DNA from: a bacterium | Lineage (GTDB): Bacteria; Patescibacteriota; Minisyncoccia; Phycocordibacterales; Phycocordibacteraceae | Reading direction: 5' to 3' | DNA: 38,205 bases | Assembly: GCA_027311385.1 (NCBI GenBank) | Contig: DAICZA010000002.1 | Location: 21,327 to 59,531, forward strand | Shown here: positions 1 through 38,205 of the stretch, piece after piece | How positions within the stretch are numbered: position 1 is the stretch's first letter | Layout: the number at the start of each line of letters is the position of its first letter | Position numbers and translations under genes: made by a program | The notes under the pieces: model-generated | The model's input: only the letters and a program-made list of their open reading frames with translations | Databases searched by the model: none | Told to the model about the DNA's origin: nothing

Positions 1-195
1 TATTTCGTCAACTATGAAGTAGATGGTATGGCGGGCCATGCAGGGGAGGCTCTCGTACTCAAGTTAAATAAGGGCTGTAATTCCCCAAATCCTTCTGATT
101 GTTCTTATATGACTTACACTATAGATAATGTCTCGGGTATGTATACCCCGAGCGATTTCCAGAAGATAGCTGATTCGATTACACGCGCGCCTTAA
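1..195 (+). CDS. 3' end of a hypothetical protein (partial; probable cargo gene upstream of fusA, not rpsG)
   Basis: Frame 1 is open from base 1 to TAA at 193-195 (YFVNYEVDG...SDFQKIADSITRAP*). AT-richer than fusA, with no resemblance to S7. Confidence 0.6.
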   Translation, partial: YFVNYEVDGMAGHAGEALVLKLNKGCNSPNPSDCSYMTYTIDNVSGMYTPSDFQKIADSITRAP

Positions 196-202
196 GCGGA
201 AC

Positions 203-230
203 TTGTCTTTTTGAGTAAATGCACTATTGT
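203..230 (+). promoter_or_regulatory. putative sigma70 promoter for fusA
   Basis: TTGTCT-16 nt-TATTGT, 40 nt upstream of the fusA ATG. Confidence 0.4.
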
Positions 231-269
231 GTAGATAACGCCACGGCGCTTTTTATTTTTACTTAATCT

Positions 270-2417
270 ATGAACAGAGACTATCCGCTTGAGAAGGTTC
301 GCAACTTCGGCATCATCGCGCACATTGACGCGGGCAAGACGACCGCGAGCGAGCGCATTCTTTTCTATACCGGCAGCCAGCACAAAATCGGCGAAGTGCA
401 CGAGGGCGAGACGACCACCGACTGGATGGAACAGGAGCGCGAGCGCGGCATCACCATCACCGCCGCCGCTATTACCTGTTTCTGGGCGAAGACCGCCGAG
501 AAGGATAAGAAGGACCTCTCAAAGAAGTACCGATTCAACATCATTGATACGCCGGGACACATAGACTTCACCGCCGAAGTGAAGCGGTCAATGCGCGTGC
601 TGGACGGTGCGGTCGTCGTCTTTGACGGCGTCGCGGGCGTAGAGCCGCAGTCTGAGACCAACTGGCGCTACGCCGATGAAGCACAGGTGCCGCGCATTTG
701 TTTCATTAATAAACTGGACCGCACCGGCGCATCATTTGAGCGTTCCTATGCGAGCATCTTGGACCGGCTCTCGCCGAAGGCCATCCGTATGCAGATTCCC
801 ATCGGCGAAGAGGGTCAGCACGAAGGTTCCGTGGACCTGCTCACGATGAAGGCGTACACCTTCTCGGGGAATATGGGCGAGGAAGTTATTGAGGGAGAAA
901 TTCCGGCGAACCTGCTTGAAGATGCGAAGAAGTACCGCGCCGAACTCATTGAGCGCATCGTGGAGCAGGATGACGCGGCGATGAGCGCGTATCTGGAGGG
1001 CAAGGAGCCCTCGCTTGAAGAGCTGAAGACGCTTCTGCGCAAGGCGGTCATCAACAACGAAATCTTCCCGGTCTATACGGGTTCCGCCCTGAAGAACAAG
1101 GGCGTTCAGCTCGTGCTGGATGCCGTCGTAGACTATCTTCCGTCGCCATTGGACCTCAAGCCGGTCACCGGCACGAATCCGAAAACCGGCGAGCCGGTTG
1201 AGCGCCACGCGTCCGACGAAGAGCCGTTCTGCGCACTCGCGTTCAAACTCCAGACCGACCCGTTCGTGGGCGCGCTGACCTTCTTCCGCGTCTACTCGGG
1301 CACGCTCTCCGCCGGTTCATATGTGTACAACTCCACGACCGGAAGCAAGGAACGCGTCGGCCGTATCGTCCGGCTCCAGGCCGACAAGCGCGAAGAAGTC
1401 GCGCAAGTATTTACCGGCGAAATCGCCGCCGCCGTCGGCCTCAAGGACACGAAGACCTCGCACACGCTCTGCGACGAGGCGAATCCGATTGTGCTTGAGG
1501 AAATCAAATTCCCCGAGCCGGTAGTTAGCTTGCGCATTGAGCCGAAAACCAAGGCCGACCAGGAGAAGATGGGCGTCGCGCTCCGAAAACTCTCGGACGA
1601 AGACCCGACGTTCCGCATCAAGACCGACGACGAGACGAACGAAACCATTATCTCCGGCATGGGCGAGCTCCACTTGGAAATTCTCGTGGACCGCATGAAG
1701 CGCGAATTCAACGTCGTTGCGGATGTGGGCAAGCCGCAGGTGGCGTACCGCGAGACGATTCTCGGCAGCGCCGACGCGGAAGGGAAGTACATCAAGCAGA
1801 CCGGCGGGCGCGGCCAGTACGGGCACGTGAAGATCAAGATGAAGAAGATGGAGCCGGTAGACCCGGAGGCGAAGGTGGCGAAGAACGTCACGCGCGAGGA
1901 CCACTTTGAGTTCATCAACAACATCAAAGGCGGCGTGATTCCGCAAGAATTCATCAGTCCGGTGGAAAAGGGCCTCCGCGAGGCGATGGCACGCGGCTTC
2001 CTCGCCGGCTTCCCGATGGTGGACATCTCGGTGGACCTCTACGACGGCAGTTACCACGACGTGGACTCCAGCGAAATCGCCTTCAAGATTGCCGCATCTA
2101 TGGCGTTCCAGGAAGCGGCTGCGAAAGCAAAGGCCGTCATTCTGGAACCGATTATGCGCGTGGAAGTCATCGTGCCGGAGCAGTTCATGGGCGACATCAC
2201 CGGCAACCTCTCAGGCAAGCGCGGGCAGATAGAGGGCATGGAGGAACGCGGCCTGAACAAGGTCGTGCACGCGAAAGTTCCGCTTTCCGAGATGTTCGGC
2301 TACACCACGACGCTCCGCTCTATGACCGAAGGCCGCGGAAGTATGACGATGGAATTTGACCATTACGACGTCGTCCCGAAGAACGTCGCGGACGATATCA
2401 TCGCGAGCCGGAAATAG
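270..2417 (+). CDS. fusA: elongation factor G
   Basis: [19 protein letters not shown] and NKLD GTPase motifs, GMGELHLE; 715 aa. Confidence 0.99.
2386..2417 (+). repeat. fusA 3'-end direct repeat, copy 1 (in gene)
   Basis: tcgcggacgatatcatcgcgagccggaaatag; 29/32 identical to 2785-2816. Confidence 0.9.
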
Positions 2418-2430
2418 ATAAGTACCGTTT

Positions 2431-2483
2431 GTACAAGGTGGAACCTTGTACGTAACAGCGGCCGCCCGAAGGGCGGCCGCTGT
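2431..2483 (+). terminator. two hairpins after fusA (palindrome plus GC-rich stem)
   Basis: gtacaaggt-gga-accttgtac (2431-2451) and acagcggccgccc-gaa-gggcggccgctgt (2455-2483); weak U-tract. Confidence 0.55.
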
Positions 2484-2497
2484 GGTATCGTTTCTGC

Positions 2498-2728
2498 ATG
2501 AGCACCGTGACCTATATGGTAATTTCCATGGTGAGCTTCCCAGTTTTGATTGGCTATGTGTTCGTTAGACTTGCGTTCCCCTCCCGGAGACGGCCGAAGC
2601 CGGGTACAGCAGTCCAGCCACCGCTCACCAGAGGGGTCCCGACGTGGGTCATCGTCCTCCTTATTCTCTTAGTTCTTCCAGGCGTGGTTCTCGCGCTGAT
2701 CATCTCACGCCTCTTCTCGGGAGGGTGA
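2498..2728 (+). CDS. small two-TM membrane protein (cargo between the fusA repeats)
   Basis: 76 aa with two hydrophobic segments; TGg-TATCGT -10 box ends 6 nt before the ATG. Confidence 0.7.
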   Translation: MSTVTYMVISMVSFPVLIGYVFVRLAFPSRRRPKPGTAVQPPLTRGVPTWVIVLLILLVLPGVVLALIISRLFSGG

Positions 2729-2744
2729 TTTTCTTGTCAGTCGC

Positions 2745-2784
2745 TTCCAGTACCTACTGAGAGAATGCCTTTGTGGTACTGGGA
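2745..2784. repeat. hairpin repeat (ACC(T)AC/GTGGT-NN-GGG family)
   Basis: ttccagtacc...ggtactggga inverted repeat directly abutting fusA repeat copy 2. Confidence 0.6.
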
Positions 2785-2816
2785 TCGCGGATGACATCAT
2801 CGCGAGCCGGAAATAA
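2785..2816 (+). repeat. fusA 3'-end direct repeat, copy 2 (orphan ADDIIASRK*)
   Basis: tcgcggatgacatcatcgcgagccggaaataa; differences are only GAC/GAT, GAT/GAC and TAG/TAA. Confidence 0.9.
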
Positions 2817-2832
2817 TTTAGTTTACAAAAGT

Positions 2833-2866
2833 AAAACGGCGAGCATTGCGGCTCGCCGTTTTGTTT
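2833..2866. terminator. bidirectional intrinsic terminator
   Basis: aaaacggcgagc-attgcg-gctcgccgtttt. Confidence 0.8.
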
Positions 2867-2880
2867 GGGGAAAGGTGGGC

Positions 2881-3231
2881 TTACTCGATGCCGAGGCTCC
2901 TTTTGTAGATGTCTTTGATGAACTCAGTTTGTGATGCGAATGCTGTTTTTGATGACTCGTCCATTCGATCCCAGACCTTCTCCATCTGTTTTGCAAGTTC
3001 GGGATTTTGGCCGCGGGTCTGTTCGCGCTGAGTCTGGATGTTCGCAAGGCTTTGACGGTACGAGCGCAAAGCATTATCCAGGCTTTTTTGCATATCGGTC
3101 CTTGCGCGGGCCATGATGGCCTGACTGTGGACGGCATGCGCCGCGCGGAGCTTACGGATCTGTGCGTCTCCCCAGGCCGTGATCTCTTTCTCGGCCGCGG
3201 CGACTAATTCATCAATAGTGGGATTGGTCAT
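2881..3231 (-). CDS. hypothetical alpha-helical/coiled-coil protein (116 aa)
   Basis: Start re-assigned to MTNPT at 3231, which has a GAGGAG SD; ends near the 2833-2866 terminator. Confidence 0.7.
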   Translation of the reverse strand: MTNPTIDELVAAAEKEITAWGDAQIRKLRAAHAVHSQAIMARARTDMQKSLDNALRSYRQSLANIQTQREQTRGQNPELAKQMEKVWDRMDESSKTAFASQTEFIKDIYKRSLGIE

Positions 3232-3343
3232 GTGGCACTCCTCGTTGGTGGCGGATTGACAGGGTACTCCACGATTACATATCCCATATTTTATAGATAG
3301 AATCAATCGCATCGGAATGTAGTGCATTTGCACACCCTGCATA

Positions 3344-3371
3344 TTGACGGCGCTTTCAGGCGCGGTACCAT
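3344..3371 (+). promoter_or_regulatory. sigma70 promoter
   Basis: TTGACG-16 nt-TACCAT. Confidence 0.6.
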
Positions 3372-3377
3372 AGTTCC

Positions 3378-3505
3378 ATGCAGCGTCGACAGAATCTTCT
3401 CGGCCTCCTCCTTACCACCAACGGTGGAGGGTTCGGCCGTGTCTAGATTCTAAAAGAAACCAGATACAACCGAGAGCCTCCACCAGGAGGCTCTCGGTTC
3501 GTTTT
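3378..3505 (+). promoter_or_regulatory. candidate Leu-responsive transcription attenuator (leader peptide 3378-3446 plus terminator 3468-3505)
   Basis: Leader MQRRQNLLGLLLTTNGGGFGRV*; terminator aaccgagagcctcc-acca-ggaggctctcggtt-cgtttt; alternative pairings are available. Confidence 0.6.
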
Positions 3506-3539
3506 GATCTTTCTGCAACCAAGCAAGTAAGGAGGAGTT

Positions 3540-3845
3540 ATGGCAAGCATGCTGTTTACGGAACCGCCCGATGGTCTGTCACTCGAGGAAGTTCACCAAG
3601 CAATCGCCGTCGCAACTGCGCGGTTGAACGGCGAACGGGCGAAGATGGACGTTGTCCTCTTTGCGCAGGTGTACGTCGGCCCGATTGTCGTTACCCCGGG
3701 ACGGGAGGTAACGTCCTTCATTGTGTCGTACTCGGACAAGGACGCTGACGCGCCGGTATCGGTAGACACGGCGCTCAAACGACTTATTGATTCCCGGAGG
3801 CGGGACCGGTGGTGGTACCCGCGCCGCGATTGCTATTGCGCATAA
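3540..3845 (+). CDS. hypothetical protein (101 aa)
   Basis: Strong AAGGAGGAG SD; followed by a terminator. Confidence 0.7.
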   Translation: MASMLFTEPPDGLSLEEVHQAIAVATARLNGERAKMDVVLFAQVYVGPIVVTPGREVTSFIVSYSDKDADAPVSVDTALKRLIDSRRRDRWWYPRRDCYCA

Positions 3846-3870
3846 CCCGTTACCAGCGGGGGAGTGCATT

Positions 3871-3917
3871 CGGCCGCCGTTCGCCCACAAGGCGAATCGG
3901 CGGCCGGTTTCTTGTTT
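3871..3917 (+). terminator. intrinsic terminator
   Basis: cggccgccgttcgcc...ggcgaatcggcggccg followed by gtttcttgttt. Confidence 0.7.
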
Positions 3918-3969
3918 GTCTTCTTATCTTGCGTTTCTGTCCTAGATTGGTGGTAGAATTGGAAGACGT

Positions 3970-4206
3970 ATGGATATCGAGAAACAAAAGAAGAATGCTC
4001 GGCAGGCAACTATTGTATGCATAGTATTCTTGGTTGTATCTGTGTATTTTGGTGTAAAGGTCTTGTATCCCGACCTCGGAAATGAACCCGCTCATTTGTT
4101 TGATCCTCTTTATAACCTGGTTGCTTTTATCTTGGCGGCCCCACTCACACTTTATTATGCGATCCTAGCAGTATTTAGATTTTCCAAGTTACAGGGACTG
4201 AAATAG
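3970..4206 (+). CDS. small two-TM membrane protein, AT-rich
   Basis: 78 aa with two hydrophobic helices; TGg-TAGAAT -10 box 10 nt upstream. Confidence 0.7.
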   Translation: MDIEKQKKNARQATIVCIVFLVVSVYFGVKVLYPDLGNEPAHLFDPLYNLVAFILAAPLTLYYAILAVFRFSKLQGLK

Positions 4207-4239
4207 CAGAGGGGAGGTTACCCCCCTCCACGTGGCGGT

Positions 4240-4268
4240 TTGCATTTGTAAAGAGTTTTGCGTATAGT
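4240..4268 (+). promoter_or_regulatory. sigma70 promoter for tuf-rpsJ
   Basis: TTGCAT-17 nt-TATAGT. Confidence 0.7.
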
Positions 4269-4389
4269 GCTCTATAACGCATCTTGGCGTCGCTCTTTGG
4301 CTTGTCTGCTTTTGTGAGTCGGCAAGCTTTGGAGTTTGTTCCGACTCGCGTCGGAGTTATTCGTGATTAACAGAATAAATTAACCGATT

Positions 4390-5595
<1,206 letters not shown>

Positions 5596-5603
5596 CTACT
5601 TGC

Positions 5604-6044
5604 ATGGCAACAGCGGCAAAACCGAAAGCAAAACCGGCGGCGAAGAAAGCCGCGGCAAAGGTCGCGGCGCCCGCGAAGCGCGCATCCGCGCCGCGGGCGA
5701 AAGCCCCGGCCAAGAAGGCCGCCACGGCCGCTCCGGCGGAGCACAAGCTCCGCATCCGCGTCCGCGCCTATGAGCACAAGATTCTGGACCTCTCGGTGAA
5801 GCAGATTATGGACACTGCCGCCCGCTTTGACGCCGTCGTCGTCGGCCCCGTGCCGCTCCCGACCGAAATCAAGCGCTGGACGGTGAACCGCTCTACGTTC
5901 GTCTACAAGGATGCGCGCGAGCAGTTTGAAATGCGCGTCCACAAGCGCCTCATTGATATCATGAACCCGTCCCCGAAGGTGATTGAGGCCCTCACGAACC
6001 TCAATTTACCCTCCGGTGTGACGATAGACGTCAAGATGGTCTAA
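5604..6044 (+). CDS. rpsJ: 30S ribosomal protein S10 with an N-terminal Ala/Lys/Pro-rich extension
   Basis: LRIRVRAYEH, GPVPLPT, REQFEMRVHKRLIDI. Confidence 0.97.
   Translation: MATAAKPKAKPAAKKAAAKVAAPAKRASAPRAKAPAKKAATAAPAEHKLRIRVRAYEHKILDLSVKQIMDTAARFDAVVVGPVPLPTEIKRWTVNRSTFVYKDAREQFEMRVHKRLIDIMNPSPKVIEALTNLNLPSGVTIDVKMV
5984..6044 (+). repeat. rpsJ 3'-end direct repeat, copy 1 (in gene)
   Basis: 61 nt; 53/61 identical to 7657-7717. Confidence 0.95.
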
Positions 6045-6061
6045 CTTCGCTCGGTTGGGCG

Positions 6062-6099
6062 AACAACACAGACGGTCCCGGTGACCGTCTGTGTTGTTT
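6062..6099. terminator. intrinsic terminator after rpsJ
   Basis: aacaacacagacggtc-ccggt-gaccgtctgtgttgtt, a 16-bp perfect stem. Confidence 0.8.
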
Positions 6100-6144
6100 A
6101 GTATGGGTGTGCGACGGTGTGCTACTGTAAAAGCACATCGAGGT

Positions 6145-7659
6145 ATGCAAGATGCGCTCAAAGACTTCGTATTGCAAGAACGAAAGAGAGGCGTTTCCGA
6201 CTCTGATATCACCCATGCTTTGCAAGGCGCGGGATGGCAGGTCGCTGACATCGAGATGGCGCTGGCGACACTCCCGAGTACCCCGGCGTCTACGTGGCGT
6301 ATGGGCGTATTGGCAATAGGGGGAATTGTAGCCATCGCGTTTTTGGCGACACTTATCTTTCTGATGTTTCGCGCGCCGTCCGCAACGTCAACTGGCGGCA
6401 CGGCGCGCACAGTCGTTGCACCGGTCGCTTCGGCGTCTCCGCAAGATGTCTCGCCTCCAGTATCTGTCGCGCAGAGCACGACCACGAGCCAATCGACGCC
6501 GACCGCCAACACATTCGCGCTTACGAGCATCTTTTTAAAAGATGATCCGACGGCGCAGCGCATTGCGACGGGCGCACAGAGTAGTGTCGATATCCGCACG
6601 TTTTCGTTGAAGATTGGAGACGCGACTGCTGTTGGTACCGATTCCTTCGCGTATCGTCTTGTTAGTGCGTTGCGTATGCTTGGATACGTTCCCGGCTCCG
6701 CAGGCGGGCAATATATGTCGGAATCATTACTGTTTCCTTTCGAGCGGGATAACAATCTCCCCGTATCAGATATGGTCAATGCGCAGGTTCTAAAAACGCT
6801 TGACGCCGAGCTTGCAGTCCGAGAGACCAAGGACGCACAGCTCTCCGCACAATTCCCGCTCGCGAAATATGTTACGGCACCACCGGTTGTTAACGAGCCG
6901 ACGGAGGAGCATGCCGCAGCGCTGTTCACGATTGCCTTCAAGGCATTGCCGTCGCAGCTGGTTGTGTGGAATGAGAAGAACTTCCAGACCTATCTCGCCA
7001 AACAGGTGACAGGGTCGTACGCAGGACTCGGCACGCCGAACTACCGCGTTTGCCTCGCGTTCTTGTACCCGGAGTTTGGAGACGCTTGTGCGGTCATACA
7101 TAAAAAAGTGTCCGGCTTCTGGGGAAGCGACTTTTCCATTGCCACCACGCTTCTGCACGAATATGCACATTACCTCGACAAGAACCTGTATGCTCCGGAG
7201 CAGGGGACGTCACTCGGTATCATAGACACGTCAGGGTTCTACGCCATTTCATACGATACGAGCAAGGGAACGGTCACCAGTAACGGGTGGACGGAATATC
7301 CCTTCCTCAGGCCGAACGATGTCGCAAACGAGTTTGTCTCAAGTTATGCTGAAGGGTGGGGCAATGACTCTATTCATACGGCGTATGAAGACTTCGCGGA
7401 ATCATTTGCCTTATACGTGACCGGCGGGCGGATTTTCCGTGAGCTCGCAAAGACCTCTCCGGTACTGAGCGAGAAGTACTTGTGGCTCAAAGAGCACGTC
7501 TTCGGTGGGCAGGAGTACGATACGGGAGACGTCGCGAGCATCGCATATCTCAAGGCCCACGCAACTGCATCCGGAGCGGATGCCGTAGCGACCAAGGCAT
7601 TCAATGTTATTGATTACGCTACACAACTTCCAGATTTTGACTGGAGTTACACGTTCTGA
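6145..7659 (+). CDS. membrane-anchored extracellular zinc metallopeptidase (HEXXH zincin); cargo between the rpsJ repeats
   Basis: Start at ATG 6145 (GAGG upstream). Short cytoplasmic N-domain, one TM helix, S/T/P linker, LLHEYAHYLD, FVSSYA...EDFAESFALY. Confidence 0.8.
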   Translation: MQDALKDFVLQERKRGVSDSDITHALQGAGWQVADIEMALATLPSTPASTWRMGVLAIGGIVAIAFLATLIFLMFRAPSATSTGGTARTVVAPVASASPQDVSPPVSVAQSTTTSQSTPTANTFALTSIFLKDDPTAQRIATGAQSSVDIRTFSLKIGDATAVGTDSFAYRLVSALRMLGYVPGSAGGQYMSESLLFPFERDNNLPVSDMVNAQVLKTLDAELAVRETKDAQLSAQFPLAKYVTAPPVVNEPTEEHAAALFTIAFKALPSQLVVWNEKNFQTYLAKQVTGSYAGLGTPNYRVCLAFLYPEFGDACAVIHKKVSGFWGSDFSIATTLLHEYAHYLDKNLYAPEQGTSLGIIDTSGFYAISYDTSKGTVTSNGWTEYPFLRPNDVANEFVSSYAEGWGNDSIHTAYEDFAESFALYVTGGRIFRELAKTSPVLSEKYLWLKEHVFGGQEYDTGDVASIAYLKAHATASGADAVATKAFNVIDYATQLPDFDWSYTF

Positions 7660-7717
7660 GGCCCTCACGAACCTCAATTTGCCCTCCGGCGTCACCATCG
7701 ACGTCAAAATGGTGTAG
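7657..7717 (+). repeat. rpsJ 3'-end direct repeat, copy 2 (orphan EALTNLNLPSGVTIDVKMV*)
   Basis: First 24 nt identical to copy 1, then 8 third-position synonymous differences; begins in the TGA stop of the cargo gene. Confidence 0.95.
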
Positions 7718-7866
7718 CGCGCTTCCAAAACTACTGCATCTGCGTTGTTGCGACTTCGAGAATTTCTTCCGTCGTACAGCAGAGTACGCCTCCAGAAATC
7801 GCCTCCCCGTGCCTCGCAACTGAAGCTTTCTGAAGACGCTCTGGAATTCAAGGACAGCCAAGATAC

Positions 7867-7900
7867 ACACAACCGCCCGCAAGGGCGGTTGTGTCGTTTT
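7867..7900 (+). terminator. intrinsic terminator
   Basis: acacaaccgccc-gcaa-gggcggttgtgt-cgtttt. Confidence 0.8.
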
Positions 7901-7901
7901 C

Positions 7902-7930
7902 TTGCATCTTTTGGGGCCTTCGTGTAGAGT
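7902..7930 (+). promoter_or_regulatory. sigma70 promoter for rplC-rplD-rplW-rplB
   Basis: TTGCAT-17 nt-TAGAGT. Confidence 0.7.
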
Positions 7931-8017
7931 GCTCCTAACGCTACGAACGGTGCCCGAGACCGGTCCTATGGCAGAACGCGCGATGCGTCTGCTTCGCGCG
8001 TTTTGCTTTAAAAAACA

Positions 8018-8632
8018 ATGAAATTCATCCTCGCCAAGAAAGAAGGAATGACCCGGATTTTCGGGGAAGACGGCCGCGCCCGCGCGGGGACCATTCTGCT
8101 TGCCGACTCGGTGACGGTGACGCAGGTGAAGACAAAGGAGGGCAAGGATGCCTACGCGGCTGTCCAGGTGGGCCAGGGCGTCCGCCGCACGAAGAACATC
8201 AGCAAACCGGTCTTGGGGCACACGAAGGGGAAGGGCTACTCGGCACTCCGCGAGTTTCGCGGCGCCGAAGGCGCCGCGGTGGGCGACACGATTGATGCGT
8301 CGGTCTTCGCCGTGGGTGACGTCGTGCGTGTGTCGGGCCTTACGAAAGGCAAGGGCTTCGCCGGCGTGGTGAAGCGCCACGGCTTCCACGGCGGTCCGCG
8401 CAGCCACGGCCAGAAGCACACCGAGCGCTCCCCGGGCTCCATCGGCGGCTCGGGCGGCCGCGCGGGCGGCCGCGTCGCCAAAGGCATCCGTATGGCCGGC
8501 CGTATGGGGAGCGACCGCGTGACGGTCACGAATCTGAAGGTGCTCGCGGTGGACGCGAAAGCGGGCGAGATAATCGTGAGCGGCGCCGTCCCCGGCCGCC
8601 GCGGTACGCTGCTTGAGATAGTCTCCGCATAA
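8018..8632 (+). CDS. rplC: 50S ribosomal protein L3
   Basis: KGKGFAGVVKRHGF, PGSIG, MAGRMG. Confidence 0.98.
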   Translation: MKFILAKKEGMTRIFGEDGRARAGTILLADSVTVTQVKTKEGKDAYAAVQVGQGVRRTKNISKPVLGHTKGKGYSALREFRGAEGAAVGDTIDASVFAVGDVVRVSGLTKGKGFAGVVKRHGFHGGPRSHGQKHTERSPGSIGGSGGRAGGRVAKGIRMAGRMGSDRVTVTNLKVLAVDAKAGEIIVSGAVPGRRGTLLEIVSA

Positions 8633-8642
8633 TTTGAATACC

Positions 8643-9353
8643 ATGGCTACCGCAAAGAAAACCACGAAGAAAGAATACGTACCGATTGAAGCGGCTATTT
8701 TCTCTATGGAAGGGAAGCAGGTCGGCTCCACTACACTTCCGGAGAACCTCTTCGGTCAGCCGTGGCGCGCTGACCTCGTGCACCAGGTGACCACCGCGAT
8801 GCAGGCCAACCTGCGCCAGAACCGCGCACACACCAAGGACCGCTCGGAGGTCTCGGGCGGCGGCAAGAAGCCGTGGAAGCAGAAGGGCACCGGCCAGGCG
8901 CGCCACAGCTCCACGCGCTCGCCGATTTGGCGCCACGGCGGCATTACCTTCGGCCCGCGCTCAACGCGCGACTACAGCGAGAAAATCAACAAGAAGATGC
9001 GCGTCGGCGCACTGCTCTCGGTGCTCTCCAAGAAGGCGAAGGACGGCGAGATTATTCTCGTGGACAAATTTACCTTTGCGGCGCCGAAGACGGCGCTCGC
9101 AAAGACGGCGCTCGTGGCGCTCGCAAAGGGAGCGGATGCCGGCGTGCTCACAGCAAAGAAAAAGAACGCCGCCCTGCTTGCACTCGCGTCGTACGAGGCG
9201 AACACGATTAAGAGCTTCGGGAATTTCGGCAGCATAGAGACGGAGGAGTTGCGCAACCTGAATCCGGTGGATGTGCTCTCGCACAAATACCTCGTCATTG
9301 AGAACCCGGAGGCGGCATTTAAGGCGCTCACTGTGCGCGCGAAGTCTAAATAA
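8643..9353 (+). CDS. rplD: 50S ribosomal protein L4
   Basis: TKDRSEVSGGGKKPWKQKGTGQAR; start set at ATG 8643. Confidence 0.97.
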   Translation: MATAKKTTKKEYVPIEAAIFSMEGKQVGSTTLPENLFGQPWRADLVHQVTTAMQANLRQNRAHTKDRSEVSGGGKKPWKQKGTGQARHSSTRSPIWRHGGITFGPRSTRDYSEKINKKMRVGALLSVLSKKAKDGEIILVDKFTFAAPKTALAKTALVALAKGADAGVLTAKKKNAALLALASYEANTIKSFGNFGSIETEELRNLNPVDVLSHKYLVIENPEAAFKALTVRAKSK

Positions 9354-9359
9354 ATTACT

Positions 9360-9728
9360 ATGGCAATCTTCGGCGACAAAAAGAAAGAAAAGAAAGAGAA
9401 AAAGGGTGCGGCGCGCCGCCGTGCACGCACCGCACCGAGCGCTGCCGGCATCGCGCACGAGATTATCCGCGCGCCGTGGTTCTCCGAGAAGGCACTCATC
9501 ATTACCGAGAAAGGCGTCTACACCTTTGACGTTCCCGCGCGCGCGACGAAGGCTTCTATCGCGGGCGCCGTCAAAGAGATTTATAACGTGGCTCCAAGGA
9601 AGATTCGCATCGTGAATCTGCCCGCCAAGAAAAAGACCCTGCGCACGAAGCGCGGCGAGGGTTCTCGCGCCGCGCGCCGCAAAGCGTATGTGTACCTCAA
9701 TGCAGGCGATAGCATCCAGTTTGCATAA
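9360..9728 (+). CDS. rplW: 50S ribosomal protein L23 (basic N-terminal extension)
   Basis: P..SEKA, YTFDV...ATK, RKAYVYL; position in the operon. Confidence 0.95.
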   Translation: MAIFGDKKKEKKEKKGAARRRARTAPSAAGIAHEIIRAPWFSEKALIITEKGVYTFDVPARATKASIAGAVKEIYNVAPRKIRIVNLPAKKKTLRTKRGEGSRAARRKAYVYLNAGDSIQFA

Positions 9729-9737
9729 TTTCCAGAT

Positions 9738-10586
9738 ATGAAAACGTACAAGCCCACTTCCAAAAGCCGCCGCCAGATGACCACCCTGCCGTACAAGCAG
9801 TTGCTTTCGGGCGACGCGCCGCACAAGCCGCTTCTCAAGAAGAAGGGGAATCAGGGCGGTCGCAACGCGTTCGGACGCATTACGACGCGGCACCAGGGCG
9901 GCGGCCACAAGAAGCGCTTCCGCGACGTGGATTTCAAATACGACAAGAAAGATATCCCGGCGAAGATTGAGACGGTTGAATACGACCCGTTTCGCAGTGC
10001 GTTCATCGGGCTCGCGCTCTACCGGGACGGCGCGCGCCGCTACGTCATCCTGCCGAAAGAAGTGGCGGTCGGCAGCACGTTCGTCGTGTCCGAGAAGGCG
10101 CCGCTCTCGCCGGGGAACCGCCTTCCGCTCGGGAAGATTCCGGTCGGCACGTTCATCTACAACGTTGAAATTACGCCGCTCGCCGGCGCGCGCCTCGTCC
10201 GCTCGGCGGGCAACTACGCCGAAGTGGTTGCGCACGACGCGGGCTACGCACAGGTGAAACTCCCGTCAACGGAAATCCGCAAGATTTCCGACCTTTCGTG
10301 GGCCAGCATCGGCGCCGTCGGCAACGAGGAATACAATCTCGTCGTCATCGGCAAGGCCGGCCGCAGCCGCTGGCTCGGTATCCGCCCGACGGTACGCGGC
10401 ACCGCGATGAACCCGGTAGACCACCCGCACGGCGGCGGCGAAGGCCGTCAGGGCCGCGGGCTCCGCCGCGCAAAGAGCAAGTGGGGCAAGCCCACCGGCA
10501 AGGGACAGAAGACGAGGACCCCCAAAAAATACTCAAACGTGTTTATTGTCAGCAGGCGTAAAGTTGGAAAGAAACGCAAAGGTTAG
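9738..10586 (+). CDS. rplB: 50S ribosomal protein L2
   Basis: GRNAFGRIT, EYDP, VRGTAMNPVDHPHGGGEG. Confidence 0.99.
   Translation: MKTYKPTSKSRRQMTTLPYKQLLSGDAPHKPLLKKKGNQGGRNAFGRITTRHQGGGHKKRFRDVDFKYDKKDIPAKIETVEYDPFRSAFIGLALYRDGARRYVILPKEVAVGSTFVVSEKAPLSPGNRLPLGKIPVGTFIYNVEITPLAGARLVRSAGNYAEVVAHDAGYAQVKLPSTEIRKISDLSWASIGAVGNEEYNLVVIGKAGRSRWLGIRPTVRGTAMNPVDHPHGGGEGRQGRGLRRAKSKWGKPTGKGQKTRTPKKYSNVFIVSRRKVGKKRKG
10527..10586 (+). repeat. rplB 3'-end repeat, copy 1 (in gene, AT-rich codons)
   Basis: Encodes KYSNVFIVSRRKVGKKRKG*. Confidence 0.92.
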
Positions 10587-10594
10587 CCGACCTG

Positions 10595-10635
10595 CCCCGT
10601 AGCCAACCGAGCGAAGCGAGGTTGTGGTACCGGGG
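10595..10635. repeat. hairpin repeat (CCCC.../GTGGT-NN-GGGG family) between the rplB repeats
   Basis: ccccgtagccaacc-gagcgaagcga-ggttgtggtaccgggg. Confidence 0.65.
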
Positions 10636-10637
10636 AG

Positions 10638-10697
10638 AAGTACTCAAACGTCTTCATCGTCTCCCGCCGCAAGGTCGGCAAAAAGAGGAAAGGATAA
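10638..10697 (+). repeat. rplB 3'-end repeat, copy 2 (orphan, host-like codons)
   Basis: Same 19-aa peptide; 14 of 19 codons plus the stop differ synonymously; shared core tactcaaacgt. Confidence 0.92.
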
Positions 10698-10734
10698 TTT
10701 TACAAAGCACCCAGTAGGCGATTCTGCTGAATCG

Positions 10735-10764
10735 AAAAGCTCCGCACATTCGTGCGGGGCTTTT
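10735..10764. terminator. intrinsic terminator
   Basis: aaaagctccgcac-attc-gtgcggggctttt. Confidence 0.75.
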
Positions 10765-10827
10765 GCTATAGTTGACTCTAGACGAAGAACTTTTTTGTCG
10801 AATTTCCACCAACCGGACAAGGAGAAG

Positions 10828-11049
10828 ATGATGAAGAACGCAGATAGCGGAGTACGACCTATTTCAGAGGAAATGAGACGGCGAATCGAAGCAGGTCTTC
10901 GCGATTTGAGCGATCCCAATTCAGTTACACGGAGACGTTATAACGCGGCCGCGGAGAAAGGGGTCAAGTTGCTCAAGCCACTTGAAGATGTCATCGCCAG
11001 GTCGGAATGTCTGACCGAGTCTGATTTAGACATCGTCATAAATGTATGA
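10828..11049 (+). CDS. hypothetical protein (about 73 aa)
   Basis: AAGGAG SD before MMKNAD; TGc-TATAGT upstream; terminator at 11056-11087. Confidence 0.65.
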   Translation: MMKNADSGVRPISEEMRRRIEAGLRDLSDPNSVTRRRYNAAAEKGVKLLKPLEDVIARSECLTESDLDIVINV

Positions 11050-11055
11050 CACAAA

Positions 11056-11087
11056 GGCCGTTCCCTCGGGAACGGCCCGTGGTTTTT
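11056..11087. terminator. terminator between convergent genes
   Basis: ggccgttccc-tc-gggaacggcc followed by a T-tract. Confidence 0.7.
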
Positions 11088-11843
11088 TTATCTGTACTCC
11101 GGCTTCAGGATGTTCGCGAGTTCTGATGTTGGAATACGGAGCGTTTGCGGTCCGGCGGCATAGGGGGCGACCGCGTAGGGAGGGAAGAGAATGACGAGAT
11201 TTTGGTTATCAAAAAAGAAGTTTGCAAAATTCTTATCGTCGGGCGTCGTGCCGGGGTTGATGAAGGCCGCGTCGGCGCCTTGGCCGATGATAGCGGGGAG
11301 TTTTGCGCGCGCGAGCGACGAGAGCGTGCCGAGATAGTCCGCACCCGGCGCAAACAGGTCGGCGAGCGTGAGCGCCGCGCCGCTTGTCGTGTCAAAGGTG
11401 AAGGTCTTGAAGAATGTGTTGCCGTGCGCGCCGAGCGTGTCCTCGTAGACGGTGAAGATGTAGGAGACGGTGTGCGACGACGACGCGGTGAGGTACACGA
11501 TGTTGAGTGTCTCTTTGCGTCCGGCGCCGAGACCAATCTTCGCGGCGTCCTGCGGCGTGAGCGTAGCGAAATTGCCGTCAGACTTGAATTGCGCGATGGT
11601 GTCGGCGACGAAACGCTTCATCTCTGCCACGGCGACGGTGTTTTCGGCGGCGGCGAGCGGCGTGCTGGTCGCATAATTGGCGGCGATATCGTAGTAAGGT
11701 GCGTGTTCTACGTAGTGGTTCCCCGGCAGGGCGACGGTCGCTCCGGGTGCCTTCGCCGGCACCGGGCGCGTGGCGGCGTAGAGGACAATACCGATGAAAA
11801 TGACGAGTATGACGGCTATCCCAATGTAGGTATTTCTCTGCAT
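11088..11843 (-). CDS. membrane-anchored RsiV/PdaC-like (DUF3298-type) protein
   Basis: N-terminal TM; GAHGN, LTLADLF and F.PY.VAPYAAG motifs. Confidence 0.8.
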   Translation of the reverse strand: MQRNTYIGIAVILVIFIGIVLYAATRPVPAKAPGATVALPGNHYVEHAPYYDIAANYATSTPLAAAENTVAVAEMKRFVADTIAQFKSDGNFATLTPQDAAKIGLGAGRKETLNIVYLTASSSHTVSYIFTVYEDTLGAHGNTFFKTFTFDTTSGAALTLADLFAPGADYLGTLSSLARAKLPAIIGQGADAAFINPGTTPDDKNFANFFFDNQNLVILFPPYAVAPYAAGPQTLRIPTSELANILKPEYR

Positions 11844-11968
11844 AGTATGTGCAAGTGTACCGCAATTTCGCGGTCTTGTGGGGATTTTCTGTAGTTCACG
11901 CTACATACACGATATGTCAAGGTTCTGGAATGACCTAGGATTTATGAGGGTGTTTCGGAACGGTAGAG

Positions 11969-11997
11969 TTGACTCCACCGGCCTCTTCCTGTATCTT
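11969..11997 (+). promoter_or_regulatory. sigma70 promoter for rpsS and downstream genes
   Basis: TTGACT-17 nt-TATCTT. Confidence 0.65.
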
Positions 11998-12032
11998 TCC
12001 TGTATCCCGCTGCGCGGGCTTTTCATTACTTT

Positions 12033-12377
12033 ATGTCACGCTCACTTAAGAAAGGGCCCTTCGTGGACGCAAAACTCCTGAAGAAGCTTATTGATAAGAA
12101 ACCGGCATCGGCCGGGGTGATTAAGACGTGGGCGCGCCGCAGCCAGATAAGCCCCGAGATGGTCGGATTTACCCTCGGCGTGCACAACGGCAAGTCTCAT
12201 ATTGACGTGCTCATCGCCGAGGAAATGGTGGGGCATCGCTTGGGCGAATTCTCGCCGACCAAGAAATTCCTCCGCCACGGCGGCAAGATGCAGAAGGAGA
12301 TGGAAGCGAAGAAGCAGGAGGCCGAAATCGCCTCCGCGAAGGCTGCCAAGGAGTCCCCTGCGCCGGCGAAGAAATAA
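12033..12377 (+). CDS. rpsS: 30S ribosomal protein S19
   Basis: [24 protein letters not shown]; C-terminal extension. Confidence 0.98.
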
Positions 12378-12378
12378 T

Positions 12379-12699
12379 ATGGCAACCGCATACCTCAAGA
12401 GCTATAACCAGACACCGCGCAAGGTCCGCCTTGTCGCGGACCTCGTGAAGGGTAAGTCGGTTCCCGCGGCGCTTGCGGCGCTTGAATTCCTGCCGCGCCG
12501 CGCCGCGGAGCCCATCGCGAAGCTCATCAAGAGCGCGGCCGCCAATGCAAAAGAGAAGGGCGAAGATGCGGATGCGCTCACGGTGCGGTCGGTTACCGTG
12601 GAGAGCGCGGGTATGCTGAAGAAGTATATGCCGCGCGCGTTCGGCCGCGCCTCGGCCATCCGCCGCCGGAAGTCCCAGGTGAAAGTAACGCTCGCCTAA
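12379..12699 (+). CDS. rplV: 50S ribosomal protein L22
   Basis: PRKVRLVADLVKG, PRAFGRA; true start at ATG 12379. Confidence 0.96.
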   Translation: MATAYLKSYNQTPRKVRLVADLVKGKSVPAALAALEFLPRRAAEPIAKLIKSAAANAKEKGEDADALTVRSVTVESAGMLKKYMPRAFGRASAIRRRKSQVKVTLA

Positions 12700-12704
12700 T
12701 TGCT

Positions 12705-13406
12705 ATGACACACATCGTCCATCCTTACGCGCACCGCCTCGGCATCATCCGGGACTGGAAGAGCCGCTGGTTCGCGACCGACAGCAAGAGCTATCGGGAA
12801 AATATCAAGGTGGATGAGACTATCCGCCGTTATCTGACGAAGCGCCTGCGCGGCACCTACACGAGCAATATTGAGATAGAGCGCTCGCAGAGCGAACTGC
12901 GCGTCATCATCTCCACGGCGCGCCCGGGCCTCGTCATCGGCCGCTCCGGCGAGAACGCGACCAAGCTCCGCACCGACCTGACCAAGGTCGTAGAGAAGGC
13001 ACAGGGGCACCCGCTCCCCGCCGGCAAGCAGGTCAAGCTTGATATCAATGAAATACGCCAGCCCGAGACGGACGCGGCGGTCGTTGCGTATATGGTCGCC
13101 GAGGGATTGGAGAAGCGTATGCCGTTTCGCCGCGTGCTGAAGCAGACAGTGGAGAAGGTCATCGCCGCGCGCGAGGTGGAAGGCGTACGCATCGCCATTT
13201 CGGGCCGCCTCGGCGGCGCGGAGATGAGCCGCAAGGAGGAGGTGAAGAAGGGGCGCATCCCGCTCCAGACCTTCCGCGCGGATATTGATTTCGCCCACGA
13301 ACAGGCGTACCTGCCGTACGGCGTCATCGGCATCAAGGTATGGATTTTCCGCGGCAACGTGTATCAGGACAAGAAGACATCGGTGCATCTGCCGGAAATC
13401 AAATAG
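12705..13406 (+). CDS. rpsC: 30S ribosomal protein S3
   Basis: RPGLVIGRSG, SGRLGGAEMSR, GRIPLQTFRADID. Confidence 0.98.
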   Translation: MTHIVHPYAHRLGIIRDWKSRWFATDSKSYRENIKVDETIRRYLTKRLRGTYTSNIEIERSQSELRVIISTARPGLVIGRSGENATKLRTDLTKVVEKAQGHPLPAGKQVKLDINEIRQPETDAAVVAYMVAEGLEKRMPFRRVLKQTVEKVIAAREVEGVRIAISGRLGGAEMSRKEEVKKGRIPLQTFRADIDFAHEQAYLPYGVIGIKVWIFRGNVYQDKKTSVHLPEIK

Positions 13407-13429
13407 CGAAGCGAATATGATTTCCGAGC

Positions 13430-13560
13430 ACCCCGGCACCACTTTTGCGAAACGAAACGAAACAACCATGACTACTTACATTACAATTGCTTATGAAAAT
13501 AAAAACTTGTCCGCAAGACAAGTTTTTGGGGGCGATTGCACGGCAAAAGTGGTGCGGGGT
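13430..13560. repeat. MITE/REP-like inverted-repeat element between rpsC and rplP
   Basis: accccggcaccacttttgc ... gcaaaagtggtgcggggt; internal hairpin aaaaacttgtc-cgcaa-gacaagttttt. Confidence 0.75.
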
Positions 13561-13600
13561 AAGCGTTTGCTAAGTTCGCGGACTCGCTAAGAAAACGCTT

Positions 13601-14023
13601 ATGCTGTTTCCTAAAAAAGTGAAGCACCGCAAATGGCAGACCCAGCGTCTGTCCGAGAAGCGGTTGAATCGCGCCGACACGCGCGGTATTACTGTCGCGT
13701 TCGGCACCTTCGGGCTCAAGGCGCTTTCGCCCGCGCGCGTGACCAGCAACCAGATAGAGGCGGCGCGCAAGGTGCTCACCCGCGCGACCGCGAAGACGGG
13801 TAAGCTCTGGATCCGCATCTTCCCGGACCGCCCGGTGACGATGAAGCCGGCGGAAGTGGGTATGGGTAAAGGGAAGGGCGACCCGAAGCACTACGTCTTC
13901 CAGGTGCGCCCCGGCCGCATCCTCTTTGAAATGGACGGCGTGGATGAAAAAATCGCCCGCGCGCACCTGCGCCAAGCGGGTATGAAGCTTCCGGTCAAGA
14001 CGACCATCGTCACGCGCTCATAA
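13601..14023 (+). CDS. rplP: 50S ribosomal protein L16
   Basis: QIEAAR, WIRIFPDRP, MGKGKG. Confidence 0.98.
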   Translation: MLFPKKVKHRKWQTQRLSEKRLNRADTRGITVAFGTFGLKALSPARVTSNQIEAARKVLTRATAKTGKLWIRIFPDRPVTMKPAEVGMGKGKGDPKHYVFQVRPGRILFEMDGVDEKIARAHLRQAGMKLPVKTTIVTRS

Positions 14024-14042
14024 TTGCTTTTTCCCTATTTGT

Positions 14043-14249
14043 ATGACAAAAAAAGAGACAATGACCACGAAGACTGACCAGGAGCTTTTGAAGCTCCTCG
14101 CTGACACGCGCACCGCGCTTCACGCGGAGCGCTTTGCGGCCGCCGGCGCGCGCGCCAAGGACAGCAGCGCGAAAGGGAAGCTCCGCGCGACCATCGCGCG
14201 CGTGCTCACCGAACAGCACGCCCGTTCCCGCACGGCCGCCGCCGCATAA
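14043..14249 (+). CDS. rpmC: 50S ribosomal protein L29
   Basis: LRATIARVLTE; synteny; alternative start at 14061. Confidence 0.9.
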   Translation: MTKKETMTTKTDQELLKLLADTRTALHAERFAAAGARAKDSSAKGKLRATIARVLTEQHARSRTAAAA

Positions 14250-14254
14250 CTGCT

Positions 14255-14530
14255 ATGGAACAAAAAACCATTCGTCCCCAATCGTTCGTCGGTGTCGTCG
14301 TGAAAACGGCGATGAAAGACACGGCCACGGTCAAGGTGGACCGCTATGTGAAGAACGCGAAGTACAAGAAGTACTTCGTGCGCTCCAAGAAGTACCTCGT
14401 CCACAACCCGGGCGATGCGGTGAAAGTCGGCGATACGGTCACCATCGTCGCGACGCGTCCGATTTCCAAACTGAAGCACTTCGCCATTGACCCGGCAAAG
14501 ACGGTCTCGGTGCCGAGCGAGAACGACTAA
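14255..14530 (+). CDS. rpsQ: 30S ribosomal protein S17
   Basis: GVVVKTAMKDT, TRPISKLKHF. Confidence 0.96.
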   Translation: MEQKTIRPQSFVGVVVKTAMKDTATVKVDRYVKNAKYKKYFVRSKKYLVHNPGDAVKVGDTVTIVATRPISKLKHFAIDPAKTVSVPSEND

Positions 14531-14534
14531 TTCT

Positions 14535-14912
14535 ATGTTGCAGCCCCAATCCATCGTTACAGTCGCAGACAATTCCGGCGGAACCGTCGCCCGCATTTTC
14601 AAGGTGCTCGGCGGGAGCAAGCGGCGCTATGCCGAGATCGGCGACACGGTCGTCGTCTCCATCCAGACTGCGGCTCCAAGGAAGGCGGTAAAGAAGAAAG
14701 ACATTTTCCGCGCGGTCGTCGTGCGCCAGGTCAAGCCGTTCGGCCGCAAGGACGGCTCGTATATCCGCTTTGACGAGAACGCGGTCGTGCTCGTTGAGAA
14801 GCAGGGGAAAGAGATGGGTCCGAAAGGGAATCGCATCTTCGGTCCGGTGCCGCGCGAGCTCTCCGAGATGGGCTGGCACAATATCGTCTCGTTGGCGCCG
14901 GAAGTCGTGTAA
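14535..14912 (+). CDS. rplN: 50S ribosomal protein L14
   Basis: VADNSG, DGSYIRFDENA, RIFGPV, SLAPEVV; start at ATG 14535. Confidence 0.98.
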   Translation: MLQPQSIVTVADNSGGTVARIFKVLGGSKRRYAEIGDTVVVSIQTAAPRKAVKKKDIFRAVVVRQVKPFGRKDGSYIRFDENAVVLVEKQGKEMGPKGNRIFGPVPRELSEMGWHNIVSLAPEVV

Positions 14913-14933
14913 TCGCTGTTTAATCTTTTGTGT

Positions 14934-15197
14934 ATGAAAATTAAAAAAGGAGACAAAGTAAAGGTCATCGCGGGAAAGGACAAGGGTAAGTCCGGCACGG
15001 TCGTGCACGCCTTCCCGAAGAAGAATGCGGTGGTCGTAGAGGGCGTCGCGCTCTACAAGCGGCACCTGAAAGGGCGGACGGACGAGGTCGGCCGCATTAT
15101 TGAGCGCCCGCGTGCCATTGATGCGTCAAACGTCGCACTCGTGGCGAGTCCGAAACTGAAGTCAGCGCTTGATGCGCCAGCCAAAGGCGCCAAATAA
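14934..15197 (+). CDS. rplX: 50S ribosomal protein L24 (short)
   Basis: MKIKKGDKVKVIAGKDKGKSG KOW motif; SNVAL. Confidence 0.96.
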   Translation: MKIKKGDKVKVIAGKDKGKSGTVVHAFPKKNAVVVEGVALYKRHLKGRTDEVGRIIERPRAIDASNVALVASPKLKSALDAPAKGAK

Positions 15198-15206
15198 ATT
15201 CAGCAT

Positions 15207-15758
15207 ATGTCTATTACCAAACAACGCCAGCAGACCGCCTACGCCGCCCTCGAGCGGGATTTCGGCTACACGAGCTCGATGCAGGGCCCGCGCATACAGA
15301 AAGTCATCGTTTCCACGGGCGTCGGCAAGAAGCGCGACAAGAAGCAGATAGAGCTCATCAGCGAACGCCTCGCGCGCATCACGGGACAGAAGGCGGCGCC
15401 GCGTGCCGCGAAGCAGTCCATTGCCTCGTTCAAGGTGCGCGAGGGCGACACCGTCGGGCTCCAGGTCACGCTTCGCGGGGCACGGATGTACGACTTCCTG
15501 GACAAGCTCGTCCACATCGCGCTCCCGCGCACGCGCGACTTCCGCGGCCTCAAACCGACGGCGATTGACGATATGGGGAACATCACCATCGGCATCAAGG
15601 AAAACACCATTTTCCCGGAAACGAGCGATGAGGACCTGAAGGACGTGTTCGGGCTCGCCATCACCGTCGTCACCACAGCCACGTCGAAGGCCGAGGCCGA
15701 GGCTTTCTTCCGCCACCTCGGGTTTCCGCTTATCGTTGACGCAAGCATAAAACGCTGA
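15207..15758 (+). CDS. rplE: 50S ribosomal protein L5
   Basis: ITGQK, VTLRG.RMYDFLDKL, ALPRTRDFRG. Confidence 0.98.
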   Translation: MSITKQRQQTAYAALERDFGYTSSMQGPRIQKVIVSTGVGKKRDKKQIELISERLARITGQKAAPRAAKQSIASFKVREGDTVGLQVTLRGARMYDFLDKLVHIALPRTRDFRGLKPTAIDDMGNITIGIKENTIFPETSDEDLKDVFGLAITVVTTATSKAEAEAFFRHLGFPLIVDASIKR

Positions 15759-15796
15759 TATTCTGACGATACGCTCTTCGGGGCTTTATTTTTTCT

Positions 15797-16066
15797 ATGG
15801 CCAAAAAATCCCAGCACGCACGACTCGTCAAGAAGACGAAACTCGTCAAGAAGTACGCGGTAAAGCGTGCGGCGTTGAAGCTGGCCGGCGATTCCGAAGG
15901 CCTGCAGAAACTCCCGCGGAATTCCTCGCCCGTCCGCCTCAAGAACCGCTGTGCCATCACCGGCCGCTCCCGCGGCTATATGCGCGCATTCGGCCTCTCG
16001 CGCATCCAGTTCCGCGAGCTCGCGCGCGAGGGCAAGATTCCGGGCGTTAAGAAAGCATCATGGTAA
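15797..16066 (+). CDS. rpsN: 30S ribosomal protein S14 (89-aa, Zn-ribbon-less type)
   Basis: [29 protein letters not shown]; only one Cys. Confidence 0.97.
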
Positions 16067-16464
16067 CTGACCGCGTCGGTGATTTCATCATCCGTCTCCA
16101 GAATGCCGCGGCTATCGGCAAGGCGGAGGTGTCTCTGCCGTACTCGGAACACCTCTTCGCCATCGCGCAGAAGCTCAAGGACCTCGGCTATCTTTCGCAC
16201 GCGGAGGTGACGGTGAAGGAGGGCGACGAAGTGAAGAAGACGATCGTCGCGGCGCTCTCCTATAACGAACACGGCGTTGCAAAACTCCGCGGCGTGAAGC
16301 GTATCAGCAAGCCCGGCCGCCGGCTCTACGTGCCGTCTACCGCCGCACACAAGGTGAAGGGCGGTACCGGCGCGCGCATCATTTCAAGCCCCGCCGGCAT
16401 CATCTCGGATGCGGAAGCGCGCAAAACGCACGTGGGCGGCGAGAATCTTTTTGAGATTTGGTAA
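16060..16464 (+). CDS. rpsH: 30S ribosomal protein S8
   Basis: [28 protein letters not shown]. Confidence 0.97.
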
Positions 16465-16474
16465 TGATTGTTGT

Positions 16475-17005
16475 ATGAGCCGCCTTGCCAAAAAGCCGAT
16501 TGCAATAGGAAAGACCGATGTCTCGGTCGCCGGCGGCACGCTGACCGTAAAGGGGACGAAGGGCACACTCACCAAGCGCGTGCACCCGTCGGTGAACATT
16601 TCGGTTGAGGGTGGCGCCGTCGCTATCACGCCGAAGGACCGTTCTCGTCTCGCCAAGGCGCTCATCGGCACGTATGCATCGCATGTGAAGAATATGGTCC
16701 AGGGCGTTGAGACGCCCTATGTGAAGAAGCTCATCCTCGACGGCGTCGGCTACCGGATGGAAGTGAAAGGCAAGGATGTCGTGCTCACGGTCGGCTTCTC
16801 GCACACGGTGCCGCTCGCGATTCCGGAAGACGTCACGGCAAAGGTGGAGAAGAACGTGCTGACGCTTGAGAGCGTGAACAAAGAGTCGGTCGGGCAGTTC
16901 GCGGCAAATGTCCGCCGCGTGAAGCCGCCGGAGCCGTACCTCGGCAAGGGTATCCGCTATGAGGGCGAAGTTATCCGCCGCAAGCAGGGCAAGAAGGCCG
17001 TCTAA
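16475..17005 (+). CDS. rplF: 50S ribosomal protein L6
   Basis: [25 protein letters not shown]; start at ATG 16475. Confidence 0.98.
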
Positions 17006-17009
17006 TACT

Positions 17010-17360
17010 ATGAACCGCAAACCAACCAGCACCAGTGAACTCCGCAAGCGCCGCCATGCGCGCGTGCGGGCGACCGTCATCGGCACCGCGGCGCGGCCGC
17101 GCCTCGCCGTCTACCGGAGCAATCGCTTCGTGTCGGCGCAGCTCATTGACGACGCGGCGGGGAAGACGGTGGCGGCCGCGCATGGACGCGAGTTCAAGGG
17201 TTCGCAGTCGGTGCAGGCGGTGTCGGTCGGCGAAGCCATCGCCAAGCAGGCGAAAGCGAAGGGCATCACGACGGCCGTCTTTGACCGCGGCGGCTACCGC
17301 TACGGCGGGCAGGTGAAGGCGCTCGCGGATGCCGCACGCGCGGGCGGTCTCGCCTTTTAA
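17010..17360 (+). CDS. rplR: 50S ribosomal protein L18
   Basis: [21 protein letters not shown]; start at ATG 17010. Confidence 0.97.
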
Positions 17361-17366
17361 ATAGTT

Positions 17367-17981
17367 ATGACAACCCCGATGGAACCAGAAATCATACAGG
17401 AAGAAGTAGCCGCGCCGGAAGTAGCGGACGTTGAGACGACGGCCGCGCCGGTTGAGGCGGCGCCGGCACCGCGCAACTTCCGCGAACGCGGCGCACTGCG
17501 CGGCCGCGCCCCGCGCGGCGGCGGCCGCGGCCGTCCGCCGCGCGAGCGCGGCGAGTTTGAGCAGGTCACCATTGACGCACGCCGCGTGGCGCGCGTGATG
17601 GCCGGCGGCCGTCGTTTCAATTTCAGCCTCGTGGTCGTCATCGGCGACAAGAAGGGACGCGTCGGCGTCGGGCTCGGCAAAGGCATTGACACCGCGCTCG
17701 CGATTGATAAGGCGACCCGCGACGCAAAGAAGCACCTTTTCACCGTTCCGCGCACGGCCTCGGGCTCCATTCCGCACCAGGTGCTGATGAAGTACGCGTC
17801 GTCCACCGTGGAAATCATCCCGTCCAAGGGCCGCGGGCTCGTCGCCGGCTCGGCGGTGCGCACCGTGCTGGACCTCGCGGGCGTGACCGACGTCGTCACC
17901 AAGATTCACAGCCGTTCCAAGAACAAGCTCACGATGGCGCGCGCCACCGTCGGCGCTCTGAAGAAATTGCGCTCCGCATAA
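17367..17981 (+). CDS. rpsE: 30S ribosomal protein S5
   Basis: RRVARVMAGGRRFNF, GRVGVGLGK; acidic/RG-rich N-terminal extension. Confidence 0.97.
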   Translation: MTTPMEPEIIQEEVAAPEVADVETTAAPVEAAPAPRNFRERGALRGRAPRGGGRGRPPRERGEFEQVTIDARRVARVMAGGRRFNFSLVVVIGDKKGRVGVGLGKGIDTALAIDKATRDAKKHLFTVPRTASGSIPHQVLMKYASSTVEIIPSKGRGLVAGSAVRTVLDLAGVTDVVTKIHSRSKNKLTMARATVGALKKLRSA

Positions 17982-17991
17982 CTATTTCCGT

Positions 17992-18447
17992 ATGCAACTT
18001 CACTCTCTGTCTCCCCGCACCAAAAACAAGAAGAACGCGCCTGTCGGGCGCGGCGGCAAGCGCGGCAAGACCAGCGGCCGCGGCGGGAAAGGGCAGACGG
18101 CGCGCGCCGGGCACCACATCCGCCCGGAAGTCCGCGATCTCATAAAGAAGCTTCCGAAGCGCCGCGGCCACGGCAAGAACCGCGCACGCACCGTGCGTAC
18201 GAACCGCATTTCCGTCTCCGCGGTGAATCTGGATGCGCTGGAACTGAACTACCAAGCCGGCGAGACCGTCTCGCCGGCGACGCTGCTTGCGAGGGGCGTT
18301 GTCCGCCGCGCGAAAGGCCGTGCGCCGATGGTGAAAATCCTCGGTACCGGAGAACTCACGAAGGCGCTCACCGTGACCGGCTGCACCCTTTCCGCTTCGG
18401 CGAAAGCCGCGGTCACGGCCGCCGGCGGAACCATTGCCCATGCTTAA
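17992..18447 (+). CDS. rplO: 50S ribosomal protein L15
   Basis: GRGGKRGKTSGRGGKGQTAR, KILGTGEL. Confidence 0.97.
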   Translation: MQLHSLSPRTKNKKNAPVGRGGKRGKTSGRGGKGQTARAGHHIRPEVRDLIKKLPKRRGHGKNRARTVRTNRISVSAVNLDALELNYQAGETVSPATLLARGVVRRAKGRAPMVKILGTGELTKALTVTGCTLSASAKAAVTAAGGTIAHA

Positions 18448-19714
18448 TTCTTTCAGCCGGAAACTTAGACTTGCGTTCGGCGACCGCGAGATTCGTTTCC
18501 GCATCCTCTTCCTTGCCGGTGCGCTCGCACTCTTCCGCCTCCTCGCGGCGGTTCCCATCCCGGGCGTGGACAAGAACGCGCTTGCGGCGTTTTTTGCGAA
18601 TAACCAATTCTTCGGACTGTTGAATATTTTCTCCGGCGGCGGGCTTTCGCGCCTCTCGGTCGTGATGCTCGGCGTGGGCCCCTACATCACCGCGTCCATC
18701 ATTATGCAGCTCGGCACCATCGTTTTCCCGCAGGTGAAGCAGGCGTACTTTGAAGAGGGCGAAGCGGGCCGCGCGAAATTCATTGAATGGAGCCGCCTCT
18801 TGACCATTCCCATCGCTATCCTGCAGGGCATCGGCTTCCTCTTCCTGCTCGAGAGCCAGGGCGTCATTGCACACCTGGGCACGGTCGCGCTTGTCGCGAA
18901 TATCGCGCTCATCGCCGCGGGTTCTATGCTTCTTATGTGGCTCGGCGAGCTCGTGACCGAGTTCGGCATAGGGAACGGCGTGTCGCTCATCATCCTCGCG
19001 GGCATCCTCGCAGGCGTTCCTTCCAGTATCTCGCAGACCATCTTCGCGTCCACGGTGGCGAACATCCCCGCGTACCTCGCCTTCGCCGTCCTCGCGCTCG
19101 CGATGATTTACGCGGTCGTGGTCGTGTCCGATGCCGAGCGCTCCATCCCGATTGCCTATGCGCGTGCGGTACGCGGCGCCGCGCTGTCGCAAGGTGCGGC
19201 GACGTATCTCCCCATCCGCCTTCTGCAGGCCGGCGTCATCCCCATCATTTTCGCGCTGTCGCTCCTGCTCTTGCCGCAGATGGTGCTGTCTATGCTCGGC
19301 GCGTTCCATCTCTCGTTTGCAACGGCTGCGGCGACCTGGTACACCGCGTTCCTCTCCAATCCGTGGAAGTACGGCTCGGTCTACTTCCTGCTGGTGGTGC
19401 TCTTCACGTATTTCTATACCGCCGTCACGTTTGAACCGCACCGCGTTGCGGAAAATCTCCAGAAGACCGGCGCATTTGTCCCCGGCGTGCGCCCCGGCCG
19501 CGAGACCGAAGAATACATCGGGAAGGTCGTGAATCGTGTGACGCTCCCCGGCGCCTGCTTCCTCGGCCTTCTTGCCGTCGCTCCGAGCATCATCCAGGGG
19601 CTCACCGGCGTCACGACGCTCATCCTCGGCGGTACCGCGCTCCTCATCGCCGTGCAGGTCGCGCTTGACCTCGCGCAGAAAATAGACGCCCAAGTCTCGC
19701 TCCGCGAATACTAA
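18440..19714 (+). CDS. secY: preprotein translocase subunit SecY
   Basis: LGVGPYITASIIMQL, GIGNGVSLII, AGVIPIIFA, PGVRPG, GGTALLI. Confidence 0.98.
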   Translation: MLNSFSRKLRLAFGDREIRFRILFLAGALALFRLLAAVPIPGVDKNALAAFFANNQFFGLLNIFSGGGLSRLSVVMLGVGPYITASIIMQLGTIVFPQVKQAYFEEGEAGRAKFIEWSRLLTIPIAILQGIGFLFLLESQGVIAHLGTVALVANIALIAAGSMLLMWLGELVTEFGIGNGVSLIILAGILAGVPSSISQTIFASTVANIPAYLAFAVLALAMIYAVVVVSDAERSIPIAYARAVRGAALSQGAATYLPIRLLQAGVIPIIFALSLLLLPQMVLSMLGAFHLSFATAAATWYTAFLSNPWKYGSVYFLLVVLFTYFYTAVTFEPHRVAENLQKTGAFVPGVRPGRETEEYIGKVVNRVTLPGACFLGLLAVAPSIIQGLTGVTTLILGGTALLIAVQVALDLAQKIDAQVSLREY

Positions 19715-19732
19715 AGGTGGTAGAGTAGGGCA

Positions 19733-20338
19733 ATGGACACGCACCCCGAGAGTACTCCGAACGCAGCTGACCGCGAAGGGGCGCGCACGGTACTTTTTAT
19801 CGGGAAGCCCGGCTGCGGAAAGGGCGACCAGGCGAAGCTGCTTGCGGAGAAGACCGGCTGGAAGATCATTGCCTCGGGCGAGCAGTTCCGGGCGATGGCT
19901 ACCGAGGACACGCTCGTCGGACGGAAAGTGAAGTCCGTCGGCGACGCGGGCATGCTCCAGCCGCATTGGCTCGCGGAGTATCTCTTTCTCAAGAATCTTT
20001 TTCTTCTCGCGGAAGACGACGGGGCCATTTTTGACGGGTTTGGTCGCGAAGTTCAAGAAACGGAGCTTATTATGGACGCATTTGCCTGGCTCAATCGTCC
20101 GTTCATCGCCCTCCATCTGCGCATTTCCGATGAAGAAATTCGCCACCGCCTCGCGTTGCGCAAGGAGATTGAAGGCCGCGCCGACGACAGTGCCGTTGAC
20201 GAGCGCCTGAAGGAATACCGGGAATACACCGAACCGGTCATTGAGCTGTTCCGCAAGGAAGGGAAGCTCGTTGAAATAGACGGCGAGCGGACGCGGGAAG
20301 CGATTGCAGCAGACATCAACGCGGCGCTCAACCTCTGA
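19733..20338 (+). CDS. adk: adenylate kinase family (short LID)
   Basis: GKPGCGKG P-loop, FDGFGR, GRADD; synteny after secY. Confidence 0.88.
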   Translation: MDTHPESTPNAADREGARTVLFIGKPGCGKGDQAKLLAEKTGWKIIASGEQFRAMATEDTLVGRKVKSVGDAGMLQPHWLAEYLFLKNLFLLAEDDGAIFDGFGREVQETELIMDAFAWLNRPFIALHLRISDEEIRHRLALRKEIEGRADDSAVDERLKEYREYTEPVIELFRKEGKLVEIDGERTREAIAADINAALNL

Positions 20339-21105
20339 TGACGATTACGAACGACACACAGCGTGCGGACCTGATTGAGGGCGGGAAGCGCCTTGCGGCG
20401 GTGCTTGCGGCGCTGCGCGCGAACGTCGCTCCTGGCGTGACGACCGAAGCGTTGGACGACCTTGCCGAACAACTCATCCGCGACGGCGGCGATGAACCGT
20501 GCTTCCTCGGCTACACGCCCGAAGGTTCAAATCGGCCGTACCCGGCGACGCTGTGCGTCTCCATTAACGACGAAGTCGTGCACGGCATCCCGAACGAGTC
20601 ACCAAAGACGCTGAAGGAGGGCGACATCGTCGGACTGGACCTCGGACTCGCGCATAACGGCGTCATCGTGGACGCGGCCATCACCGTGCCGGTGGGGAAC
20701 GTAACCGAGGAGACGAAGGAGCTCCTGCGCGCGACGGAGGCGGCGCTTGCCGCGGGTATCGCCGCCGCCCTTCCGGGGAAGCACGTGGGCGATATTTCGG
20801 CGGCCATCCAGAAGGAGATTGAAGACGCGGGATTTAAGGTGGTGAAGGAGCTCGGCGGTCACGGCGTGGGGGAGCGCGTGCACGAGGAGCCGTTCATCCC
20901 CAACTACGGCCGCGCCGGCGACGGAGAATTGCTCACCGAAGGTATGGTGCTCGCGCTGGAGCCGATTTCCACCGCCGGAAAGGCCACAGTCATCCTTACC
21001 CCCGACGGCTACACCTACCGCACCAAGGACGGCTCGCGCTCCGCGCATTTTGAACACACGATTTTGATAGAAAAGGGCGGCGCGCGTGTTGTAACAGCAC
21101 AGTAA
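20338..21105 (+). CDS. map: type I methionine aminopeptidase
   Basis: SINDEVVHGIP, GHGVG, HEEP, SAHFEHT. Confidence 0.97.
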   Translation: MTITNDTQRADLIEGGKRLAAVLAALRANVAPGVTTEALDDLAEQLIRDGGDEPCFLGYTPEGSNRPYPATLCVSINDEVVHGIPNESPKTLKEGDIVGLDLGLAHNGVIVDAAITVPVGNVTEETKELLRATEAALAAGIAAALPGKHVGDISAAIQKEIEDAGFKVVKELGGHGVGERVHEEPFIPNYGRAGDGELLTEGMVLALEPISTAGKATVILTPDGYTYRTKDGSRSAHFEHTILIEKGGARVVTAQ

Positions 21106-21151
21106 GTTGTGCACCACGCCTCTCCTGCGCGGTCAAAGCAGCCCTATACTA

Positions 21152-21350
21152 ATAGACAGACTTGTTCTTGAAGCGTTCGCGTTACCATTCACACGACGGA
21201 ATGGAACACGGATTGCGAGCGGGGCTTTCGATCCCTTTCCGCCAGAAGGGAGTAAAGAGGTTCTCTTTACGACGGGAGGCATCGTCACGTTCCGCAGGAC
21301 GAGGATGATAAAGAGGGCACCGAGGGAAATACCCGGTGCCCGCCTTGTTT
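21152..21350 (+). ncRNA. candidate structured small RNA 1
   Basis: TATACT at 21145, shared 5' motif, consecutive hairpins, terminal gggcaccg/cggtgccc stem plus T-rich tail. Confidence 0.4.
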
Positions 21351-21429
21351 CCCTCCATATTGCATACATAAGAAAAACGCGTATCATAACTGCATAGCCC
21401 TCGCGGCATTTTATTTTTTATACTCACCT

Positions 21430-22035
21430 ATGGCACACCCGAAAACAGAACGAACGCTCGTCATCGTAAAGCCCGACGGCATTCAGCGCGCGCTTATCGG
21501 CGAAATTATGAAGCGCTATGAGCGACTCGGCCTCAAGCTTGTGGGACTCAAGATGCTCGTCCCGAGCGAGAAGATGATAGAAGAGCATTATTTGCTTGAC
21601 CCGAACTGGAAGAAAAACGTCGGCGAGAAATCAATCGCAAGCTATGTGAAGAAGGGCGAGACGCCGCCGTCAACCGACCCGATTGAAGTCGCAAACGCGG
21701 TGGTCGCGAATTTGAAAAAGTATATGACGAGCGGACCGGTCATTGCGATGGTCTGGGAAGGTGCACACGCGGTGGAGCTGGTGCGCAAGATTACGGGCGG
21801 TACGGAGCCGCGCTCTGCGGGTATCGGCACGATACGCGGCGACTTCGTTCTTGATTCCTACCAAATGGCGGATTCGGATACACGCGCCATCCGCAATCTC
21901 ATTCACGCGTCCGGCTCGGTCCCCGAGGCGGATATGGAAATTCCGCACTGGTTTAAGCCCGAAGAAGTCATCAATTACCACGTACCGCACGAGGCGATAC
22001 TCTACGACGTGGAAATGAAGAATATCCTCGGTTGA
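21430..22035 (+). CDS. ndk: nucleoside-diphosphate kinase
   Basis: ERTLVIVKPDG, SGPV, GTIRGDF, RNLIHAS. Confidence 0.96.
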   Translation: MAHPKTERTLVIVKPDGIQRALIGEIMKRYERLGLKLVGLKMLVPSEKMIEEHYLLDPNWKKNVGEKSIASYVKKGETPPSTDPIEVANAVVANLKKYMTSGPVIAMVWEGAHAVELVRKITGGTEPRSAGIGTIRGDFVLDSYQMADSDTRAIRNLIHASGSVPEADMEIPHWFKPEEVINYHVPHEAILYDVEMKNILG

Positions 22036-22041
22036 GGAACG

Positions 22042-22077
22042 GCAAAAGCCCCGCGATACGCGGGGCTTTTGCGTTTT
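22042..22077. terminator. intrinsic terminator
   Basis: gcaaaagccccgcg-ata-cgcggggcttttgc. Confidence 0.85.
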
Positions 22078-22110
22078 CCACAAGGATATTTTGACGCCGG
22101 GTGTATAGTT

Positions 22111-22347
22111 ATAGACGGAGCTGTTCTTGAAAACGCAACTTGCTCCGGTTTCGGGAAGACGGCATTAAGACGCGCTTGGTGAGCCCCTTACCACTTTTGA
22201 CGCAATGTCTTGCAGTACGAATTGGTAACTATTGTTTCAAAAGTGGTAAGGGGAATCCGAGAGCCGTCGTTGTTCGTAACCCACGTAACACCATAAAGTT
22301 GCCGGAGAGGACAGTTCCGCAAAAAGCCGCTCACAAAGGCGGCTTTT
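22111..22347 (+). ncRNA. candidate structured small RNA 2
   Basis: TATAGT at 22104, shared 5' motif, nested stems gcaactt/aagttgc and gacggc/gccgtc, terminator at 22322-22347. Confidence 0.4.
22184..22253. repeat. MITE/REP-like inverted-repeat element, same family as 13430-13560
   Basis: Perfect 17-bp IR ccccttaccacttttga / tcaaaagtggtaagggg. Confidence 0.8.
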
Positions 22348-22366
22348 CGCGTGCTACAGTGCGTGT

Positions 22367-23767
22367 ATGGCACTCAAGCTTTCGTTCTATGGCGGCGCCG
22401 GCAAAGTGACCGGCTCTAACTTTTTAGTGGAAGGTGCGCGCGGAAAAGTGCTCGTGGACTGCGGCATTGAACAGGGCGCCGACTTCGCGGTGGCGGAGGT
22501 GTACGGGCCGTTCCCGTACGACGTGACGGCCATTGACGCGCTCATCATCACCCACGCGCACCTGGACCATGTGGGCCGCATCCCGAAGCTCGTGAAGGAC
22601 GGTTTCCGCGGGAAGATTTATATGACACCGCCCACAAAAGACCTCGCGGAGCTCATTCTGCGCGATTCGGTCAACATCCTCCGGCAGGATGCGTCCCGAA
22701 AGCATCTTCCGCCCTTGTACGAGGAACAGGATGTGGACGCGGCGTTCGCGCTCATTGAAACGCTGGACTATCACGTGGAGAAAGAGATTGCGCCCGGGCT
22801 CTCGGCGTACCTGCGCAACACGGGCCACATCCTCGGCTCGGCGAGCGTGCGCATCACCGACGAAGAGGGGACGACCGTCGCACTTACCGGCGACCTCGGT
22901 AACTCGCCGTCGCCCTTACTGCCGGACTGGGAGCCGGTGCGGGACGCGGATGCGCTCGTGATGGAGAGCGTGTACGGCGACCGGCTCCATCCGCCCCAGT
23001 CGGAGCGCGTCGCGAAGCTTCGCGACGCGCTCAAGCGCGCGGTTGCGCGCGGGGGGACGATTCTCATCCCCGCCTTCTCGCTGGAGCGCACCCAGTTGAT
23101 GCTCTATGAGCTCTCAAATTTCTTCGCGGCAAAAGAATTACCGGAAATTCCGGTCTTCCTGGATTCGCCGCTCGCCATCCGCGTGACCGCGCTCTACGAG
23201 AAGTGGGGACCGACCTATTTCAAGCCAGAGACCGAGGACGAGATGAAGCGGGAAGGGAGCATCTTTGAATTCCCGTTCCTCACGCAGACGCTTTCGCGCG
23301 AGGAATCAATGACGATAGAGAAAGTACCGGGGCAGAAAATCATCATTGCCGGCGCGGGGATGAGCCACGGCGGCCGCATCGGCCACTGGGAGACGAAATA
23401 CCTGCCCGACCCGTCCACCACGCTCTTTATGGTCGGCTACCAGGCACCCGGCACGCCCGGGCGGCGGATGATGGAAGGCGCGTCGCACGTGCGCCTCGCG
23501 GGCAACGATGTCGCCATCAAGGCGAAGATAGAGATATTGGAGGGGTGGTCGGCGCACGCCGACCGTGACGAGCTCCTCAAATTCGCGGAAGCCGCGCTTG
23601 CCGACAAGCGGCCGAAAGTCATCTTCACGGCTCTTGGCGAGCCCTCTGCCGAGCGATTCCTCGCCCAGCGCATCCACGACTACCTCGGCGCCCGCGCCGT
23701 CGTCCCCGACTACGGGCAGACGTGGGAGATTACGAAGGATTCGGTGAAGAAGGTGAGGGAGGCTTGA
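22367..23767 (+). CDS. MBL-fold beta-CASP ribonuclease (YSH1/CPSF-like)
   Basis: THAHLDHVG, GHILGSA, MESVYGDR, GMSHGGRI, SAHAD. Confidence 0.92.
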   Translation: MALKLSFYGGAGKVTGSNFLVEGARGKVLVDCGIEQGADFAVAEVYGPFPYDVTAIDALIITHAHLDHVGRIPKLVKDGFRGKIYMTPPTKDLAELILRDSVNILRQDASRKHLPPLYEEQDVDAAFALIETLDYHVEKEIAPGLSAYLRNTGHILGSASVRITDEEGTTVALTGDLGNSPSPLLPDWEPVRDADALVMESVYGDRLHPPQSERVAKLRDALKRAVARGGTILIPAFSLERTQLMLYELSNFFAAKELPEIPVFLDSPLAIRVTALYEKWGPTYFKPETEDEMKREGSIFEFPFLTQTLSREESMTIEKVPGQKIIIAGAGMSHGGRIGHWETKYLPDPSTTLFMVGYQAPGTPGRRMMEGASHVRLAGNDVAIKAKIEILEGWSAHADRDELLKFAEAALADKRPKVIFTALGEPSAERFLAQRIHDYLGARAVVPDYGQTWEITKDSVKKVREA

Positions 23768-23822
23768 CGGGCAGAACTAGTGGGTATATCATCTTTGTTA
23801 TGGGTCTTTACCCGTAGTAAAA

Positions 23823-24197
23823 ATGAACTTTGAGCCAGAAATTGAATTGTATGCCAAAGGCGACCTTGAAGTCGTCTATGAATCTTTGTTCGAGAAGCTG
23901 GGAGAGACAGGTTTGGTTAAGGTTGAGCGCAAGCTCAGCCGATATCAATCCATAACGGTGGAGACACTGTTTCGTACAGGAACACTCGACTTCATAAATG
24001 GTTCTACTAACCCGCGTCTGTACGAACTTAAAGTGAAAAGCATTCAAATCCCAGTGAGATTCGTCTGTGCACTTGAAGGTCGAACATTAGTCTTGCTCGA
24101 TGTCTTTTTTACCAGTGGTTCTAGTGGCGCAGTTGAGAAACACTTGTCGCGTGCATCCGCCCGTCTCGTTGATTGGCGTATGAACAATCGTGCATAA
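23823..24197 (+). CDS. RelE/HigB (gp49-like) toxin-like protein
   Basis: LYELKV...RFV...LVLLDVF...ARLVDW pattern; lies upstream of an XRE HTH gene; AT-rich. Confidence 0.6.
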   Translation: MNFEPEIELYAKGDLEVVYESLFEKLGETGLVKVERKLSRYQSITVETLFRTGTLDFINGSTNPRLYELKVKSIQIPVRFVCALEGRTLVLLDVFFTSGSSGAVEKHLSRASARLVDWRMNNRA

Positions 24198-24205
24198 AAT
24201 CTTCT

Positions 24206-24616
24206 ATGAAATTAAATCAACTACAAAAGAAAGTCAGAAGTGAAGAGCGCTTTAAAAAAGCGCGGCAAATCGTGCGCAAGGACATTGCGTTCCAAATAGC
24301 GCACCTGATTGAAGGACTTAGACTTTCGTTAGGTCTCTCACAGTCTCAGTTTGCGAAAAAGGTGGGGCTACAGCAGCCTGCGGTAGCTCGCTTTGAAAGA
24401 GGTGGTAACACCGTTCCGAGCCTCCCGATGCTTCAGAGAATTGCAGATGCCTTCGACCTTGAATTGATTTTGCCCAACTTCGTAATTCCTCGCAGGGGAC
24501 TCATTAAGAGCAACTCGCAGACAGAGTCAAAGAAATCTTTATTGTCCGCAGTCTCCCCTTATTACTCACGGACGGAAGGGGATCATAGGATTCAGGACGT
24601 CACCTATCTAAGATAA
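24206..24616 (+). CDS. XRE-family HTH protein (HigA-like antitoxin) with C-terminal extension
   Basis: LRLSLGLSQSQFAKKVGLQQPAVARFERG..PSL..LQRIADA; start at ATG 24206. Confidence 0.85.
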   Translation: MKLNQLQKKVRSEERFKKARQIVRKDIAFQIAHLIEGLRLSLGLSQSQFAKKVGLQQPAVARFERGGNTVPSLPMLQRIADAFDLELILPNFVIPRRGLIKSNSQTESKKSLLSAVSPYYSRTEGDHRIQDVTYLR

Positions 24617-24621
24617 TTAAC

Positions 24622-25062
24622 ATGAACAAAAATAAAACTTTAGAGGCAGTTTGGGGTGCCCTTTGTGGAAATTCAAGTATTGATCAGGAGACAAATAACA
24701 TCTCGTTGTATAATGTACTCGAACGAGTTATCTTCACGAAAAATAAAGGGGAGAATAAGACACCCAAAGGTCCTGATGTTGCGCCGCTTCAGTATGAATA
24801 CATCGTCCTTCTGCAACGTCCTGATCCAGTAGACAAGAAGGCAACGTACCCATTGACGTTGCGCATACGAGACCCTAAGGGAGTTGTCTTGAACGAAGCT
24901 CCAATACCTGCGGTGTTTGATGTGGATAAAAAACGTCTAAGGATACGCATCCAGAATAATGCATTCGTAATTAGTGGATCCGGGGAATATCGTTTTGAAG
25001 CCCTCCTTGAGGGTACCGATACGCCGCTTACAAGCACGCCTCTCGAAGTCGTTCTCAACTAG
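24622..25062 (+). CDS. hypothetical beta-rich protein (DUF6941-like)
   Basis: LC...IDQETNNISLYNV N-terminus and G.Y.FE C-terminus; tightly coupled to the preceding gene. Confidence 0.65.
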   Translation: MNKNKTLEAVWGALCGNSSIDQETNNISLYNVLERVIFTKNKGENKTPKGPDVAPLQYEYIVLLQRPDPVDKKATYPLTLRIRDPKGVVLNEAPIPAVFDVDKKRLRIRIQNNAFVISGSGEYRFEALLEGTDTPLTSTPLEVVLN

Positions 25063-25090
25063 GAGAACGGTAAATGTAAAAATAAAACGA

Positions 25091-25115
25091 AAAACCGCCC
25101 TTTCGGGGCGGTTTT
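25091..25115. terminator. bidirectional terminator
   Basis: aaaaccgccc-tttcg-gggcggtttt between convergent genes. Confidence 0.8.
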
Positions 25116-25123
25116 GGTTTTGC

Positions 25124-25471
25124 TTAGACGACCTGCTTTGAGATTCTTTCAAAAATCTCGGGATGGTCGGCGGCGAACTCGGCGAGGACCTTGCGGTCAA
25201 GCGCGAAGCCGTTCTTCTTCAACTTCGCGATGAACGTGGAGTAGGACTGGTGGCCATTCTCGCGGACGGCGGCGTTCAAGCGCACGATCCAGAGCTGGCG
25301 GAAATCGGTCTTCTTGTCGCGGCGGTGGGCGAACGCGTAGCGGCCCGCGCGCATCAAAGCTTCGTGAGACGCGTGCAGCTTCTTGGAGCGGATGCCGCGA
25401 TAGCCCTTCGCGCGTTCCAGGATGTTCTTGCGACGCTTATTTGCATGTACGCCCCCTTTGATTCTTGTCAT
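25124..25471 (-). CDS. rplT: 50S ribosomal protein L20
   Basis: AKGYRG, FRQLWIVRLNAA, LDRKVLA. Confidence 0.98.
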   Translation of the reverse strand: MTRIKGGVHANKRRKNILERAKGYRGIRSKKLHASHEALMRAGRYAFAHRRDKKTDFRQLWIVRLNAAVRENGHQSYSTFIAKLKKNGFALDRKVLAEFAADHPEIFERISKQVV

Positions 25472-25489
25472 ACGGAAATGATTACTCGT

Positions 25490-25684
25490 TTATTTTGCAC
25501 CGGTGCCCGGGAGGAAGCGGCGGCGGACCTTTGCGGTCAGGGTGAGGCCAACCGAGCGGCGCTTCGCGCTGCGCGTTGCGCCGCTCGCTTTTGCGTTGAA
25601 ATGGTTCTGACCTTTCACGCGCACGACAAGCTTCCCGTTACGGGTGACTCGTATTCGTTTGCTGTAAGATTTGTTTGTTTTCAT
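25490..25684 (-). CDS. rpmI: 50S ribosomal protein L35
   Basis: MKTNKSYSKRIRVT.NGK, NHF; lies between infC and rplT. Confidence 0.93.
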   Translation of the reverse strand: MKTNKSYSKRIRVTRNGKLVVRVKGQNHFNAKASGATRSAKRRSVGLTLTAKVRRRFLPGTGAK

Positions 25685-25698
25685 GATTTGTTGGCTTG

Positions 25699-25738
25699 CC
25701 CCGTTAGAACACGAACGAAGTGAGTTTTCTAACCGGGG
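25699..25738. repeat. CCCCGTTAGA/TCTAACGGGG hairpin repeat
   Basis: ccccgttagaac...ttctaaccgggg; overlaps the infC stop codon. Confidence 0.7.
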
Positions 25739-26298
25739 TTTTCATTTTTGATTTTGGATTCCTTCTCGCGTTTCGCCTGGGCGACGAGGTCGCGCTCAAT
25801 CACTCCGGCGAACCCTTTCGGGCTCTTGGTGATCGGCTCGGCGACCTTGTACGCATACGGGATGCGGAGAAGAAATTTCTCAAGGCGGTCCTTCAGGAAT
25901 TTCTCCTCCATACCCTTGTAGCGGCCCTTCAGGAAAAGCTCGGCGCGGACCCGGTGGCCCTCGGCGAGCCACTCGGCGGCCTTCTTAGCTTTGAGCTCCA
26001 TATCGTGCTCCCCGGTGCCCACTTTGACCTGGACCTCCTTGGTTTCCGACACCTTTACCTTGGCTTTTGCTACCTTTTCCTTCTTACTGCGCTCGTACTC
26101 AAATTTACCATAATCCATGATCTTCGCAATGGGCGGGACCGCCGAGGGCGAAATCTCTATAAGGTCCAGTCCGGCCGTCTTGGCGGCCGCGAGCGCCTGC
26201 TCCAGCGGGAGCACCCCCAGATTGCTCCCGTCGGCGCTAATCACACGCAATTCTTGCGCGCGGATTTCGTTATTAATTCTGAGTCGGTCAGTAGCCAC
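25729..26298 (-). CDS. infC: translation initiation factor IF-3
   Basis: RINNEIRA.ELRVI, AKIMDYGKFEYE; probable GTG start at 26298 behind TGc-TATATT. Confidence 0.95.
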   Translation of the reverse strand: MATDRLRINNEIRAQELRVISADGSNLGVLPLEQALAAAKTAGLDLIEISPSAVPPIAKIMDYGKFEYERSKKEKVAKAKVKVSETKEVQVKVGTGEHDMELKAKKAAEWLAEGHRVRAELFLKGRYKGMEEKFLKDRLEKFLLRIPYAYKVAEPITKSPKGFAGVIERDLVAQAKREKESKIKNENPG

Positions 26299-26337
26299 TG
26301 GAAGTAGGTAGAATATAGCACAAAAAGGGGAGGGGAC

Positions 26338-26494
26338 GCAACGCGGCAATGCGATTTCGGAGCACGCGTCGTTCCGCCCTGCCGCGGGACGCGCTCACTC
26401 TCGGCTCGCAAATTTCGGCGCAGCTGCCCTCCGGCGCCGAAATTACCGTGCTGCTTCGCCTCCGAGAGTCTCCGAAATCGCATTGTCGCGTTGC
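26338..26494. repeat. 157-nt structured element closed by a 25-bp inverted repeat
   Basis: gcaacgcggcaatgcgatttcggag / ctccgaaatcgcattgtcgcgttgc (24/25) with nested internal stems. Confidence 0.8.
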
Positions 26495-26541
26495 TGGGAG
26501 GTAAGGGGGCAAAAAGAAAACCGCCACACTTCTTTTATCTT

Positions 26542-27456
26542 TTACTTCGCGACTAGCTGGCTCGGGTTGGAGAGGACGATTTCTGCCTTTCCCTGATAGG
26601 AGGAAATTTTGCCGGTGAGGGTGACGGTTTGTCCGGCGTAGCGGGAGAGGTCGCCAAACGCTTTGGCATCGTCGGCGAAGATGACGCCCGAGAAGGGGCA
26701 GGTTTTGTAGGATGTGCAGAAGTCCAAGAAGACCGTGCCGGAGGCGCTGGTGTAAGCGTCTATAAGCGTCCCGCGCACGGAGGCGTACTCGCCCACGTGC
26801 GCGGGGGCTTGCGTGTAGTCAATCGTACCGGCCGAGACGGGCGCGGCCGCTGTCGCGGCCGCGTTGGTGCCTTTGTATTCATTCAGTAACCTCGTCAAAA
26901 TGTTTTCATACGTCTGCCGGAGCGCGGGGTCGGTGCCGATTTCAAGCAGTTCGTCGTTCTCGGTCGTCGCCGAACCGGTCCAGTTGTACGAGCCGAGCGC
27001 GTACGCCGAATCGGTGACGATGGCCTTGATATGCATAATCCCGGAGCCGTCTTTATGTTTTTCTGTTTCCACCGGAATGCCGGCGCTGACGAGCTCGGTG
27101 ATGACGGGCTTGTCGTAGCTGTTGGCGCTCTCGCCCGCGTCCACGAGTCCGCGCACGTCCACGCCGCGTTTCTTTGCCGCGACGAGCGCGTCGGCGATGT
27201 CTTTGAGCGTGAACTCGTACATCGCGAAATAAATCTTCGTTTTCGCCGCGTCAATGAGCGCAATAATTTCCTTATCATTCTGCTTCCGGTCTAGGCTGTA
27301 CACGACGCGGATGGAGCCGGCGGGCGGCGTCGTGACGGTTTGTGCCGCCATATCCGCGCTCGCCGTCTGTCCGTTTCCGCCCGCCGCATAGCCCACGCCG
27401 CCCGCCGCAAGCGCGAGCACGAGCGCCGCCGCCGCACGAGTTAGTTTTTGTCGCAT
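26542..27456 (-). CDS. secreted phospholipase D-family nuclease (Nuc-like) with a C-terminal OB-fold-like domain
   Basis: Signal peptide; single HxKxxxxD motif (MHIKAIVTD), GSYNWT, ENDE. Confidence 0.85.
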   Translation of the reverse strand: MRQKLTRAAAALVLALAAGGVGYAAGGNGQTASADMAAQTVTTPPAGSIRVVYSLDRKQNDKEIIALIDAAKTKIYFAMYEFTLKDIADALVAAKKRGVDVRGLVDAGESANSYDKPVITELVSAGIPVETEKHKDGSGIMHIKAIVTDSAYALGSYNWTGSATTENDELLEIGTDPALRQTYENILTRLLNEYKGTNAAATAAAPVSAGTIDYTQAPAHVGEYASVRGTLIDAYTSASGTVFLDFCTSYKTCPFSGVIFADDAKAFGDLSRYAGQTVTLTGKISSYQGKAEIVLSNPSQLVAK

Positions 27457-27540
27457 CCTTTCCAGTATACCCGCTTATCCACACCTGCTTGCCGTTTCTG
27501 ATAGGATAGGATTCCCGAGTAACCTACTAATTTGAATCCT

Positions 27541-28098
27541 ATGAACATTGTCGCCATTTCGGGGAGTTTGAGAAAAGATTCGTTTAACACTGCGCTCCTG
27601 CGCGCAATGCAGTCGCTTGCGCCGGGGGGTATGGACATACAGATCGCCGACATCGGCGGGTTGCCGCTGTACAGTCAGGACGCCGAAGCGTCGTTCCCGC
27701 CCGCGGCCCAGAAGTTGAAAGAGGCGATTGAGGCGGCCGACGGCATCATCATCGCAACGCCGGAATACAACCGTTCCGTTCCGGGCGTGCTGAAGAATGC
27801 GATTGATTGGGCCAGCCGTCCGTGGGGCAAGAACTCGTTCGCCGGCAAACCGCTCATGACGGCCGGTGTCTCGGTGGGGAAGATAGGCACGGCGGTCGCG
27901 CAGAGCCATCTGCGCCAGATTATGAGCTATCTTGATGCGCAGGTCATCGGCCAGCCGGAGCTGTACCTCGGCCCGGCGCAGGGAATCTTTGACGCTGACG
28001 GAACCATCACCGACGAATCTACGAAAGACTTGCTCGCCAAAGCGCTGGAGACGCTCAAAAATCGCGCGCACTCGACAGTACGACGAAGCGCCGCATGA
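27541..28098 (+). CDS. NADPH-dependent FMN reductase (ChrR-like)
   Basis: SGSLRKDSFN, TPEYNRSVPGVLKNAIDWASR. Confidence 0.95.
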   Translation: MNIVAISGSLRKDSFNTALLRAMQSLAPGGMDIQIADIGGLPLYSQDAEASFPPAAQKLKEAIEAADGIIIATPEYNRSVPGVLKNAIDWASRPWGKNSFAGKPLMTAGVSVGKIGTAVAQSHLRQIMSYLDAQVIGQPELYLGPAQGIFDADGTITDESTKDLLAKALETLKNRAHSTVRRSAA

Positions 28099-28110
28099 TA
28101 CGCTACGGGG

Positions 28111-28611
28111 ATGGATGCGCTCCCCGTACTAACTGAAAAGCGCGAGAAGGACCTCCTCTGGTTCTTTGACCTCGCGCTCCTCTTCAAGGCGGTTGACGGC
28201 GTGCTTGAGTTCCTCGGTGCAATCCTCATCCTTGCCGTGCCGCCGTCGCTCGTGCTACGCATTGCGGAATTCCTGACCGTCGGAGAATTGGCGCAAGACC
28301 CGCACGATTTCATCGCGACCACGATTCGCGACGCCGCGCACGCGTTCACGGTCCACACGCATTACTTCATCGCACTTTATCTCGCGTTCCACGGCGCGAT
28401 AAAGGTTGCACTCGTCATCGGCGTTTTCGCGGGGAAACGCATCGCGTATCCGCTTTTTATGATTGCGCTTGCGGTCTTCGGCGCGTACGAAGCGTATCGC
28501 GGCTTCCAGCTCGGAGAATTGCTGTTGCAGGCACTTGCCGTGTTTGACCTCGCGCTCCTCGTGCTTACGTCGTACGAGTATCGGCGCCGGTATCCAGCCC
28601 ATTCTTCTTAG
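28111..28611 (+). CDS. DUF2127-like membrane protein
   Basis: KAVDGVLE..G, ELAQDPHDFIA, YL..HG..K pattern. Confidence 0.75.
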   Translation: MDALPVLTEKREKDLLWFFDLALLFKAVDGVLEFLGAILILAVPPSLVLRIAEFLTVGELAQDPHDFIATTIRDAAHAFTVHTHYFIALYLAFHGAIKVALVIGVFAGKRIAYPLFMIALAVFGAYEAYRGFQLGELLLQALAVFDLALLVLTSYEYRRRYPAHSS

Positions 28612-29176
28612 CGCGATAGGCGAGGAGGTTGTGCCGGGCGACGAGGAAGAGCACGACGAGGAACGCGATCGCGATGCCCCAGCGGAACGGACCTTCCCAT
28701 TCGGACGTGAAGCTGCCGAACCAGTAGGACGCGGAGAAGAGGAACGTAGTCCAGATTGACGTGGCGACAATAGCCGTCAGCACAAAGGTGGAAAGGGGAG
28801 AACGGAAGAAGCCGCTCGCGGTGTAGGTCGGGAGACGCGACCCGGGGATGAAGCGCGCCGAGAAGACGGTGAGCACGTAGCGGGTCTCAAGCCAGGTGCG
28901 GAACGGGGCGATGAAGTCGTGGTCAACGTAGCGCGCGAGCCGCGGGTGCGTGCTTGCGAGGTAGCCGAGACAGTAGAGTCCGATATCGCCGAGAATGATG
29001 CCGGCGTAGAGCGACAGAAGGGCGACGGGGATGCCGATAATGCCGTCGGCCGCGAGCACACCGACGATGACGGTTGTCGGGTCTTCCAGAATGAAGGTCC
29101 CGAGGATGATGGCGAGCGAGAGAAGTGCCGAACTGCCAACCGCGCCGCCGATAAGGTGGAAAAGGAAATGATGCAT
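28565..29176 (-). CDS. DedA/VTT family membrane protein
   Basis: TFILED, GD.GLY.LG, ARFIPGSRLPTY.ASG. Confidence 0.88.
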   Translation of the reverse strand: MHHFLFHLIGGAVGSSALLSLAIILGTFILEDPTTVIVGVLAADGIIGIPVALLSLYAGIILGDIGLYCLGYLASTHPRLARYVDHDFIAPFRTWLETRYVLTVFSARFIPGSRLPTYTASGFFRSPLSTFVLTAIVATSIWTTFLFSASYWFGSFTSEWEGPFRWGIAIAFLVVLFLVARHNLLAYRAKKNGLDTGADTRTT

Positions 29177-29256
29177 GTGGACCGCTATAGTTTACCAGAT
29201 TTACCGCCCCGCGGAATGAACAAGGTGCCGTGAAGCGTAGTAGAATAGGCGGACGC

Positions 29257-29850
29257 ATGGAACCCGACCTGAACCCTCGACAGGGTGATGAAGCATCAGA
29301 CGAGGAGATCGTCCGCCGGACGATTCTTGATAAAGAGGCGTTCGCGCTCTTGATTACGCGATACGAGGCGAAACTCTTGCGCTATCTGGAGCGGCTGGGC
29401 GTCGGCGTGCGCGAAGACCGCGAGGATATCCTGCAGAACGCCTTCATCAAGGCCTACCGGAATCTCAACAGCTTTGACCCGACGCTTGCGTTCTCCTCGT
29501 GGATGTACCGCATTGCGCACAACGAGGCGATGAGCTTCTTCCGCGCCAAGCACGCCCGCCCGCAGGTCATCCTGAGCGAAGAGGGCGAAGCGCTCCTGAC
29601 CGAGTTGCGGGACGAGGGTTCGGACACGGCGCATACCGCGGAACTCCGCCTCTCGCGCGAGAAACTCACGGAGGCGTTCGCCACGCTCCCGCCCTCGTAC
29701 CGCGATGTGCTCACGCTCCGATTCTTTGAGGACCGCTCGTATACCGAGCTGTCTGATATTCTTGAAGTGCCGGTCGGAACGGTCTCCACGCTCCTCTACC
29801 GCGCGAAGCGCGCGCTCCGCGCGGCATTGCCCGAACAATTTTCATCATGA
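29257..29850 (+). CDS. ECF RNA polymerase sigma factor
   Basis: EDILQNAFIKAY, FSSWMYRIAHN, GTVSTLLYRAK; start probably ATG 29257. Confidence 0.93.
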   Translation: MEPDLNPRQGDEASDEEIVRRTILDKEAFALLITRYEAKLLRYLERLGVGVREDREDILQNAFIKAYRNLNSFDPTLAFSSWMYRIAHNEAMSFFRAKHARPQVILSEEGEALLTELRDEGSDTAHTAELRLSREKLTEAFATLPPSYRDVLTLRFFEDRSYTELSDILEVPVGTVSTLLYRAKRALRAALPEQFSS

Positions 29851-30722
29851 CTACCACCAATCCACCACCATCCGACCACCTCGCGAAGCGGGTGCTGGAC
29901 CGCATTGTTGACGAACACCTCACGCCGCGCCCGCGTTGGGAATTCCTGTTCAAGAACTACTTCTTCTGGAGTCTCGGCGCGCTCGCCGTCGCGCTCGGCG
30001 CGCTCGCTTTCTCGGCGACGCTTTTTGAGATTACGAATGTGGACTGGCGGTTCTCCACGGTGACGCATCCTGATTTCTTGACGTTCTTCCTCGCGGTCGC
30101 GCCGTTCTTCTGGGTTATCGCGCTCGCGCTCTTTCTCCTCATCGGGTACGCGAATATCCGCTCCACCAAGCACGGGTACCGGTATTCGCTTGCCACCCTC
30201 GCCCTTGGCGCGGTGCTGACCTCGCTCGCGCTCGGCAGTATGCTCTACGCGACCGGACTCGGCGGCGCGGTGGACGCGGCCATCGGCGACCATCCGCCGT
30301 TTTATCGCCCCATTATCGCCGCACAGCATTCCTGGTGGCTCGCGCCGGAGCGGGGACTCCTCGGTGGACAAGTGATTCAGGCGGACCCTTCCGGCGCCTC
30401 TTTCACGCTCCGCGATTTCAACGGGCACATCTGGCAGGTGAGCGGGAGCGACCTGCGTACGCCCGACCTTACGGCGGTTGCGCGCGGCGGGACGGTGCGC
30501 GTCGTCGGTGTGCCGACAACGGCGACGAGCACCGCCTTCCATGCGTGCTTCATATTTACCTGGCGGACCAACGGAAAGTTCCCCGGCAGTCAGCTGGCAC
30601 CGTCTTTCACGCTCCATGTCGCCTCAACCAGTGAAAGAGGCGAGGCGGACGCGCGTAGTGAGATATGTAGGGACATCCGTCCTTACCAGCAGCTCCGGAG
30701 TATTGACGAGAACGGCTTATAG
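29847..30722 (+). CDS. membrane protein, probable anti-sigma partner
   Basis: ATGA overlap with the sigma gene; three TM helices plus an extracytoplasmic domain. Confidence 0.7.
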   Translation: MTTTNPPPSDHLAKRVLDRIVDEHLTPRPRWEFLFKNYFFWSLGALAVALGALAFSATLFEITNVDWRFSTVTHPDFLTFFLAVAPFFWVIALALFLLIGYANIRSTKHGYRYSLATLALGAVLTSLALGSMLYATGLGGAVDAAIGDHPPFYRPIIAAQHSWWLAPERGLLGGQVIQADPSGASFTLRDFNGHIWQVSGSDLRTPDLTAVARGGTVRVVGVPTTATSTAFHACFIFTWRTNGKFPGSQLAPSFTLHVASTSERGEADARSEICRDIRPYQQLRSIDENGL

Positions 30723-30778
30723 CCCGCGGACGCCATTTGCGAGCATGGCCCCGCACTCGTAATGCCGGAAATCTGCCG

Positions 30779-30817
30779 AAATCAGCGGCCCCGCTCCGGC
30801 GGGGCCGCTGATTTTTT
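30779..30817 (+). terminator. intrinsic terminator
   Basis: aaatcagcggccccgc-tccg-gcggggccgctgattt followed by a T-tract. Confidence 0.85.
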
Positions 30818-30856
30818 GTATTTGCACCAAGGCCGGAAGGCGCGTATCCTAGCGGC

Positions 30857-31336
30857 ATGAAGCGTCTGGGCGTCGTGGGTATCCTAGCATTGGCCTTCTG
30901 CGGGCTCGCAGATTCGGTTTATCTTATGCAGCACGAATTGAGCGGCACGCCGCTCTTGTGCAATATCCAGAACCTGTCGGGGTGCAATGTTGTCGCGACG
31001 AGCCAGTACTCGCATCTCTTCGGCGTGCCGCTCGCCGGGTACGGCGTTGCGTTTTACAGCATCCTATTCATCCTTGCCGCGCTTGAACTCGTCCTTTTTG
31101 ACCGGTTTCTGCGGCGCGCGCTCCAGGCCGTCGCCGTGGTCGGTATGCTTTCGTCGCTGTATTTCGTCTTTGTACAGGTTTTTTTCATACACGCATTTTG
31201 CATCTACTGCACCGCGTCGGCGCTCATCACGCTTCTCGTCCTGATTCTCGCGAGTGGTATAGAACCGCTGCGGGTTCGCGCCCGCGGCATTTCGCCCGGA
31301 GACCCGCCGCACCTTCCTATGCCGCCTTCGGCATAA
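30857..31336 (+). CDS. vitamin K epoxide reductase family protein
   Basis: C..C loop cysteines, S.YS..FGVP, FCIYC active site. Confidence 0.92.
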   Translation: MKRLGVVGILALAFCGLADSVYLMQHELSGTPLLCNIQNLSGCNVVATSQYSHLFGVPLAGYGVAFYSILFILAALELVLFDRFLRRALQAVAVVGMLSSLYFVFVQVFFIHAFCIYCTASALITLLVLILASGIEPLRVRARGISPGDPPHLPMPPSA

Positions 31337-31344
31337 ACCACGCT

Positions 31345-32508
31345 ATGCAACGGATACTTTTCGCCGCACTCGTTTTCCTCCTCGTGCCGGCGGGCGCTTT
31401 TGCCGCGCCCGCGCCCGCGTCGTTTATGGTCGGCCGTTCGCTCATCGCGGCGAGCTCCTCGCCGGGGAACGCATATGCCGCGGGCGTCTCGGTCGTGCTT
31501 ACTGCGCCGGTCGCGGGCGATTTCTCGGCGCTCGGCGGTTCCGTTATTACGGCGGCACCGGTGTCCGGGGACGACCTGTTATTCGGCGGCTCGGTTAGTT
31601 CGCGCGCGAATGTGGCAGGGGACCTCCGCGCGGTCGGCGGGAGCATTGATATTGAAGAACCGGTCGGGGGCGATCTTGCCGCGTGCGGGTACGACGTGTA
31701 CGATTCCGGCCGCTTGGGCGGAAACGTGTTTATCGTCGCCGCGAATACAACGCTCGCCAACGGCGCCGCAGGGCCGGTCACCTTGTACGGCAACAACGTC
31801 TCGCTTGCCGGCGATTTCGGCGCCGACGTGACCGTTGTGGCGAGCGGCCGCCTGTCGCTTGCGGCGAGCACCACGATACGCGGCGCGCTCTCGTACCAAT
31901 CGCCGCTTCCCGCCGACATCCCCGCGTCGGTGCGTGTGACAAACGGCATCCACTACACCAGCGCGTCGTACCTGCCGGACGTCGGCGCCTCGCGCATCCT
32001 CGCGCTCGTGAGTATGGGATTCTTCCTCTTCGCGCGCATTCTTGGTGCGCTCATCCTCGCCGGCCTTCTCGCCGGACTATTCCCGAAACTCGCCGAAGCG
32101 ATCGTTCGGCGTTCTGGTGCGAAGCCGCGCGGCATCCTCCTCACCACACTGCTCGGATTTGCGATACTCGTCGCGACGCCGGTTCTGCTGATTCCGCTTT
32201 CGCTCACGTTCGTCGGCATCGGTCTCGCACTCTTGCTCTTCATCCTGTACGCACTTTTGGCGCTCCTCGCCGTCATATACGCCGGTATCCTCCTCGGGTG
32301 CCTGTTCGCGCGCCGCGTGGCGCGGCGCGATACGGTGCTGTGGCATGACGGCGCGGTCGGTATGCTTATTCTCTCGCTCATCGCATTTGTCCCCTTCATC
32401 GGATTCCTCATTGCGCTCCTGCTGGCGCTCTTCTCGGCGGGTGCGCTCCTCCAGATATTCTTCCATTTCGCGTTTCCGCGCGAAGAGAACACGCCGGAAA
32501 TGCTATAG
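31345..32508 (+). CDS. exported beta-helix repeat (polymer-forming/bactofilin-like) protein with a C-terminal multi-TM domain
   Basis: Signal peptide; repeated V.GD...GG.V units; start at ATG 31345. Confidence 0.75.
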   Translation: MQRILFAALVFLLVPAGAFAAPAPASFMVGRSLIAASSSPGNAYAAGVSVVLTAPVAGDFSALGGSVITAAPVSGDDLLFGGSVSSRANVAGDLRAVGGSIDIEEPVGGDLAACGYDVYDSGRLGGNVFIVAANTTLANGAAGPVTLYGNNVSLAGDFGADVTVVASGRLSLAASTTIRGALSYQSPLPADIPASVRVTNGIHYTSASYLPDVGASRILALVSMGFFLFARILGALILAGLLAGLFPKLAEAIVRRSGAKPRGILLTTLLGFAILVATPVLLIPLSLTFVGIGLALLLFILYALLALLAVIYAGILLGCLFARRVARRDTVLWHDGAVGMLILSLIAFVPFIGFLIALLLALFSAGALLQIFFHFAFPREENTPEML

Positions 32509-32516
32509 TGGCGCGC

Positions 32517-33179
32517 ATGGCAAAGCCTGAAGAACGAAAGAAGCGCGCGCAAAAGATTGTCGCGTATTTGAAAAAGGCGTATCCGACTCCGGAGAGCGAA
32601 CTGCAGCACACGACGCCGTTCCAGTTTCTCGCGGCCGTCATCCTCTCGGCGCAGTGCACCGACAAAGCGGTGAATAAGCTCACGGCGACGCTGTTCAAGA
32701 AATACAAAACGCCGAAAGAGTTCGCAGAGGCGGACCCGGCACTGTTTGCGGAAGAAATTTCTTCCATTCCGTTTTTCCGCAACAAGGCGAAGGCCATTAT
32801 CGGCGCGGCGCGGGAGATAGAGGCGCGGCACGGCGGCGCCGTGCCGCGCACCGAGCGTGAGCTCGTCGCCCTCCCGGGCGTGGGCTACAAAACCGCGCAC
32901 GTCATTCTCGGCGAACTCTTTGACGTGTGGGAGGGCATCGCGACCGACACGCACGTGAAGCGGTTCGCGAAGCGCTTTGACCTGACCGACCAGAGTGACC
33001 TCACGAAAATTTCTAAAGACCTGGAAGTGCTCCTTCCGAAGAATGACTGGAAATACGTGAACAACGGCCTCGTGCTCTACGGCCGGTATGTGTGCCCGGC
33101 GCGTCCGCACGACTGCGCCGACCACCCGCTCACCAAACTCTGGCCGCCCGCCGCACTCCGGTGGCCGAAGGCGAAGTAG
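32517..33179 (+). CDS. nth: endonuclease III (HhH-GPD)
   Basis: ILSAQCTDKAVN, LPGVGYKTA, DTHV. Confidence 0.93.
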   Translation: MAKPEERKKRAQKIVAYLKKAYPTPESELQHTTPFQFLAAVILSAQCTDKAVNKLTATLFKKYKTPKEFAEADPALFAEEISSIPFFRNKAKAIIGAAREIEARHGGAVPRTERELVALPGVGYKTAHVILGELFDVWEGIATDTHVKRFAKRFDLTDQSDLTKISKDLEVLLPKNDWKYVNNGLVLYGRYVCPARPHDCADHPLTKLWPPAALRWPKAK

Positions 33180-33181
33180 GT

Positions 33182-33985
33182 ATGAGGGGACGTGCGGCAG
33201 ATTTCCGGAGAATCGTTCGGGCGTATTACAAAAAGCACGGACGGCACGATTTACCGTGGCGGAAGACGAAAGATGCGTATACCATCCTCGTGTCGGAAGT
33301 GATGCTCCAGCAAACGCAGGTGGAGCGCGTGATTCCGTTTTATACGAAGTTCCTCAAGCAATTCCCGACGGCGAAGTCGCTCGCCGCCGCGCCGCTCTCC
33401 GCGGTGCTGAAAGCATGGCAAGGGCTCGGCTACAACCGCCGGGCGAAAATGCTCCATCAGGCCGCGAAGGAGTTGGGAACGCGGAGAGAACTGTCGGTAG
33501 AAGAACTGGAGAAACTGCCGGGCGTGGGTCCCTACACTGCGCGCGCCGTCGCCGCGTTTGCGTACAATCAGGATGTCATCTTCGTAGAAACAAACATCCG
33601 GACTGTTATTATTCACCACTTCTTTCCAAAAAAGAAGAAAGTTTCAGATACAGAAATAGAGAAGATTCTCACGCAGGCGTTCCCGAAAGGGAAGTCCCGC
33701 CAGTGGTACAGCGCGCTTATGGATTACGGCGCCTCTCTGAAGCGCGGCGGCGTCTCGCACAATGCGCGAAGCACAACGCACACGAAGCAGTCAACGTTTG
33801 CCGGCTCGCTGCGCGAAGCGCGCGGCGCCATCTTGCGCGAGCTTGCCCGAGGCGGTGCACCGCGTACGCGTGTAGTGGGCTTGCTCGGCGCCGCGCGCCG
33901 GGGACAGGTTGCTGACGCCGTGACGGCGCTCCAAGCGGAGGGGCTCGTGCGCGTGCGAGGGAATCGCGTTACTCTCGCCGACTAA
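33182..33985 (+). CDS. mutY: A/G-specific adenine glycosylase, short form
   Basis: LPWR, VSEVMLQQTQV, WQGLGYNRRA, LPGVGPYTA; start at ATG 33182. Confidence 0.9.
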   Translation: MRGRAADFRRIVRAYYKKHGRHDLPWRKTKDAYTILVSEVMLQQTQVERVIPFYTKFLKQFPTAKSLAAAPLSAVLKAWQGLGYNRRAKMLHQAAKELGTRRELSVEELEKLPGVGPYTARAVAAFAYNQDVIFVETNIRTVIIHHFFPKKKKVSDTEIEKILTQAFPKGKSRQWYSALMDYGASLKRGGVSHNARSTTHTKQSTFAGSLREARGAILRELARGGAPRTRVVGLLGAARRGQVADAVTALQAEGLVRVRGNRVTLAD

Positions 33986-34046
33986 CCCCGTTAGAGACTG
34001 GAACTTGGAAAGTTCCGGCTCGTCGTAGCGAGCGTCTCTAACGGGG
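33986..34046. repeat. CCCCGTTAGA/TCTAACGGGG hairpin repeat filling the whole gap between two convergent stop codons
   Basis: ccccgttagagac ... gtctctaacgggg with two internal stems. Confidence 0.8.
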
Positions 34047-35201
34047 CTAACGAAAATCTCTGATAAGCAGCGTGGCTCCCGCGCCGGCGAGCATAATGAA
34101 TCCGCCGGTAAGAAGGAAGAGGAGCTGATACGTACCGAAAAAGAGAATACTGCTGCCGACGACAGGCGCGAGGAGGCTCGCGACAGGCCAGACGCCGCGG
34201 AAGACGCTGATGGAATTGACGTCCCGCTCCGAAACGCGGCGGAAGAAATGCCCCTCGGTCATACTCTCAATGAGTGCCGAACCGACTCGGGAACAGACGA
34301 GGATGACGACAATGACCGCGATGGGTGTCGCCGGTGTGAGGAGAGAAAGCGACGCAAGAGAAGCGCCGGCGATGAGAAACCCGGCGAGCAGCATTTCTTT
34401 ATCGCCGAGCACTGTGTCGGCAATCCATCCGGCCGGGTACTCAATGAGTACGTAGGGAATGAGCATCAGCGAGAACATCCAGCCGAGACTTGACCAAGGA
34501 ATGCCGAGCACCGCGTGGAGATACGCAGGGACGTAGAGCGGCGCCCAGCTATAGAAGGAGTAGAGGATAAGGTGCCCAAACGTGACGGCCGCGAGGTCGC
34601 GGTCGTGCAGGATACAGGTGAGCGTATCCCGCAGGTGGGAGAGCTTGGGCGGCACGCCGGTCGGAAGCCGTTTGGTCGCGAAAAGGACGATGAACGGGAC
34701 GAGTGCGGCGCTACTGGCGAGGAACACGCGCCCGTAGGCGTCGGAATTAACGAGAAGCGCGCCCATAAGAAGCGGCGATATGAGCGAAGCGACATTCCAC
34801 GCTGTGGTGAAGCGCGTCCGCACGCGTCCGGTCGTCCCTTCTTCGGCGACGGTCGCTTCCAGAAGGAGGTCCAGTTCATACGCAAGGAGCGGCTCAAGCG
34901 AGATGGACAGGGCGATAAGGAAGGGAGCCACGAGAGCGCCGGGCGCCACCGCAAGAGCGAAGAGCATCGCCGATTCCAGGAGGGCGAACGTCAGGGCGAT
35001 TCGCTGGATGCCGAAGCGGCCGACGAGCTGCGGCATAAGCGGGAACAGTATGATGGCGACAAGCGCGCCGCCGGATATCACGAGGCCGGTGTAGGCCATC
35101 GGCATAAAGGTGGAGAGGTAGGGGAGCAGAATGTAGGCCGTGAGCGCAGAGAACAGCGCGAAAAAGAAATTCCCGGTGTAGATGATGGTGCGCGGCCGCA
35201 T
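34047..35201 (-). CDS. MFS transporter
   Basis: About 12 hydrophobic segments, PAGWIAD..LGDK; start at ATG 35201. Confidence 0.88.
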   Translation of the reverse strand: MRPRTIIYTGNFFFALFSALTAYILLPYLSTFMPMAYTGLVISGGALVAIILFPLMPQLVGRFGIQRIALTFALLESAMLFALAVAPGALVAPFLIALSISLEPLLAYELDLLLEATVAEEGTTGRVRTRFTTAWNVASLISPLLMGALLVNSDAYGRVFLASSAALVPFIVLFATKRLPTGVPPKLSHLRDTLTCILHDRDLAAVTFGHLILYSFYSWAPLYVPAYLHAVLGIPWSSLGWMFSLMLIPYVLIEYPAGWIADTVLGDKEMLLAGFLIAGASLASLSLLTPATPIAVIVVILVCSRVGSALIESMTEGHFFRRVSERDVNSISVFRGVWPVASLLAPVVGSSILFFGTYQLLFLLTGGFIMLAGAGATLLIRDFR

Positions 35202-35310
35202 TGTCCACGAGCATAGCACAGCAGTTATGCACTGCGGGTGCTGGCGAAGCCGGAAAAGCGCGCCATACTGAAACGAGCGGCATTCCCGCGTTTACTATTT
35301 TTTCACCACT

Positions 35311-35733
35311 ATGAACCACCGTATCCTTCGTGAAATAGCGAAAATAGGCGTCGGGCTCGTCATCGCGGACATCGTCTGCGGTATCTGGCTCGCGAGCGCC
35401 GGATTCTTCCCGCTCACTATCCTCGGCGTGACGTGGAGCACGAGCATCCTCGGGCCGGGCATCATCTTTGATCTCGCCCTCATCATCCTTCTCGCCCATT
35501 ACGGCTGGAGTATGAAGCTCCCCATCACGTCTCCGAGCGAACGAGCGTTGCTCAATATCGCCGGAACCGTCTTCCTGGTGGTTGCGCTCGCTCACCTGCT
35601 CCGCGTCGCGTTCAATTGGAATTTGATCCTCGGCGGCGCAGTGGTCCCGCTCTGGGTCTCGTGGCTCGGCGTCTTCATTGCTGGATACCTCTCGTATTCC
35701 AGCTTCCACTTCGCACGGCGCCGGCGCGCATAA
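35311..35733 (+). CDS. four-TM membrane protein
   Basis: 140 aa, hydrophobic, host-like codon usage. Confidence 0.8.
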   Translation: MNHRILREIAKIGVGLVIADIVCGIWLASAGFFPLTILGVTWSTSILGPGIIFDLALIILLAHYGWSMKLPITSPSERALLNIAGTVFLVVALAHLLRVAFNWNLILGGAVVPLWVSWLGVFIAGYLSYSSFHFARRRRA

Positions 35734-35747
35734 GGTAGAATGGGCGG

Positions 35748-38117
35748 ATGACGGGACTTTCATCGGCGGAAGCCGCACGGCGGCTCGCACAGTACGGCCC
35801 GAATGAAATAAGCGAAAAGAAAGTAGGCGAGTTCACCAAGCTCGTCCGGGCGCTCGTGTCGCCCGCGTCGCTGATGCTCGTTGCGGCATCGGCGCTTTCG
35901 TTCTATATCGGCCGTCAGTTTGACGGTTCGTTCATCCTCGCCCTGCTCCTTCTCAATATCGGTATGGCGCTCTGGCACGGGCACAAAGCCGACAGTGCGC
36001 TGGAAGAGCTCCGCTCCCAGCTCTCGGTGCAGGCGAAAGTGATGCGCGACGGCGCCTGGAAGAGTGTGCCGTCGCGGGAGCTCGTCGTGGGAGACGAAAT
36101 CGCCTGCGGCGTCGGCATCCTTGTGCCCGCCGACACGCGCGTAGAGACGGCGGTGAATTTGGAAATCAACGAGGCGGTCTTGACCGGCGAGTCATTGCCG
36201 AAGGAGAAGAAAGCGGGAGATACGGCCTACTCCGGCTCAGTCGTCGCGACCGGCAATTTCACCGGCACCGTGACGGCAATCGGCAACGACGCATTCTTCG
36301 GCAAAATCGCCGCTTCGGCCAAGGAAGGGAAGCGCGCATCGCTTATGGAGCGCGACATTCTCTCCATTTCGCGCTACCTCATCATTGCGAGCATCATCGC
36401 CATCATCATCCTGACCATCGTCTTCCTCGTTGACGGCCAGCCGCTCGCCGACATCCTCATTCTGGACCTCTCGCTTCTCATCGCCGGCATCCCGGTATCG
36501 CTGCCAACCGTGATGACGCTTATTATTTCCATCGGCGCGCTCGCGGTCGCAAGCAAGAAGGCGCTCGTGCGACGGCTGGAAGCGCTTGAGGACTTCGCGA
36601 ACGTCACCCTGCTACTCACCGATAAGACCGGCACGCTCACCGAGAATAAGATTTCGGTTGAACGCATCCACGCGTACGCCCCGTTCTCCGCGGGCGACGT
36701 GCTCGCGTACGCGGGCGCGGCGGCATCCGCTGATACTGACAGCGCGATTGACCGTGCGATCGCCGACCGTGCGGGAGACGCTCGCCTGGCGTACCGCATT
36801 GTGCAGTCGGTCCCGGGCGATTCGGTGCGCAAACGCAGTACCTCGCTTCTGGAGCGTGACGGCGTACCGTACCTGGTTGCGCTCGGCTCGCCGCCGGCTG
36901 TTATGCCGTTGTGTACCTCCAGCGCCGATATCGCCGATGCCGTCCGCCGGGACATTGAGGATGCCGCGAAGGACGGTTCTCGCGCCATCGCCATCGCGCT
37001 CAAAAAAGCCCCGGGCGGCATTGATGACGAGAAGGGGATGACCTTTATCGGCGTCCTCGTTCTTGCCGACCCCTTGCGCACTGATGCGAAGGAGACGCTC
37101 GCGTTCCTCAAGCAAGAGGGCGTGGATGCGATTATGGTGACCGGCGACACGAAAGAGACCGCGACGCACGTCGCGGCAATTCTCGGAATCCAGGGCGCGG
37201 TCATTAGTCCCAAGGATACCGACTTCACACAGCTTCCCGCCGACGTGTTTGCGACGACGGCCGCTTTCGCCGAAGTGATGCCGGAGGATAAACTCGCGCT
37301 TGTGACGCGCGCGCAGGGTTCGTACATCGTCGCCGCGACCGGCGACGGCGTGAACGACTTGCCGGCGGTCCACAAGGCCGATGTCGGCATCGCAGTTGCG
37401 AACGCGGTGGATGCCTTGAAGGGAACCGCCGACCTCGTTCTCTTGGCTCCGGGCATTGACGTGTTGCAGACTGCGCTCGTGGAAGCGCGGAAGATATTCT
37501 TCCGCCTGTACAATTATTCCGTCTACCGCATCTCCGAGAGTTTCCGGCTCATCGTGACGGCGCTCGTGCTCGGCATCATCATCAAGGGATTCCCGCTCAC
37601 GCCGGTGGAGATTATTTTGCTTGCGTTCTTGAACGACATTCCCATCATTACGCTCGCCTTTGACCGCGTGAAGCGCGCCGACCGTCCCGCCGACCTCGCG
37701 CCGCGGGAACGCTTCATGCTCGGCACGACCTTCGGTATGGTCGGTGTCGCCAACAGTCTCTGTCTGTATTTCCTGCTTGCCGATGTCATTCATTTGCCGC
37801 TTGCGGCGGTCCAGACGGCGTTCTTCCTGAAGCTCACCGTCTCGGGGCATATGCTCATCTACGTTGCGCACACCCGCGAGCGGTGGTGGCGCTTTCTGCC
37901 GGCGAAGAGCGTCATCCTCGCGACGACGGTCACGCAAGCTATTGCGACCGGACTCGCGGTCGCCGGCGTGTTTGTGGCGCCCATCTCGCCGTTCCTCGCG
38001 CTCTTCGTGTGGATTTGGACGGCTTTCTGGATGCAGGTGAGCGAGGCGGCGAAGAGTCTGCCGTTCATAACCACCGGCGCAACCGTGCGCCCCGCGCGCA
38101 TCCCCGCGGCGGCGTAG
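35748..38117 (+). CDS. P-type ATPase, plasma-membrane H+-efflux (P3A) type
   Basis: GPNEI, LTGES, GIPVSLP, DKTGTLT, TGD, GDGVND, LNDIP. Confidence 0.9.
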   Translation: MTGLSSAEAARRLAQYGPNEISEKKVGEFTKLVRALVSPASLMLVAASALSFYIGRQFDGSFILALLLLNIGMALWHGHKADSALEELRSQLSVQAKVMRDGAWKSVPSRELVVGDEIACGVGILVPADTRVETAVNLEINEAVLTGESLPKEKKAGDTAYSGSVVATGNFTGTVTAIGNDAFFGKIAASAKEGKRASLMERDILSISRYLIIASIIAIIILTIVFLVDGQPLADILILDLSLLIAGIPVSLPTVMTLIISIGALAVASKKALVRRLEALEDFANVTLLLTDKTGTLTENKISVERIHAYAPFSAGDVLAYAGAAASADTDSAIDRAIADRAGDARLAYRIVQSVPGDSVRKRSTSLLERDGVPYLVALGSPPAVMPLCTSSADIADAVRRDIEDAAKDGSRAIAIALKKAPGGIDDEKGMTFIGVLVLADPLRTDAKETLAFLKQEGVDAIMVTGDTKETATHVAAILGIQGAVISPKDTDFTQLPADVFATTAAFAEVMPEDKLALVTRAQGSYIVAATGDGVNDLPAVHKADVGIAVANAVDALKGTADLVLLAPGIDVLQTALVEARKIFFRLYNYSVYRISESFRLIVTALVLGIIIKGFPLTPVEIILLAFLNDIPIITLAFDRVKRADRPADLAPRERFMLGTTFGMVGVANSLCLYFLLADVIHLPLAAVQTAFFLKLTVSGHMLIYVAHTRERWWRFLPAKSVILATTVTQAIATGLAVAGVFVAPISPFLALFVWIWTAFWMQVSEAAKSLPFITTGATVRPARIPAAA

Positions 38118-38205
38118 CCGTATGAAAAACGCGGCTCGCCTCTGGCGAGCCGGTGGCCTACGTCATCGGTTGGCAACCGTTCCTCGGACTACGCATACAC
38201 CTCGA

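Follow-up and report, generated by a model that had tools for sequence, protein, structure and literature searches.

The ends of conserved housekeeping genes in this genome are repeatedly present twice, and we put at about one in two the probability that these duplicates are footprints of small mobile modules ending in a palindromic REP-like hairpin. With the same even odds, such hairpin-ended modules would come from related bacteria and enter conserved gene ends, bringing the donor's gene end with them, the joining enzyme being putative; the pattern hints at how such hairpin repeats spread. The analysed genome (G000) is a metagenome bin of 0.64 Mb in 47 contigs from a tiny Parcubacteria-type bacterium, and it was compared within a genus set of 121 genomes (120 besides G000). 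The window is the whole stretch of DNA analysed, 38,205 nucleotides.

Duplicated gene tails in the window

Three genes, fusA, rpsJ, and rplB (Table 1), carry their last codons twice: a working copy, T1, closes the gene, and an untranslated remnant copy, T2, lies behind an insert. The copies are identical at 29/32, 53/61, and 42/60 nucleotides, respectively, and encode the same residues (ADDIIASRK, EALTNLNLPSGVTIDVKMV, and KYSNVFIVSRRKVGKKRKG, each followed by a stop); the T1/T2 stops are TAG/TAA in fusA and rplB and TAA/TAG in rpsJ. The initial annotation had reported these three recoded pairs, spanning the last 10-20 codons, with purely synonymous differences and a stop swap in each, and had taken the inserts to be real insertions behind conserved tails; both points hold. 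The hairpin or terminator that it placed behind the first tail is also present, but the palindromic REP-like hairpins abutting second tails were overlooked, and the -10 promoter that it assigned to the inserts was not recovered, a consensus scan giving four sites versus 3.1 expected, none of them before ORF76 or ORF522.

Table 1. Features of the fusA, rpsJ, and rplB loci, in positions of the window
Feature	Position	Strand	Remarks
fusA (EF-G)	270-2417	+	ORF; repeat 2386-2417; T1 2388-2417 (last 10 codons plus stop)
Two strong hairpins behind fusA stop	2431-2483	+	hp1 2431-2451, hp2 2455-2483; -28 kcal/mol, z -7.8
ORF76	2498-2728	+	76-aa cargo ORF, hydrophobic stretches
REP-like hairpin at fusA	2747-2782	+	CCAGTACC..20 nt..GGTACTGG; z -2.9
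fusA remnant T2	2785-2816	+	then two-way terminator 2833-2862
153-aa ORF	2881-3342	-	no known family (Pfam profile comparison)
rpsJ (S10)	5604-6044	+	ORF; repeat 5984-6044; T1 5985-6044
16-bp perfect hairpin behind rpsJ stop	6062-6098	+	-21.4 kcal/mol, z -7.0
ORF522	6091-7659	+	522-aa cargo ORF, start uncertain; N-terminal membrane stretch, HExxH motif
rpsJ remnant T2	7658-7717	+	repeat 7657-7717; no hairpin ahead of it
Dispersed repeat, ~130 nt	7718-7850	+	directly 3' of T2 stop; 4 copies in G000
rplB (L2)	9738-10586	+	T1 10527-10586
HP-A at rplB	10591-10635	+	GTAG-tagged REP-like hairpin, CCTG + CCCCGTAGCC..GGTACCGGGG
rplB remnant T2	10638-10697	+	genus-typical (resident) allele
DUF3298 gene	11088-11843	-	between rplB and rpsS; not part of the rplB event

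At fusA, the stretch up to about position 2487 is continuous with the gene in three relatives (G050, G010, and G046), and hp1 has a second copy on contig C17. G050 lacks window positions 2488-3389 at the same place, and with them ORF76, the REP-like hairpin, T2, the terminator, and the 153-aa ORF. That hairpin, whose 3' half matches the hairpin family HP-A described below, ends 2 nt before the remnant; ORF76 has no Pfam match above cut-off. Both fusA tails find relatives with matching downstream DNA, so the sequence does not single out the resident one. At rpsJ, the TGA stop of ORF522 runs into the first base of T2. The 120 other genus genomes gave no homologue of this ORF, and a zinc-peptidase-like fold is a lead only. 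The ~130-nt repeat also lies directly 3' of the rpsJ stop in G023 and G002, and in the window it is followed by a genus-typical terminator (7867-7894) and then the rplC leader.

The rplB T2 is identical at 43/45 nt to the working tails of four relatives, compared with 37/45 for the best relative of T1, and T1 and T2 differ at 18/60 nt, including a TCC/AGC serine switch. The GC3 of T1 is 0.47, against 0.8-0.9 in the remainder of the gene, and low GC3 is likewise confined to the repeat span in SMC, RNase Y, and RpoD; the patch ends at the left edge of the repeat, so a long upstream donor patch is not visible. Judged by the rplB relatives and by the GC3 dips in these four genes, it is the working tail that departs from the rest. 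No donor having rplB followed by HP-A but lacking the remnant was found among the 120 genus genomes. The supposed rplB cassette proved to be a cargo-free hairpin element of 46 nt; contig C42 carries a 98% identical copy of the hairpin, placed in the same way behind RNase Y. The DUF3298 gene had been read as a sign of repeated rounds of insertion; many genus members, read from the flanks, have a minus-strand gene end at the same place behind rplB, and therefore it is no such sign.

Junctions were checked against Logan contigs of sequencing runs X1, X2, and X3, which belong to a single study and may include the source sample. X1 contigs match window positions 2000-3307 and 5837-8425 with no differences, crossing all four fusA and rpsJ junctions, and X2 contigs bridge single junctions. 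The rplB locus fared less well: contigs break at the repeated hairpin, and the hairpin-to-T2 side alone is bridged (by the listed X3 contig, 10601-10899). The matching tails that flank each copy of this hairpin on both sides argue against a mis-join. Neither a circle junction nor an empty-site polymorphism was seen in the contigs, a type of data in which rare forms would not show.

Recurrence in the genome and in relatives

We scanned the genome for short frames that, within 6 kb of an ORF of 100 aa or more, repeat six or more of its last eight residues plus the stop. The downstream scan gave 20 matches, nine of them tail events and the other 11 nucleotide repeats, low-complexity matches, or not classed; an equal-sized upstream control gave three, all 6/8 and Arg-rich. 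Tail duplication is thus not due to chance. Including three head events (TypA, TsaD, and DnaE), G000 harbors 12 events, and the tail events beyond those in the window affect RNase R, SMC, L7/L12, RNase Y, TrmD, and RpoD; the proposal that other genes would show the same pattern was accordingly correct for nine further gene ends. Differing codons across the nine tail events comprise 71 synonymous and only three non-synonymous changes, as expected if, as had been suggested, coding selection shaped both tails. A palindromic hairpin ends 0-21 nt before the remnant in 10/12 events. The exceptions are rpsJ and TrmD, where the stop of a cargo ORF lies 0 and 8 nt before the remnant, respectively.

A strict HP-A pattern, searched across the 121 genus genomes, was found in 14 copies in 10 genomes, and its stem co-varies. 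Nine copies have a clear recoded gene-end repeat and one a weak repeat; two lie in frame and repeat-free in RNase HII (G054 and G017), and two, at one L28-head locus, have an ATG-level remnant only. In all nine clear cases, on either gene strand, the hairpin turns its 5' (GTAG) side to the working gene and its 3' foot to the remnant, and a variant at the G016 fusA has the same polarity. With 9-10 of the 14 copies repeat-bearing, the repeat seems tied to the way in which HP-A arrives.

Relatives provided the anticipated empty sites: in five of the 16 having both genes on the fetched stretch, the rpsJ-rplC spacer is only 151-216 nt, and it reaches 4570 nt in others. They also provided other cargo and independent tail duplicates, at rpsJ of G001, fusA of G016, G047, and G010, and rplB of G127. 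The remnants span 66 codons behind HP-B in G047, 15 codons behind the HP-A variant in G016, and seven codons behind a different hairpin in G127; the G001 and G010 events have no hairpin at the remnant, and rpsJ of G115 and G045 is followed by HP-A and (V)KMV plus stop.

Recombinases and RAYT-like genes

The initial description of the system as integrase-less is true of the window but not of the genome. G000 encodes two large serine recombinases and one tyrosine recombinase (C1:18652, C33:2094, and C22:849), none of them near an event, together with five RAYT-like Y1 (HUH) transposase genes, found in a profile search with Y1_Tnp above or near the Pfam cut-off. The sole NCBIfam match of the RAYT-like proteins, REP-associated tyrosine transposase, is below its cut-off. 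Each of the five genes has its own palindrome family, palindromes also occur in frame within the ORFs, none is flanked by HP-A, and one lies inside an event. The latter, on contig C9, is flanked by its own hairpins (HP-B, RAYT, HP-B) and set exactly between the recoded tails of RNase R and SMC, with two differing alleles of the intergenic region in tandem. The element is found at the same locus in seven public Patescibacteria MAGs; over the eight genomes, three have no remnant, two only that of RNase R (one decayed), one only that of SMC, and two have both, and junction positions vary. RAYT count failed as a predictor of event count when tested in two other genomes: G052 has nine Y1_Tnp matches and one tail event, and G123 has none of either. 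Events are also present in G016 and G132, which have no Y1_Tnp match (G016 is 87% complete).

Origin of the duplicated ends

In the reading that we prefer, a module may be a hairpin alone, a hairpin plus an ORF, or a hairpin plus a RAYT-like gene, and it sits within the terminal 4-66 codons, at the start or the end, of a conserved housekeeping gene. Its gene-proximal side is a complete gene-end copy, the same protein in a different spelling; T1 finishes the gene, and the resident end, T2, stays untranslated next to the hairpin's 3' foot. This anatomy is observed, as are its repeated occurrence in different genes and genomes, the coding-constrained differences between the copies, the fixed HP-A polarity, and the RAYT-like element within one event. 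For the mechanism, we infer uptake of DNA from related Parcubacteria; ComEC, for which a search had been recommended, is present. The incoming DNA may pair with the chromosome via the conserved gene, and the 3' end of the entering strand, which terminates in the hairpin, could then be joined into the resident gene end, either by a hairpin-specific Y1 nuclease or by illegitimate joining. A finished module would presumably pass to further relatives by homologous recombination, using gene body and T2 as arms, and probably only short, diverged repeats would escape deletion. Much of the earlier interpretation (selection, insertions, empty sites, other cargo, and more genes) survives in this reading, but integrase-less movement, the rplB cassette, repeated rounds at rplB, and crossover at 7-24 nt of identity do not.

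A somewhat unlikely alternative is homology-facilitated illegitimate recombination (HFIR) during natural transformation. With no dedicated element or enzyme, donor DNA would find its anchor in the conserved gene, and its non-homologous 3' tail would be trimmed to the first stable hairpin, an exonuclease stop, and joined to a random point of the resident tail. The process is documented in three transformable species (PMC6382021), and it would suit the presence of ComEC, the varying junctions, the failure of event count to track RAYT count, the many unrelated hairpins at remnants (HP-A, HP-B, and those of RpoD, L7/L12, G127, and G052), and the mini-events, which are made up of nothing but tail, stop, spacer, and hairpin, like a natural 3' gene end. 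However, an exonuclease block should work either way round, yet the face of HP-A toward the remnant is constant; most HP-A copies are repeat-bearing, the RAYT element is bounded by remnants in five of eight genomes at the C9 locus, and a laboratory frequency of 10^-2 to 10^-3 of homologous transformation (PMC6382021) contrasts with 12 events in G000.

The mechanism originally proposed is quite improbable. In it, small circles with cargo and the tail of an orthologue would enter by RecA crossover at stretches of 7-24 identical nt in the tail and could leave in the same way. T1, insert, and T2 are what a single crossover with a circle would produce, some repeats have identical runs at their 5' edge (rpsJ 24, rplB 13, RNase R 11, and fusA 7 nt), the low-GC3 patch and the repeat cover the same span, and the C9 intergenic alleles are in tandem. 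Such a crossover cannot, however, account for rplB, where 13 nt is the longest run, or for RNase Y, where 7/7 codons differ and there is no identical run; SMC has only 5 nt. The inserts of rplB (111 nt) and RNase Y (72 nt) are too small for a double-stranded circle, and the mechanism leaves the hairpins and fixed HP-A polarity unexplained. We regard classical site-specific integration, by islands whose attP carries a replacement gene end, as very improbable: integrating elements that replace gene ends are familiar (e14 in icd, dusA islands, and tRNA/tmRNA targets) and serine and tyrosine recombinases exist in the genome, but three enzymes face twelve unrelated targets, none is near an event, the same gene has different junctions in different genomes, and inserts can be as small as 58-111 nt. 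Equally hard to credit is an artefact or local origin, either strain-chimeric assembly, for which the 47-contig metagenome bin and the contig-breaking 45-nt hairpin at rplB might speak, or local duplication with later divergence. Independent contigs cross the fusA and rpsJ events without a difference and many other assemblies have the same anatomy; an untranslated local copy should have gained mostly non-synonymous changes, contrary to the 71:3 ratio, and the resemblance of the rplB T2 to relatives, rather than to T1, also counts against it.

Comparison with known systems

In e14 at icd and in the dusA and tRNA/tmRNA islands, the element carries a substitute for the gene end that it displaces, often with synonymous differences; it has a dedicated integrase and a fixed core site, and the displaced resident end persists as a partial copy. 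As in the events described here, the target gene is kept whole by an element-borne end, but the present events have no integrase beside them, differ in their junctions, include inserts as short as 58 nt, and affect heads as well as tails. Features shared with ISCR1 in complex class 1 integrons are an HUH-type element that has a single defined end, the capture of adjacent DNA, a rescue step through homologous recombination, and a flank that is partly duplicated as a result; ISCR has a Y2 rolling-circle enzyme, works at kilobase scale, and does not recode an essential gene end. A homing endonuclease gene with a C-terminal duplication is known from Allomyces atp6. In fungal mitochondria, free-standing homing endonuclease genes accompany C-terminal duplications of cob or atp6, again a mobile ORF behind a gene that has its C-terminal segment twice (PMC6279837); no homing endonuclease was found at the G000 events, and the hairpins and ORF-free mini-events have no counterpart there.

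HFIR also imports foreign DNA beside a conserved gene through one homologous anchor and an illegitimate joint, but a regular joint hairpin, fixed polarity, and short gene-end repeats are unreported in the literature found, which describes laboratory selections (PMC6382021). Rickettsia palindromic elements occur in frame in protein genes of a small genome (PMC3733652), as HP-A does in RNase HII of G054 and G017; those elements are translated within the protein, whereas most of the present ones avoid translation by supplying a spare gene end. REP/BIME sequences and their RAYTs (TnpA-REP, "REPtrons") also offer parallels: short imperfect palindromes with, as in HP-A, a 5' GTAG, located at gene ends and sometimes inside ORFs, and a Y1 HUH gene set between palindromes of its own (PMC3733652, PMC3333891). 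E. coli TnpA-REP requires the 5' GTAG and an imperfect stem, both features of HP-A, to bind and cut single-stranded REPs, and it performs strand transfer in vitro (PMC3333891); such single-strand, strand-specific biochemistry would fit the fixed HP-A polarity. GTAG termini of REPs often provide a TAG stop (PMC3733652). No description of a recoded gene-end duplicate at REPs was found in the literature, the text of PMC3733652, its Additional file 3 (intragenic REPs) excepted, not using the word "duplication". Several features set the elements here apart from REP/RAYT systems: copy numbers are tiny (5-9 per family); 0.64 Mb holds five RAYT-like paralogues, every one with a palindrome of its own; their proteins are below the NCBIfam cut-off and have palindromes in frame inside their ORFs; and the elements sit within essential gene ends together with a recoded duplicate.

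Recoded Gene-End Duplicates in the Genome and Its Relatives

In the genome carrying the window (G000; 637,727 bp, 47 contigs, 58% G+C; the window is positions 21327-59531 of contig C22), the end of a gene, tail or head, is in several cases present twice in recoded form. Each such case is here called an event; for tails, T1 is the copy that closes the working gene, and T2 is the untranslated remnant copy behind the insert. The duplicated fusA, rpsJ, and rplB tails of the initial annotation, with only synonymous differences, were all re-found as claimed. A genome-wide scan for short frames that recapitulate 6 or more of an ORF's final 8 residues and its stop (ORFs of at least 100 aa) gave 20 matches up to 6 kb downstream, nine of them true tail events, and 3 in a same-sized upstream control, all Arg-rich. 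Three gene heads are likewise duplicated; gene names were assigned by Pfam.

Locations of events and other features (rc, reverse-complement coordinate; HP-A and HP-B, hairpin families; L numbers, fetched loci; G numbers other than G000, genomes of the genus)
Feature	Location	Particulars
EF-G (fusA), tail event	window	29/32 nt identical; ADDIIASRK-stop in both copies; stops TAG/TAA
S10 (rpsJ), tail event	window	53/61 nt identical; EALTNLNLPSGVTIDVKMV-stop in both copies; stops TAA/TAG
L2 (rplB), tail event	window	42/60 nt identical; KYSNVFIVSRRKVGKKRKG-stop in both copies; stops TAG/TAA
RNase R, tail event	C9	
SMC, tail event	C9	
L7/L12, tail event	C14	
RNase Y, tail event	C42	
TrmD, tail event	C46	
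RpoD, tail event	C46	
TypA, head event	C33	
TsaD, head event	C12	
DnaE, head event	C9	
HP-A variant ending the fusA insert	window 2747-2782	
rplB insert	window 10587-10637	only T1 stop, 4 nt, HP-A, 2 nt
HP-A in RNase HII	L061 (G054) 1501-1541	minus strand
HP-A in RNase HII	L066 (G017) 1501-1541	minus strand
Two adjacent HP-B-type hairpins	C23:3968-4023	
Repeat of ~130 nt, rpsJ	window 7718-7850	
Repeat of ~130 nt, other copies	C42:28759-28815, C45:11759-11881, C9:8692-8819	
S10 N-terminal extension	window 5604-5740	
Stretch skipped by one contig joint	window 5577-5904	low support, 21-nt side
Conserved fusA-tuf stretch	window 3871-3913	43 nt
Tail and near-copies, 585-aa ORF	C42 rc 17675/18451/19042	minus strand
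Another tail-scan match beyond the nine events	C42 14249	
Stretch between the two L7/L12 tails	C14 rc 10019-10194	minus strand; inverted tail copy of 19 nt
Tyrosine recombinase	C22:849-1379	
RAYT-like ORFs with in-frame palindromes	C8:80-766, C11:61695-62423, C6:16677-17252	
Intergenic stretches of the RNase R-SMC locus	C9 2874-3399, 4255-4592	
Tandem duplication	L124 1607-2328, 2846-3522	

Of the codons that differ between copies in the nine tail events, 71 do so synonymously and 3 non-synonymously. An untranslated copy drifting since a local duplication would gather mostly non-synonymous changes; by this codon evidence, the two copies of each pair are orthologous ends with a history in the working genes of different lineages, in agreement with the earlier proposal that both tails had been selected in functional genes. 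Because tails are strongly conserved across the genus (the last 19 residues of S10 are identical in 11 of 16 relatives), perfect protein identity of paired copies is unsurprising. The L7/L12 event is more complex than the others, as an inverted tail copy lies behind the terminator besides the direct remnant. The 585-aa ORF on C42 ends in LLDIRII-stop, and near-copies (LLDIRAI-stop, LLDIRAV-stop) lie 0.8 and 1.4 kb farther downstream; these could represent additional events or members of a repeat family.

Logan contigs of one sequencing run, X1, match window positions 2000-3307 and 5837-8425 with 0 differences and thus bridge the fusA and rpsJ events at both of their junctions (the Logan runs are from one study, and the source sample may be among them). 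At rplB, however, the contigs end within the repeated hairpin, and the side from T1 to the hairpin is bridged by none of those listed. No contig joint represents an empty site or a circle; contigs lose rare variants, so this speaks neither for nor against such forms. One low-support joint skips a stretch at rpsJ that includes the Lys/Ala/Pro-rich N-terminal extension of S10, ~45 residues outside the usual S10 fold.

Relatives vary at the same gene ends, as had been anticipated. The rpsJ-rplC spacer spans 151-4570 nt in 16 genus genomes, five of which have a minimal terminator-promoter spacer (151-216 nt), and an independent rpsJ duplicate of 17 codons is present in G001. Between rplB and rpsS, the spacer varies from 64 nt to over 1.4 kb, and in G127 rplB is followed by a different hairpin and a 7-codon remnant. 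Of 40 genomes searched, 5 have a second, partial fusA copy on the same contig; an HP-B hairpin adjoins a 66-codon remnant in G047, and G010 has a 42-codon remnant in fusion with a 241-aa ORF. Between fusA and tuf, 43 nt are 98% identical to G050 and 93% to G013, far above the neighboring sequence. Two claims about cargo were not upheld: a promoter scan gave no support for own promoters of cargo genes, and the DUF3298 gene behind the rplB T2, read as a repeated round of insertion, is not fresh cargo, because many genomes have a minus-strand gene end at the same place. ORF522 is without a homologue among 120 genus genomes, and the leads that point to a zinc peptidase fold are weak. Directly behind the rpsJ remnant stop lies a dispersed repeat of ~130 nt that has no Rfam match. 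It also directly follows the rpsJ stop in G023 and G002; the G023 repeat is about 90-95% identical, though the rpsJ tail itself differs, and seems to bring its own last codon plus TAG.

Hairpins at the Remnants

The initial annotation overlooked palindromic hairpins, one of which stands 0-21 nt before T2 in 10 of the 12 events; in the rpsJ and TrmD events, which have none, the stop of a cargo ORF lies 0 and 8 nt ahead of T2. The HP-A family (CCTG CCCCGTAGCC..GAGCGAAGCGAGG..GGTACYGGGG) folds into an imperfect hairpin with a bulge (-10.8 kcal/mol). Behind RNase Y, HP-A is 98% identical to the rplB copy and is placed in the same way; the other G000 copies are at TypA, TsaD, and DnaE. HP-B (CCCAAACTAGGACATCSGATGTCCTAGTTTGGG) stands ahead of the RNase R and SMC remnants, and two HP-B-type hairpins also occur inside a frame that by eye resembles leucyl-tRNA synthetase. 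An Rfam search of window positions 1-14000, with E values up to 1 allowed, returned no more than three chance matches, all below threshold, so neither the hairpins nor the ~130-nt repeat can be assigned to a curated RNA family.

A strict HP-A pattern has 14 copies in 10 of 121 genomes, five in G000 and one in each of the other nine carriers, with compensatory stem changes among copies. Nine have a clear recoded gene-end repeat: the five in G000 and four in relatives (rpsJ in G115 and G045, YchF in G050, and a class II aminoacyl-tRNA synthetase in G132). The repeat is weak at the G005 copy, absent at two copies in frame inside RNase HII, and reduced to ATG level at two copies of one L28-head locus (G059, G007). 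The RNase HII copies occupy the same place in two species and add ~15 residues with no flanking repeat, like Rickettsia palindromic elements. At the L28 head (L065, L067), the words ATGGCAAG are repeated at a distance of 22 nt on HP-A's gene side, and the 3' foot adjoins nothing but an ATG; this pattern suggests nested events.

In all nine clear cases, as well as in an HP-A variant at fusA in G016, the GTAG side faces the working gene and the GGGG 3' foot faces the remnant. The polarity is the same for tails, where the gene is on the hairpin's strand, and for heads, where it is on the opposite strand.

Origin of the Two Copies

At rplB, T2 agrees with the working tails of four relatives at 43/45 nt and T1 at no more than 37/45; to judge from this match, the remnant is the resident allele. 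GC3 is 0.47 in T1 versus 0.8-0.9 in the remainder of the gene, and the differences between copies include a TCC/AGC serine switch. SMC, RNase Y, and RpoD show the same abrupt GC3 drop, limited to the repeat span, and no donor patch is visible by GC3 upstream of the repeats. In a search of 120 genus genomes for possible donors of the rplB module, HP-A lay beside rplB in none; a comparable low-GC3 rplB tail, with neither hairpin nor remnant, occurs in G017. In G115 and G045, the genus-typical terminator comes after an rpsJ remnant of 4 codons. For fusA, T1 and its two hairpins are unbroken behind the gene in G050, G010, and G046, T2 with its terminator resembles G054, and window positions 2488-3389 are absent in G050; either tail may be the resident one.

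Recombinases, RAYT-Like Genes, and the RNase R-SMC Locus

The system had been called integrase-less, which is true of the window but not of the genome: it encodes one tyrosine recombinase, two large serine recombinases, and five Y1_Tnp genes, together with ComEC; no TnpB was found in it. Four of the five Y1_Tnp genes exceed the Pfam PF01797 cut-off (the fifth scores 22.3 against 23 bits), and the C9 protein (217 aa) reaches 35.8 bits. By eye, the proteins have an H-x-H motif (NHYHLL or NHFHLL) and a Y..H.NP motif. Their sole NCBIfam match is NF047646, the REP-associated tyrosine transposase (RAYT), at 20-41.5 bits, under the 80-bit equivalog cut-off; all five are distant relatives, RAYT-like but below equivalog level. 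A private palindrome family lies at or within the borders of all five genes and of seven related public loci, and in three of the five a palindrome is also in frame inside the ORF, yielding repeated peptides such as LGGEASK, FRNPS, and MKDLGGLS. In a Moraniibacteriota MAG (L124), a ~1.24-kb tandem duplication with mostly synonymous differences spans a RAYT-like 3' part and the head of a gene resembling NAD-dependent DNA ligase.

On C9, the RAYT-like gene lies between two HP-B hairpins, exactly between the remnants, in the order RNase R-T1, ORF163(-), SMC-T2(-), HP-B, RAYT-like(-), HP-B, RNase R-T2, terminator, ORF82(-), SMC-T1(-). The two intergenic stretches are unlike (score 16), one with a 163-aa and the other with an 82-aa ORF, so that the locus is present as two alternative alleles in tandem, with the element joining them; a gap-repair ("ends-in") origin was discarded on the same ground. 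Seven public MAGs of Patescibacteria, with labels such as Kaiserbacteria and Paceibacterota, carry this element too, at the same convergent locus. Among the eight genomes, three have no remnant, two that of RNase R only (one decayed), one that of SMC only, and two both; RNase R remnants are 15, 24, 13-14, and about 24 codons long, and SMC remnants 18, 27, and 14. This variation indicates that events recur independently and that remnants decay, those still intact being young. Suitable donors are known: in L093, L095, and L097, the element adjoins the stop codon with no remnant.

Mechanism and Rival Explanations

The anatomy of the events, the polarity of HP-A, and the recurrence of events are observed. 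The boldest reading, with a probability of about 0.3, is that Parcubacteria REP-like hairpins are "prosthesis-carrying" homing modules spreading between genomes: a module would own a long-lived recoded end of one essential gene and could thus inhabit that gene in any relative, landing by pairing, with a RAYT-type single-strand transposase joining the hairpin 3' end. In the main mechanism proposed, a single strand from a relative would pair via the conserved gene, and its hairpin-terminated 3' end would be joined into the resident gene end, duplicating whatever lies from the joint to where homology ends. Later spread could run by ordinary recombination with T2 as the right arm, and deletion between repeats would spare only short, diverged ones. 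According to PMC3333891, E. coli TnpA-REP in vitro binds single-stranded REPs, needs GTAG and the stem mismatch, cuts both sides, and transfers strands.

Plain homology-facilitated illegitimate recombination (HFIR), in which the donor is anchored by homology and ends in an illegitimate joint, is a documented process (PMC6382021) and fits a foreign tail beside a conserved gene. HFIR joints have 3-10 bp of microhomology; at the joints here only 0-2 nt of ambiguity is visible, often G|T. A mere exonuclease block should act in either orientation, whereas HP-A polarity is fixed, which points to strand- and sequence-specific handling. HFIR is nevertheless a serious rival, because HP-A flanks none of the five RAYT-like genes, only one of which lies inside an event; because G016 and G132 have events and no Y1_Tnp hit; because no donor patch is visible upstream of the repeats; and because RAYT-rich genomes do not hold many events (G052, 9 Y1_Tnp hits and one tail event; G123, 0 hits and 0 events, in a scan of tails only that covered G052 except for ~2 kb at two contig ends). 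A crossover at short identity inside the tail, as originally proposed, cannot account for RNase Y or rplB.

If the homing-module reading is true, the recoded repeats are the first natural footprints of REP dissemination, a process whose mechanism is stated to be unresolved in PMC8266576, and REPs spread by transformation between genomes and not by hopping within one. Each insertion leaves a datable footprint, in which a foreign and a resident gene end flank the hairpin in constant polarity, so the question of REP spread becomes testable by comparative genomics and single-strand DNA assays. The events show a route for mobile DNA into a gene-dense 0.64-Mb genome, within the ends of essential genes (EF-G, S10, L2, L7/L12, RpoD, DnaE, SMC, and others) that are kept intact; the colonized ends are then hot spots for the gain of accessory membrane or secreted proteins. 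Annotators can read remnants and low-GC3 tails as marks of genes that have recently flowed among uncultured CPR bacteria.

Comparison with Known Systems

Gene-end replacement is known from integrase-borne elements and from ISCR1. An attP/attB replacement, which calls for a dedicated integrase inside the element and the same core at its two junctions, was rejected here, as the events have no recombinase beside them, the RNase Y copies share no identical core, and junction positions vary between genomes. Integron gene cassettes form arrays and have an integron integrase and attC sites with R''/R' boxes RYYYAAC / GTTRRRY, to which HP-A fits by eye with one mismatch per box; no cassette array was seen. 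Mitochondrial homing-endonuclease modules also replace gene ends (PMC6279837); LAGLIDADG, GIY-YIG, and HNH are absent from the seven ORFs tested at and near the inserts (window positions 2498-11843). IS200/IS605 elements have left and right subterminal hairpins and insert 3' of a fixed tetra- or pentanucleotide with no target duplication, whereas here the left repeat edges have no common target word, most modules have one hairpin only and are flanked by long recoded repeats, and no TnpB was found.

In the literature, supplements aside, no account was found of REP-like hairpins bounded by recoded gene-end repeats or of RAYT-like elements in Patescibacteria. REPs at or within gene ends are already known from PMC3733652, in the text of which the word "duplication" has 0 occurrences; its Additional file 3 may bear on the question. 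REPs number tens to hundreds per genome, unlike HP-A, with five in G000. In form, HP-A matches a GTAG-tagged REP: a short, repeated palindrome with an imperfect stem and the same unpaired 5' GTAG (as described in PMC3733652). The Y1_Tnp domain and flanking cognate palindromes of a RAYT/REPtron are both present here.

What the first reader, a model, noticed from the sequence alone, without database searches (positions are those of the whole stretch)
2386..2816. 399-bp fusA-tail cassette with one leaderless membrane micro-gene
A 32-nt repeat (ADDIIASRK*, 3 silent differences) brackets two hairpins, an extended -10 box, a 76-aa two-TM gene and a hairpin ending GTGGTACTGGGA that abuts the second tail. 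The rplB second tail is likewise preceded by GTGGTACCGGGGA. The unit is self-contained and can be expressed independently.
Basis: seen in the sequence. Interest (0 to 1): 0.7.

Follow-up and report, generated by a model that had tools for sequence, protein, structure and literature searches.

The report
Hairpin cassette replacing the fusA tail
A 399-base insert sits inside the end of the essential gene fusA of an ultra-small (Parcubacteria) bacterium and brings its own copy of the last ten codons, so the gene stays whole; it belongs to a family of hairpin-ended inserts that do the same at many gene ends in this group.

Summary
The fusA tail is duplicated 399 bp apart with 3 silent differences. 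The interval holds two strong hairpins, a -10-like box, a 76-aa two-segment hydrophobic ORF and a terminal hairpin whose 3' arm is GTGGTACTGGG. The motif is not a free signal. It is the 3' arm of a ~46-nt REP-like palindrome ("EL"): 5 canonical copies in this 638-kb genome, 7 of 36 genus relatives with one copy, stem supported by covariation. Of 8 exact motif copies genome-wide (control 1), 6 directly abut an orphan copy of a gene end, 3 tails and 3 heads. Functional and orphan copies differ almost only synonymously (148:24 codons; random placement 50:114). At rplB and a GTPase gene the orphan is the genus-typical native end and the functional end is atypical. So the unit is an insertion that carries a replacement gene end. 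The fusA 3' end is a recurrent hot spot in relatives, with toxin-antitoxin and other cargo. The genome has five RAYT-like Y1 transposase genes, and two lie inside such cassettes. The 76-aa ORF has no homologue, so its expression stays unproven. Earlier notes of this scan describe the same anatomy in other genomes. Verdict: new variant of a known kind; mechanism inferred.

The parts
270..2417 (+). fusA (EF-G), 715 aa, ending in the replacement tail
   Evidence: ORF list. 95 of 100 genus relatives match its last 300 nt.
2386..2417 (+). Replacement (functional) tail, repeat copy 1, ..ADDIIASRK*
   Evidence: Reading it as the imported copy is by analogy with rplB and the GTPase head. At fusA itself the two tails are too alike to tell.
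2430..2452 (+). Hairpin 1 after the tail
   Evidence: Fold of 2418-2500. Hairpins at the same place in relatives G010, G023, G030 and G085.
2455..2483 (+). G+C-rich hairpin 2, terminator-like
   Evidence: A near-identical hairpin follows fusA in the closest relatives G103 and G034, and in G010.
2481..2491 (+). -10-like box TGTGGTATCGT, 6 nt before the ATG
   Evidence: Sequence. The same box stands in G010. TGTGGTATAAT stands 7 nt before a cargo ATG in G031 and G081. Not flagged by the consensus scan. Function not tested.
2498..2728 (+). 76-aa ORF with two hydrophobic segments; cargo candidate, unproven gene
   Evidence: self-hit only; GC3 0.66 against 0.79-0.81 in core genes.
2745..2784 (+). 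Terminal hairpin (EL-prime); its 3' arm carries GTGGTACTGGG and it ends at the junction with the orphan tail
   Evidence: G010 has a hairpin with a compensatory stem change at the same junction position.
2785..2816 (+). Orphan (displaced, probably native) fusA tail, repeat copy 2
   Evidence: The orphan tail of G081 and the bases after it are nearly the same.
2833..2862 (.). Hairpin terminator after the orphan tail
10527..10586 (+). rplB replacement tail (19 codons and stop), GC3 0.42
10590..10635 (+). Canonical EL palindrome after rplB
   Evidence: nhmmer E 1.3e-15; fold; covariation.
10638..10697 (+). Orphan native rplB tail, GC3 0.79
   Evidence: 23 of 25 comparable relatives have a single tail closer to this copy.
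5984..6044 (+). rpsJ functional tail (repeat copy 1)
   Evidence: 8 differences, all synonymous.
6091..7659 (+). 522-aa cargo ORF between the two rpsJ tails
   Evidence: no family.
7657..7717 (+). Orphan rpsJ tail (repeat copy 2)
   Evidence: A contig of run X4 joins 6046 to 7865 with 38 other letters, so a variant lacks the ORF and the orphan tail.

Best explanation
The 399-bp unit is a piece of foreign DNA inserted 30 nt before the native stop codon of fusA. Its left end is a copy of the last ten fusA codons with a stop, so EF-G stays intact. Its body holds the donor's post-fusA terminator hairpins, a promoter-like box and one cargo ORF. Its right end is a REP-like hairpin that is joined directly to the displaced native tail. 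The likely two-step mechanism is inferred, not shown. First, a small palindromic element, moved by one of the genome's RAYT-like Y1 (HUH) transposases, settles just outside a gene end in one lineage. Second, a DNA fragment cut exactly at the 3' foot of that hairpin enters a related lineage. It is fixed on one side by homology with the conserved gene. On the hairpin side it is joined, by the nuclease or by illegitimate recombination, a few codons inside the resident gene end. The result is gene, imported end, cargo, hairpin and then the orphaned native end. Copies whose two ends differ at silent sites resist deletion by recombination and so persist.
For: SHOWN. (1) The anatomy at fusA.
(2) The same anatomy recurs in this genome. 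It is seen at rplB, rpsJ and rny (C42), at two convergent genes on C9, and at a PIF1-like helicase (C11). It is also seen at three gene heads (C9, C12 tsaD, C33 GTPase).
(3) The motif is the arm of a 46-nt palindrome. It has 5 copies at E <= 2.4e-13 and the next hit is at E 0.12. 98.2% of cells pair, 4 pairs carry compensatory changes, and 0 of 500 shuffles reach the score.
(4) The palindrome occurs in 7 of 36 same-genus genomes and in 0 of 24 genomes of other families of the order. It occurs at 12 loci of Parcubacteria-type genomes in the species collection.
(5) In 13 of 17 element loci put through an automatic scan, a copy of the adjacent gene end was recognisable on the far side of the hairpin.
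(6) Over 22 pairs the functional and orphan copies differ at 148 synonymous and 24 non-synonymous codons. Random placement gives 50 and 114, and 0 of 1000 simulations reach the observed value. Both copies therefore evolved as coding sequence.
(7) Polarity. For rplB, 23 of 25 comparable relatives have a native tail closer to our orphan, and the sequence after the orphan matches what follows their tail. For the GTPase, 29 of 29 relatives start M-E-I like our orphan head; 25 are closer to it, 4 tie and none is closer to the functional head. GC3 is 0.55 in functional copies and 0.71 in orphan copies over 112 codons, against about 0.8 in core genes.
(8) fusA is a hot spot. 9 relatives carry a second partial fusA 3' copy on the same contig, 35-190 nt long. 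The cargo includes RelE/ParE-like pairs, a HEPN/MNT pair and membrane ORFs, and three relatives have a third tail. G081, G016 and G010 have a hairpin followed by an orphan fusA tail.
(9) The closest relatives, G103 and G034, lack the cassette.
(10) The genome has five Y1_Tnp genes, each flanked by its own palindromes. The C9 gene's two hairpins each abut an orphan tail. The C11 gene lies between 35/35-identical helicase tails.
INFERRED: that a Y1 enzyme cuts at the hairpin foot, that the other side is resolved by homology, and that the cargo ORF is expressed.
Against: No Y1 gene is flanked by the EL palindrome, neither the 5 in this genome nor the 14 hits in five relatives. Its enzyme is therefore unidentified.
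The fusA hairpin shares only the 3' arm with EL and folds weakly.
At fusA itself the polarity is not resolved. The two tails differ by 3 nt and relatives do not discriminate. The hairpins after tail 1 resemble the native post-fusA hairpin of the closest relatives, which fits a related donor but also fits tail 1 being native.
Most fusA duplications in relatives have no hairpin at the junction, so a hairpin is not required.
Some repeats are identical: G031 188/188, G078 89/89, C11 35/35. That also fits duplication in place.
At rny the spacer and element are 51/51 identical between two species whose gene bodies differ by about 15%, yet both tails differ. A simple recent transfer of tail plus element does not predict this.
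Contigs show no form with the fusA cassette excised.
Confidence: 0.55

Rival explanations
1. Pure homology-facilitated illegitimate recombination ('C-terminal displacement'). DNA from relatives, taken up by the cell, is anchored by the conserved gene and joined illegitimately at the other end. No element-encoded enzyme takes part. The hairpins are ordinary terminators or REPs that happen to be fragile ends.
For: Several fusA duplications in relatives have no hairpin at the junction, and their cargo looks like contiguous donor DNA. The duplicated lengths vary from 6 to 190 nt. The same logic was proposed for orphan arrays at T6SS and Rhs loci (PMC5361080, passages read).
Against: Almost every copy of one specific palindrome found sits with its 3' foot exactly at such a junction, and the next base is T in 15 of 19 aligned copies. 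Two cassettes carry a Y1 transposase gene bounded by hairpins that abut the orphans. A random breakpoint process does not predict an exact, repeated end.
Confidence: 0.22
2. Remnant of a classical integrative element (tyrosine or serine integrase) whose attachment site lies in the 3' end of fusA, as with phage 21/e14 in icd or streptococcal elements in ribosomal-protein genes. The cassette would be a decayed, integrase-less relic.
For: The direct repeat covers the gene's 3' end and the gene is restored, which is the classical signature (established knowledge, recalled). The genome has one tyrosine and two large serine recombinases.
Against: There are many different target genes, and heads as well as tails are involved. 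Break points inside fusA vary among relatives, and some duplications are only 6-21 nt. No recombinase lies in or beside any cassette looked at. The hairpin is at one end only.
Confidence: 0.08
3. Duplication in place (a long target-site duplication, or slippage at a hairpin), followed by divergence.
For: Identical repeats in G031, G078 and C11, and 37/39 identity at C33.
Against: A neutral orphan should gather mostly non-synonymous changes, but 148:24 is observed against a null of 50:114. The functional copy, not the orphan, is the atypical one at rplB and the GTPase. The GTPase functional head has an extra codon, M-T-E against M-E.
Confidence: 0.1
4. Assembly artefact from mixed strains.
For: The genome is a metagenome bin of 47 contigs.
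Against: Independent per-run contigs span the fusA and rpsJ cassettes without differences. The same anatomy occurs in single-contig relatives and in a complete chromosome.
Confidence: 0.02

Closest known systems
REP / REPIN elements and their RAYT (TnpA_REP, HUH-Y1) genes
   Same: Short imperfect palindromes are repeated in the genome. Y1 transposase genes are each bracketed by their own palindromes. The hairpin is conserved through compensatory changes.
   Different: REPs are described as extragenic, high-copy and vertically inherited (abstracts listed). Here there are 5 copies. They sit at, or in frame within, gene ends and come with a replacement gene end. The Y1 protein scores 41.5 bits, under the 80-bit cut-off of the curated RAYT model. 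No cognate Y1 gene is known for EL.
IS200/IS605 and IS91/ISCR (HUH) elements, including one-ended transposition (recalled knowledge)
   Same: A hairpin-defined end; no conventional inverted repeats; one fixed end and one variable end that takes along neighbouring DNA.
   Different: No transposase lies inside the fusA unit. No fixed target tetranucleotide is shown. The variable end coincides with the homologous position of the target gene.
Phage 21 / e14 in icd of E. coli, and elements integrating in the 3' ends of tRNA or ribosomal-protein genes (recalled knowledge)
   Same: The insert carries a substitute 3' end with silent differences and leaves the native end as an orphan.
   Different: Those use an integrase and one fixed att core. 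They are kilobases long, and the orphan lies at the far end of a large element.
C-terminal displacement / orphan arrays at Rhs, CDI and T6SS loci (PMC5361080, passages read)
   Same: Successive incoming modules are anchored by a conserved upstream sequence and push older ends downstream, giving arrays of tail, cargo, tail, as at fusA in G010, G023 and G118.
   Different: There the displaced ends differ in function (toxin tips). Here both ends encode the same residues, and the target genes are housekeeping genes.
Mobile endonuclease ORF with a duplicated atp6 C-terminus in Allomyces mitochondria (recalled, not read)
   Same: An in-frame insert brings a new C-terminus and leaves the old one as a pseudo-tail.
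   Different: It carries a homing endonuclease. None is seen here.
Integron cassettes (attC hairpins)
   Same: Single-gene cassettes end in a folded recombination site. Toxin-antitoxin genes are typical cargo.
   Different: No intI or attI next to the arrays. The hairpin lacks clear R'/R'' core sites (by eye only). Cassettes carry pieces of the target gene.

Membership tests
REP/REPIN-RAYT system | Short imperfect palindrome present in several copies in one genome | tested here: met
   5 canonical EL copies at E <= 2.4e-13. The stem is 98.2% paired and has 4 covarying pairs.
REP/REPIN-RAYT system | A RAYT gene flanked by the same palindrome | tested here: not met
   None of the 5 Y1 genes of this genome, nor of the 14 hits in 5 relatives, has EL arms in its flanks. 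The feature is met for another hairpin family at the C9 Y1 gene.
REP/REPIN-RAYT system | The Y1 protein passes the curated RAYT model | tested here: not met
   NF047646 gives 41.5 bits against a cut-off of 80. Pfam Y1_Tnp is passed, 36.6 bits against 23.
REP/REPIN-RAYT system | Extragenic location and high copy number | tested here: not met
   The copy number is 5. The copies abut coding remnants. A related hairpin family lies in frame in tsaD and leuS.
IS200/IS605 | tnpA (Y1) between subterminal hairpins; insertion 3' of a fixed tetra- or pentanucleotide without duplication | tested here: inconclusive
   The fusA unit has no tnpA. The base after the GGGG foot is T in 15 of 19 copies. One copy in a tuf leader looks like a clean insertion of about 45 nt without duplication. 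No fixed tetranucleotide was established.
Integrase-type integrative element with att in a gene 3' end | An integrase gene within the element and one constant att core | tested here: not met
   No recombinase lies in or next to the cassettes. Break points vary from 35 to 190 nt in fusA.
Integron | intI with attI next to an array of attC-bounded cassettes | tested here: not met
   The only tyrosine recombinase is at C22:849-1379, about 20 kb before the window. attC core sites were judged by eye only.
Diversity-generating retroelement (template/variable repeat at a gene 3' end) | Differences confined to adenines of one copy; a reverse transcriptase nearby | tested here: not met
   The differences are C/T, T/C and G/A at fusA and of all kinds at rplB. 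A reverse transcriptase was not searched for.

The most novel reading that the evidence does not exclude
A so far undescribed way for small HUH/REP-type elements to spread. The hairpin element captures the end of the essential gene beside it. It then enters the same gene in other species as a gene-end-replacing cassette, so it can settle inside the most conserved operons (str, S10) without harm and ferry cargo such as toxin-antitoxin pairs. Earlier notes of this scan suggest the same anatomy in distant bacteria and in DPANN archaea, so it may be a general and overlooked class of mobile DNA.
Probability: 0.35. Interest if true: 0.8.

Novelty: new variant of a known kind. Interest (0 to 1): 0.62.

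Why it matters
Ribosomal-protein and elongation-factor operons are treated as the most stable and vertically inherited parts of bacterial genomes, and they are the backbone of phylogenomic trees. Here they are repeatedly entered by small cassettes that swap the last or first codons of fusA, rpsJ, rplB and other genes for foreign ones and drop in accessory genes. This gives a route for gene flow into tiny, streamlined CPR genomes. It is also a source of chimeric marker-gene ends and of false 'pseudogene fragments' in annotation. If the Y1 link holds, it would be a new activity for RAYT-like enzymes, whose biological role is still debated.

Tried and rejected
Rfam, permissive scan of the whole window: nothing at the hairpins; the only hit is a chance Leu-leader match at E 0.91.

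RNA evidence: no RNA holder is listed among the public runs, so the leaderless-transcript idea could not be tested.

Contigs of four runs of one study: no contig joins across the fusA cassette. Contigs drop rare variants, so this says nothing about excision.

Homologues of the 76-aa ORF: only the query itself. Pfam and NCBIfam give nothing.

DNA of the cassette body in 120 genus genomes: only the hairpins match.

The 116-aa ORF after the orphan tail: 0 of 100 relatives.

EL pattern in viral contigs: 0.

Ideas dropped:
- DGR template/variable repeat: the differences are not adenine-specific.
- Stop-codon read-through into the orphan tail: in frame at rplB, rny and fusA, but out of frame or blocked by the element's own TAG in three relatives.
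- RNA-level removal of the insert: the element keeps one orientation towards the orphan whatever the gene's strand, so the event is at the DNA level.
- The orphan plus downstream DNA as the captured foreign piece: rejected for rplB and the GTPase head.

Literature: four searches found no paper that links RAYT/REP elements with Patescibacteria or with gene-end duplication. Only listings and abstracts were seen. and one search failed on term format.

Four of the 17 element loci (L010, L012, L014, L094) were left out of the codon count because the automatic alignment was doubtful. The own_C14 pair was counted in a frame that is probably wrong.
Full report
**What is there.** The window is G000:C22:21327-59531 of a 637,727-bp, 47-contig genome with 58% G+C. 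The palindrome described below occurs otherwise only in records titled as Parcubacteria/Patescibacteria-group MAGs. fusA ends at 2417, tuf starts at 4390, rpsJ is 5604-6044 and rplB is 9738-10586.

The fusA tail is repeated at 2386-2423 and 2785-2822, 399 bp apart. There are three differences in the coding part, all silent. Between the copies lie, in order:
- two hairpins, -28 kcal/mol together, z -6.7;
- the box TGTGGTATCGT, 6 nt before an ATG;
- a 76-aa ORF with two hydrophobic segments;
- a weaker hairpin whose 3' arm GTGGTACTGGG ends one base before the second tail.

A per-run contig of a public metagenome spans 1829-3307 without a difference.

**The motif.** GTGGTACYGGG occurs 8 times in the genome, against 1 for the reversed control. 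In five places it is the 3' arm of a conserved palindrome of about 46 nt. nhmmer finds exactly five strong copies and nothing else above E 0.12. In a 19-copy alignment from this and related genomes the stem is 98.2% paired, four pairs carry compensatory changes, and 0 of 500 shuffles reach the covariation score. Rfam has no match.

Six of the 8 motif copies are followed at once by an orphan copy of the end of the neighbouring gene. Three are tails on the same strand (fusA, rplB, rny on C42). Three are heads of genes on the other strand (C9, tsaD on C12, a GTPase on C33). The other two form a palindrome inside a helicase ORF on C11.

The element always points towards the orphan, whatever the gene's strand. 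The event is therefore one of DNA, not RNA.

**Spread.** The palindrome is in 7 of 36 genomes of the genus and in 0 of 24 genomes of other families of the order. It is at 12 loci of the species collection and in no viral contig.

In relatives it again sits between a gene end and an orphan copy of that end. Examples are rpsJ, a ychF-like GTPase, two epimerase-like genes, msrB and rny. An automatic scan recognised the duplicate in 13 of 17 loci. One copy in a tuf leader looks like a plain insertion without duplication. At rpmB only six bases repeat, so that case is doubtful.

**Both copies evolved as coding sequence.** Over 22 pairs from this genome and relatives, 148 codons differ synonymously and 24 non-synonymously. 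Placing the same number of changes at random gives 50 and 114, and 0 of 1000 simulations have as few non-synonymous changes. This excludes a local duplication whose spare copy decays freely.

**Which copy is foreign.**
- rplB: the single tail of 23 of 25 comparable relatives is closer to our orphan, up to 55/60 against at most 48/60 for tail 1. Of 29 loci, one was cut by a contig end and three had tails of another length and were left out. The sequence after our orphan matches what follows their tail.
- GTPase: all 29 relatives start M-E-I like our orphan head and share its upstream region. Our functional head starts M-T-E.
- GC3 is 0.55 in functional copies and 0.71 in orphan copies, against about 0.8 in core genes.

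So the piece made of new end, spacer or cargo, and hairpin is the insert, and the orphan is the resident end.

At fusA itself the three differences do not decide. The anatomy is the same, however. G081 and G016 show fusA tail, short spacer, hairpin, then an orphan tail followed by native-type sequence. G010 has a hairpin with a compensatory stem change at the same junction position as ours.

**fusA as a hot spot.** Of 100 genus genomes, 95 match the fusA 3' end. Nine have a second partial copy within about 1.2 kb on the same contig. The copies are 35-190 nt long. Some are identical (G031 188/188, G078 89/89) and some differ at many silent sites.

The cargo differs between genomes: RelE/ParE-like pairs in four, a HEPN/nucleotidyltransferase pair, membrane ORFs, and a 341-aa ORF. 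Three genomes carry a third tail.

The two closest relatives have no cassette. There fusA is followed by the G+C hairpin, a -10-like box and a 22-aa ORF that is also present in our window at 3378-3446. The cassette body and the 116-aa ORF after the orphan tail occur in none of 120 and none of 100 relatives.

**The likely engine.** The genome has five Y1_Tnp genes, one tyrosine recombinase and two serine recombinases. Each Y1 gene is bracketed by its own palindromes, and the same holds in five relatives.

On C9 the two hairpins around the Y1 gene each abut an orphan tail of one of two convergent genes. On C11 the Y1 gene lies between 35/35-identical copies of a helicase tail. The C9-type hairpin also precedes the second fusA copy in G031.

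The C9 protein hits the curated RAYT model at 41.5 bits, below its cut-off of 80. It is RAYT-like, not a proven RAYT. No Y1 gene is flanked by EL.

**Mechanism.** The best reading is a two-step path. A REP-like hairpin settles beside a gene end. Later a fragment ending exactly at the hairpin foot moves to a relative. There homology with the conserved gene fixes one side, and the hairpin end is joined a few codons inside the resident gene end. This resembles one-ended HUH transposition (recalled knowledge) and the homology-facilitated illegitimate recombination proposed for orphan arrays at T6SS and Rhs loci (PMC5361080, passages).

Facts that do not fit neatly:
- Junctions without hairpins in relatives.
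- Identical repeats.
- At rny the spacer and element are identical between species whose tails both differ.

**The micro-gene.** The ORF has only itself as a hit among 5.8 billion clustered proteins and matches no family. Its GC3 is 0.66, like other cargo.

Its start lies where relatives have the start of other ORFs, 6-9 nt after a -10-like box that reads TGTGGTATAAT in G031 and G081. Transcription, perhaps leaderless, is therefore plausible. No RNA data exist.

**Novelty.** Inserts that bring a substitute gene end are known: e14 and phage 21 in icd (recalled), and C-terminal displacement. REP/RAYT systems are also known (listings). The combination has no description in four literature searches (listings and abstracts only). 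That combination is small hairpin-ended cassettes without an integrase that enter many housekeeping gene ends, heads as well as tails.

Earlier notes of this scan report the same anatomy at ridA, ruvA, atpB, ftsW, tuf, arsR and radA in other genomes. These are unchecked leads, not independent support.

Noticed in passing
window 5984-7717: The rpsJ tail is duplicated 1673 bp apart (8 silent differences) around a 522-aa ORF. The ORF has an N-terminal hydrophobic segment and an HEYAH (HExxH-like) motif and matches no family. A contig of run X4 joins 6046 to 7865 with 38 other letters, so a variant lacks both the ORF and the orphan tail.
   Followed up: partly
window 10712-10735 and many relatives: A second repeat family (CCCAGTAGGCGATTCTGCTGAATCG, a small hairpin) follows the orphan rplB tail. 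It recurs in many genus genomes and in the 38 letters of the X4 variant after rpsJ.
   Followed up: no
window 3378-3446: A 22-aa ORF (MQRRQNLLGLLLTTNGGGFGRV) with its upstream -10-like box is conserved after fusA in the two closest relatives. It may be a real small gene or leader peptide.
   Followed up: no
G000:C12:7872-7890, C23:3974-3992: Copies of the C9-type hairpin (TAGGACATCSGATGTCCTA) lie in frame inside tsaD and a leuS-like gene, as translated palindrome inserts.
   Followed up: no
G000:C11:63505-63533: A palindrome made of two copies of the finding's motif lies in frame inside a 569-aa PIF1-like helicase ORF, 1.1 kb from a Y1 transposase gene.
   Followed up: partly
G000:C9:2823-4655: A Y1 transposase gene with two identical hairpins sits between convergent genes. 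Each hairpin abuts an orphan tail of one of the genes, and a 163-aa ORF lies in the same interval.
   Followed up: partly
G000:C12:53-85 and C27:1484-2098: The tail scan also picked up a duplicated tRNA 3' end (T-arm sequence) on C12 and a run of three to four repeated ORF ends on C27.
   Followed up: no
window 10828-11843: Between rplB and the next ribosomal-protein gene lie a 73-aa ORF with low GC3 (0.49) and a 251-aa ORF on the opposite strand. Relatives show a homologous reverse-strand gene right after rplB in several genomes.
   Followed up: no
loci L071-L078 (relatives): The cargo between fusA tails in relatives includes RelE/ParE-like toxin-antitoxin pairs (G001, G068, G074, G078) and a HEPN/nucleotidyltransferase pair (G031, and also after fusA in G081). 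These were named by eye from ORF translations only.
   Followed up: no

Follow-up and report, generated by a model that had tools for sequence, protein, structure and literature searches.

Hairpin DNA elements with similar termini recur in a 38,205-nucleotide stretch (hereafter the window) of a patescibacterial genome of 637 kb, and some of them adjoin duplicated gene ends. Are they one family mobilised by an enzyme encoded elsewhere, and how are they connected with the duplications? An earlier note, made from the sequence of the window, had grouped them as one family of REP- or attC-like single-strand substrates with the termini CCCC-NN-ACCAC and GTGGT-NN-GGGG. The features are listed in Table 1.

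Table 1. Hairpins, gene ends and inserted DNA in the window
Feature	Position	Strand	Basis
Inserted segment from fusA stop to hairpin, with 76-codon ORF (2498-2728)	2418..2744	+	Congener comparison
C-like short imperfect hairpin, right arm TTGTGGTACTGGGA; adjoins displaced fusA tail	2745..2784	+	z -3.6, no R1 match
fusA orphan, last 10 codons and stop	2784..2816	+	tblastn, 9/10 identical; DNA comparison
Functional rpsJ tail	5985..6044	+	DNA comparison
Family C hairpin fragment, 14 nt, left arm and loop, directly 3' of rpsJ stop	6045..6058	-	3 genome occurrences only
Cargo ORF, 522 codons	6091..7659	+	Congener comparison
Orphan rpsJ tail (duplicate span 7658-7714)	7658..7717	+	19/19 residues identical
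Functional rplB tail, re-coded, AT-richer, last 20 codons and TAG	10524..10586	+	Sequence, third-position GC
8-nt spacer (ccgacctg) and 41-nt family C hairpin, GCGAAGC apex	10587..10635	+	Sequence reading, folding
Orphan rplB tail	10636..10697	+	Nearly identical to native tail of congener G007
Additional inserted DNA between rplB and rpsS, two ORFs	10698..12032	+	Congener comparison
Inserted module, 194 nt, rpsC stop codon to rplP start codon	13407..13600	+	Congener comparison
Family B copy, GC subtype; internal terminator-like hairpin (13501-13527)	13431..13559	+	Folding, covariance model match
Conserved non-coding RNA gene between ndk and RNase J-like gene, own terminator	22117..22347	+	Sequence comparison
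Family B copy, TT subtype	22184..22253	+	Folding, covariance model match

Two classes of hairpin

The four hairpins first described are all present at about the positions originally given, and each folds better as single-stranded DNA than shuffled sequence (z -3.6 for 2745-2784, -2.7 for 10595-10635, where 2 of 200 shuffles were equally good, -4.5 for 13431-13559 and -6.8 for 22184-22253). The proposed common termini apply to two of them. The 22184-22253 copy has exact termini and perfect 17-bp arms, and the other has exact termini with one additional G, its right end being 13559 and not 13560. The hairpins at 10595-10635 (CCCCGTAGCCAACC...GGTTGTGGTACCGGGG) and 2745-2784 (TTCCAGTACCTAC...TTGTGGTACTGGGA) are imperfect, and the right-arm motif GTGGTACYGGG is their sole common part. 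The sequence TTGCAGTA is common to three copies. The interiors, taken to be unrelated, are so only in part, since 13431-13559 has a reverse-complement homologue at C20:5659-5790, and the homology takes in the interior.

A covariance model (R1) built from 37 copies matched exactly six loci in the genome, among them 13431-13559 and 22184-22253. In a whole-genome search at E<=10 it found no match to 2745-2784 or 10595-10635, so that the four elements do not make up one family. The strict paired pattern occurs three times per strand in the genome, against 0 in a backwards-read control. Association with gene-end duplicates is likewise not family-wide: among 17 distinct copies of the short class, comparison of the flanks gave 6/6 identical residues in six and 5/6 in two (controls, 1 and 3 of 60), and none of 66 copies of the long class showed a duplication. 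We lean, by a small margin over even, towards two related classes of hairpin DNA with different behaviour, modelled here as families B and C. The analysis shows the elements with their copy numbers and covariation, the target duplications and the insertion polymorphism, the architecture of the seams and the identity of the orphan as ancestral gene end.

Family C and displaced gene ends

Family C is a hairpin of ~41 nt with the right arm GTGGTACYGGGG, as in family B, an imperfect left arm and a GCGAAGC apex. Its members in the window are 10595-10635, the degenerate 2745-2784 and the 14-mer 6045-6058, which, as had been observed, is an exact reverse complement of 10603-10616; the 14-mer has three occurrences only in the genome. 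It is also correct that two copies lie directly before orphan tails, the fusA (2784-2813) and rplB (10636-10697) tail duplicates, and that all three duplication sites carry a piece of the short class, which at rpsJ is the 14-mer. Four strict copies and one variant were counted in the genome and 20 loci in metagenomes; of 301 genomes searched within the order, a single one gave the strict pattern. Stem triplets covary across copies (AAC/GTT, AGC/GCT, ATC/GAT, GTC/GAC, GGC/GCC).

All five genome copies, and the 2745 hairpin, are located between a re-coded functional gene end and a displaced ancestral end. The order is fixed: gene body, re-coded new end, short spacer, CCCC-hairpin-GGGG, ancestral gene end. 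The functional rpsJ tail and its orphan are identical over the initial 23 nt and then show 8 synonymous differences, and the corresponding identical core at rplB is 11 nt. Third-position GC drops to 0.47 in the re-coded rplB tail, and the fall is restricted to new gene ends. Comparison with congeners G007 and G005 recovered neither the 76-codon ORF near fusA nor the insert between rplB and rpsS, whose two ORFs belong to no known family, nor, in the region concerned, the 522-codon ORF, which matches no Pfam family. This cargo ORF is also missing from one X4 contig, where 6046 is joined to 7865. At the C42 site, the orphan and downstream DNA correspond to the native end of 15/15 congeners, none of which has the hairpin. 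The re-coded stretch there (13 codons) exceeds the orphan (6 codons), a difference that homologous crossing-over on the side of the gene would predict.

From this arrangement we infer that family C hairpins delimit, on the outer side, a small patch of imported DNA. The imported single strand would terminate at the foot of the hairpin, presumably by cleavage there. On the gene side, homology would let it pair with the recipient gene in a probably one-sided homologous recombination. On the hairpin side it would be joined illegitimately, at a point upstream of the gene end native to the recipient, and that native end would become the orphan. However, every copy has its junction exactly at the hairpin's last G; illegitimate recombination would be expected to be less regular, and the regularity is compatible with an element end set by an enzyme or with a site-specific event. 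G000 and a metagenome relative have the same hairpin and spacer (52/52 identical) at only 84% identity of the gene body, and the equally close congener G007 is without this insert. No donor genome with the hairpin and without the orphan was identified, and no form free of the hairpin block occurred among contigs from four runs, which are blind to rare variants. The orphan tails of two lineages show synonymous differences only (7/7 at C42, 11 nt in 13 codons at C33); were the insert ancestral, selection would be acting on the orphans, something that the imported-patch model leaves unexplained.

Replacement ends are carried by islands and prophages whose integration sites lie in gene ends, and attC and CTX-type attP are folded recombination sites. 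Family C could thus consist of small site-specific integrative cassettes with a replacement gene end in the attachment site and the hairpin as recombination site. The constant polarity, the exact junction, the short identical cores, the hairpin and spacer shared across divergent lineages and the recurrent gene-end targets (rpsJ here and in L126, fusA here and in G005) are in agreement with this. Nevertheless, it seems unlikely: the excess of re-coded over orphan sequence at C42 is not given by conservative recombination at one core, the sole tyrosine recombinase match in the genome (323 codons) is distant from all copies, and neither a cassette array nor GTTRRRY / RYYYAAC cores are present. 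The earlier attC or integron-like idea is not supported, given the same absence of array and core and the target duplications of family B.

Family B as a probable miniature insertion element

Family B is 65-130 nt long with a terminal stem of 15-16 bp, CCCC-NN-ACCAC(TTT)...(AAA)GTGGT-N'N'-GGGG, and a variable, AT-rich interior. The NN bases are indeed matched by the opposite arm. In 68 copies, the positions left unconstrained by the pattern are paired in 94%, 99%, 90% and 68% of cases, against 44%, 83%, 46% and 39% after arm shuffling, the first two being NN. Paired cells amount to 95.5% (86.2% in shuffles) and double-change cells to 68 (24.4 in shuffles), a value attained in 0 of 500 shuffles. 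Direct repeats at the exact boundaries were found in 18/68 copies (4 nt) and 4/68 (5 nt), against 0-1 in seven shifted controls, and all start with T (TAAA, TCAA, TATA, TTGA, ...); two thirds of the copies, including both in the window, have no target duplication.

Family B thus behaves as a gene-less miniature insertion element. It would insert at AT-rich T...A sites with a 4-5-bp target duplication or, alternatively, in the apex of a pre-existing RNA hairpin, and would then ride as a self-contained stem-loop in any transcript it enters, its enzyme probably being encoded elsewhere. Copy contexts are unrelated: 16S rRNA (C18:324-428, an 85-nt insert at the apex of helix 6), a non-coding RNA, a -10 box and the dnaA-rpmH spacer. 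In the non-coding RNA of the window, 5' GGAGCTGTTC pairs with 3' GGACAGTTCC, and the family B copy stands in place of an 11-nt apical loop found in G007 and G005 (2/2 relatives examined). The rpsC-rplP spacer is 194 nt here and 2-14 nt in 15/15 congeners, none of which has an orthologous copy. Distribution is patchy, with R1 matches in 9/41 related genomes, G000 included. A scan of 185,579 species genomes found the termini at 58 loci, mostly in Patescibacteria, with some in Chthoniobacterales, Deltaproteobacteria, Omnitrophota, Spirochaetota and other MAGs. Five genomes bearing family B contained, in the 70-500-nt range, only copies of ~100 nt and no autonomous one. No enzyme is linked to it, and small GIY-YIG genes occur in 17/21 relatives irrespective of its presence.

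Because the elements carry no gene of their own, an enzyme for them must act in trans. This part of the earlier proposal is supported, as is the dispersed, structurally constrained and gene-less nature of the elements, but the REP/RAYT and attC models are not. Mobilisation by a RAYT, an IS200-like Y1 HUH transposase acting on a folded single strand, was its main reading. Five Y1_Tnp matches, four above the Pfam cut-off, occur in the genome, with the gene's own palindrome on both sides at four of the five loci and on one side only at C14. The C11 RAYT element lies between identical 36-bp direct repeats, indicating that HUH elements bounded by hairpins do come with long duplications at their flanks in this genome, and a perfect palindrome, GCCCAGTACCACATC-C-GATGTGGTACTGGGC, is located ~1 kb from it. 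Moreover, family C has a conserved asymmetric stem with GTAG inside. Yet neither CCCC..ACCAC nor family C hairpins flank any of the five Y1 genes, and G317 has at least 14 long family B copies and no Y1_Tnp match. The strict family C pattern was recovered from just one of the 301 genomes, although Y1 genes were seen in 4/5 other genomes tested. To our knowledge, neither REP/RAYT nor attC recombination leaves 4-5-bp target duplications such as those of family B. We regard this reading, too, as improbable.

Less probable still is a primary role of the hairpins as functional RNA structures (terminators, RNase III sites or protein-binding stems) regulating the ribosomal-protein operon. In its favour, the stems covary, every copy in the window is in a transcribed region, a terminator-like hairpin lies within the 13431 copy, the rplP start codon is the exact end point of that copy's module and the homologous modules C22 and C20 have the same orientation relative to flanking genes. 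Against it, the orthologous site is hairpin-free in congeners, contexts are unrelated, target duplications are present, occurrence among relatives is patchy and searches of Rfam gave no matching family, for the non-coding RNA (22117-22347) either.

Comparison with known systems

Bacterial MITEs with long hairpins co-transcribed with host genes include Correia/NEMIS of Neisseria and ERIC of enterobacteria. Like these, family B is small and gene-less, has terminal inverted repeats and a short target duplication, is present in several copies per genome with a patchy distribution, and is carried in transcripts. Unlike them, it has yielded no autonomous partner of the same ends, its NN and inner stem positions covary, so that pairing itself is kept, and copies are also found in the apices of structural RNA genes. 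The copy in 16S rRNA, a hairpin insert of ~100 nt at a helix apex, resembles the intervening sequences of rRNA helices that are removed by RNase III, whereas family B also occurs in promoters, operon spacers and a small RNA gene.

For family C, parallels are homology-facilitated illegitimate recombination, which occurs in natural transformation, and fungal mitochondrial atp6, where the gene end is replaced and the native end stranded, together with a mobile endonuclease ORF. In each case a native gene body has acquired a foreign, synonymously different end, and its own end lies downstream as an untranslated copy. In contrast, the outer border of family C is always the same small hairpin, and its patches are very short (~110 nt at rplB) and mostly gene-less.

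The start-codon hairpin elements of CPR bacteria, family A here (TCCCGTTAGAR...YTCTAACGGGA), occur in the same genome as family B, in 32 paired copies, 25 of which have an ORF of at least 72 codons starting at the element's last base plus TG. Families A and B share CCC(C) ends, a covarying stem, a variable interior, a 4-nt target duplication and a length within 61-277 nt. They differ in arm sequences and in location, family A at start codons of leaderless genes and family B at T...A sites and hairpin apices. One family A copy, of 277 nt, is autonomous and codes for a GIY-YIG protein of 94 residues, for which family B has no counterpart.

Ssn GIY-YIG nucleases cut incoming ssDNA beside hairpin repeats (NTS/SRM) and thereby alter integration (Chenal et al. 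2025, PMC11893778). As here, hairpin repeats are dispersed around genes. An enzyme encoded elsewhere shapes which incoming DNA recombines, as may also be the case here. However, the published SRM motif is not enriched (7 matches here, 4-8 in five shuffles), and the Ssn repeats are not known to come with target duplications or gene-end duplicates. A small GIY-YIG gene (C44:4034-4303) has no family A, B or C hairpin motif within ~100 nt on either side. Family B appears as a small mobile hairpin element of many ultra-small bacteria, and family C hairpins as marks of replaced gene ends.

Two classes of hairpin

The earlier note had described four hairpins in the window as a single dispersed family with CCCC-NN-ACCAC and GTGGT-NN-GGGG termini. 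All four stretches are present, and their folding as single-stranded DNA beats that of shuffled sequences (z = -3.6, -2.7, -4.5 and -6.8). The termini are exact only in the copy beginning at 22184, which has perfect 17-bp arms; the copy at 13431 is the same but for one bulged G, and the hairpins at 10595 and 2745 are imperfect, with the right-arm motif GTGGTACYGGG common to both. A covariance model (R1), built from an alignment of 37 copies from many genomes, recovers exactly six loci in the source genome (G000) and misses 2745 and 10595 at E ≤ 10. The set therefore comprises two classes, long hairpins of 65-130 nt (family B) and short ones of about 41 nt (family C, with 2745 C-like). The supposed dispersal holds to the extent that each strand of G000 has three matches to the strict paired pattern and the backwards control has none.

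The G000 assembly comprises 637,727 bases in 47 contigs, with 58-59% GC and a completeness score of 100%. Pfam matches place a fusA-tuf-S10-spc ribosomal-protein operon in the window. The extra open reading frames (ORFs) in its rpsJ-rplC and rplB-rpsS gaps were not found in the corresponding part of the congeners G007 and G005, and cargo ORFs of 522, 141, 249, 76 and 96 codons give no above-noise Pfam match. A tRNA scan of the window returned zero genes, and Rfam searches of the window and of the operons of two relatives gave no family at its gathering score. Among four DNA sequencing runs, compared at contig level only, no joint was seen at any hairpin block. One low-depth contig of run X4 joins 6046 to 7865 via 38 other letters and probably comes from a relative without the 522-codon ORF.

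Table. Locations of hairpin elements and associated genes; positions without a contig prefix are in the window, and C-numbers are contigs of G000.
Feature	Location	Context
Family B, R1 loci	13431-13559 (C22:34757); 22184-22253 (C22:43510); C9:10283; C18:324-428; C20:5664; C42:2100	
Family C	10595-10635; C12:7094-7134	C12 copy with variant loop
C-like hairpin	2745-2784	fusA orphan
Family C fragment, 14 nt	6045-6058	
Family A copies	33986-34046; ~31 more, e.g. C1:3492-3608, C3:7334-7450	
Autonomous family A copy	C11:47249-47525	277 nt
Family A-type hairpin, 40 nt	25699-25738 (within 25682-25745)	
Varied-stem hairpins with shared apex	C20:5616-5658; C43:~27116; C45:~2669; C4:~2896	
Cargo ORFs, 522, 141, 249 codons	6091-7659; 10698-12032	inserted in S10 operon
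Non-coding RNA gene, ~230 nt	22117-22347	between ndk and RNase J-like gene
Truncated 16S rRNA gene	C18:1-497	family B insert
Housekeeping genes read as rewritten		fusA, rpsJ, rplB, dnaE, tsaD-like start
Y1_Tnp matches	C9:3488-4141; C14:8105-8815; C8:80-766; C11:61695-62423; C6:~16900-17251	IS200/RAYT-like
Phage_integrase match	C22:849-1379	domain match only
Small GIY-YIG gene	C44:4034-4303	

Family B boundaries and insertion sites

Family B is most probably a miniature mobile hairpin element. The terminal motifs are common to 68 distinct copies, although these bases are demanded by the search pattern itself, which fixes most stem positions. At the exact boundary, 18 of the 68 copies are flanked by a 4-nt target duplication and four by a 5-nt one, compared with 0-1 in seven shifted controls; the other 46 have none. 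The duplicated sequences are TAAA, TCAA, TATA, TTGA, TTTA, TGAA, TAAG and TTCA. In G000 the C9 copy has a TATA repeat within a -10-like box, and the C42 copy a TATAA repeat in the dnaA-rpmH spacer. At stem positions left free by the pattern, pairing is far above that of arm-shuffled copies. By formal count the stem is 95.5% paired against 86.2% after shuffling, and 68 double-change cells are counted against 24.4, a value reached in 0 of 500 shuffles, with the caveat that related sequences may beat shuffles without any structure.

A search of one genome per species (185,579 species, one size class) gave 58 loci, mostly in Patescibacteria, with some in Chthoniobacterales, Deltaproteobacteria, Omnitrophota, Spirochaetota and other MAGs. 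For loops above 66 nt, sampling covered six genomes. R1 has matches in 9 of 41 related genomes, G000 among them, and one locus each in 5 of 24 congeners. The 600-kb genome G317 holds at least 14 copies, all of a single NN subtype. No viral contig matches the B pattern.

Comparison of orthologous sites shows where copies have entered. In 15 of 15 congeners the rpsC-rplP spacer is free of B and measures 2-14 nt, against 194 nt in G000. The module recurs on the reverse strand of C20, where the aligned stretch begins at the upstream stop TAG, takes in B together with another hairpin and ends with the ATG downstream. The 22184 copy stands in place of the 11-nt apical loop of a non-coding RNA and is missing from that loop in 2 of 2 relatives. 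This RNA lies 3' of the ndk terminator, has a 5'-3' closing helix and its own terminator, and is conserved and alignable in G007 and G005; Rfam searches of the 22184 region and the G007 spacer gave chance-level matches only, the best named being 6S (14.6 bits, E 0.99). In the SSU model alignment the C18 copy forms an 85-nt insert in the apical loop of 16S rRNA helix 6, with its arms aligned as the stem of that helix; the gene is truncated by the contig end. Some inserts in G000 lie within 16S rRNA, the conserved gene of a small RNA and the core ribosomal-protein operon, so hairpin inserts are tolerated by essential genes if self-folding.

Duplicated gene ends are not a feature of this class, as 0 of 66 family B flank pairs have 6/6 identical residues. 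DDE_Tnp_1 matches are absent from both G000 and G317, and rve has one match in G000 and none in G317.

Short hairpins at gene starts and ends

Four sites in G000 and 20 metagenome loci match the family C pattern CCCCGTAGCC-N-GAGCGAAGCGAG-N-GTGGTAC, and 300 further genomes from the order give no match; a fifth G000 copy has a variant loop. The family C right arm is almost identical to that of the C42 copy of family B, and the left arm carries the same alteration in every copy. The order of parts is constant: gene body, re-coded end (a functional, synonymously different gene end), spacer (frequently gcctg-terminated), CCCC-hairpin-GGGG and orphan end (a displaced copy of the gene end). The G000 seams are at the tails of rplB and of a 502-codon gene (C42) and at the heads of a GTPase-like gene (C33), dnaE and a tsaD-like gene, all but rplB named by eye from their first or last residues; the 2745 hairpin adjoins the fusA orphan in the same manner. 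The association with duplicated tails proposed in the earlier note is borne out for this short class, since 6 of 17 distinct copies have 6/6 and 2 of 17 have 5/6 identical flank residues (controls, 1 and 3 of 60).

Comparison with the congeners shows the orphan to be the ancestral gene end. The rplB orphan is almost identical to the native tail of G007, and the C42 orphan with its downstream DNA agrees with the native end in 15 of 15 congeners, all without the hairpin. The new, re-coded ends are AT-richer, with low third-position GC, and differ from the orphans only synonymously, including codon-family switches for serine and for arginine; they must therefore have diverged elsewhere, as functional genes of a different lineage. 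The re-coded stretch at the C42 site covers 13 codons and the orphan 6, an excess that fits homologous crossing-over on the side of the gene. As in a scar of homology-facilitated illegitimate recombination, donor-type sequence is joined to native sequence at the seams and a native segment is duplicated; junction microhomology, judged by eye, is 1-2 nt.

The favoured reading, held tentatively, is that family C marks the end of a patch of incoming DNA. Incoming single-stranded DNA would terminate at the hairpin foot, a candidate cleavage position after ...GTGGTACYGGGG; the imported strand would pair by homology on the gene side and join illegitimately on the hairpin side. Three observations speak against it. 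Every copy has an exact junction; hairpin and spacer agree at 52 of 52 positions in lineages whose gene bodies are only 84% alike, while the equally close G007 is without the insert; and the orphans of the two lineages differ synonymously only. On these grounds the hairpins may instead belong to a site-specific cassette or to a two-end module under selection. No donor lacking the orphan was found among the 20 metagenome loci. A diversity-generating retroelement and in-place hypermutation were both rejected as sources of the duplicated tails, because the differences extend beyond adenines and include codon-family switches for serine and for arginine (by eye in the case of the retroelement).

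Similar seams occur with other short hairpins. In G005, fusA (loci L036/L037, C7 of that genome) has an AT-rich re-coded tail followed by a 39-nt hairpin, CCCCGTTAGAACG...TTTCTAATGGGG, of short family A type, and by the orphan VAADIIASRK; this event is independent of that in the window, at the same gene end. The 40-nt family A-type hairpin CCCCGTTAGAACACG...TTTTCTAACCGGGG in the window has TTTTCAT on each flank, an apparent duplication of the start (ATGAAAA) of a gene on the minus strand, with the seam layout of family C. Present at these two sites as well, the architecture is a general trait of short CCCC...GGGG hairpins. Elsewhere in G000, the apex GAGCGAAGCGAG or GCGAAGC recurs in four hairpins whose stems vary; that on C20 has the start-codon CAT/ATG in its stem and adjoins a family B copy.

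Family A proper (TCCCGTTAGAR...YTCTAACGGGA) has 32 paired copies in G000, and the 4-nt repeats at their borders include a start-codon TG. In 25 of the 32, an ORF of at least 72 codons starts at the last base of the element plus TG, and all 25 are gene-oriented. A TATAMT in the upstream flanks, about 7 nt ahead of the ATG, suggests that the target genes are leaderless. In the window, the copy is placed between two convergent stop codons and has CTAA repeats. The autonomous copy encodes a 94-residue GIY-YIG protein, whose ATG comes from the upstream target duplication and whose TGA is made by the downstream one. Translation through the element, from the upstream ATG to a conserved TAA, was discarded on account of an early stop in one copy.

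It is conceivable, but improbable, that the three families form one superfamily of single-stranded DNA hairpins handled by tiny stand-alone Ssn-like GIY-YIG nucleases, one cut at the hairpin foot both transposing elements (with a 4-bp duplication) and setting the ends of taken-up DNA. If true, gene starts and ends would be routinely replaced in ultra-small bacteria. A further, likewise improbable, idea is that selection has retained the stranded orphan ends as alternative gene ends. Ssn GIY-YIG nucleases cut single-stranded DNA beside hairpin repeats and alter the integration of transforming DNA (Chenal et al. 2025, PMC11893778); the test for flanking repeats described there spanned 5 kb on each side of ssnA. 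The degenerate SRM search motif of that paper (PMC11893778) is not enriched in G000 (7 matches versus 8, 6, 7, 6 and 4 in five shuffles), and the 12-nt prefixes of its matches are unlike B or C hairpins. The B, C and A motifs are absent from about 100 nt on each side of the small GIY-YIG gene of G000 and of that on C26 of G317. Small GIY-YIG homologues occur in 17 of 21 relatives irrespective of B, giving no link between the two; G317 has one such gene and one Xer-like recombinase.

Ultra-small (CPR) bacteria are commonly called mobile-DNA-poor. The 637-kb G000 carries about 32 start-codon elements, six B and five C hairpins and five hairpin-bounded Y1 genes. On the patch-end reading, the seam hairpins would document, in legible form, how very short pieces of imported DNA have rewritten initial or final codons in housekeeping genes. 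If an enzyme sets the seam ends, it would be a candidate site-specific single-strand nuclease or recombinase. For annotation, such inserts mean longer spacers, split operons and false gene ends.

Comparison with known systems

Literature searches on CPR miniature inverted-repeat elements, leaderless genes and hairpin-linked illegitimate recombination listed no paper that describes these elements. The earlier note had likened the hairpins to REP or attC substrates of a trans-acting enzyme. Each of the five Y1_Tnp loci of G000 has its own perfect palindrome, different at all five, on both sides at four and on one side at C14; the palindromes also have additional, dispersed copies in G000, and the C11 element sits between identical 36-bp direct repeats. 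B or C hairpins are found at none of the five loci, and G317, whose completeness is not stated, combines its family B copies with no Y1_Tnp match, so that association with RAYT genes is not upheld. In REP/REPIN-RAYT systems a conserved GTAG stands beside an imperfect palindrome and target duplication is not known; family C has GTAG within the left arm and no short duplication, and family B has target duplications.

Integron attC sites are recognised by RYYYAAC and GTTRRRY cores, by arrays of cassettes and by an intI close by. Neither core is present in B or C arms and there are no arrays, so the proposed likeness is not supported; G000 has a single Phage_integrase match. Family B shares with MITEs its terminal inverted repeats, short target duplication and presence or absence at orthologous sites, but differs in that no autonomous partner, that is, no ORF-bearing copy with the same ends, was found at 70-500 nt in five B-bearing genomes. 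Intervening sequences of rRNA are excised from the mature molecule by RNase III, and the C18 copy of family B is likewise inserted at the apex of an rRNA helix.

Follow-up and report, generated by a model that had tools for sequence, protein, structure and literature searches.

A candidate leucine-responsive transcription attenuator, probably descended from a leuA leader, in front of a lineage-specific gene of a patescibacterial genome

What is a leucine-type attenuator doing in front of a gene that encodes no biosynthetic enzyme, in a lineage poor in amino-acid synthesis? The question is raised by a 38,205-nucleotide stretch of bacterial DNA (GCA_027311385.1 DAICZA010000002.1:21327-59531; hereafter, the window), in which a first-pass annotation had described a promoter, a leucine-rich leader ORF, and alternative RNA helices ending in a terminator, and had suggested that the element might sense starvation or translation stress. 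The window covers the str/S10/spc ribosomal-protein region, with fusA at 270-2417, tuf at 4390-5595, and rpsJ at 5604-6044, and belongs to a genome of 638 kb in 47 contigs with an estimated completeness of 100%. The leader, which is present in this genome in a single copy, and its 101-aa gene sit in a ∼2-kb insertion that separates fusA from tuf, and because their 5' neighbor is a divergent ORF on the minus strand, the cassette needs a promoter of its own. Profile searches of the genome for the HMGL-like, LeuA_dimer, Iso_dh, and Aconitase families (those of leuA, leuB, and leuC) gave no match, which agrees with the presumed poverty of the lineage in amino-acid synthesis, and a RelA/SpoT homolog is present. 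The sequencing runs recorded as containing the stretch are four DNA runs from two studies, with none listed as RNA; two of the four may be those from which the DNA itself came.

All parts of the cassette are encoded on the plus strand. A sigma-70-type promoter at 3344-3371 comprises TTGACG (3344-3349), a 16-nt spacer, and TACCAT (3366-3371), matching the consensus at 9 of 12 positions in our scan, and the ATG of the leader ORF follows at 3378, 6 nt past the -10 box, as the first-pass annotation had it. The ORF (3378-3446) has 22 codons, reads MQRRQNLLGLLLTTNGGGFGRV before its stop, and carries the described five CTY leucine codons within six positions (CTT CTC (GGC) CTC CTC CTT), that is, codons 7, 8, 10, 11, and 12 at 3396-3401 and 3405-3413. 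Downstream of it lies an intrinsic terminator (3468-3509), with a 14-bp stem (3468-3481 with 3486-3499; nine G-C pairs), the 4-nt loop ACCA, and the sequence CGTTTTGATC directly after the stem, giving the tail CGUUUUGAUC; its predicted energy alone is -27.7 to -28.3 kcal/mol. The Shine-Dalgarno sequence aaggaggag (3527-3535) lies outside all of the helices described below and serves the 101-aa gene (3540-3845, ATG at 3540), and because the terminator and this start codon are only 35 nt apart, there is no room for a separate promoter. A second terminator-like hairpin at 3872-3919, GGCCGCCGUUCGCC-CACAA-GGCGAAUCGGCGGCC followed by a T-run, closes the cassette. The leader RNA (3378-3510) folds to -59.3 kcal/mol, against -35.9 ± 3.5 for shuffled sequences (z = -6.6; 0 of 200 fold as well). 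A search of the whole window against Rfam at the gathering score gave no match, and relaxing it to E values up to 10 over 3233-3960 gave seven chance-level hits, all to unrelated families and none to a leader or riboswitch family; a tRNA scan of the window found none.

Two exclusive pairings of the leader ORF could decide whether this terminator forms. In the minimum-energy fold of this leader, the segment over the Leu codons (segment 1) pairs with segment 2, as had been claimed, within a long hairpin (3391-3451) that would act as the anti-antiterminator. Here, CGGCC/UCCUCC/ACC (3401-3416) pairs with GGU/GGAGGG/GGCCG (3423-3439) through the inner helices 3401-3405:3435-3439, 3406-3411:3426-3431, and 3414-3416:3423-3425, while an outer helix, AGAAUCU:AGAUUCU (3391-3397 with 3445-3451), spans the ORF from its Gln-Asn codons to the stop. 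Alternatively, segment 2 can pair with segment 3 to form an antiterminator. The 5' strand of this antiterminator (3423-3444, GGUGGAGG-G-UUCGG-CC-GUGUCU) runs from codon 16 through codon 22 into the first base of the stop codon, and its 3' strand (3462-3484, AGAUAC-AA-CCGAG-AG-CCUCCACC) doubles, from 3468 onward, as the terminator's left arm and loop. Together, they form 8 + 5 + 6 pairs with a predicted energy of -27.8 kcal/mol. The 2:3 pairing of the first-pass annotation thus exists, but its extent had been understated, in that it takes up the whole left arm of the terminator and the stop-codon region rather than ggagggttcggccg only. A purely thermodynamic switch in the window was rejected: with segment 1 masked, the equilibrium terminator fold (-38 to -43 kcal/mol) is still ∼10 kcal/mol better than the antiterminator alone. 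Because the terminator fold wins at equilibrium, the switch would have to be kinetic, with segment 3 captured before segment 4 is transcribed, and classical attenuators are understood to switch in just this way.

Is this arrangement peculiar to the window? Among 201 genomes of the genus, 11 besides the present one match the DNA at 3390-3513 with 76-91% identity, and since the 101-aa protein has a match in just one of 60 relatives, the leader DNA is conserved independently of the downstream gene. A degenerate pattern built from the genus sequences matched 14 places in a one-genome-per-species collection and 32 in metagenome contigs; one chance match inside a long ORF (candidate division GN15; L027) was dropped from all counts, and 41 distinct leader loci were left after removal of duplicates. 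Public records with the same element are labeled Patescibacteria, Paceibacterota, Parcubacteria, Kaiserbacteria, and similar, and within the genus, about 14 of 222 genomes proved to have it. All 41 leaders contain an ATG-initiated ORF in the same frame and with the same stop (consensus M..KQ.NLLGLLLTT.GGGF(A/S)CV), their N-terminal lengths vary by whole codons, and four larger insertions (L035, L039, L053, and L055) are also in frame. Loss of the ORF or of the Leu run among homologs, which the first-pass annotation had regarded as telling against an attenuator, was looked for in these loci and did not occur. An unbiased hexamer-pair search returned, as the best-scoring promoter, TTGACx and TAnnAT separated by 16-18 nt and followed after 6-8 nt by the in-frame ATG in 29 of 42 loci; on inspection by eye, the majority of the others lie just past the fusA terminator and have an extended -10 box, TGnTAnnAT, at the same distance. 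Because the -10 box is 6-8 nt from the ATG in most loci, the mRNA is predicted to be leaderless, and this geometry would place the ATG at, or adjoining, the transcription start, so that the leader mRNA of the window probably lacks a 5' untranslated region. A terminator was found in each of the 40 aligned loci, with a G+C-rich stem of 9-14 bp in many different sequences, the 14-bp stem of the window being the longest of the family, and at least five U residues occur in the next 10 nt in 29 of the 40. Chance falls far short of explaining why all of these parts, from the promoter and the frame and Leu run of the ORF to both alternative helices and the terminator, recur together in 41 loci.

The variation among these leaders identifies the RNA, rather than the peptide, as the constrained product, because (i) the hairpin-loop codon is not constrained (N, S, P, H, L, I, D, Y, F, T, and V all occur), (ii) codons 19-21 change amino acid in step with the terminator arm, and (iii) across the order, the peptide retains no feature but its Leu run, its tail and stop position varying around RNA motifs that persist. 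Lineage-specific paired changes carried by the window and by L047, its closest relative, likewise leave antiterminator and terminator intact (UUCGG with CCGAG; a stem longer by 2 bp).

To evaluate the alternative helices, we aligned 40 leaders, leaving out two that are cut by contig ends (L040 and L064), and considered 22 column pairs of the antiterminator, joining columns 46-67 (GGUGGAGG..UUCG..GUGUCU, the last seven codons) to columns 101-125 (AGAUAC..CGAG..CCUCCACC). In this alignment, 86.6% of the cells pair, versus 38-48% when the partner strand is slid by 1-3 columns. Moreover, ten pairs covary, with 37 cells changed on both sides, whereas shuffled alignments gave means of 4.4 and 9.4, respectively, and none of 500 reached either value; the covarying columns fall outside the bases that the search pattern had fixed. 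The GUGUCU:AGAUAC helix is among those that covary, appearing as UUGUCU:AGAUAA in L044 and with GC or GU at columns 64/104. Further, folding segments 2 and 3 together with the RNA between them yielded the antiterminator helix as the minimum-energy structure in 40 of 40 sequences. Averaged over the 40 leaders, the segments of the antiterminator, the terminator, and the 1:2 pairing fold to -28.9, -23.4, and -19.0 kcal/mol, respectively. The antiterminator duplex was also recovered in leaders found through leuA and not picked by the search pattern, with a mean energy of -19.0 kcal/mol and a mean z of -3.1 over 25 rows that include one opposite-strand artifact and one duplicate. This pairing also accounts for the CAC(C/U) conserved in the terminator loop, unexplained for a plain terminator, because it pairs with GGUG of segment 2. 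For the 1:2 hairpin, 79.5% of the cells pair in the 40 sequences, versus 37-48% when slid, with covariation not above that of shuffles; because the search pattern fixed TTACCACC and RGTGGAG, the invariance of this hairpin comes in part from the way in which the loci were found.

The genes that follow the leader elsewhere point to its origin. In L014, L034, L037, L041, L050, and L061, leuA lies directly downstream (HMGL-like, HCS_D2/IPMS_D2, and LeuA_dimer, with E values of 1e-73 or better), and the divergent leader of L070 also precedes leuA (TIGR00973, 622 bits, cut-off 599). A stand-alone LeuA allosteric domain lies behind the leader in L035 and L067; upstream of the L035 leader is the C-terminal domain of a threonine dehydratase. 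An HMGL-like, or leuA-type, gene occurs in three of 201 genomes of the genus, and both of the genomes with a full-length isopropylmalate synthase gene have the leader, one as L014 (G008) and the other (G002) in a divergent form that reads MHTRTAKLLDLLLTPTQGGGPARV before its stop and was missed by the search pattern. A sample of 401 genomes from the order yielded HMGL-like genes in 22, at 25 places in all, and a Leu-rich leader ORF with a terminator stands upstream of 18 of these places. At two others, the same scaffold carries a run of isoleucine codons instead, and the remaining five, namely L096 and the short forms L080, L081, L082, and L084, lack a leader. One of these Ile-run leaders, MQMSKKIIITAIIITSPNGGGLARV before its stop (L098), precedes a citramalate synthase gene (TIGR00977, 667 bits, cut-off 450), as does the other, which in L077 is the second leader (L099 denotes the same place). 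In L088 and L093, ilvA likewise stands behind a second leader with an Ile run; these ilvA matches are clear best hits that score below the curated cut-offs because the genes are fragments cut by the locus end.

A match between regulatory codons and pathway is the classical signature of ribosome-mediated attenuation. Because the regulatory codons here follow the pathway, from Leu at leuA to Ile at cimA and ilvA, a function of the peptide itself or of a small RNA is hard to reconcile with the data. Together with the covariation of the 2:3 helix, this linkage favors the leu/ilv-type reading of the first-pass annotation, and the leader would be the ancestral leuA leader of the order, re-used in the window rather than peculiar to the 101-aa gene. 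The gene regulated in the window is not of the leucine pathway, and it is in the homologous loci that the pathway link is found. The genome appears to have lost leucine synthesis and to have kept the switch in front of a lineage-specific gene in the fusA-tuf spacer. Because no cognate biosynthetic gene follows the leader here and none was found elsewhere in the genome, the selective reason for keeping a leucine sensor can only be inferred.

We therefore consider it quite probable that charged tRNA-Leu is sensed here by a ribosome-mediated transcription attenuator of the leader-peptide type, descended from a leuA leader and now placed on the 101-aa gene. By its features, the element would represent a new family of classical attenuator, exapted in an auxotroph. 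In the mechanism that we propose, transcription would start at, or adjoining, the A of the ATG at 3378, and a ribosome would load on the leaderless 5' end and trail the polymerase. With Leu-tRNA plentiful, the ribosome would reach the UAG at 3444 and cover segment 2, or the 1:2 hairpin would re-form behind it; in either case, the terminator (3468-3499 and its U-tract) could form, and transcription would stop before the 101-aa gene. With Leu-tRNA scarce, the ribosome would stall on the CUY codons (3396-3413) and mask segment 1, leaving segment 2 (3423-3444) to pair with 3462-3484 as the latter emerges. This 2:3 pairing would sequester the whole left arm of the terminator before the right arm is made, allowing read-through into the 101-aa gene. 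Most economically, then, the switch would serve to induce this gene upon a fall in charged tRNA-Leu, which is to say upon failure of the leucine supply from outside.

What, then, is the gene under control? The first-pass annotation had called it a gene with a strong Shine-Dalgarno sequence and no biosynthetic role, and indeed neither Pfam nor NCBIfam assigned a family to the 101-aa protein or to 29 of its relatives, and a word-indexed homolog search with the protein returned only itself. In a library of 1.8 billion protein cluster representatives, we found 38 representatives (50% identity level) of a family that we call MAS, for its invariant N-terminus, with the motif MAS...SF.VSYSD.D..AP...W[YF]..RDPYCA; across the family, the C-terminal motif is W[YF]..RDPY[CL]A, and length and motifs are kept over the 38. 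AlphaFold2 predicted a β-α-β-β-α two-layer fold (pLDDT 80.9), for which Foldseek found no match in the PDB at an E value of 0.001 or better. In a wide fold search with VIA-align, the best Z score was 6.6 (TON_0450), and KH, Pcc1, the aIF2-alpha C-terminal domain, and ACT-like folds tied at Z scores of 5-6; because such generic two-layer α/β folds tie, the function of MAS is not readable from its fold. The ESM Atlas gave no usable hit by features, and its own model was poor (pLDDT 0.46). A degenerate LeuA regulatory domain was rejected as the identity of MAS (hhalign probability of 0.2% against the LeuA_dimer alignment, and no PF08502 hit in 29 members), as was a fragment of LeuA (0.1% against full LeuA).

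The MAS gene is present in five of 222 genomes of the genus, and the search for leucine-rich leaders at its homologs, proposed in the first-pass annotation, placed the leader upstream of all five copies. Overall, MAS follows eight of the 41 leaders, and the remainder differ in cargo. Three leaders precede proteins of 46-61 aa that share only the C-terminal module of MAS (hhalign probability 86%), the 46-aa proteins matching just the C-terminal 30 residues. Several others precede unrelated small ORFs, with a gene for a class-I glutamine amidotransferase/peptidase C26 further on in L038, L055, L065, and L066. Cassettes without leuA usually lie between fusA and tuf, and a strict pattern for the second hairpin picked out 14 of 42 loci, none with leuA, in which its sequence is kept and changes in the inner stem are compensatory. 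In about nine loci, the leader is intact, and no ORF of at least 45 codons precedes the second hairpin; because of these cargo-less loci, the leader may have a role of its own, or the cassettes may be decaying. One could extend the attenuator reading to a stand-alone sensor of the external leucine supply, from a host or community, exapted from the leuA attenuator after loss of leucine synthesis. In this scheme, MAS would act on translation or tRNA, or on amino-acid scavenging, in starvation; leader, exchangeable cargo, and second terminator would form a modular leucine-starvation expression cassette; and cargo-less cassettes would act via the released leader RNA. We regard this composite proposal as unlikely to hold in full.

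Decay, by comparison, would make the leader of the window an inert relic, left after the loss of leuA and drifting, with the 101-aa gene expressed at a low level through a leaky terminator. The genus has mostly lost both parts, as its counts of leuA-type genes and of leaders indicate, and the series of cargoes, from 101-111 aa through 46-61 aa to none, with its shortest members reduced to the MAS C-terminus, resembles a decay series. Yet every part is intact in the window, whose terminator is the longest of the family, and a drifting leader should hardly have acquired the lineage-specific paired changes that it shares with L047 and that preserve both helices. Moreover, no MAS gene of the genus is without the leader, and the MAS family has kept its length and motifs and has a confident fold prediction. 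We therefore judge a relic to be improbable.

The cargo-less loci retain the leader from promoter to terminator, including the ORF and both helices, and show no evident gene ahead of the second hairpin. They could instead be taken to mean that a function resides in the ∼125-nt leader RNA released by termination, or in the hydrophobic peptide of 22 aa, and that control in cis is secondary. Strong conservation of the spacer GUGUCUAGAUUCUAAAAGAAACCAGAUAC would fit such a trans-acting product, for which rnTrpL and peTrpL of Sinorhizobium, an attenuator RNA and leader peptide reported to act in trans (PMC6614838, PMC7298713), provide a precedent. However, conservation at the ends of the spacer is explained by the covarying GUGUCU:AGAUAC helix of the antiterminator, and the residues of the peptide change whenever their RNA partner changes. 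There is thus little likelihood that a trans-acting product is the main function, and even so this reading would add to an attenuator rather than exclude it. It is most improbable that the leaderless ORF is an independent gene for a small hydrophobic membrane peptide (e.g., type I toxin-like) with its own terminator, and that the 101-aa gene is transcribed separately, since the hydrophobic core LLGLLLTT, the conservation of the ORF in 41 loci, and the strong terminator directly 3' of it are offset by the 35-nt gap that leaves no room for a MAS promoter, a peptide tail and stop position that vary freely across the order while the RNA motifs stay, an unconstrained loop codon, coding positions that covary with a noncoding terminator arm, and a switch from Leu to Ile codons at precisely those leaders that precede cimA or ilvA.

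How does the attenuator reading compare with known systems? The leu, trp, his, and ilv operons of enterobacteria are the textbook cases of leader-peptide attenuators. Like them, the present family has a short ORF with a run of cognate codons that match the pathway (Leu at leuA, Ile at cimA and ilvA), a predicted set of exclusive 1:2, 2:3, and 3:4 helices, and a terminator before the first structural gene. Unlike them, it has no Rfam match at the gathering score, nor to a leader family at E values up to 10, its mRNA is apparently leaderless, its regulatory codons are common ones, its antiterminator of 19 pairs includes the stop codon, and the gene in the window is not biosynthetic.

A second comparison is with the actinobacterial LEU element of leuA. 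For this element, Seliverstov et al. 2005 (PMC1262725) describe a pseudoknot with pairing at its base between the Leu run and the leuA Shine-Dalgarno box. The present leader resembles this element, and the leuS and ilvB leader peptides treated with it, in having a Leu-run ORF before leuA in a nonproteobacterial phylum, and it resembles the LEU element in pairing CCUCC-like Leu codons with a GGAGG-like purine stretch. By contrast, the Leu run of the window pairs with the internal GGUGGAGG, the Shine-Dalgarno sequence is uninvolved, and there are a clear terminator and antiterminator. Leaderless short ORFs that attenuate are also on record, namely the polycysteine ORFs of mycobacteria (bioRxiv 10.1101/834739) and the leader peptides of Corynebacterium glutamicum trpE, leuA, and ilvB (PMC3890552); as in those cases, the transcript here would open with the ORF, and runs of codons for one amino acid would govern the genes behind it. 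The present leaders differ from these in phylum, sequence, and (for the Cys case) amino acid, and the leaderless state is here a prediction from promoter geometry. With rnTrpL and peTrpL (PMC6614838, PMC7298713) as a parallel, attenuator products may matter beyond their cognate operon, which would be relevant to the cargo-less cassettes. A search of full-text literature gave nothing joining "candidate phyla radiation" with "transcription attenuation," and among the matches listed for attenuators and leader peptides, Patescibacteria are not mentioned.

The unusual point of the window is that a leucine attenuator is attached to a nonbiosynthetic gene in an auxotroph. The family is a well-supported regulatory RNA of the Candidate Phyla Radiation, in which almost nothing is known of gene regulation, and it would imply coupled transcription and translation, as well as leaderless initiation, in these organisms. 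The Leu-to-Ile swap on one scaffold amounts to a natural experiment on the evolution of attenuator specificity. The orphaned leader may link the MAS family to one defined signal, leucine starvation, which would offer a first experimental handle on MAS, as well as on how an obligate auxotroph senses the supply from its partners. As for the codons that would read this signal, tRNA-Leu(GAG) was not found among the 31 tRNAs of the genome, which says little for a fragmented assembly, and the leader uses CTC (49%) and CTT (19%), the commonest Leu codons of the genome rather than rare ones, which counts against the attenuator reading.

The cassette, that is, the leucine-type attenuator leader with or without a cargo gene in the fusA-tuf spacer, is closed by a second long hairpin, which in the window comprises GGCCGCCGTTCGCC-CACAA-GGCGAATCGGCGGCC followed by a T-run (3872-3919). 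The sequence of this hairpin is kept in 14 of the 42 leader loci, where changes in the inner stem are compensatory, and leuA, the 2-isopropylmalate synthase gene, is absent from all 14 cassettes with the conserved hairpin. In cassettes that have no cargo gene (homologous leader loci L007, L010, L012, L044, L053, and L060), a perfect extended Shine-Dalgarno-like motif, AGGAGGTGAGA(T/A), lies just 3' of the leader terminator, and the ∼60-70 nt between this motif and the second hairpin contain no ORF of at least 45 codons.

Two neighbors flank the cassette in the fusA-tuf spacer of the window, namely a divergent ORF (2881-3232, minus strand), with only a weak match to FapA that fell below the cut-off (E 0.0017), and a 78-residue hydrophobic ORF (3970-4206, plus strand), which belongs to no family. 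Between the second hairpin and tuf, six loci (L004, L007, L008, L009, L044, and L057) share a stretch whose translation, in a frame that is otherwise implausible, contains NASWRRSLA; this recurrence points to conservation of a nucleotide element belonging to the promoter or 5' region of tuf.

A gene for a class-I glutamine amidotransferase/peptidase C26 lies downstream of the leader and of small ORFs at four separate metagenome loci (L038, L055, L065, and L066) and is thus a second recurrent non-leuA partner of the leader. The leader itself varies by in-frame insertions of 15-22 codons in L039, L053, L055, and L035. In two cases the insertion gives rise to a second copy of the Leu run (e.g., ..LLGLPNHFASQNDGQAELLGLSLLTT..); in one it contributes an extra hairpin.

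In paralogous leaders, the RNA scaffold is the same, and runs of Ile codons replace the Leu runs. Such Ile-run leaders precede (i) the citramalate synthase gene in L098 (2360-2470, minus strand) and, as a second leader, in L077 (minus strand); (ii) ilvA, as second leaders in L088 and L093 (both plus strand); and (iii) genes of unknown function in L045 and, again as a second leader, in L091 (plus strand). Through these second leaders, several branched-chain amino acid gene clusters of the order Phycocordibacterales possess two attenuators ∼2 kb apart.

The ribosomal-protein operons of the window are themselves broken by other genes: a 522-residue ORF without a Pfam family separates rpsJ from rplC (6091-7659), and both a 141-residue unknown ORF (10624-11049) and a gene for a DUF3298 protein (11088-11843, minus strand) lie between rplB and rpsS.

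Follow-up and report, generated by a model that had tools for sequence, protein, structure and literature searches.

A cargo gene between rpsJ and rplC flanked by two silently diverged copies of the rpsJ 3' end: a likely recombination scar in a small patescibacterial genome

Results

Organization of the rpsJ-rplC region

The whole stretch of DNA analysed here (the window, 38,205 nt) contains an insert located between the genes of ribosomal proteins S10 and L3, and this insert is bounded by two copies of the rpsJ 3' end. The features of the region are the following:

5604..6044, plus strand: rpsJ (ribosomal protein S10), 146 codons, N-terminal extension rich in Ala and Lys (PF00338, E 1.2e-32, residues 50-144)
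5984..6044, plus strand: in-gene copy of the 61-nt repeat, formed by the last base of an Ile codon, 19 codons and TAA
6047..6097, plus strand: two hairpins right after the rpsJ stop (fold of 6045-6110, -34.3 kcal/mol, z -5.4)
6062-6077 and 6083-6098, plus strand: arms of the second hairpin, a perfect 16-bp stem (100% complementary inverted repeat)
6145..7659, plus strand: cargo gene, 504 codons, ATG with GAGG 3 nt upstream; the longest frame starts at GTG 6091
7657..7717, plus strand: orphan copy of the rpsJ tail, which begins with the cargo TGA and ends with TAG
7718..7848, plus strand: 131-nt non-coding element, located directly after the in-gene rpsJ tail in 7 other species
7867..7894, plus strand: conserved terminator hairpin (z -7.7), followed by a promoter-like TTGCAT...TAGAGT and the rplC leader up to 8017
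8018..8632, plus strand: rplC (ribosomal protein L3)

A repeat search has paired positions 5984-6043 with 7657-7716 at 88% identity and a spacing of 1673. The two copies are identical at 53 of 61 nt, and the remaining 8 sites are all silent third positions. When the 60 nt from GAG (5985/7658) to the stop were aligned by codons, these 8 differences produced 0 amino-acid changes, and both tails encode EALTNLNLPSGVTIDVKMV followed by a stop. The repeat and the eight in-gene/orphan pairs given in a preliminary description of this DNA (TTA/TTG, GGT/GGC, GTG/GTC, ACG/ACC, ATA/ATC, AAG/AAA, GTC/GTG and TAA/TAG) were confirmed by direct reading and by script. The same description had placed the cargo stop within the repeat, and the TGA of the cargo ORF (6091/6145-7659) indeed lies at 7657-7659, forming the first three bases of the orphan. 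As also described before, rpsJ is kept whole by one copy, and the other is an untranslated orphan with no long frame attached (42 open codons).

A simulation in which 8 substitutions were randomly placed in the rpsJ tail left the peptide and the stop unchanged in 0 of 200,000 cases, so an orphan free to diverge in place would not stay silent. Since all differences between copies are silent, the copies must have diverged while each of them was part of a working gene.

The conserved terminator hairpin, promoter-like sequence and leader are the usual neighbours of the rpsJ stop in the relatives G013 and G095. Both of these genomes lack the 131-nt element, which has a match in the relative G119 (94% over 66% of the element length) and more copies in contigs C9 and C42 of the genome under study (G000). 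The sequence of the hairpins that follow rpsJ was found in none of the matches listed for 222 genomes of the genus. The whole window gave 0 Rfam matches at gathering score, so the hairpins and the 131-nt element are outside every described family. Across the genus the rpsJ-rplC spacer ranges from 151 to 4570 nt, with a gap of 151-216 nt in 5 of 19 relatives and of 444-4570 nt in the other 14, where the ORFs differ in each. This spacer is a hot spot. In a literature search on insertions between rpsJ and rplC, no account of such a hot spot appeared among the matches listed.

Conserved block and kinship of the two copies

The first 20 nt of the repeat are identical in 27 of 39 relatives, and the silent sites of this block are conserved far more than those of the codons after it. 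The two rpsJ copies differ at 0 sites in the first 23 nt and at 8 sites in the last 37 nt, when the means for species pairs are 2.1 and 8.2 sites, respectively (n=741 pairs); 23% of the pairs show 0 differences over the first 23 nt. By this sequence comparison, the copies are as far apart as the tails of two different species. Rather than a special core, the 24 identical nucleotides at the start of both copies correspond to a genus-wide conserved block and, as 27 of 39 relatives share this block unchanged, its identity here need not mark a crossover.

The in-gene copy had been considered to carry atypical codons and the orphan to be the displaced original. Neither proposal was sustained. Of the 39 relatives, 11 have ATA at this Ile position and 5 have TTR at the Leu position, and the GC3 of the in-gene tail is 0.79 versus 0.80 in the rpsJ body. 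The comparison of the 8 diagnostic sites with the relatives nearest by rpsJ body has revealed that G095, G013 and G117 side with the in-gene copy by 7:1, 6:1 and 5:1, respectively. The orphan in turn runs directly into the element that follows the in-gene tail in other species. As the body kin favour the in-gene copy and this run-on favours the orphan, no polarity has been assigned at rpsJ.

The tails nearest to the orphan are those of G119 (4 differences), G110 and G073 (5 each). The tuf-rpsJ left flank is G095-like at 73 sites versus G119-like at 41, and the G095:G119 agreement is 5:5 in the in-gene tail, 0:8 in the orphan and 2:9 in positions 7849-7930. These contrasts suggest that the two copies have different kin, in a comparison that is partly circular (G119 was found via the orphan region and G095 via the rpsJ end) and that gives Fisher p values of only 0.04-0.18. 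A breakpoint within rpsJ was considered and rejected, as triplet sites show no switch and remain G095-like throughout tuf-rpsJ. In G013, G095 and G119 there is a single rpsJ tail, with the downstream sequence directly after rpsJ.

Other tail duplications

Tail duplications were found in six genes of this 0.64-Mb genome. Besides rpsJ, the architecture recurs in fusA, rplB and three more genes, and also in rpsJ of the relative G001, which carries an independent insert with a duplicated tail. The differences between copies are all silent in rplB (18/18), SMC (13/13), an RNase R-like gene (7/7) and an ORF ending AGAKVTLK (4/4). The rplB copies differ at 18 of 60 sites, including Ser AGC/TCC and Arg AGG/CGC switches. 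Compared with the tails of relatives, the rplB orphan shows 7-13 differences and the in-gene copy shows 14-19, and GC3 is 0.84 in the rplB body, 0.42 in the in-gene tail and 0.79 in the orphan. Because both the relatives' tails and GC3 side with the orphan, the in-gene rplB tail is clearly foreign, and it has displaced the native one in this genome.

The six duplicated tails have no boundary motif in common. The left boundaries of the rpsJ orphans in G000 (between T and GAGGCC) and G001 (at or next to CTCACG) are at most 9 nt apart and both are on the conserved block. These are the only 2 genuine rpsJ cases in the 222 genus genomes searched, 164 of which gave a match to the block. A strict script, which requires a stop in the same register and peptides at least 80% alike, has detected 6 tail duplications in G000 and 0 in 524 kb of sequence from 80 loci with cargo homologues, although it misses repeats running past the stop, as in G001, and looser cases such as loci L068 and L069.

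Reality of the junctions

Both junctions are present with 0 differences in independent Logan contigs from three sequencing runs of one study (X1, which may be the origin of the DNA analysed, X2 and X3). Record 8 of X1 covers 5837-8400 and therefore both junctions; in X2 the left junction is found in records 10 and 11 and the right one in record 15 (7148-7934), and in X3 they are covered by records 18 and 22. An assembly artefact was rejected for the rpsJ duplication on this basis. A chimera of two strains created by assembly or binning might be suspected in a genome assembled in 47 contigs, and the relative G225 does show an artefactual tail duplication, with identical copies flanking an N run introduced by scaffolding. 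Here, however, the region is free of any N, the two tails are not identical and the separately assembled contigs of three runs carry both junctions, which leaves such a chimera with next to no probability.

The cargo gene

From its N-terminus onwards, the cargo protein comprises a three-helix domain, a single transmembrane helix, a disordered linker and a conserved domain of about 385 residues with an HExxH motif, in which H338, E339 and H342 are invariant in 22 sequences (HEYAH in 22 homologues). Its structure was predicted with a pLDDT of 85.9. The protein itself has no Pfam or NCBIfam match; its homologue P0028 reaches PF15890 (29.3 bits, cut-off 25.6) and PF15887 (27.0, cut-off 27), and structure comparisons gave only low-scoring neighbours (Z 5.2 for 4l7a over 179 residues and 4.7 for PPEP-3; Foldseek E at least 0.23). 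The product is a foreign, membrane-anchored protein that is probably wall-binding and putatively HExxH-metallopeptidase-like, with the Peptidase_Mx or gluzincin-like enzymes as the candidate group. Truncation of its C-terminus by the joint was rejected, since the homologues P0044, P0004 and P0013 end at the same ...Y.F. The gene has its own ribosome-binding site and is located behind a strong hairpin.

The cargo is compositionally foreign (GC3 0.61) and is absent from the genus as sampled: a search with its protein in 150 other genomes of the genus yielded no more than 4 hits, all of them weak and partial (best E 1.5e-4). In the search for a cargo donor, only 2 weak loci were obtained from metagenome contigs and 2 from viral contigs, and no donor was found in the 222 genus genomes nor in genome, metagenome or viral contigs. 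Homologues of the cargo next to rpsJ tails had been anticipated and none was found; at 2 of the 20 homologue loci examined, it is a different upstream gene (QueG or CBS) whose tail is duplicated. An 85-nt repeat was observed around the homologue in locus L054, whose identity as a tRNA 3' end was not confirmed, with ARAGORN calling no tRNA at either copy.

Mobility and DNA uptake genes

The cargo is the only long sense-strand frame of the insert, in which no transposase or other Pfam/NCBIfam mobility family was found. Profile searches with PF00589 and PF00239 have detected no recombinase in or adjoining 5984-7717. The sole tyrosine recombinase of the genome (PF00589, C22:849-1379) is Xer-like, lies about 20 kb before the window and scores 125 and 79 bits against NCBIfam integron models with cut-offs of 265 and 435. 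Contigs C1 and C33 carry the two large serine recombinase genes of the genome (PF00239). No terminal inverted repeats were found in the insert, and a general inverted-repeat search at 7400-7760 gave no attC-like structure. The flanking repeat, 61 nt long and non-identical, is unlike the short identical target duplications of insertion sequences and transposons.

Joints indicative of excision or of an empty site were absent from the contigs of X1, X2, X3 and X5. The excised circle that had been postulated is thus not borne out by contigs, which show neither a skip of 1673 nor an outward joint, rare forms being beyond the reach of such data. Run X5, from another study (soil), contains four 151-nt cargo pieces within 6861-7552 with 0-3 differences, and the junctions are outside its cover. 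Viral contigs gave 0 matches to the 20-nt rpsJ block, and the searches turned up no empty site in sequence above about 93% identity. Genes for ComEC (PF03772, 147.9 bits), DprA (PF02481, 203.8) and RecA (PF00154, 441.6) are present in G000, a result that concerns presence and not activity.

Discussion

Origin of the insert

The rpsJ insert is most likely a scar of recombination rather than an autonomous, self-moving cassette. With a probability of roughly 0.55, the locus is a tail-displacement scar of recombination between lineages, produced by homology-facilitated illegitimate or single-crossover insertion. It is favoured by the silent differences in all the duplicated tails compared, the between-species distance and different kin of the rpsJ copies, the displaced rplB tail, the variable spacer, the lack of a mobility apparatus, the six affected genes with no boundary motif in common, the ComEC, DprA and RecA genes and the published parallels considered below. 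Two lineages of the genus, separated by a species-level distance, would each have given one rpsJ end, and DNA from one of them, with the 3' end of its rpsJ gene, would have been inserted between rpsJ and rplC of the other. The joining would consist of one exchange within homology and one joint outside homology, the latter at the cargo stop codon, where TGA/TGAGG is the sole visible overlap. The incoming DNA may have been linear, acquired through competence and joined by homology-facilitated illegitimate recombination, or it may have been a circle that integrated by a single crossover within the conserved 20-nt block. Because only events leaving a complete S10 frame would survive, one tail would remain part of the gene, and the other would persist downstream as an untranslated remnant that has yet to decay. 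We infer the order of these events, the linear or circular form of the DNA and which tail was resident. Several points count against this scar: neither a donor nor a close empty site was found, boundaries in G000 and G001 so close to each other fit a directed exchange better than random illegitimate joints, the comparison of kin is partly circular, and the usual outcome of homology-facilitated illegitimate recombination is the replacement or loss of recipient DNA and not its duplication.

An alternative is a site-specific cassette, a 1673-nt non-autonomous element that uses the rpsJ block as attachment site, carries a replacement tail and is inserted or excised as a circle by a recombinase acting in trans (large serine or Xer-like). 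Both copies opening with 24 identical nt before diverging, the rebuilding of rpsJ exactly to its stop with no spare DNA on the cargo side, the independent insert of G001 with its nearby boundary, the conserved silent sites of the 20-nt block, the two large serine recombinase genes and the duplicated upstream-gene tails at 2 of 20 homologue loci would agree with such an element. It is nevertheless unlikely, considering that the insert and its neighbourhood have no recombinase, that block conservation accounts for the identity, that the six duplicated tails share no boundary motif, that just 2 genuine cases occur among so many genomes with the block, that searches of other genus genomes did not recover the cargo, that contigs of 4 runs contain no excision joint and that no viral contig carries the block. 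More doubtful still is a hairpin-directed single-strand transposition, in which a REP/IS200-type tyrosine transposase would move the tail plus a hairpin or cargo, with the same gene of another genome as destination. In its favour, the rplB and fusA orphans each have a REP-like hairpin immediately on their 5' side, and the window contains two occurrences of the motif TTGTGGTACYGGG versus 0.03 expected. In contig C9, two back-to-back orphans adjoin the palindromic termini of an IS200-like gene (PF01797, 35.8 bits), and the REP-like element is found in many families of the order. At rpsJ, however, the orphan is preceded by cargo coding sequence and no such hairpin, the Y1 transposase match is weak and under the NCBIfam cut-off, and the mechanism is conjectural, with no cleavage motif identified.

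A duplication in place, that is, a long target-site or tandem duplication at cargo insertion followed by divergence of the copies, shares its form with published insertions with long target duplications, but the repeats reported there are near-identical (44/46 and 417/423; PMC2853133), in comparison with 8 of 61 positions differing here. This origin is very improbable: the rpsJ differences are all silent, even in the stop, those of rplB reach 18 of 60 with Ser and Arg switches, an untranslated orphan would not retain the peptide, and the two copies seem to have different kin.

Relationship to known systems

Integrative elements located at 3' ends of tRNA and housekeeping genes restore the gene from attP, as in the streptococcal elements at rpsI, rplL and rpmG. 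The rpsJ locus shares with them the duplicated gene end and may share their arrangement, in which the in-gene copy comes from the element and the old end is at the far junction. Such elements encode their own integrase and range in length from kilobases to hundreds of kilobases; here, in contrast, there is no recombinase and one cargo gene, and six target genes are affected in a small genome. A single gene unit of about 1.7 kb, apparently promoter-less and in a fixed place, is reminiscent of integron cassettes, which duplicate no host gene tail, and here there is neither an attC-like 3' palindrome nor an integron integrase.

The insert is similar both to insertion with long target duplication and to the C-terminal displacement known from rhs loci. 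The former was reportedly described by Nobusato and colleagues in 2000. In a later study, such insertions have repeats longer than 30 bp and no mobility genes, occur mostly in competent species and include one repeat that overlaps a gene 3' end (Furuta et al. 2010, PMC2853133). The rpsJ insert coincides with these insertions in its few genes, the lack of a mobility gene, direct repeats longer than 30 bp and a repeat that is single in genomes without the insert. The differences concern the cargo, which consists of restriction-modification genes in those accounts and of a putative wall-binding metallopeptidase-like gene here; the repeats, near-identical there and at between-species distance with silent changes only in this genome; and the nature of the repeat, which at this locus corresponds to the coding end of a gene for an essential ribosomal protein.

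In rhs, CDI and T6SS systems, an incoming 3' end with its downstream gene takes over the reading frame, and the former 3' end remains downstream as an orphan that opens with a partial repeat of the conserved part, as at rpsJ. Proposed routes are circular intermediates with homologous recombination, as for rhs C-terminal displacement (Jackson et al. 2009, PMC2935791), or homology-facilitated illegitimate recombination (Kirchberger et al. 2017, PMC5361080). The tips exchanged in those systems specify distinct toxins, each accompanied by immunity genes, and selection acts on the exchange itself. Unlike them, both rpsJ tails encode the same peptide and the cargo is a single gene for an HExxH protein, which makes the exchange neutral for S10 and leaves the downstream cargo as the sole novelty.

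Biological meaning

Bacterial gene order is normally at its most stable in the str/S10 region of ribosomal-protein genes. In the present case this region accommodates accessory genes, and its rpsJ-rplC spacer differs in nearly every species of the genus. Because their silent differences equal a between-species distance, orphan tails are dated fingerprints of exchange between lineages. Bacteria with such tiny genomes are thought to rely on DNA uptake, and the orphan tails allow gene transfers to be counted and oriented from sequence only in uncultured members of this kind.

It is tempting to speculate, with little confidence, that units carrying tails constitute a recurrent route of gene gain in small-genome Patescibacteria, as "homology-addressed" cassettes in which the silently diverged 3' end of a highly conserved and essential gene is the address label. 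With no integrase of their own, these cassettes would enter, and perhaps exit, via the RecA and competence functions of the host at short ultra-conserved blocks like GAGGCCCTCACGAACCTCAA, or via a REP/IS200-type single-strand transposase. If this were true, accessory genes would have a landing pad in the cell's most conserved operon. If the process is directed and not accidental, it would represent an integrase-free gene insertion without harm to the essential target.

Structure of the rpsJ tail duplication

The analysis of the source genome (G000; 637,727 bases in 47 contigs, with the window at 21327-59531 of contig C22) has revealed the gene order fusA, tuf, rpsJ, rplC, rplD, rplW, rplB and rpsS, in which the end of rpsJ, the gene for ribosomal protein S10, is repeated behind an intervening gene, here called cargo.

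Features of the rpsJ region (window coordinates unless a contig is named)
5604-6044: rpsJ (S10) ORF (PF00338, E 1.2e-32)
5984-6044 and 7657-7717: in-gene copy and untranslated second copy (orphan) of the last 61 bases of the ORF, spacing 1673 nt
6145-7659: cargo gene, ATG at 6145, 504 codons, preceded by GAGG
7718-7848: non-coding element of about 110-130 nt, with further copies at C9:8692-8819 and C42:28759-28815, all downstream of genes and each followed by a terminator

A codon-by-codon comparison revealed that both copies code for the same 19 residues and stop. The eight third-position differences listed in a preliminary description were reproduced exactly by direct reading and by script, and the second copy begins, as it stated, with the cargo TGA. 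Peptide and stop were kept in none of 200,000 simulations of eight random substitutions. Because both junctions were found, with 0 differences, in contigs assembled separately from three runs within one study (one of them a possible source of the window DNA), the duplication is a real structure and the observation is confirmed. At its N-terminus S10 has an Ala/Lys-rich extension, about 45 residues long (5604-5739), which aligns poorly even inside the genus (at best 70-82% over part of the extension).

Ancestry of the two tails

The orphan had been proposed to be the displaced original; this polarity argument does not hold, and either copy may be the original. The closest relatives of the rpsJ body (G095, G013 and G117, with 92%, 91% and 90% identity over the 240 nt before the tail) match the in-gene copy rather than the orphan at the eight diagnostic sites by 7:1, 6:1 and 5:1, respectively. 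The pattern expected if the proposal were wrong, sisters carrying the in-gene tail, was half found. The orphan is nearest to the tail of another relative, G119 (4 differences), as well as to those of G110 and G073. In site triplets, support for G095 against G119 was 73:41 along tuf-rpsJ, without a switch; the counts were 5:5 for the in-gene tail, 0:8 for the orphan, 2:9 for 7849-7930 and 50:51 for the right flank as a whole. As kin matches and site triplets differ, both copies appear to lie in tracts of different ancestry, in a test that is partly circular because G095 and G119 were both found through these very segments. The overall nearest genome is G095, by just about 2 points (81-86% versus 79-83% for G119).

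The 24 identical bases at the start of the repeat are present as described, although the first 20 are simply conserved, being identical in 27 of 39 relatives. In this block (GAGGCCCTCACGAACCTCAA, 5985-6004) silent sites are conserved genus-wide and the next 12 codons vary freely, which points to some nucleotide-level constraint. At the third positions of the first six tail codons one base is kept in 29-38 of the 39 relatives. Species pairs (741) differ on average by 2.1 bases in the first 23 nt of the tail and 8.2 in the last 37, and the G000 copies by 0 and 8. Since early third positions hardly vary and later ones do, any two species tend to show this kind of pattern, and the two copies are thus as far apart as two species. 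The in-gene codons are not atypical, as had been argued: ATA is found at the same codon in 11/39 relatives and TTR in 5/39, with a GC3 of 0.79 in the tail versus 0.80 in the rpsJ body.

The rpsJ-rplC spacer in relatives

Among the 19 relatives with both genes inside the fetched stretch, the rpsJ-rplC gap was 151-216 nt in five and 444-4570 nt in 14, and the long gaps of different relatives carry unrelated ORFs; by this comparison the spacer is a hot spot. An "empty" form is present in G013 and G095, where the rpsJ stop directly abuts sequence matching G000 from 7849 (terminator hairpin, promoter-like TTGCAT...TAGAGT and rplC leader). In seven species (G119, G023, G073, G196, G210, G226 and G002) the in-gene tail runs into the 131-nt element in one alignment, the arrangement of G000 from the orphan onwards, and G119 is collinear with G000 over 7658 to 8008 (83%). 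The G000 insert measures 1673 nt relative to G119, and 1803 nt (6046-7848, orphan included) relative to G013 and G095. This type of conserved element follows rpsJ in at least seven other species and lies elsewhere in G005, G010, G014 and G023; the copy is 94% identical to that of G119, with neighbouring genes at about 80%, and its single-sequence fold is unremarkable (z -0.2).

The insert and its cargo

Two hairpins, the second a perfect 16-bp stem, lie 3' of the in-gene stop. From its N-terminus, the cargo protein has a small domain of three helices, a single transmembrane helix, a disordered linker and a conserved domain (about 385 residues; AlphaFold pLDDT 85.9) with a HEYAH motif invariant in 22 homologues. 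The protein itself reached no family in Pfam or NCBIfam; one homologue reaches Peptidase_Mx1 and Peptidase_Mx, and another has PG_binding_1. Fold matches (4l7a, Z 5.2; PPEP-3, Z 4.7; peptidoglycan-binding domains of CtpB and SleC, Z about 5; Foldseek E 0.23 or worse), though weak, agree in direction with these families, and the cargo is probably a metallopeptidase-like protein that is anchored in the membrane and binds the wall.

The GC3 of the cargo is 0.61, versus 0.79-0.84 in fusA, rpsJ and rplB. Its closest database relatives are about 50% identical and are scattered among Parcubacteria, Doudnabacteria, Saccharibacteria, DPANN archaea and some proteobacteria; a search in 150 other genus genomes gave just four weak partial matches. 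Four 151-nt contigs from a soil metagenome of another study match the cargo (6861-7552, 0-3 differences), covering pieces of it and neither junction; the cargo, or its organism, is present outside the source study. Among the 20 loci inspected, out of 80 cargo-homologue loci kept, an upstream-gene tail was duplicated in two (QueG, 143 nt, 89%; a CBS-domain gene, 43 nt, 81%), an 85-nt non-coding repeat was found in one and a repeated terminator in one.

Other tail duplications

A self-comparison of G000, counting copies with the same peptide and the stop in the same register, revealed six tail duplications, rpsJ included.

Further tail duplications
Window 2384-2417 and 2783-2816: fusA (EF-G), spacing 399
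Window 10527-10586 and 10638-10697: rplB (L2), spacing 111
Contig C9: RNase R-like gene, spacing 1381
Contig C9: SMC gene, spacing 1193
Contig C14, 1391-1425 and 1594-1628, minus strand: 199-codon ORF ending AGAKVTLK, spacing 203, 4 silent differences
Relative G001 (L025, G001:C75), locus 512-641 and 1579-1699: rpsJ, spacing 1067, 6 silent differences

Differences within these duplications are all silent (in fusA three, plus one at the boundary codon), and no motif is shared by the six G000 boundaries. The fusA copies are separated by terminator hairpins and a membrane ORF (2498-2728) of 76 codons with two helices. G095 aligns collinearly up to 2487, the in-gene tail included, and has no counterpart of 2488-3389, which places the fusA orphan inside G000-specific DNA. 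The fusA-tuf spacer (2418-4389, about 2 kb) holds, among others, small ORFs of 153 (minus strand), 101 and 78 (membrane) codons; a comparison with 222 genus genomes left most of it unmatched, the shared parts being 3390-3550 and the tuf leader (from about 4227).

No cargo gene separates the rplB copies, which differ at 18 of 60 positions, all silent, including Ser AGC/TCC and Arg AGG/CGC. Tails of four relatives are 7-13 bases from the orphan and 14-19 from the in-gene copy, and the GC3 of the in-gene tail is 0.42 versus 0.84 for the gene, a codon use like that of low-GC families of the same order. Because of these matches and this GC3, the polarity is clear: a foreign tail has displaced the native one.

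On C9 (L153, 2825-4649), the RNase R-like and SMC genes, both with a duplicated tail, are convergent. Back to back, their orphans abut the palindromic ends of a minus-strand gene (3488-4141) that resembles IS200/REP-associated tyrosine transposases. This order would fit a circle inserted by one single crossover as well as two one-sided events independent of each other. At least five sites in G000 carry a REP-like imperfect palindrome about 42 nt long (GCCCCGTAGCC...GTGGTACYGGGG; window 10591-10634, contigs C9, C12, C33 and C42), with no matching Rfam family; it is also found behind rpsJ in G017 and across many families of the order. The rplB orphan is immediately preceded by it, and the fusA orphan by a related half.

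The G001 duplication is the one further genuine rpsJ case among the 222 genus genomes. Its repeat (130 nt at 83%) takes in the tail, the spacer and the terminator, and 5' of its orphan lies TTGCATCTTTTGG, the -35-like string normally preceding the rplC leader. The two rpsJ tails on either side of an N run at L152 (G225:C21), identical to each other, are a scaffolding artefact mimicking a tail duplication, a warning for any census of such duplications.

Origin of the duplication

As the divergence is silent only and at species level, each tail must have evolved in a working gene, both being brought together later. The insert contains no recombinase, terminal inverted repeats or attC-like site; the sole tyrosine recombinase of G000 is Xer-like and distant from it, and its two large serine recombinases are encoded on contigs other than that of the insert. 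Genes for ComEC, DprA and RecA were found. The simplest account is recombination between lineages by one homologous and one non-homologous joint. If linear, the incoming fragment would be anchored in conserved sequence; if circular, the DNA would enter by a single crossover within the conserved block. Selection would then retain only products with S10 intact.

The orphan starts of G000 and G001 lie at most 9 nt apart, on the conserved block, which counts against pure accident; a directed mechanism is nevertheless considered unlikely. The same near-coincidence also keeps alive a route through a REP/Y1 transposase, which seems very improbable. Recombination with one homologous and one non-homologous joint agrees with models for orphaned 3' ends (PMC5361080; PMC2935791), and the rpsJ case with the published "insertion with long target duplication" (PMC2853133), although it differs from both in that its copies differ from each other and code for the same peptide. 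The "cassette" is best understood as a scar of tail displacement at a hot spot.

Follow-up and report, generated by a model that had tools for sequence, protein, structure and literature searches.

Why a gene for ribosomal protein L2 should be followed by a second version of its own end, with a short hairpin close by, is the question raised by this locus. The functional frame of rplB occupies 9738 to 10586 on the forward strand of the window (the whole 38,205-nt stretch of DNA analyzed here) and stops at a TAG codon at 10584 to 10586. The assignment comes from the ORF list and from Pfam, in which the product matches both Ribosomal_L2_N (E = 7.7e-29) and Ribosomal_L2_C (E = 1.9e-48). By translation, the peptide KYSNVFIVSRRKVGKKRKG* is encoded within the gene at 10527 to 10586 and again at 10638 to 10697, such that the copies start 111 nt apart, leave a gap of 51 nt (10587 to 10637), and share an identical frame. 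Fourteen of the 19 sense codons differ, including AGC/TCC, AGG/CGC, and CGC/AGG exchanges, and no residue changes. One copy stops with TAG and the other with TAA, identity runs for at most 11 nt, and the copies, which differ at 17 bases, align over 59 nt at 71% identity. The initial annotation had described the peptide, its spacing, the recoded codons, and the 11-nt core in these terms, and both translation and a codon count reproduce them. When the whole window was scanned for shared 7-residue words, long gene-end duplications appeared only at fusA, rpsJ, and rplB, and the remainder were scattered single words. One of these, KALTVRA at 3046 and 9321, was judged to be chance, as were the other single words. 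The duplication of the rplB tail is not chance.

The repeat is longer than the shared peptide. The true unit is 66 nt (22 codons including the stop) and extends three codons farther to the left; the version within the gene, the replacement unit, encodes PKKYSNVFIVSRRKVGKKRKG* at 10521 to 10586 (forward strand), in frame with the rplB body and rich in A and T at third positions. The second unit is in two pieces: a four-base stub at 10587 to 10590, directly 3' of the rplB stop, and the orphan at 10636 to 10697, which ends in TAA at 10695 to 10697 and continues into native downstream sequence, both on the forward strand. The pieces are split by 45 nt (10591 to 10635, forward strand), which consist of CCTG followed by a 41-nt hairpin (10595 to 10635). 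The orphan unit begins directly after the stop of the replacement unit (0 nt apart). The two are 70% identical, with the closest likeness beside the insertion point and the greatest divergence close to the stop. Deleting 10591 to 10635 in silico recovers the uninterrupted rplB tail of relatives, and thus there is no target-site duplication. The spacer had initially been taken to be essentially one hairpin; it does fold and it is a mobile repeat, but rather than separating the copies it interrupts the orphan after 4 nt, as a clean insertion of 45 nt. The four bases of the stub are weak evidence by themselves, and the placement is instead carried by 26 of 39 loci of the family and by an RNase Y-like locus, both described below.

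Native and foreign-looking ends of rplB

Relatives distinguish the two ends. The rplB tail is single and the hairpin is absent in all 19 same-genus relatives examined. The orphan unit has a mean identity of 83.5% to the tails of these relatives, compared with 71.9% for the in-gene unit and 80.2% for the gene body, and 18 of the 19 are closer to the orphan. In the nearest relative, L012, the tail is 90.5% identical to the orphan (6 of 63 bases differ), whereas 17 of 63 bases differ from the in-gene unit. Moreover, GC3 is 0.43 for the in-gene unit, 0.81 for the orphan unit, and 0.84 for the rest of rplB, values that bear out the AT-rich in-gene tail and host-like orphan of the initial annotation. 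Its argument against duplication in place followed by neutral decay also holds: such a history cannot account for the pair, and the orphan gives the better match in 18 of 19 relatives. Judged by identity and codon usage, the orphan is the native rplB tail and the in-gene tail is the foreign-looking one.

The closest sequences to the in-gene unit are the native tail of G017 and the in-gene tail of a second genome, L154, both at 77.8% identity, and the search for a donor found none beyond that level of relatedness. A distant, lower-GC donor carrying this tail followed by the same hairpin had been proposed. The proposal of a distant donor is favored by G017, in which a tail of the in-gene type is native, but no lower-GC donor with tail plus hairpin was found: a degenerate pattern of the rplB tail and hairpin gave two matches in genome contigs (an unrelated Verrucomicrobiota sequence and L154) and none in two metagenome scans. 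The replacement tail is in frame with the body and supplies its own stop, and L2 therefore is predicted to be made from it. The ORF list gives no start codon in the orphan frame after the rplB stop, and an ORF at 10624 to 11049 is in a different frame, in agreement with the earlier view that the orphan lies outside any translated ORF. As read from the sequence, the native tail and the element trail the functional end, and no DNA frame reads them.

The hairpin element and duplicated gene ends

The hairpin is a discrete, multicopy, mobile, REP-like element. Its outer arms are CCCCGTAGCC and GGTACCGGGG, and the rplB copy folds with -25.2 kcal/mol (z = -2.0; 8 of 200 shuffles fold equally well). 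Strict copies number six in this 638-kb genome (G000) and 0 to 4 in 60 relatives, and the strict hairpin is present in 10 of 61 relatives. With up to one mismatch allowed, the motif occurs 13 times, compared with once for a reversed control. Genome contigs hold at least 118 hairpin stretches, nearly all in MAGs of Kaiserbacteria, Paceibacterota, or Patescibacteria. In a consensus of 83 copies the ends are constant, with GCCTG on the left (51, 77, 57, 68, and 78 of 83 for the successive bases) and T on the right (66 of 83). The inner stem covaries, as four pairs show 6, 23, 36, and 36 double changes among 75 sequences, and the outer stem is uninformative on covariation because it was fixed by the search pattern. 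GTAG lies at stem positions 5 to 8, behind CCCC, and is found in all copies, but the search pattern required it. No Rfam family covers the hairpin, the eight weak matches all being far below gathering scores. In the copies examined, 8 to 53 nt separate the functional gene end from the hairpin, and to be free of cargo is the normal state of the family; the suggestion that the rplB copy is the scar of a cassette that lost its cargo finds no support. Finally, a subfamily with TCTCG or TCCCG at the left end has no stub and a variable arm of 23 to 50 nt, and therefore one mechanism may not fit every copy.

Gene ends are duplicated around the element at many loci. After in silico removal of the element, 39 of 82 loci exceed the 95th percentile of controls for a duplicated gene end, and homology crosses the excision point in 26 of those 39, which places the element inside the orphan. 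At the protein level, 27 of 88 loci beat every one of 88 mismatched-flank controls. The hairpin is always 1 to 21 nt from the junction of the units, not anywhere in the spare copy. Heads and tails of genes share one layout, in which the functional end copy lies 5' of the CCCCGTAGCC strand of the element and abuts the native end copy that bears the element. The layout recurs here and in related genomes in housekeeping genes (an RNase Y-like gene, dnaE, tsaD, a LepA-like GTPase gene, and fusA), and the distance from stop to orphan is 0 nt at rplB, RNase Y, an Xer-like tail, G014b, and fusA of L085. In a crude check of orientation, a frame of any phase is open away from the left copy at 35 of the 39 loci; for the right copy the figure is 19 of 39. 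By distance arithmetic, seven of the eight tail loci checked are out of frame.

The two copies differ mostly at synonymous sites, with pN/pS of 0.20 and pS of 0.73 over 26 loci, some frames of which were mis-assigned, and they are nearly identical at a few loci (95% at both L032 and C33). Most differences between orphans at the same site in different species likewise fall on third codon positions (3, 3, and 22 of 28, with one pair per group), and the orphan of L158 carries two residue changes. The tuf leader of G023 (L164), compared by eye with the uninterrupted sequence at 4320 to 4390 of the window, has a clean insertion and no duplication. We note that a variant hairpin copy (G000 C42) lies in frame inside a RarA-like ORF, also with no duplication. 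In copies of the head type, moreover, a short frame opens upstream and terminates at or close to the new start codon.

At its RNase Y-like locus, G000 also carries the element, which 29 of 29 same-genus relatives lack. Among those 29, the orphan is closer in 22 and the replacement in 4, with 3 ties. When the element is removed and a 7-base stub is joined, the orphan is identical to the native tail of G034 at 24 of 24 positions, with no target duplication, and the replacement unit shares 92% identity with the tail native to the distant G022. The GC3 values are 1.00, 0.12, and 0.79, the counterparts at rplB being 0.81 (orphan), 0.43 (replacement), and 0.84 (body). The stub, which lies left of the hairpin, looks native; the replacement unit looks foreign throughout, its start included. 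In three species the RNase Y hairpin is identical at 41 of 41 positions and the bases from stop to hairpin at 10 to 11 of 11, and the replacement and orphan units of the same species differ at third positions. The constancy of the hairpin could reflect an old, constrained structure rather than a recent insertion.

Origin of the duplicated end

How rplB came to have two ends is probably explained by an element that landed in the native end of the gene and by rescue of the gene with a diverged replacement end from another lineage. The element may transpose as a small nonautonomous unit served by an enzyme in trans, candidates for which are the RAYT/IS200-like HUH tyrosine nucleases of the genome. 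Once the end of an essential gene had been hit, persistence would fall to chromosomes that had acquired by recombination a homologous but diverged end, itself obtained from another lineage by uptake of DNA. The foreign strand would stay paired up to the ORF boundary, where homology ceases. A nick in the resident strand, a few bases to the 5' side of the hairpin, would then receive the foreign 3' end, leaving foreign and native units in tandem. Later recombination with alleles free of the element could keep the orphan native-like while the stop-proximal part of the replacement stayed most diverged. The order of events, the enzyme, the uptake of DNA, and the joining step are what we infer from the arrangement. 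That the replacement unit ends exactly at the stop codon would follow from the model and not from the data, and such recombination would cover the third-position differences among orphans only if we assume so.

The hairpin itself might be the handle for a previously undescribed "end-capture," in which an HUH nickase acts together with a homeologous single strand from a relative. Cleavage by the nickase, a few bases to the 5' side of the hairpin, would leave the enzyme attached to the 5' end, the incoming strand would pair up to the ORF boundary, and the enzyme would then join its bound 5' end to the incoming 3' end. We regard this proposal as tentative and on balance doubtful. Were it true, it would explain why junctions fall exactly on the ORF boundary (whatever the codon phase and at heads as well as tails), together with the stub of 1 to 21 nt, the fixed orientation, and the foreign codon usage, and the element, which has no nuclease of its own, would drive the exchange of gene ends between species of CPR bacteria.

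Candidate enzymes are present in the genome. Y1_Tnp (PF01797) has five matches, four of them above the cut-off, and one of the ORFs, when compared with NCBIfam, is closest to REP_Tyr_transpos, the REP-associated tyrosine transposase (E = 1.2e-10; 41.5 bits against a cut-off of 80). The hairpin is within 400 nt of none of the five Y1 ORFs, four of which have other palindromes or repeats of their own and the fifth of which runs off the contig end; conversely, Y1 motifs were found within about 400 nt of the hairpin at 0 of 94 loci. Y1 genes occur in 40 of 61 relatives, compared with 10 of 61 for the strict hairpin, and co-occurrence is not tight, as a Y1 gene is found in nine of the 10 genomes with the hairpin and also in 31 of the 51 without it. 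The genome has no match to the TnpB domain (PF07282) and none to IS110. The contig also encodes one tyrosine integrase and one reverse transcriptase (RT; its best match is of the group II type, below the cut-off), and nothing ties either to the rplB locus. The 522-aa ORF of the rpsJ insert was considered as a homing nuclease and found no support, having only a weak Peptidase_Mx match (E = 0.09) and a HEYAH motif.

Whether the arrangement is real, and whether it moves as a block, can be judged in part from other assemblies. That two strain alleles of the tail were joined through a repeated hairpin during assembly is highly improbable. The hairpin is indeed repeated: a second locus has 39 nt in common with it, which is why the Logan DNA contigs end within it and on their own, as with X2 records 9 (10428 to 10630) and 10 (10601 to 10899), cannot phase the left with the right flank. 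In addition, run X3 has a related allele that lacks the insertion and has a loose end at 10636. Contigs from three runs of one study, however, tile the rplB tail, hairpin, and orphan across both junctions with 0 differences, and the orphan matches the gene across the same hairpin at every duplicated locus, which mis-phasing would not yield. Moreover, L154, an independently assembled MAG from another project, has the same arrangement and the same junctions, orphan included. L154 also speaks for a self-contained mobile unit of 111 nt (replacement tail, stub, and hairpin), as the initial annotation had entertained, which would be excised as a circle and inserted by Campbell crossover in the conserved core: its rplB body is only 80% identical to that of G000, and nearer relatives are without the block. 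The length of 111 nt preserves the frame, and the greater likeness of the units next to the insertion point also would fit. The L154 genome has this one hairpin copy only, however, and the in-gene tails of G000 and L154 are no closer (77.8%) than the gene bodies. Trees of the two genomes are star-like, and the AU test does not reject their clade (P = 0.082 over 369 nt and 0.254 over 1400 nt); therefore, the two may share the block by descent. In addition, integration of a 111-nt unit should leave a stub of foreign type and a replacement that starts as native sequence; the RNase Y-like locus contradicts it by showing the opposite. We consider such a unit rather unlikely, and models of target-site duplication or of simple Campbell integration do not fit the stub data.

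An old arrangement that serves the host, with the hairpin as a selected RNA or DNA signal for mRNA end protection, processing, or termination that is inherited vertically with losses, is unlikely to a similar degree. It draws on the RNase Y hairpin that is invariant in three species despite diverged flanks, on the covarying inner stem, on orphans that differ between species mainly at third positions, and on the short upstream frames of head-type copies; it sits poorly with the absence of the element from every same-genus relative at rplB (19 of 19) and at RNase Y (29 of 29), with a strict hairpin in so few relatives, with the residue changes in the L158 orphan, and with tail orphans that no frame reaches, most of those checked being out of frame. 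Local tandem duplication of the rplB tail, with divergence in place and a hairpin that later landed in the spare copy, would account for units equal in length and 0 nt apart and for the 95% identity at L032 and C33. It is nonetheless very improbable given 17 base differences with no residue change, a GC3 of 0.43 against 0.84 within one gene, and a hairpin that is always close to the junction; the distances to L012 (6 of 63 for the orphan, 17 of 63 in the gene) mean that the translated copy would therefore have changed far faster than the untranslated one. Least probable is programmed read-through or ribosome bypass of the TAG, which would add a second tail to L2: the block, 37 codons long, is in frame, and both genomes with it preserve the frame at rplB, as do three at RNase Y, but other tail loci are out of frame, the in-gene stop is TAG or TAA depending on the locus, the product would repeat the same 19 residues, and head-type copies could not be explained at all. 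A guide-RNA "drive," in which hairpin and orphan would act as guide and the replacement tail would be recoded for immunity, was set aside because the bases adjacent to the hairpin are the most alike between copies and no RNA-guided nuclease was found.

Insertion followed by rescue from another lineage is the reading we favor. Mosaicism reaches even the most conserved operon of this 638-kb CPR genome, where fusA, rpsJ, and rplB end in replacement tails and their native ends are orphaned, and a gene-less element of 45 nt is tied to this pattern at dozens of loci in a genus-level group. If the proposed mechanism is true, insertions in essential genes have a natural route to survival, and short horizontal patches have a route that is invisible to ordinary gene trees. 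Gene callers working on these MAGs will be misled by orphan ends and upstream mini-frames, as will start-site prediction and the calling of strain-level variants. The element is also a ready marker with which to track recombination among uncultured lineages.

Relation to known systems

The element is most readily compared with REP/REPIN-RAYT systems of the GTAG class. Like them, it is a short imperfect palindrome, present in several copies and at gene ends, and its 41 nt and covarying inner stem correspond to the 20- to 40-nt palindrome and hairpin fold of a REP. Its copies all carry GTAG, as the search pattern demanded, inside the stem behind CCCC rather than at the very end of the palindrome, and the HUH Y1 genes of the genome may be RAYT-like, the one ORF compared with NCBIfam scoring below the cut-off. 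Unlike them, it has six copies here rather than tens to hundreds, and, in contrast to a REPtron, no RAYT here is flanked by this hairpin. GTAG REPs have been described near or inside coding regions, where some supply a stop codon (Di Nocera et al. 2013, PMC3733652); that article draws no link to duplicated, recoded gene ends, and the word "duplication" occurs in it 0 times. Among the best-ranked literature matches, no paper dealt jointly with Patescibacteria or Kaiserbacteria and REP-type elements, which is not proof of absence. The IS200/IS605 family offers a further likeness in hairpin-defined ends, the lack of target duplication, and a Y1 HUH family in the genome, and differs in that the element here has one hairpin rather than two subterminal ones, no transposase inside, no TnpB, and no proven target tetranucleotide. 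Rickettsia palindromic elements are small palindromic repeats that can lie in frame inside genes, according to work cited in PMC3733652, and the variant copy in the RarA-like ORF resembles them. The rplB element, by contrast, follows the functional TAG, appears from its sequence to be untranslated, and comes with a duplicated gene end. To our knowledge, a duplicated gene end is not a described feature of Rickettsia palindromic elements.

A diversity-generating retroelement can be set aside, since the differences between the copies involve all four bases and change no residue, and the RT on the contig has no link to the locus. Insertions that replace gene ends are the other point of comparison. 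In the icd gene of Escherichia coli, e14 and phage 21 bring a synonymously diverged end, leave the gene intact, and orphan the native end; both are kilobases long and have an integrase and an att core. The rplB case has neither integrase nor cargo, and its junction geometry is different. The mORF hybrids of fungal mitochondria, known from atp6 of Allomyces and from atp6, atp9, cox2, and nad3 of Glomus, are described by Beaudet et al. (2013, PMC3630166) as having a diverged C-terminal copy inserted in phase and a native C terminus displaced downstream that is closer to relatives. According to the same paper, the copies are 64 to 81% identical, with mostly synonymous change, and are read as horizontal transfer (PMC3630166). 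The rplB locus shares with both the hybrids and the e14 type a diverged end in phase and a displaced native end closer to relatives. An endonuclease or integrase of the insertion's own does not lie between the copies at rplB: in the hybrids, as that source describes them, a homing-endonuclease ORF between the copies drives mobility, whereas here there is a 45-nt hairpin inside the native copy and no ORF. Moreover, heads of genes are affected as well as tails in the family to which rplB belongs. The rpsJ insert of the window is closer to the mORF design, but its 522-aa ORF does not resemble a nuclease. We conclude that the rplB case is a novel form of known kinds, namely, REP elements and end-replacing insertions.

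The rplB locus and its displaced native tail

The genome that carries the window comprises 637,727 bases in 47 contigs at 58% G+C, and the window, part of contig C22, holds an S10 ribosomal operon of fusA, tuf, rpsJ, rplC, rplD, rplW, rplB, and then rpsS onward. The rplB gene (9738 to 10586) ends in 19 codons (10527-10586) that encode KYSNVFIVSRRKVGKKRKG*, and a second copy of that tail, without a start of its own, encodes KYSNVFIVSRRKVGKKRKG* at 10638-10697. Over 59 nt, identity between the two stretches is 71%. They differ at 14 of 19 codons and at no residue, and the 51 nt that separate them fold as a hairpin, as the initial annotation had described. The order it proposed, of copy, hairpin, and copy, has to be replaced by one in which the two units adjoin and the element sits 4 nt inside the second. 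The repeat unit is 66 nt (22 codons including the stop): the functional unit occupies 10521-10586, and the second starts at 10587, right behind the stop, is broken after 4 nt by a 45-nt element (10591-10635), and continues from 10636. Because the second unit starts just past the stop and is broken after 4 nt, the element is a clean insertion within the displaced copy, and the copies abut.

In relatives of the same genus, rplB has a single tail and no hairpin (19 of 19 examined). Mean identity to those relatives is 83.5% for the displaced copy, or orphan, 80.2% for the gene body, and 71.9% for the in-gene unit. GC3 is 0.81, 0.84, and 0.43, respectively, bearing out the earlier claim that the in-gene tail is AT rich and the orphan host-like at third positions. 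The orphan was also nearer than the in-gene unit to the relatives' tails in 18 of 19 cases. The exception, G017, has a tail of the in-gene type: its sole rplB tail (L013) belongs to the AT3-rich replacement type, follows a GC3-rich body, and has neither hairpin nor orphan; it represents either a donor-like lineage or the footprint of a lost insertion.

An RNase Y-like gene on contig C42, whose hairpin differs by one base, repeats the rplB result. The site is empty in 29 of 29 relatives, the orphan minus the element shows 24/24 identity with the tail of one relative (G034), and the replacement unit reaches 92% identity with the tail of a distant one (G022). GC3 is 1.00 in the orphan, 0.12 in the replacement, and 0.79 in the body. 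Left of the hairpin, the 7-base stub is native-like, and the entire replacement unit is foreign-like, which argues against a composite block having entered at the hairpin edge in one insertion.

Might the arrangement be an assembly artifact? The Logan contigs of three runs from one study contain both rplB junctions with 0 differences, but they break inside the repeat; one run (X3) additionally has a related allele without the insertion. An independent Patescibacteria metagenome-assembled genome (L154) has the same arrangement, and each orphan agrees with the gene on the opposite side of its hairpin; thus, an artifact is unlikely. L154 shares the rplB stub and junctions of the window, with two differences in the hairpin and 80% identity in the rplB body, and no further hairpin copy was found in its genome. 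Between the two genomes, replacement units are 77.8% and orphans 81.0% identical, against 66.7% and 68.3% in the cross comparisons. Trees built on 369 and 1400 nt of flank have a star-like shape and leave a clade of the two unrejected (p 0.082 and 0.254), and the shared arrangement may reflect either common descent with many losses or horizontal spread. Two further genomes also carry the RNase Y insertion, with hairpins 41/41 identical and with replacement and orphan units that differ at third positions, and one RNase Y orphan among the sharing genomes has two residue changes. Between species, orphans at a given site diverge chiefly at third codon positions (3, 3, and 22 of 28 differences; one pair per group), a bias due either to recent orphaning of each or to refreshing by recombination with element-free alleles.

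Downstream of the orphan, the stretch up to rpsS (10698-12032) holds a 73-codon ORF (10828-11049) with terminator-like hairpins on both sides, together with a DUF3298 gene (11088-11843) on the minus strand. The latter is found at the same place in several relatives, and thus the DUF3298 part predates the rplB event.

The hairpin as a repeated element

The 3' arm motif of the hairpin occurs 13 times in the genome with at most 1 mismatch, compared with once for a reversed control. A strict pattern of CCCCGTAGCC, 14-26 bases, and GGTACYGGGG has 6 copies in the genome and at least 118 matching stretches in a collection of species-representative genomes, nearly all of them in Candidatus Kaiserbacteria, Paceibacterota, or Patescibacteria assemblies; the few others are likely chance. 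Among 60 relatives, it was found in 9, all of them members of the genus to which the window belongs, and 24 other families had none. The part that stays constant over 83 copies begins with GCCTG at the left and ends with a single T at the right. The inner stem varies with pairing kept: over 75 sequences, double changes number 6, 23, 36, and 36 at four pairs. The outer stem was set by the search pattern and is uninformative on covariation. No Rfam family corresponds to the hairpin. Copies of one subfamily, whose left end reads TCTCG or TCCCG, have a variable arm of 23-50 nt and lack the stub. In the tuf leader of relative G023, the element is cleanly inserted without any duplication, and by-eye comparison shows the window counterpart to be uninterrupted.

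Related structures lie elsewhere. Between rpsC and rplP is a 130-nt element (13431-13559) with a 31-codon frame inside and inverted ends CCCCGGCACCACTTTTGCG / CGGCAAAAGTGGTGCGGGG that equal the hairpin arm with one base different; one more copy of the end motif is listed, on contig C20. Within a RarA-like ATPase ORF on contig C42 (~35102-35137, minus strand) there is an in-frame variant hairpin without stop or duplication, resembling a Rickettsia-type in-frame palindromic insert. On contig C18 (~5385-5422), 10 nt separate a hairpin from the folD start downstream, and the frame of the upstream gene runs through the hairpin to end at an ATGA overlap with that start; orphan-initiated mini-frames at dnaE and tsaD end in the same type of overlap. 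On contig C11, a 29-nt near-perfect palindrome (63505-63533) consists of the 3' arm and its complement, ~1.1 kb from an ORF (61638-62420) resembling a REP-associated tyrosine transposase (RAYT).

Five matches to the Y1 HUH transposase family occur in the genome, and the one ORF compared with NCBIfam models is nearest to RAYT, below the curated cutoff. Each of four has palindromes or repeats of its own on its flanks, never the rplB hairpin, and the fifth reaches a contig end. Y1 motifs were found within ~400 nt of 0 of 94 hairpin loci, and across relatives, Y1 genes are much more widespread than the hairpin. Neither TnpB nor IS110 was found in the genome. One tyrosine integrase (849-1379) and one reverse transcriptase (3578-4183; best match a group II intron type, below cutoff) are present on contig C22, ~17-20 kb upstream of the window.

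Recurrence at other gene ends

CCTG plus the hairpin was removed in silico at every locus and direct repeats were sought, with mismatched flanks as controls. The 95th percentile of the controls was exceeded at 39 of 82 loci, and in 26 of these 39, homology extends 3 nt or more past the deletion point in both directions. Gene heads show the design as well. At dnaE, tsaD, and a LepA-like GTPase in this genome, and at these genes in others, a complete new head is preceded by an orphan start codon and initial codons that the element interrupts. The functional copy is 5' of the element's CCCCGTAGCC strand in every copy read by eye, and by a crude automatic check, an open frame leaves the left copy at 35 of 39 loci versus the right copy at 19 of 39. 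Read by eye, the functional ORF and the orphan unit abut (0 nt) at five tail sites, which represent different genes or insertion points; at heads, the gap is 1-2 nt in some cases and up to 16-18 nt in others. Junctions fall in differing codon phases. Copies differ mainly synonymously (pN/pS 0.20 and pS 0.73 over 26 loci, some alignments being wrongly framed).

Other gene tails are duplicated at longer range. The fusA tail (...DDIIASRK*) occurs at 2386-2423 and 2785-2822, 399 nt apart and 87% identical, with a terminator-like hairpin and a 76-codon ORF (2498-2728) resembling a small membrane protein between the copies, and a variant hairpin (2747-2782; arms CCAGTACC / GGTACTGG) in front of the orphan. 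In two other genomes (G016 and L085), the fusA tail bears the canonical hairpin, at differing insertion points. Copies of the rpsJ tail (5984-6043 and 7657-7716; 88% identical, the initial 24 nt identical and then 7 synonymous changes) flank a 522-codon ORF (6091-7659) with a predicted membrane anchor, a HEYAH motif, and at most a weak Peptidase_Mx match; right behind the in-gene stop (~6046-6059) is a reversed 14-nt piece of the inner hairpin. An RNase R-like tail (AARIAEKELDFVPAA*) is duplicated 1381 nt apart on contig C9 (~2826-4650), around a 169-codon ORF, a copy of the convergent neighbor's tail, and, on the minus strand, a RAYT-like Y1 gene (3488-4141) with its own palindrome on either side. 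Thus, tail duplication is also found with a transposase-bearing insert. A genome-wide scan gave two more candidate duplications of gene tails, each closing on a stop: AGAKVTLK* on contig C14 (near 1622, spacing 203) and LYDRHFGH* on C15 (near 6154, spacing 831).

Proposed origin and nearest known systems

The native rplB tail carries a clean insertion of a mobile, REP-like hairpin, a diverged replacement tail adjoins it, and the design of an element in the native end beside a replacement end recurs across the family. We infer that the element hit the gene end and that the lineage survived by recombining in a homeologous end from another lineage. After the element landed, pairing of the foreign strand would be limited to the extent of coding homology, and the strand would then be joined at a nick just 5' of the hairpin. 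Such pairing and joining could explain why junctions match ORF boundaries exactly whatever the phase, why the stub is short, why the orientation follows a rule, and why the codon usage is foreign.

Prophage integration into icd is one of the nearest known systems and differs from the rplB case in having its own nuclease or integrase. Also near are GTAG-type REPs, which can sit in or at genes (PMC3733652), and the gene hybrids of mitochondrial mobile ORFs, which have the same signature of an inserted end and a native end (PMC3630166). The REPs differ from the rplB element in copy number and RAYT flanking, and the hybrids differ in having their own nuclease or integrase. The rplB case departs from each of the three in a defining feature, and we set it outside REPs, mobile-ORF hybrids, and icd prophages.
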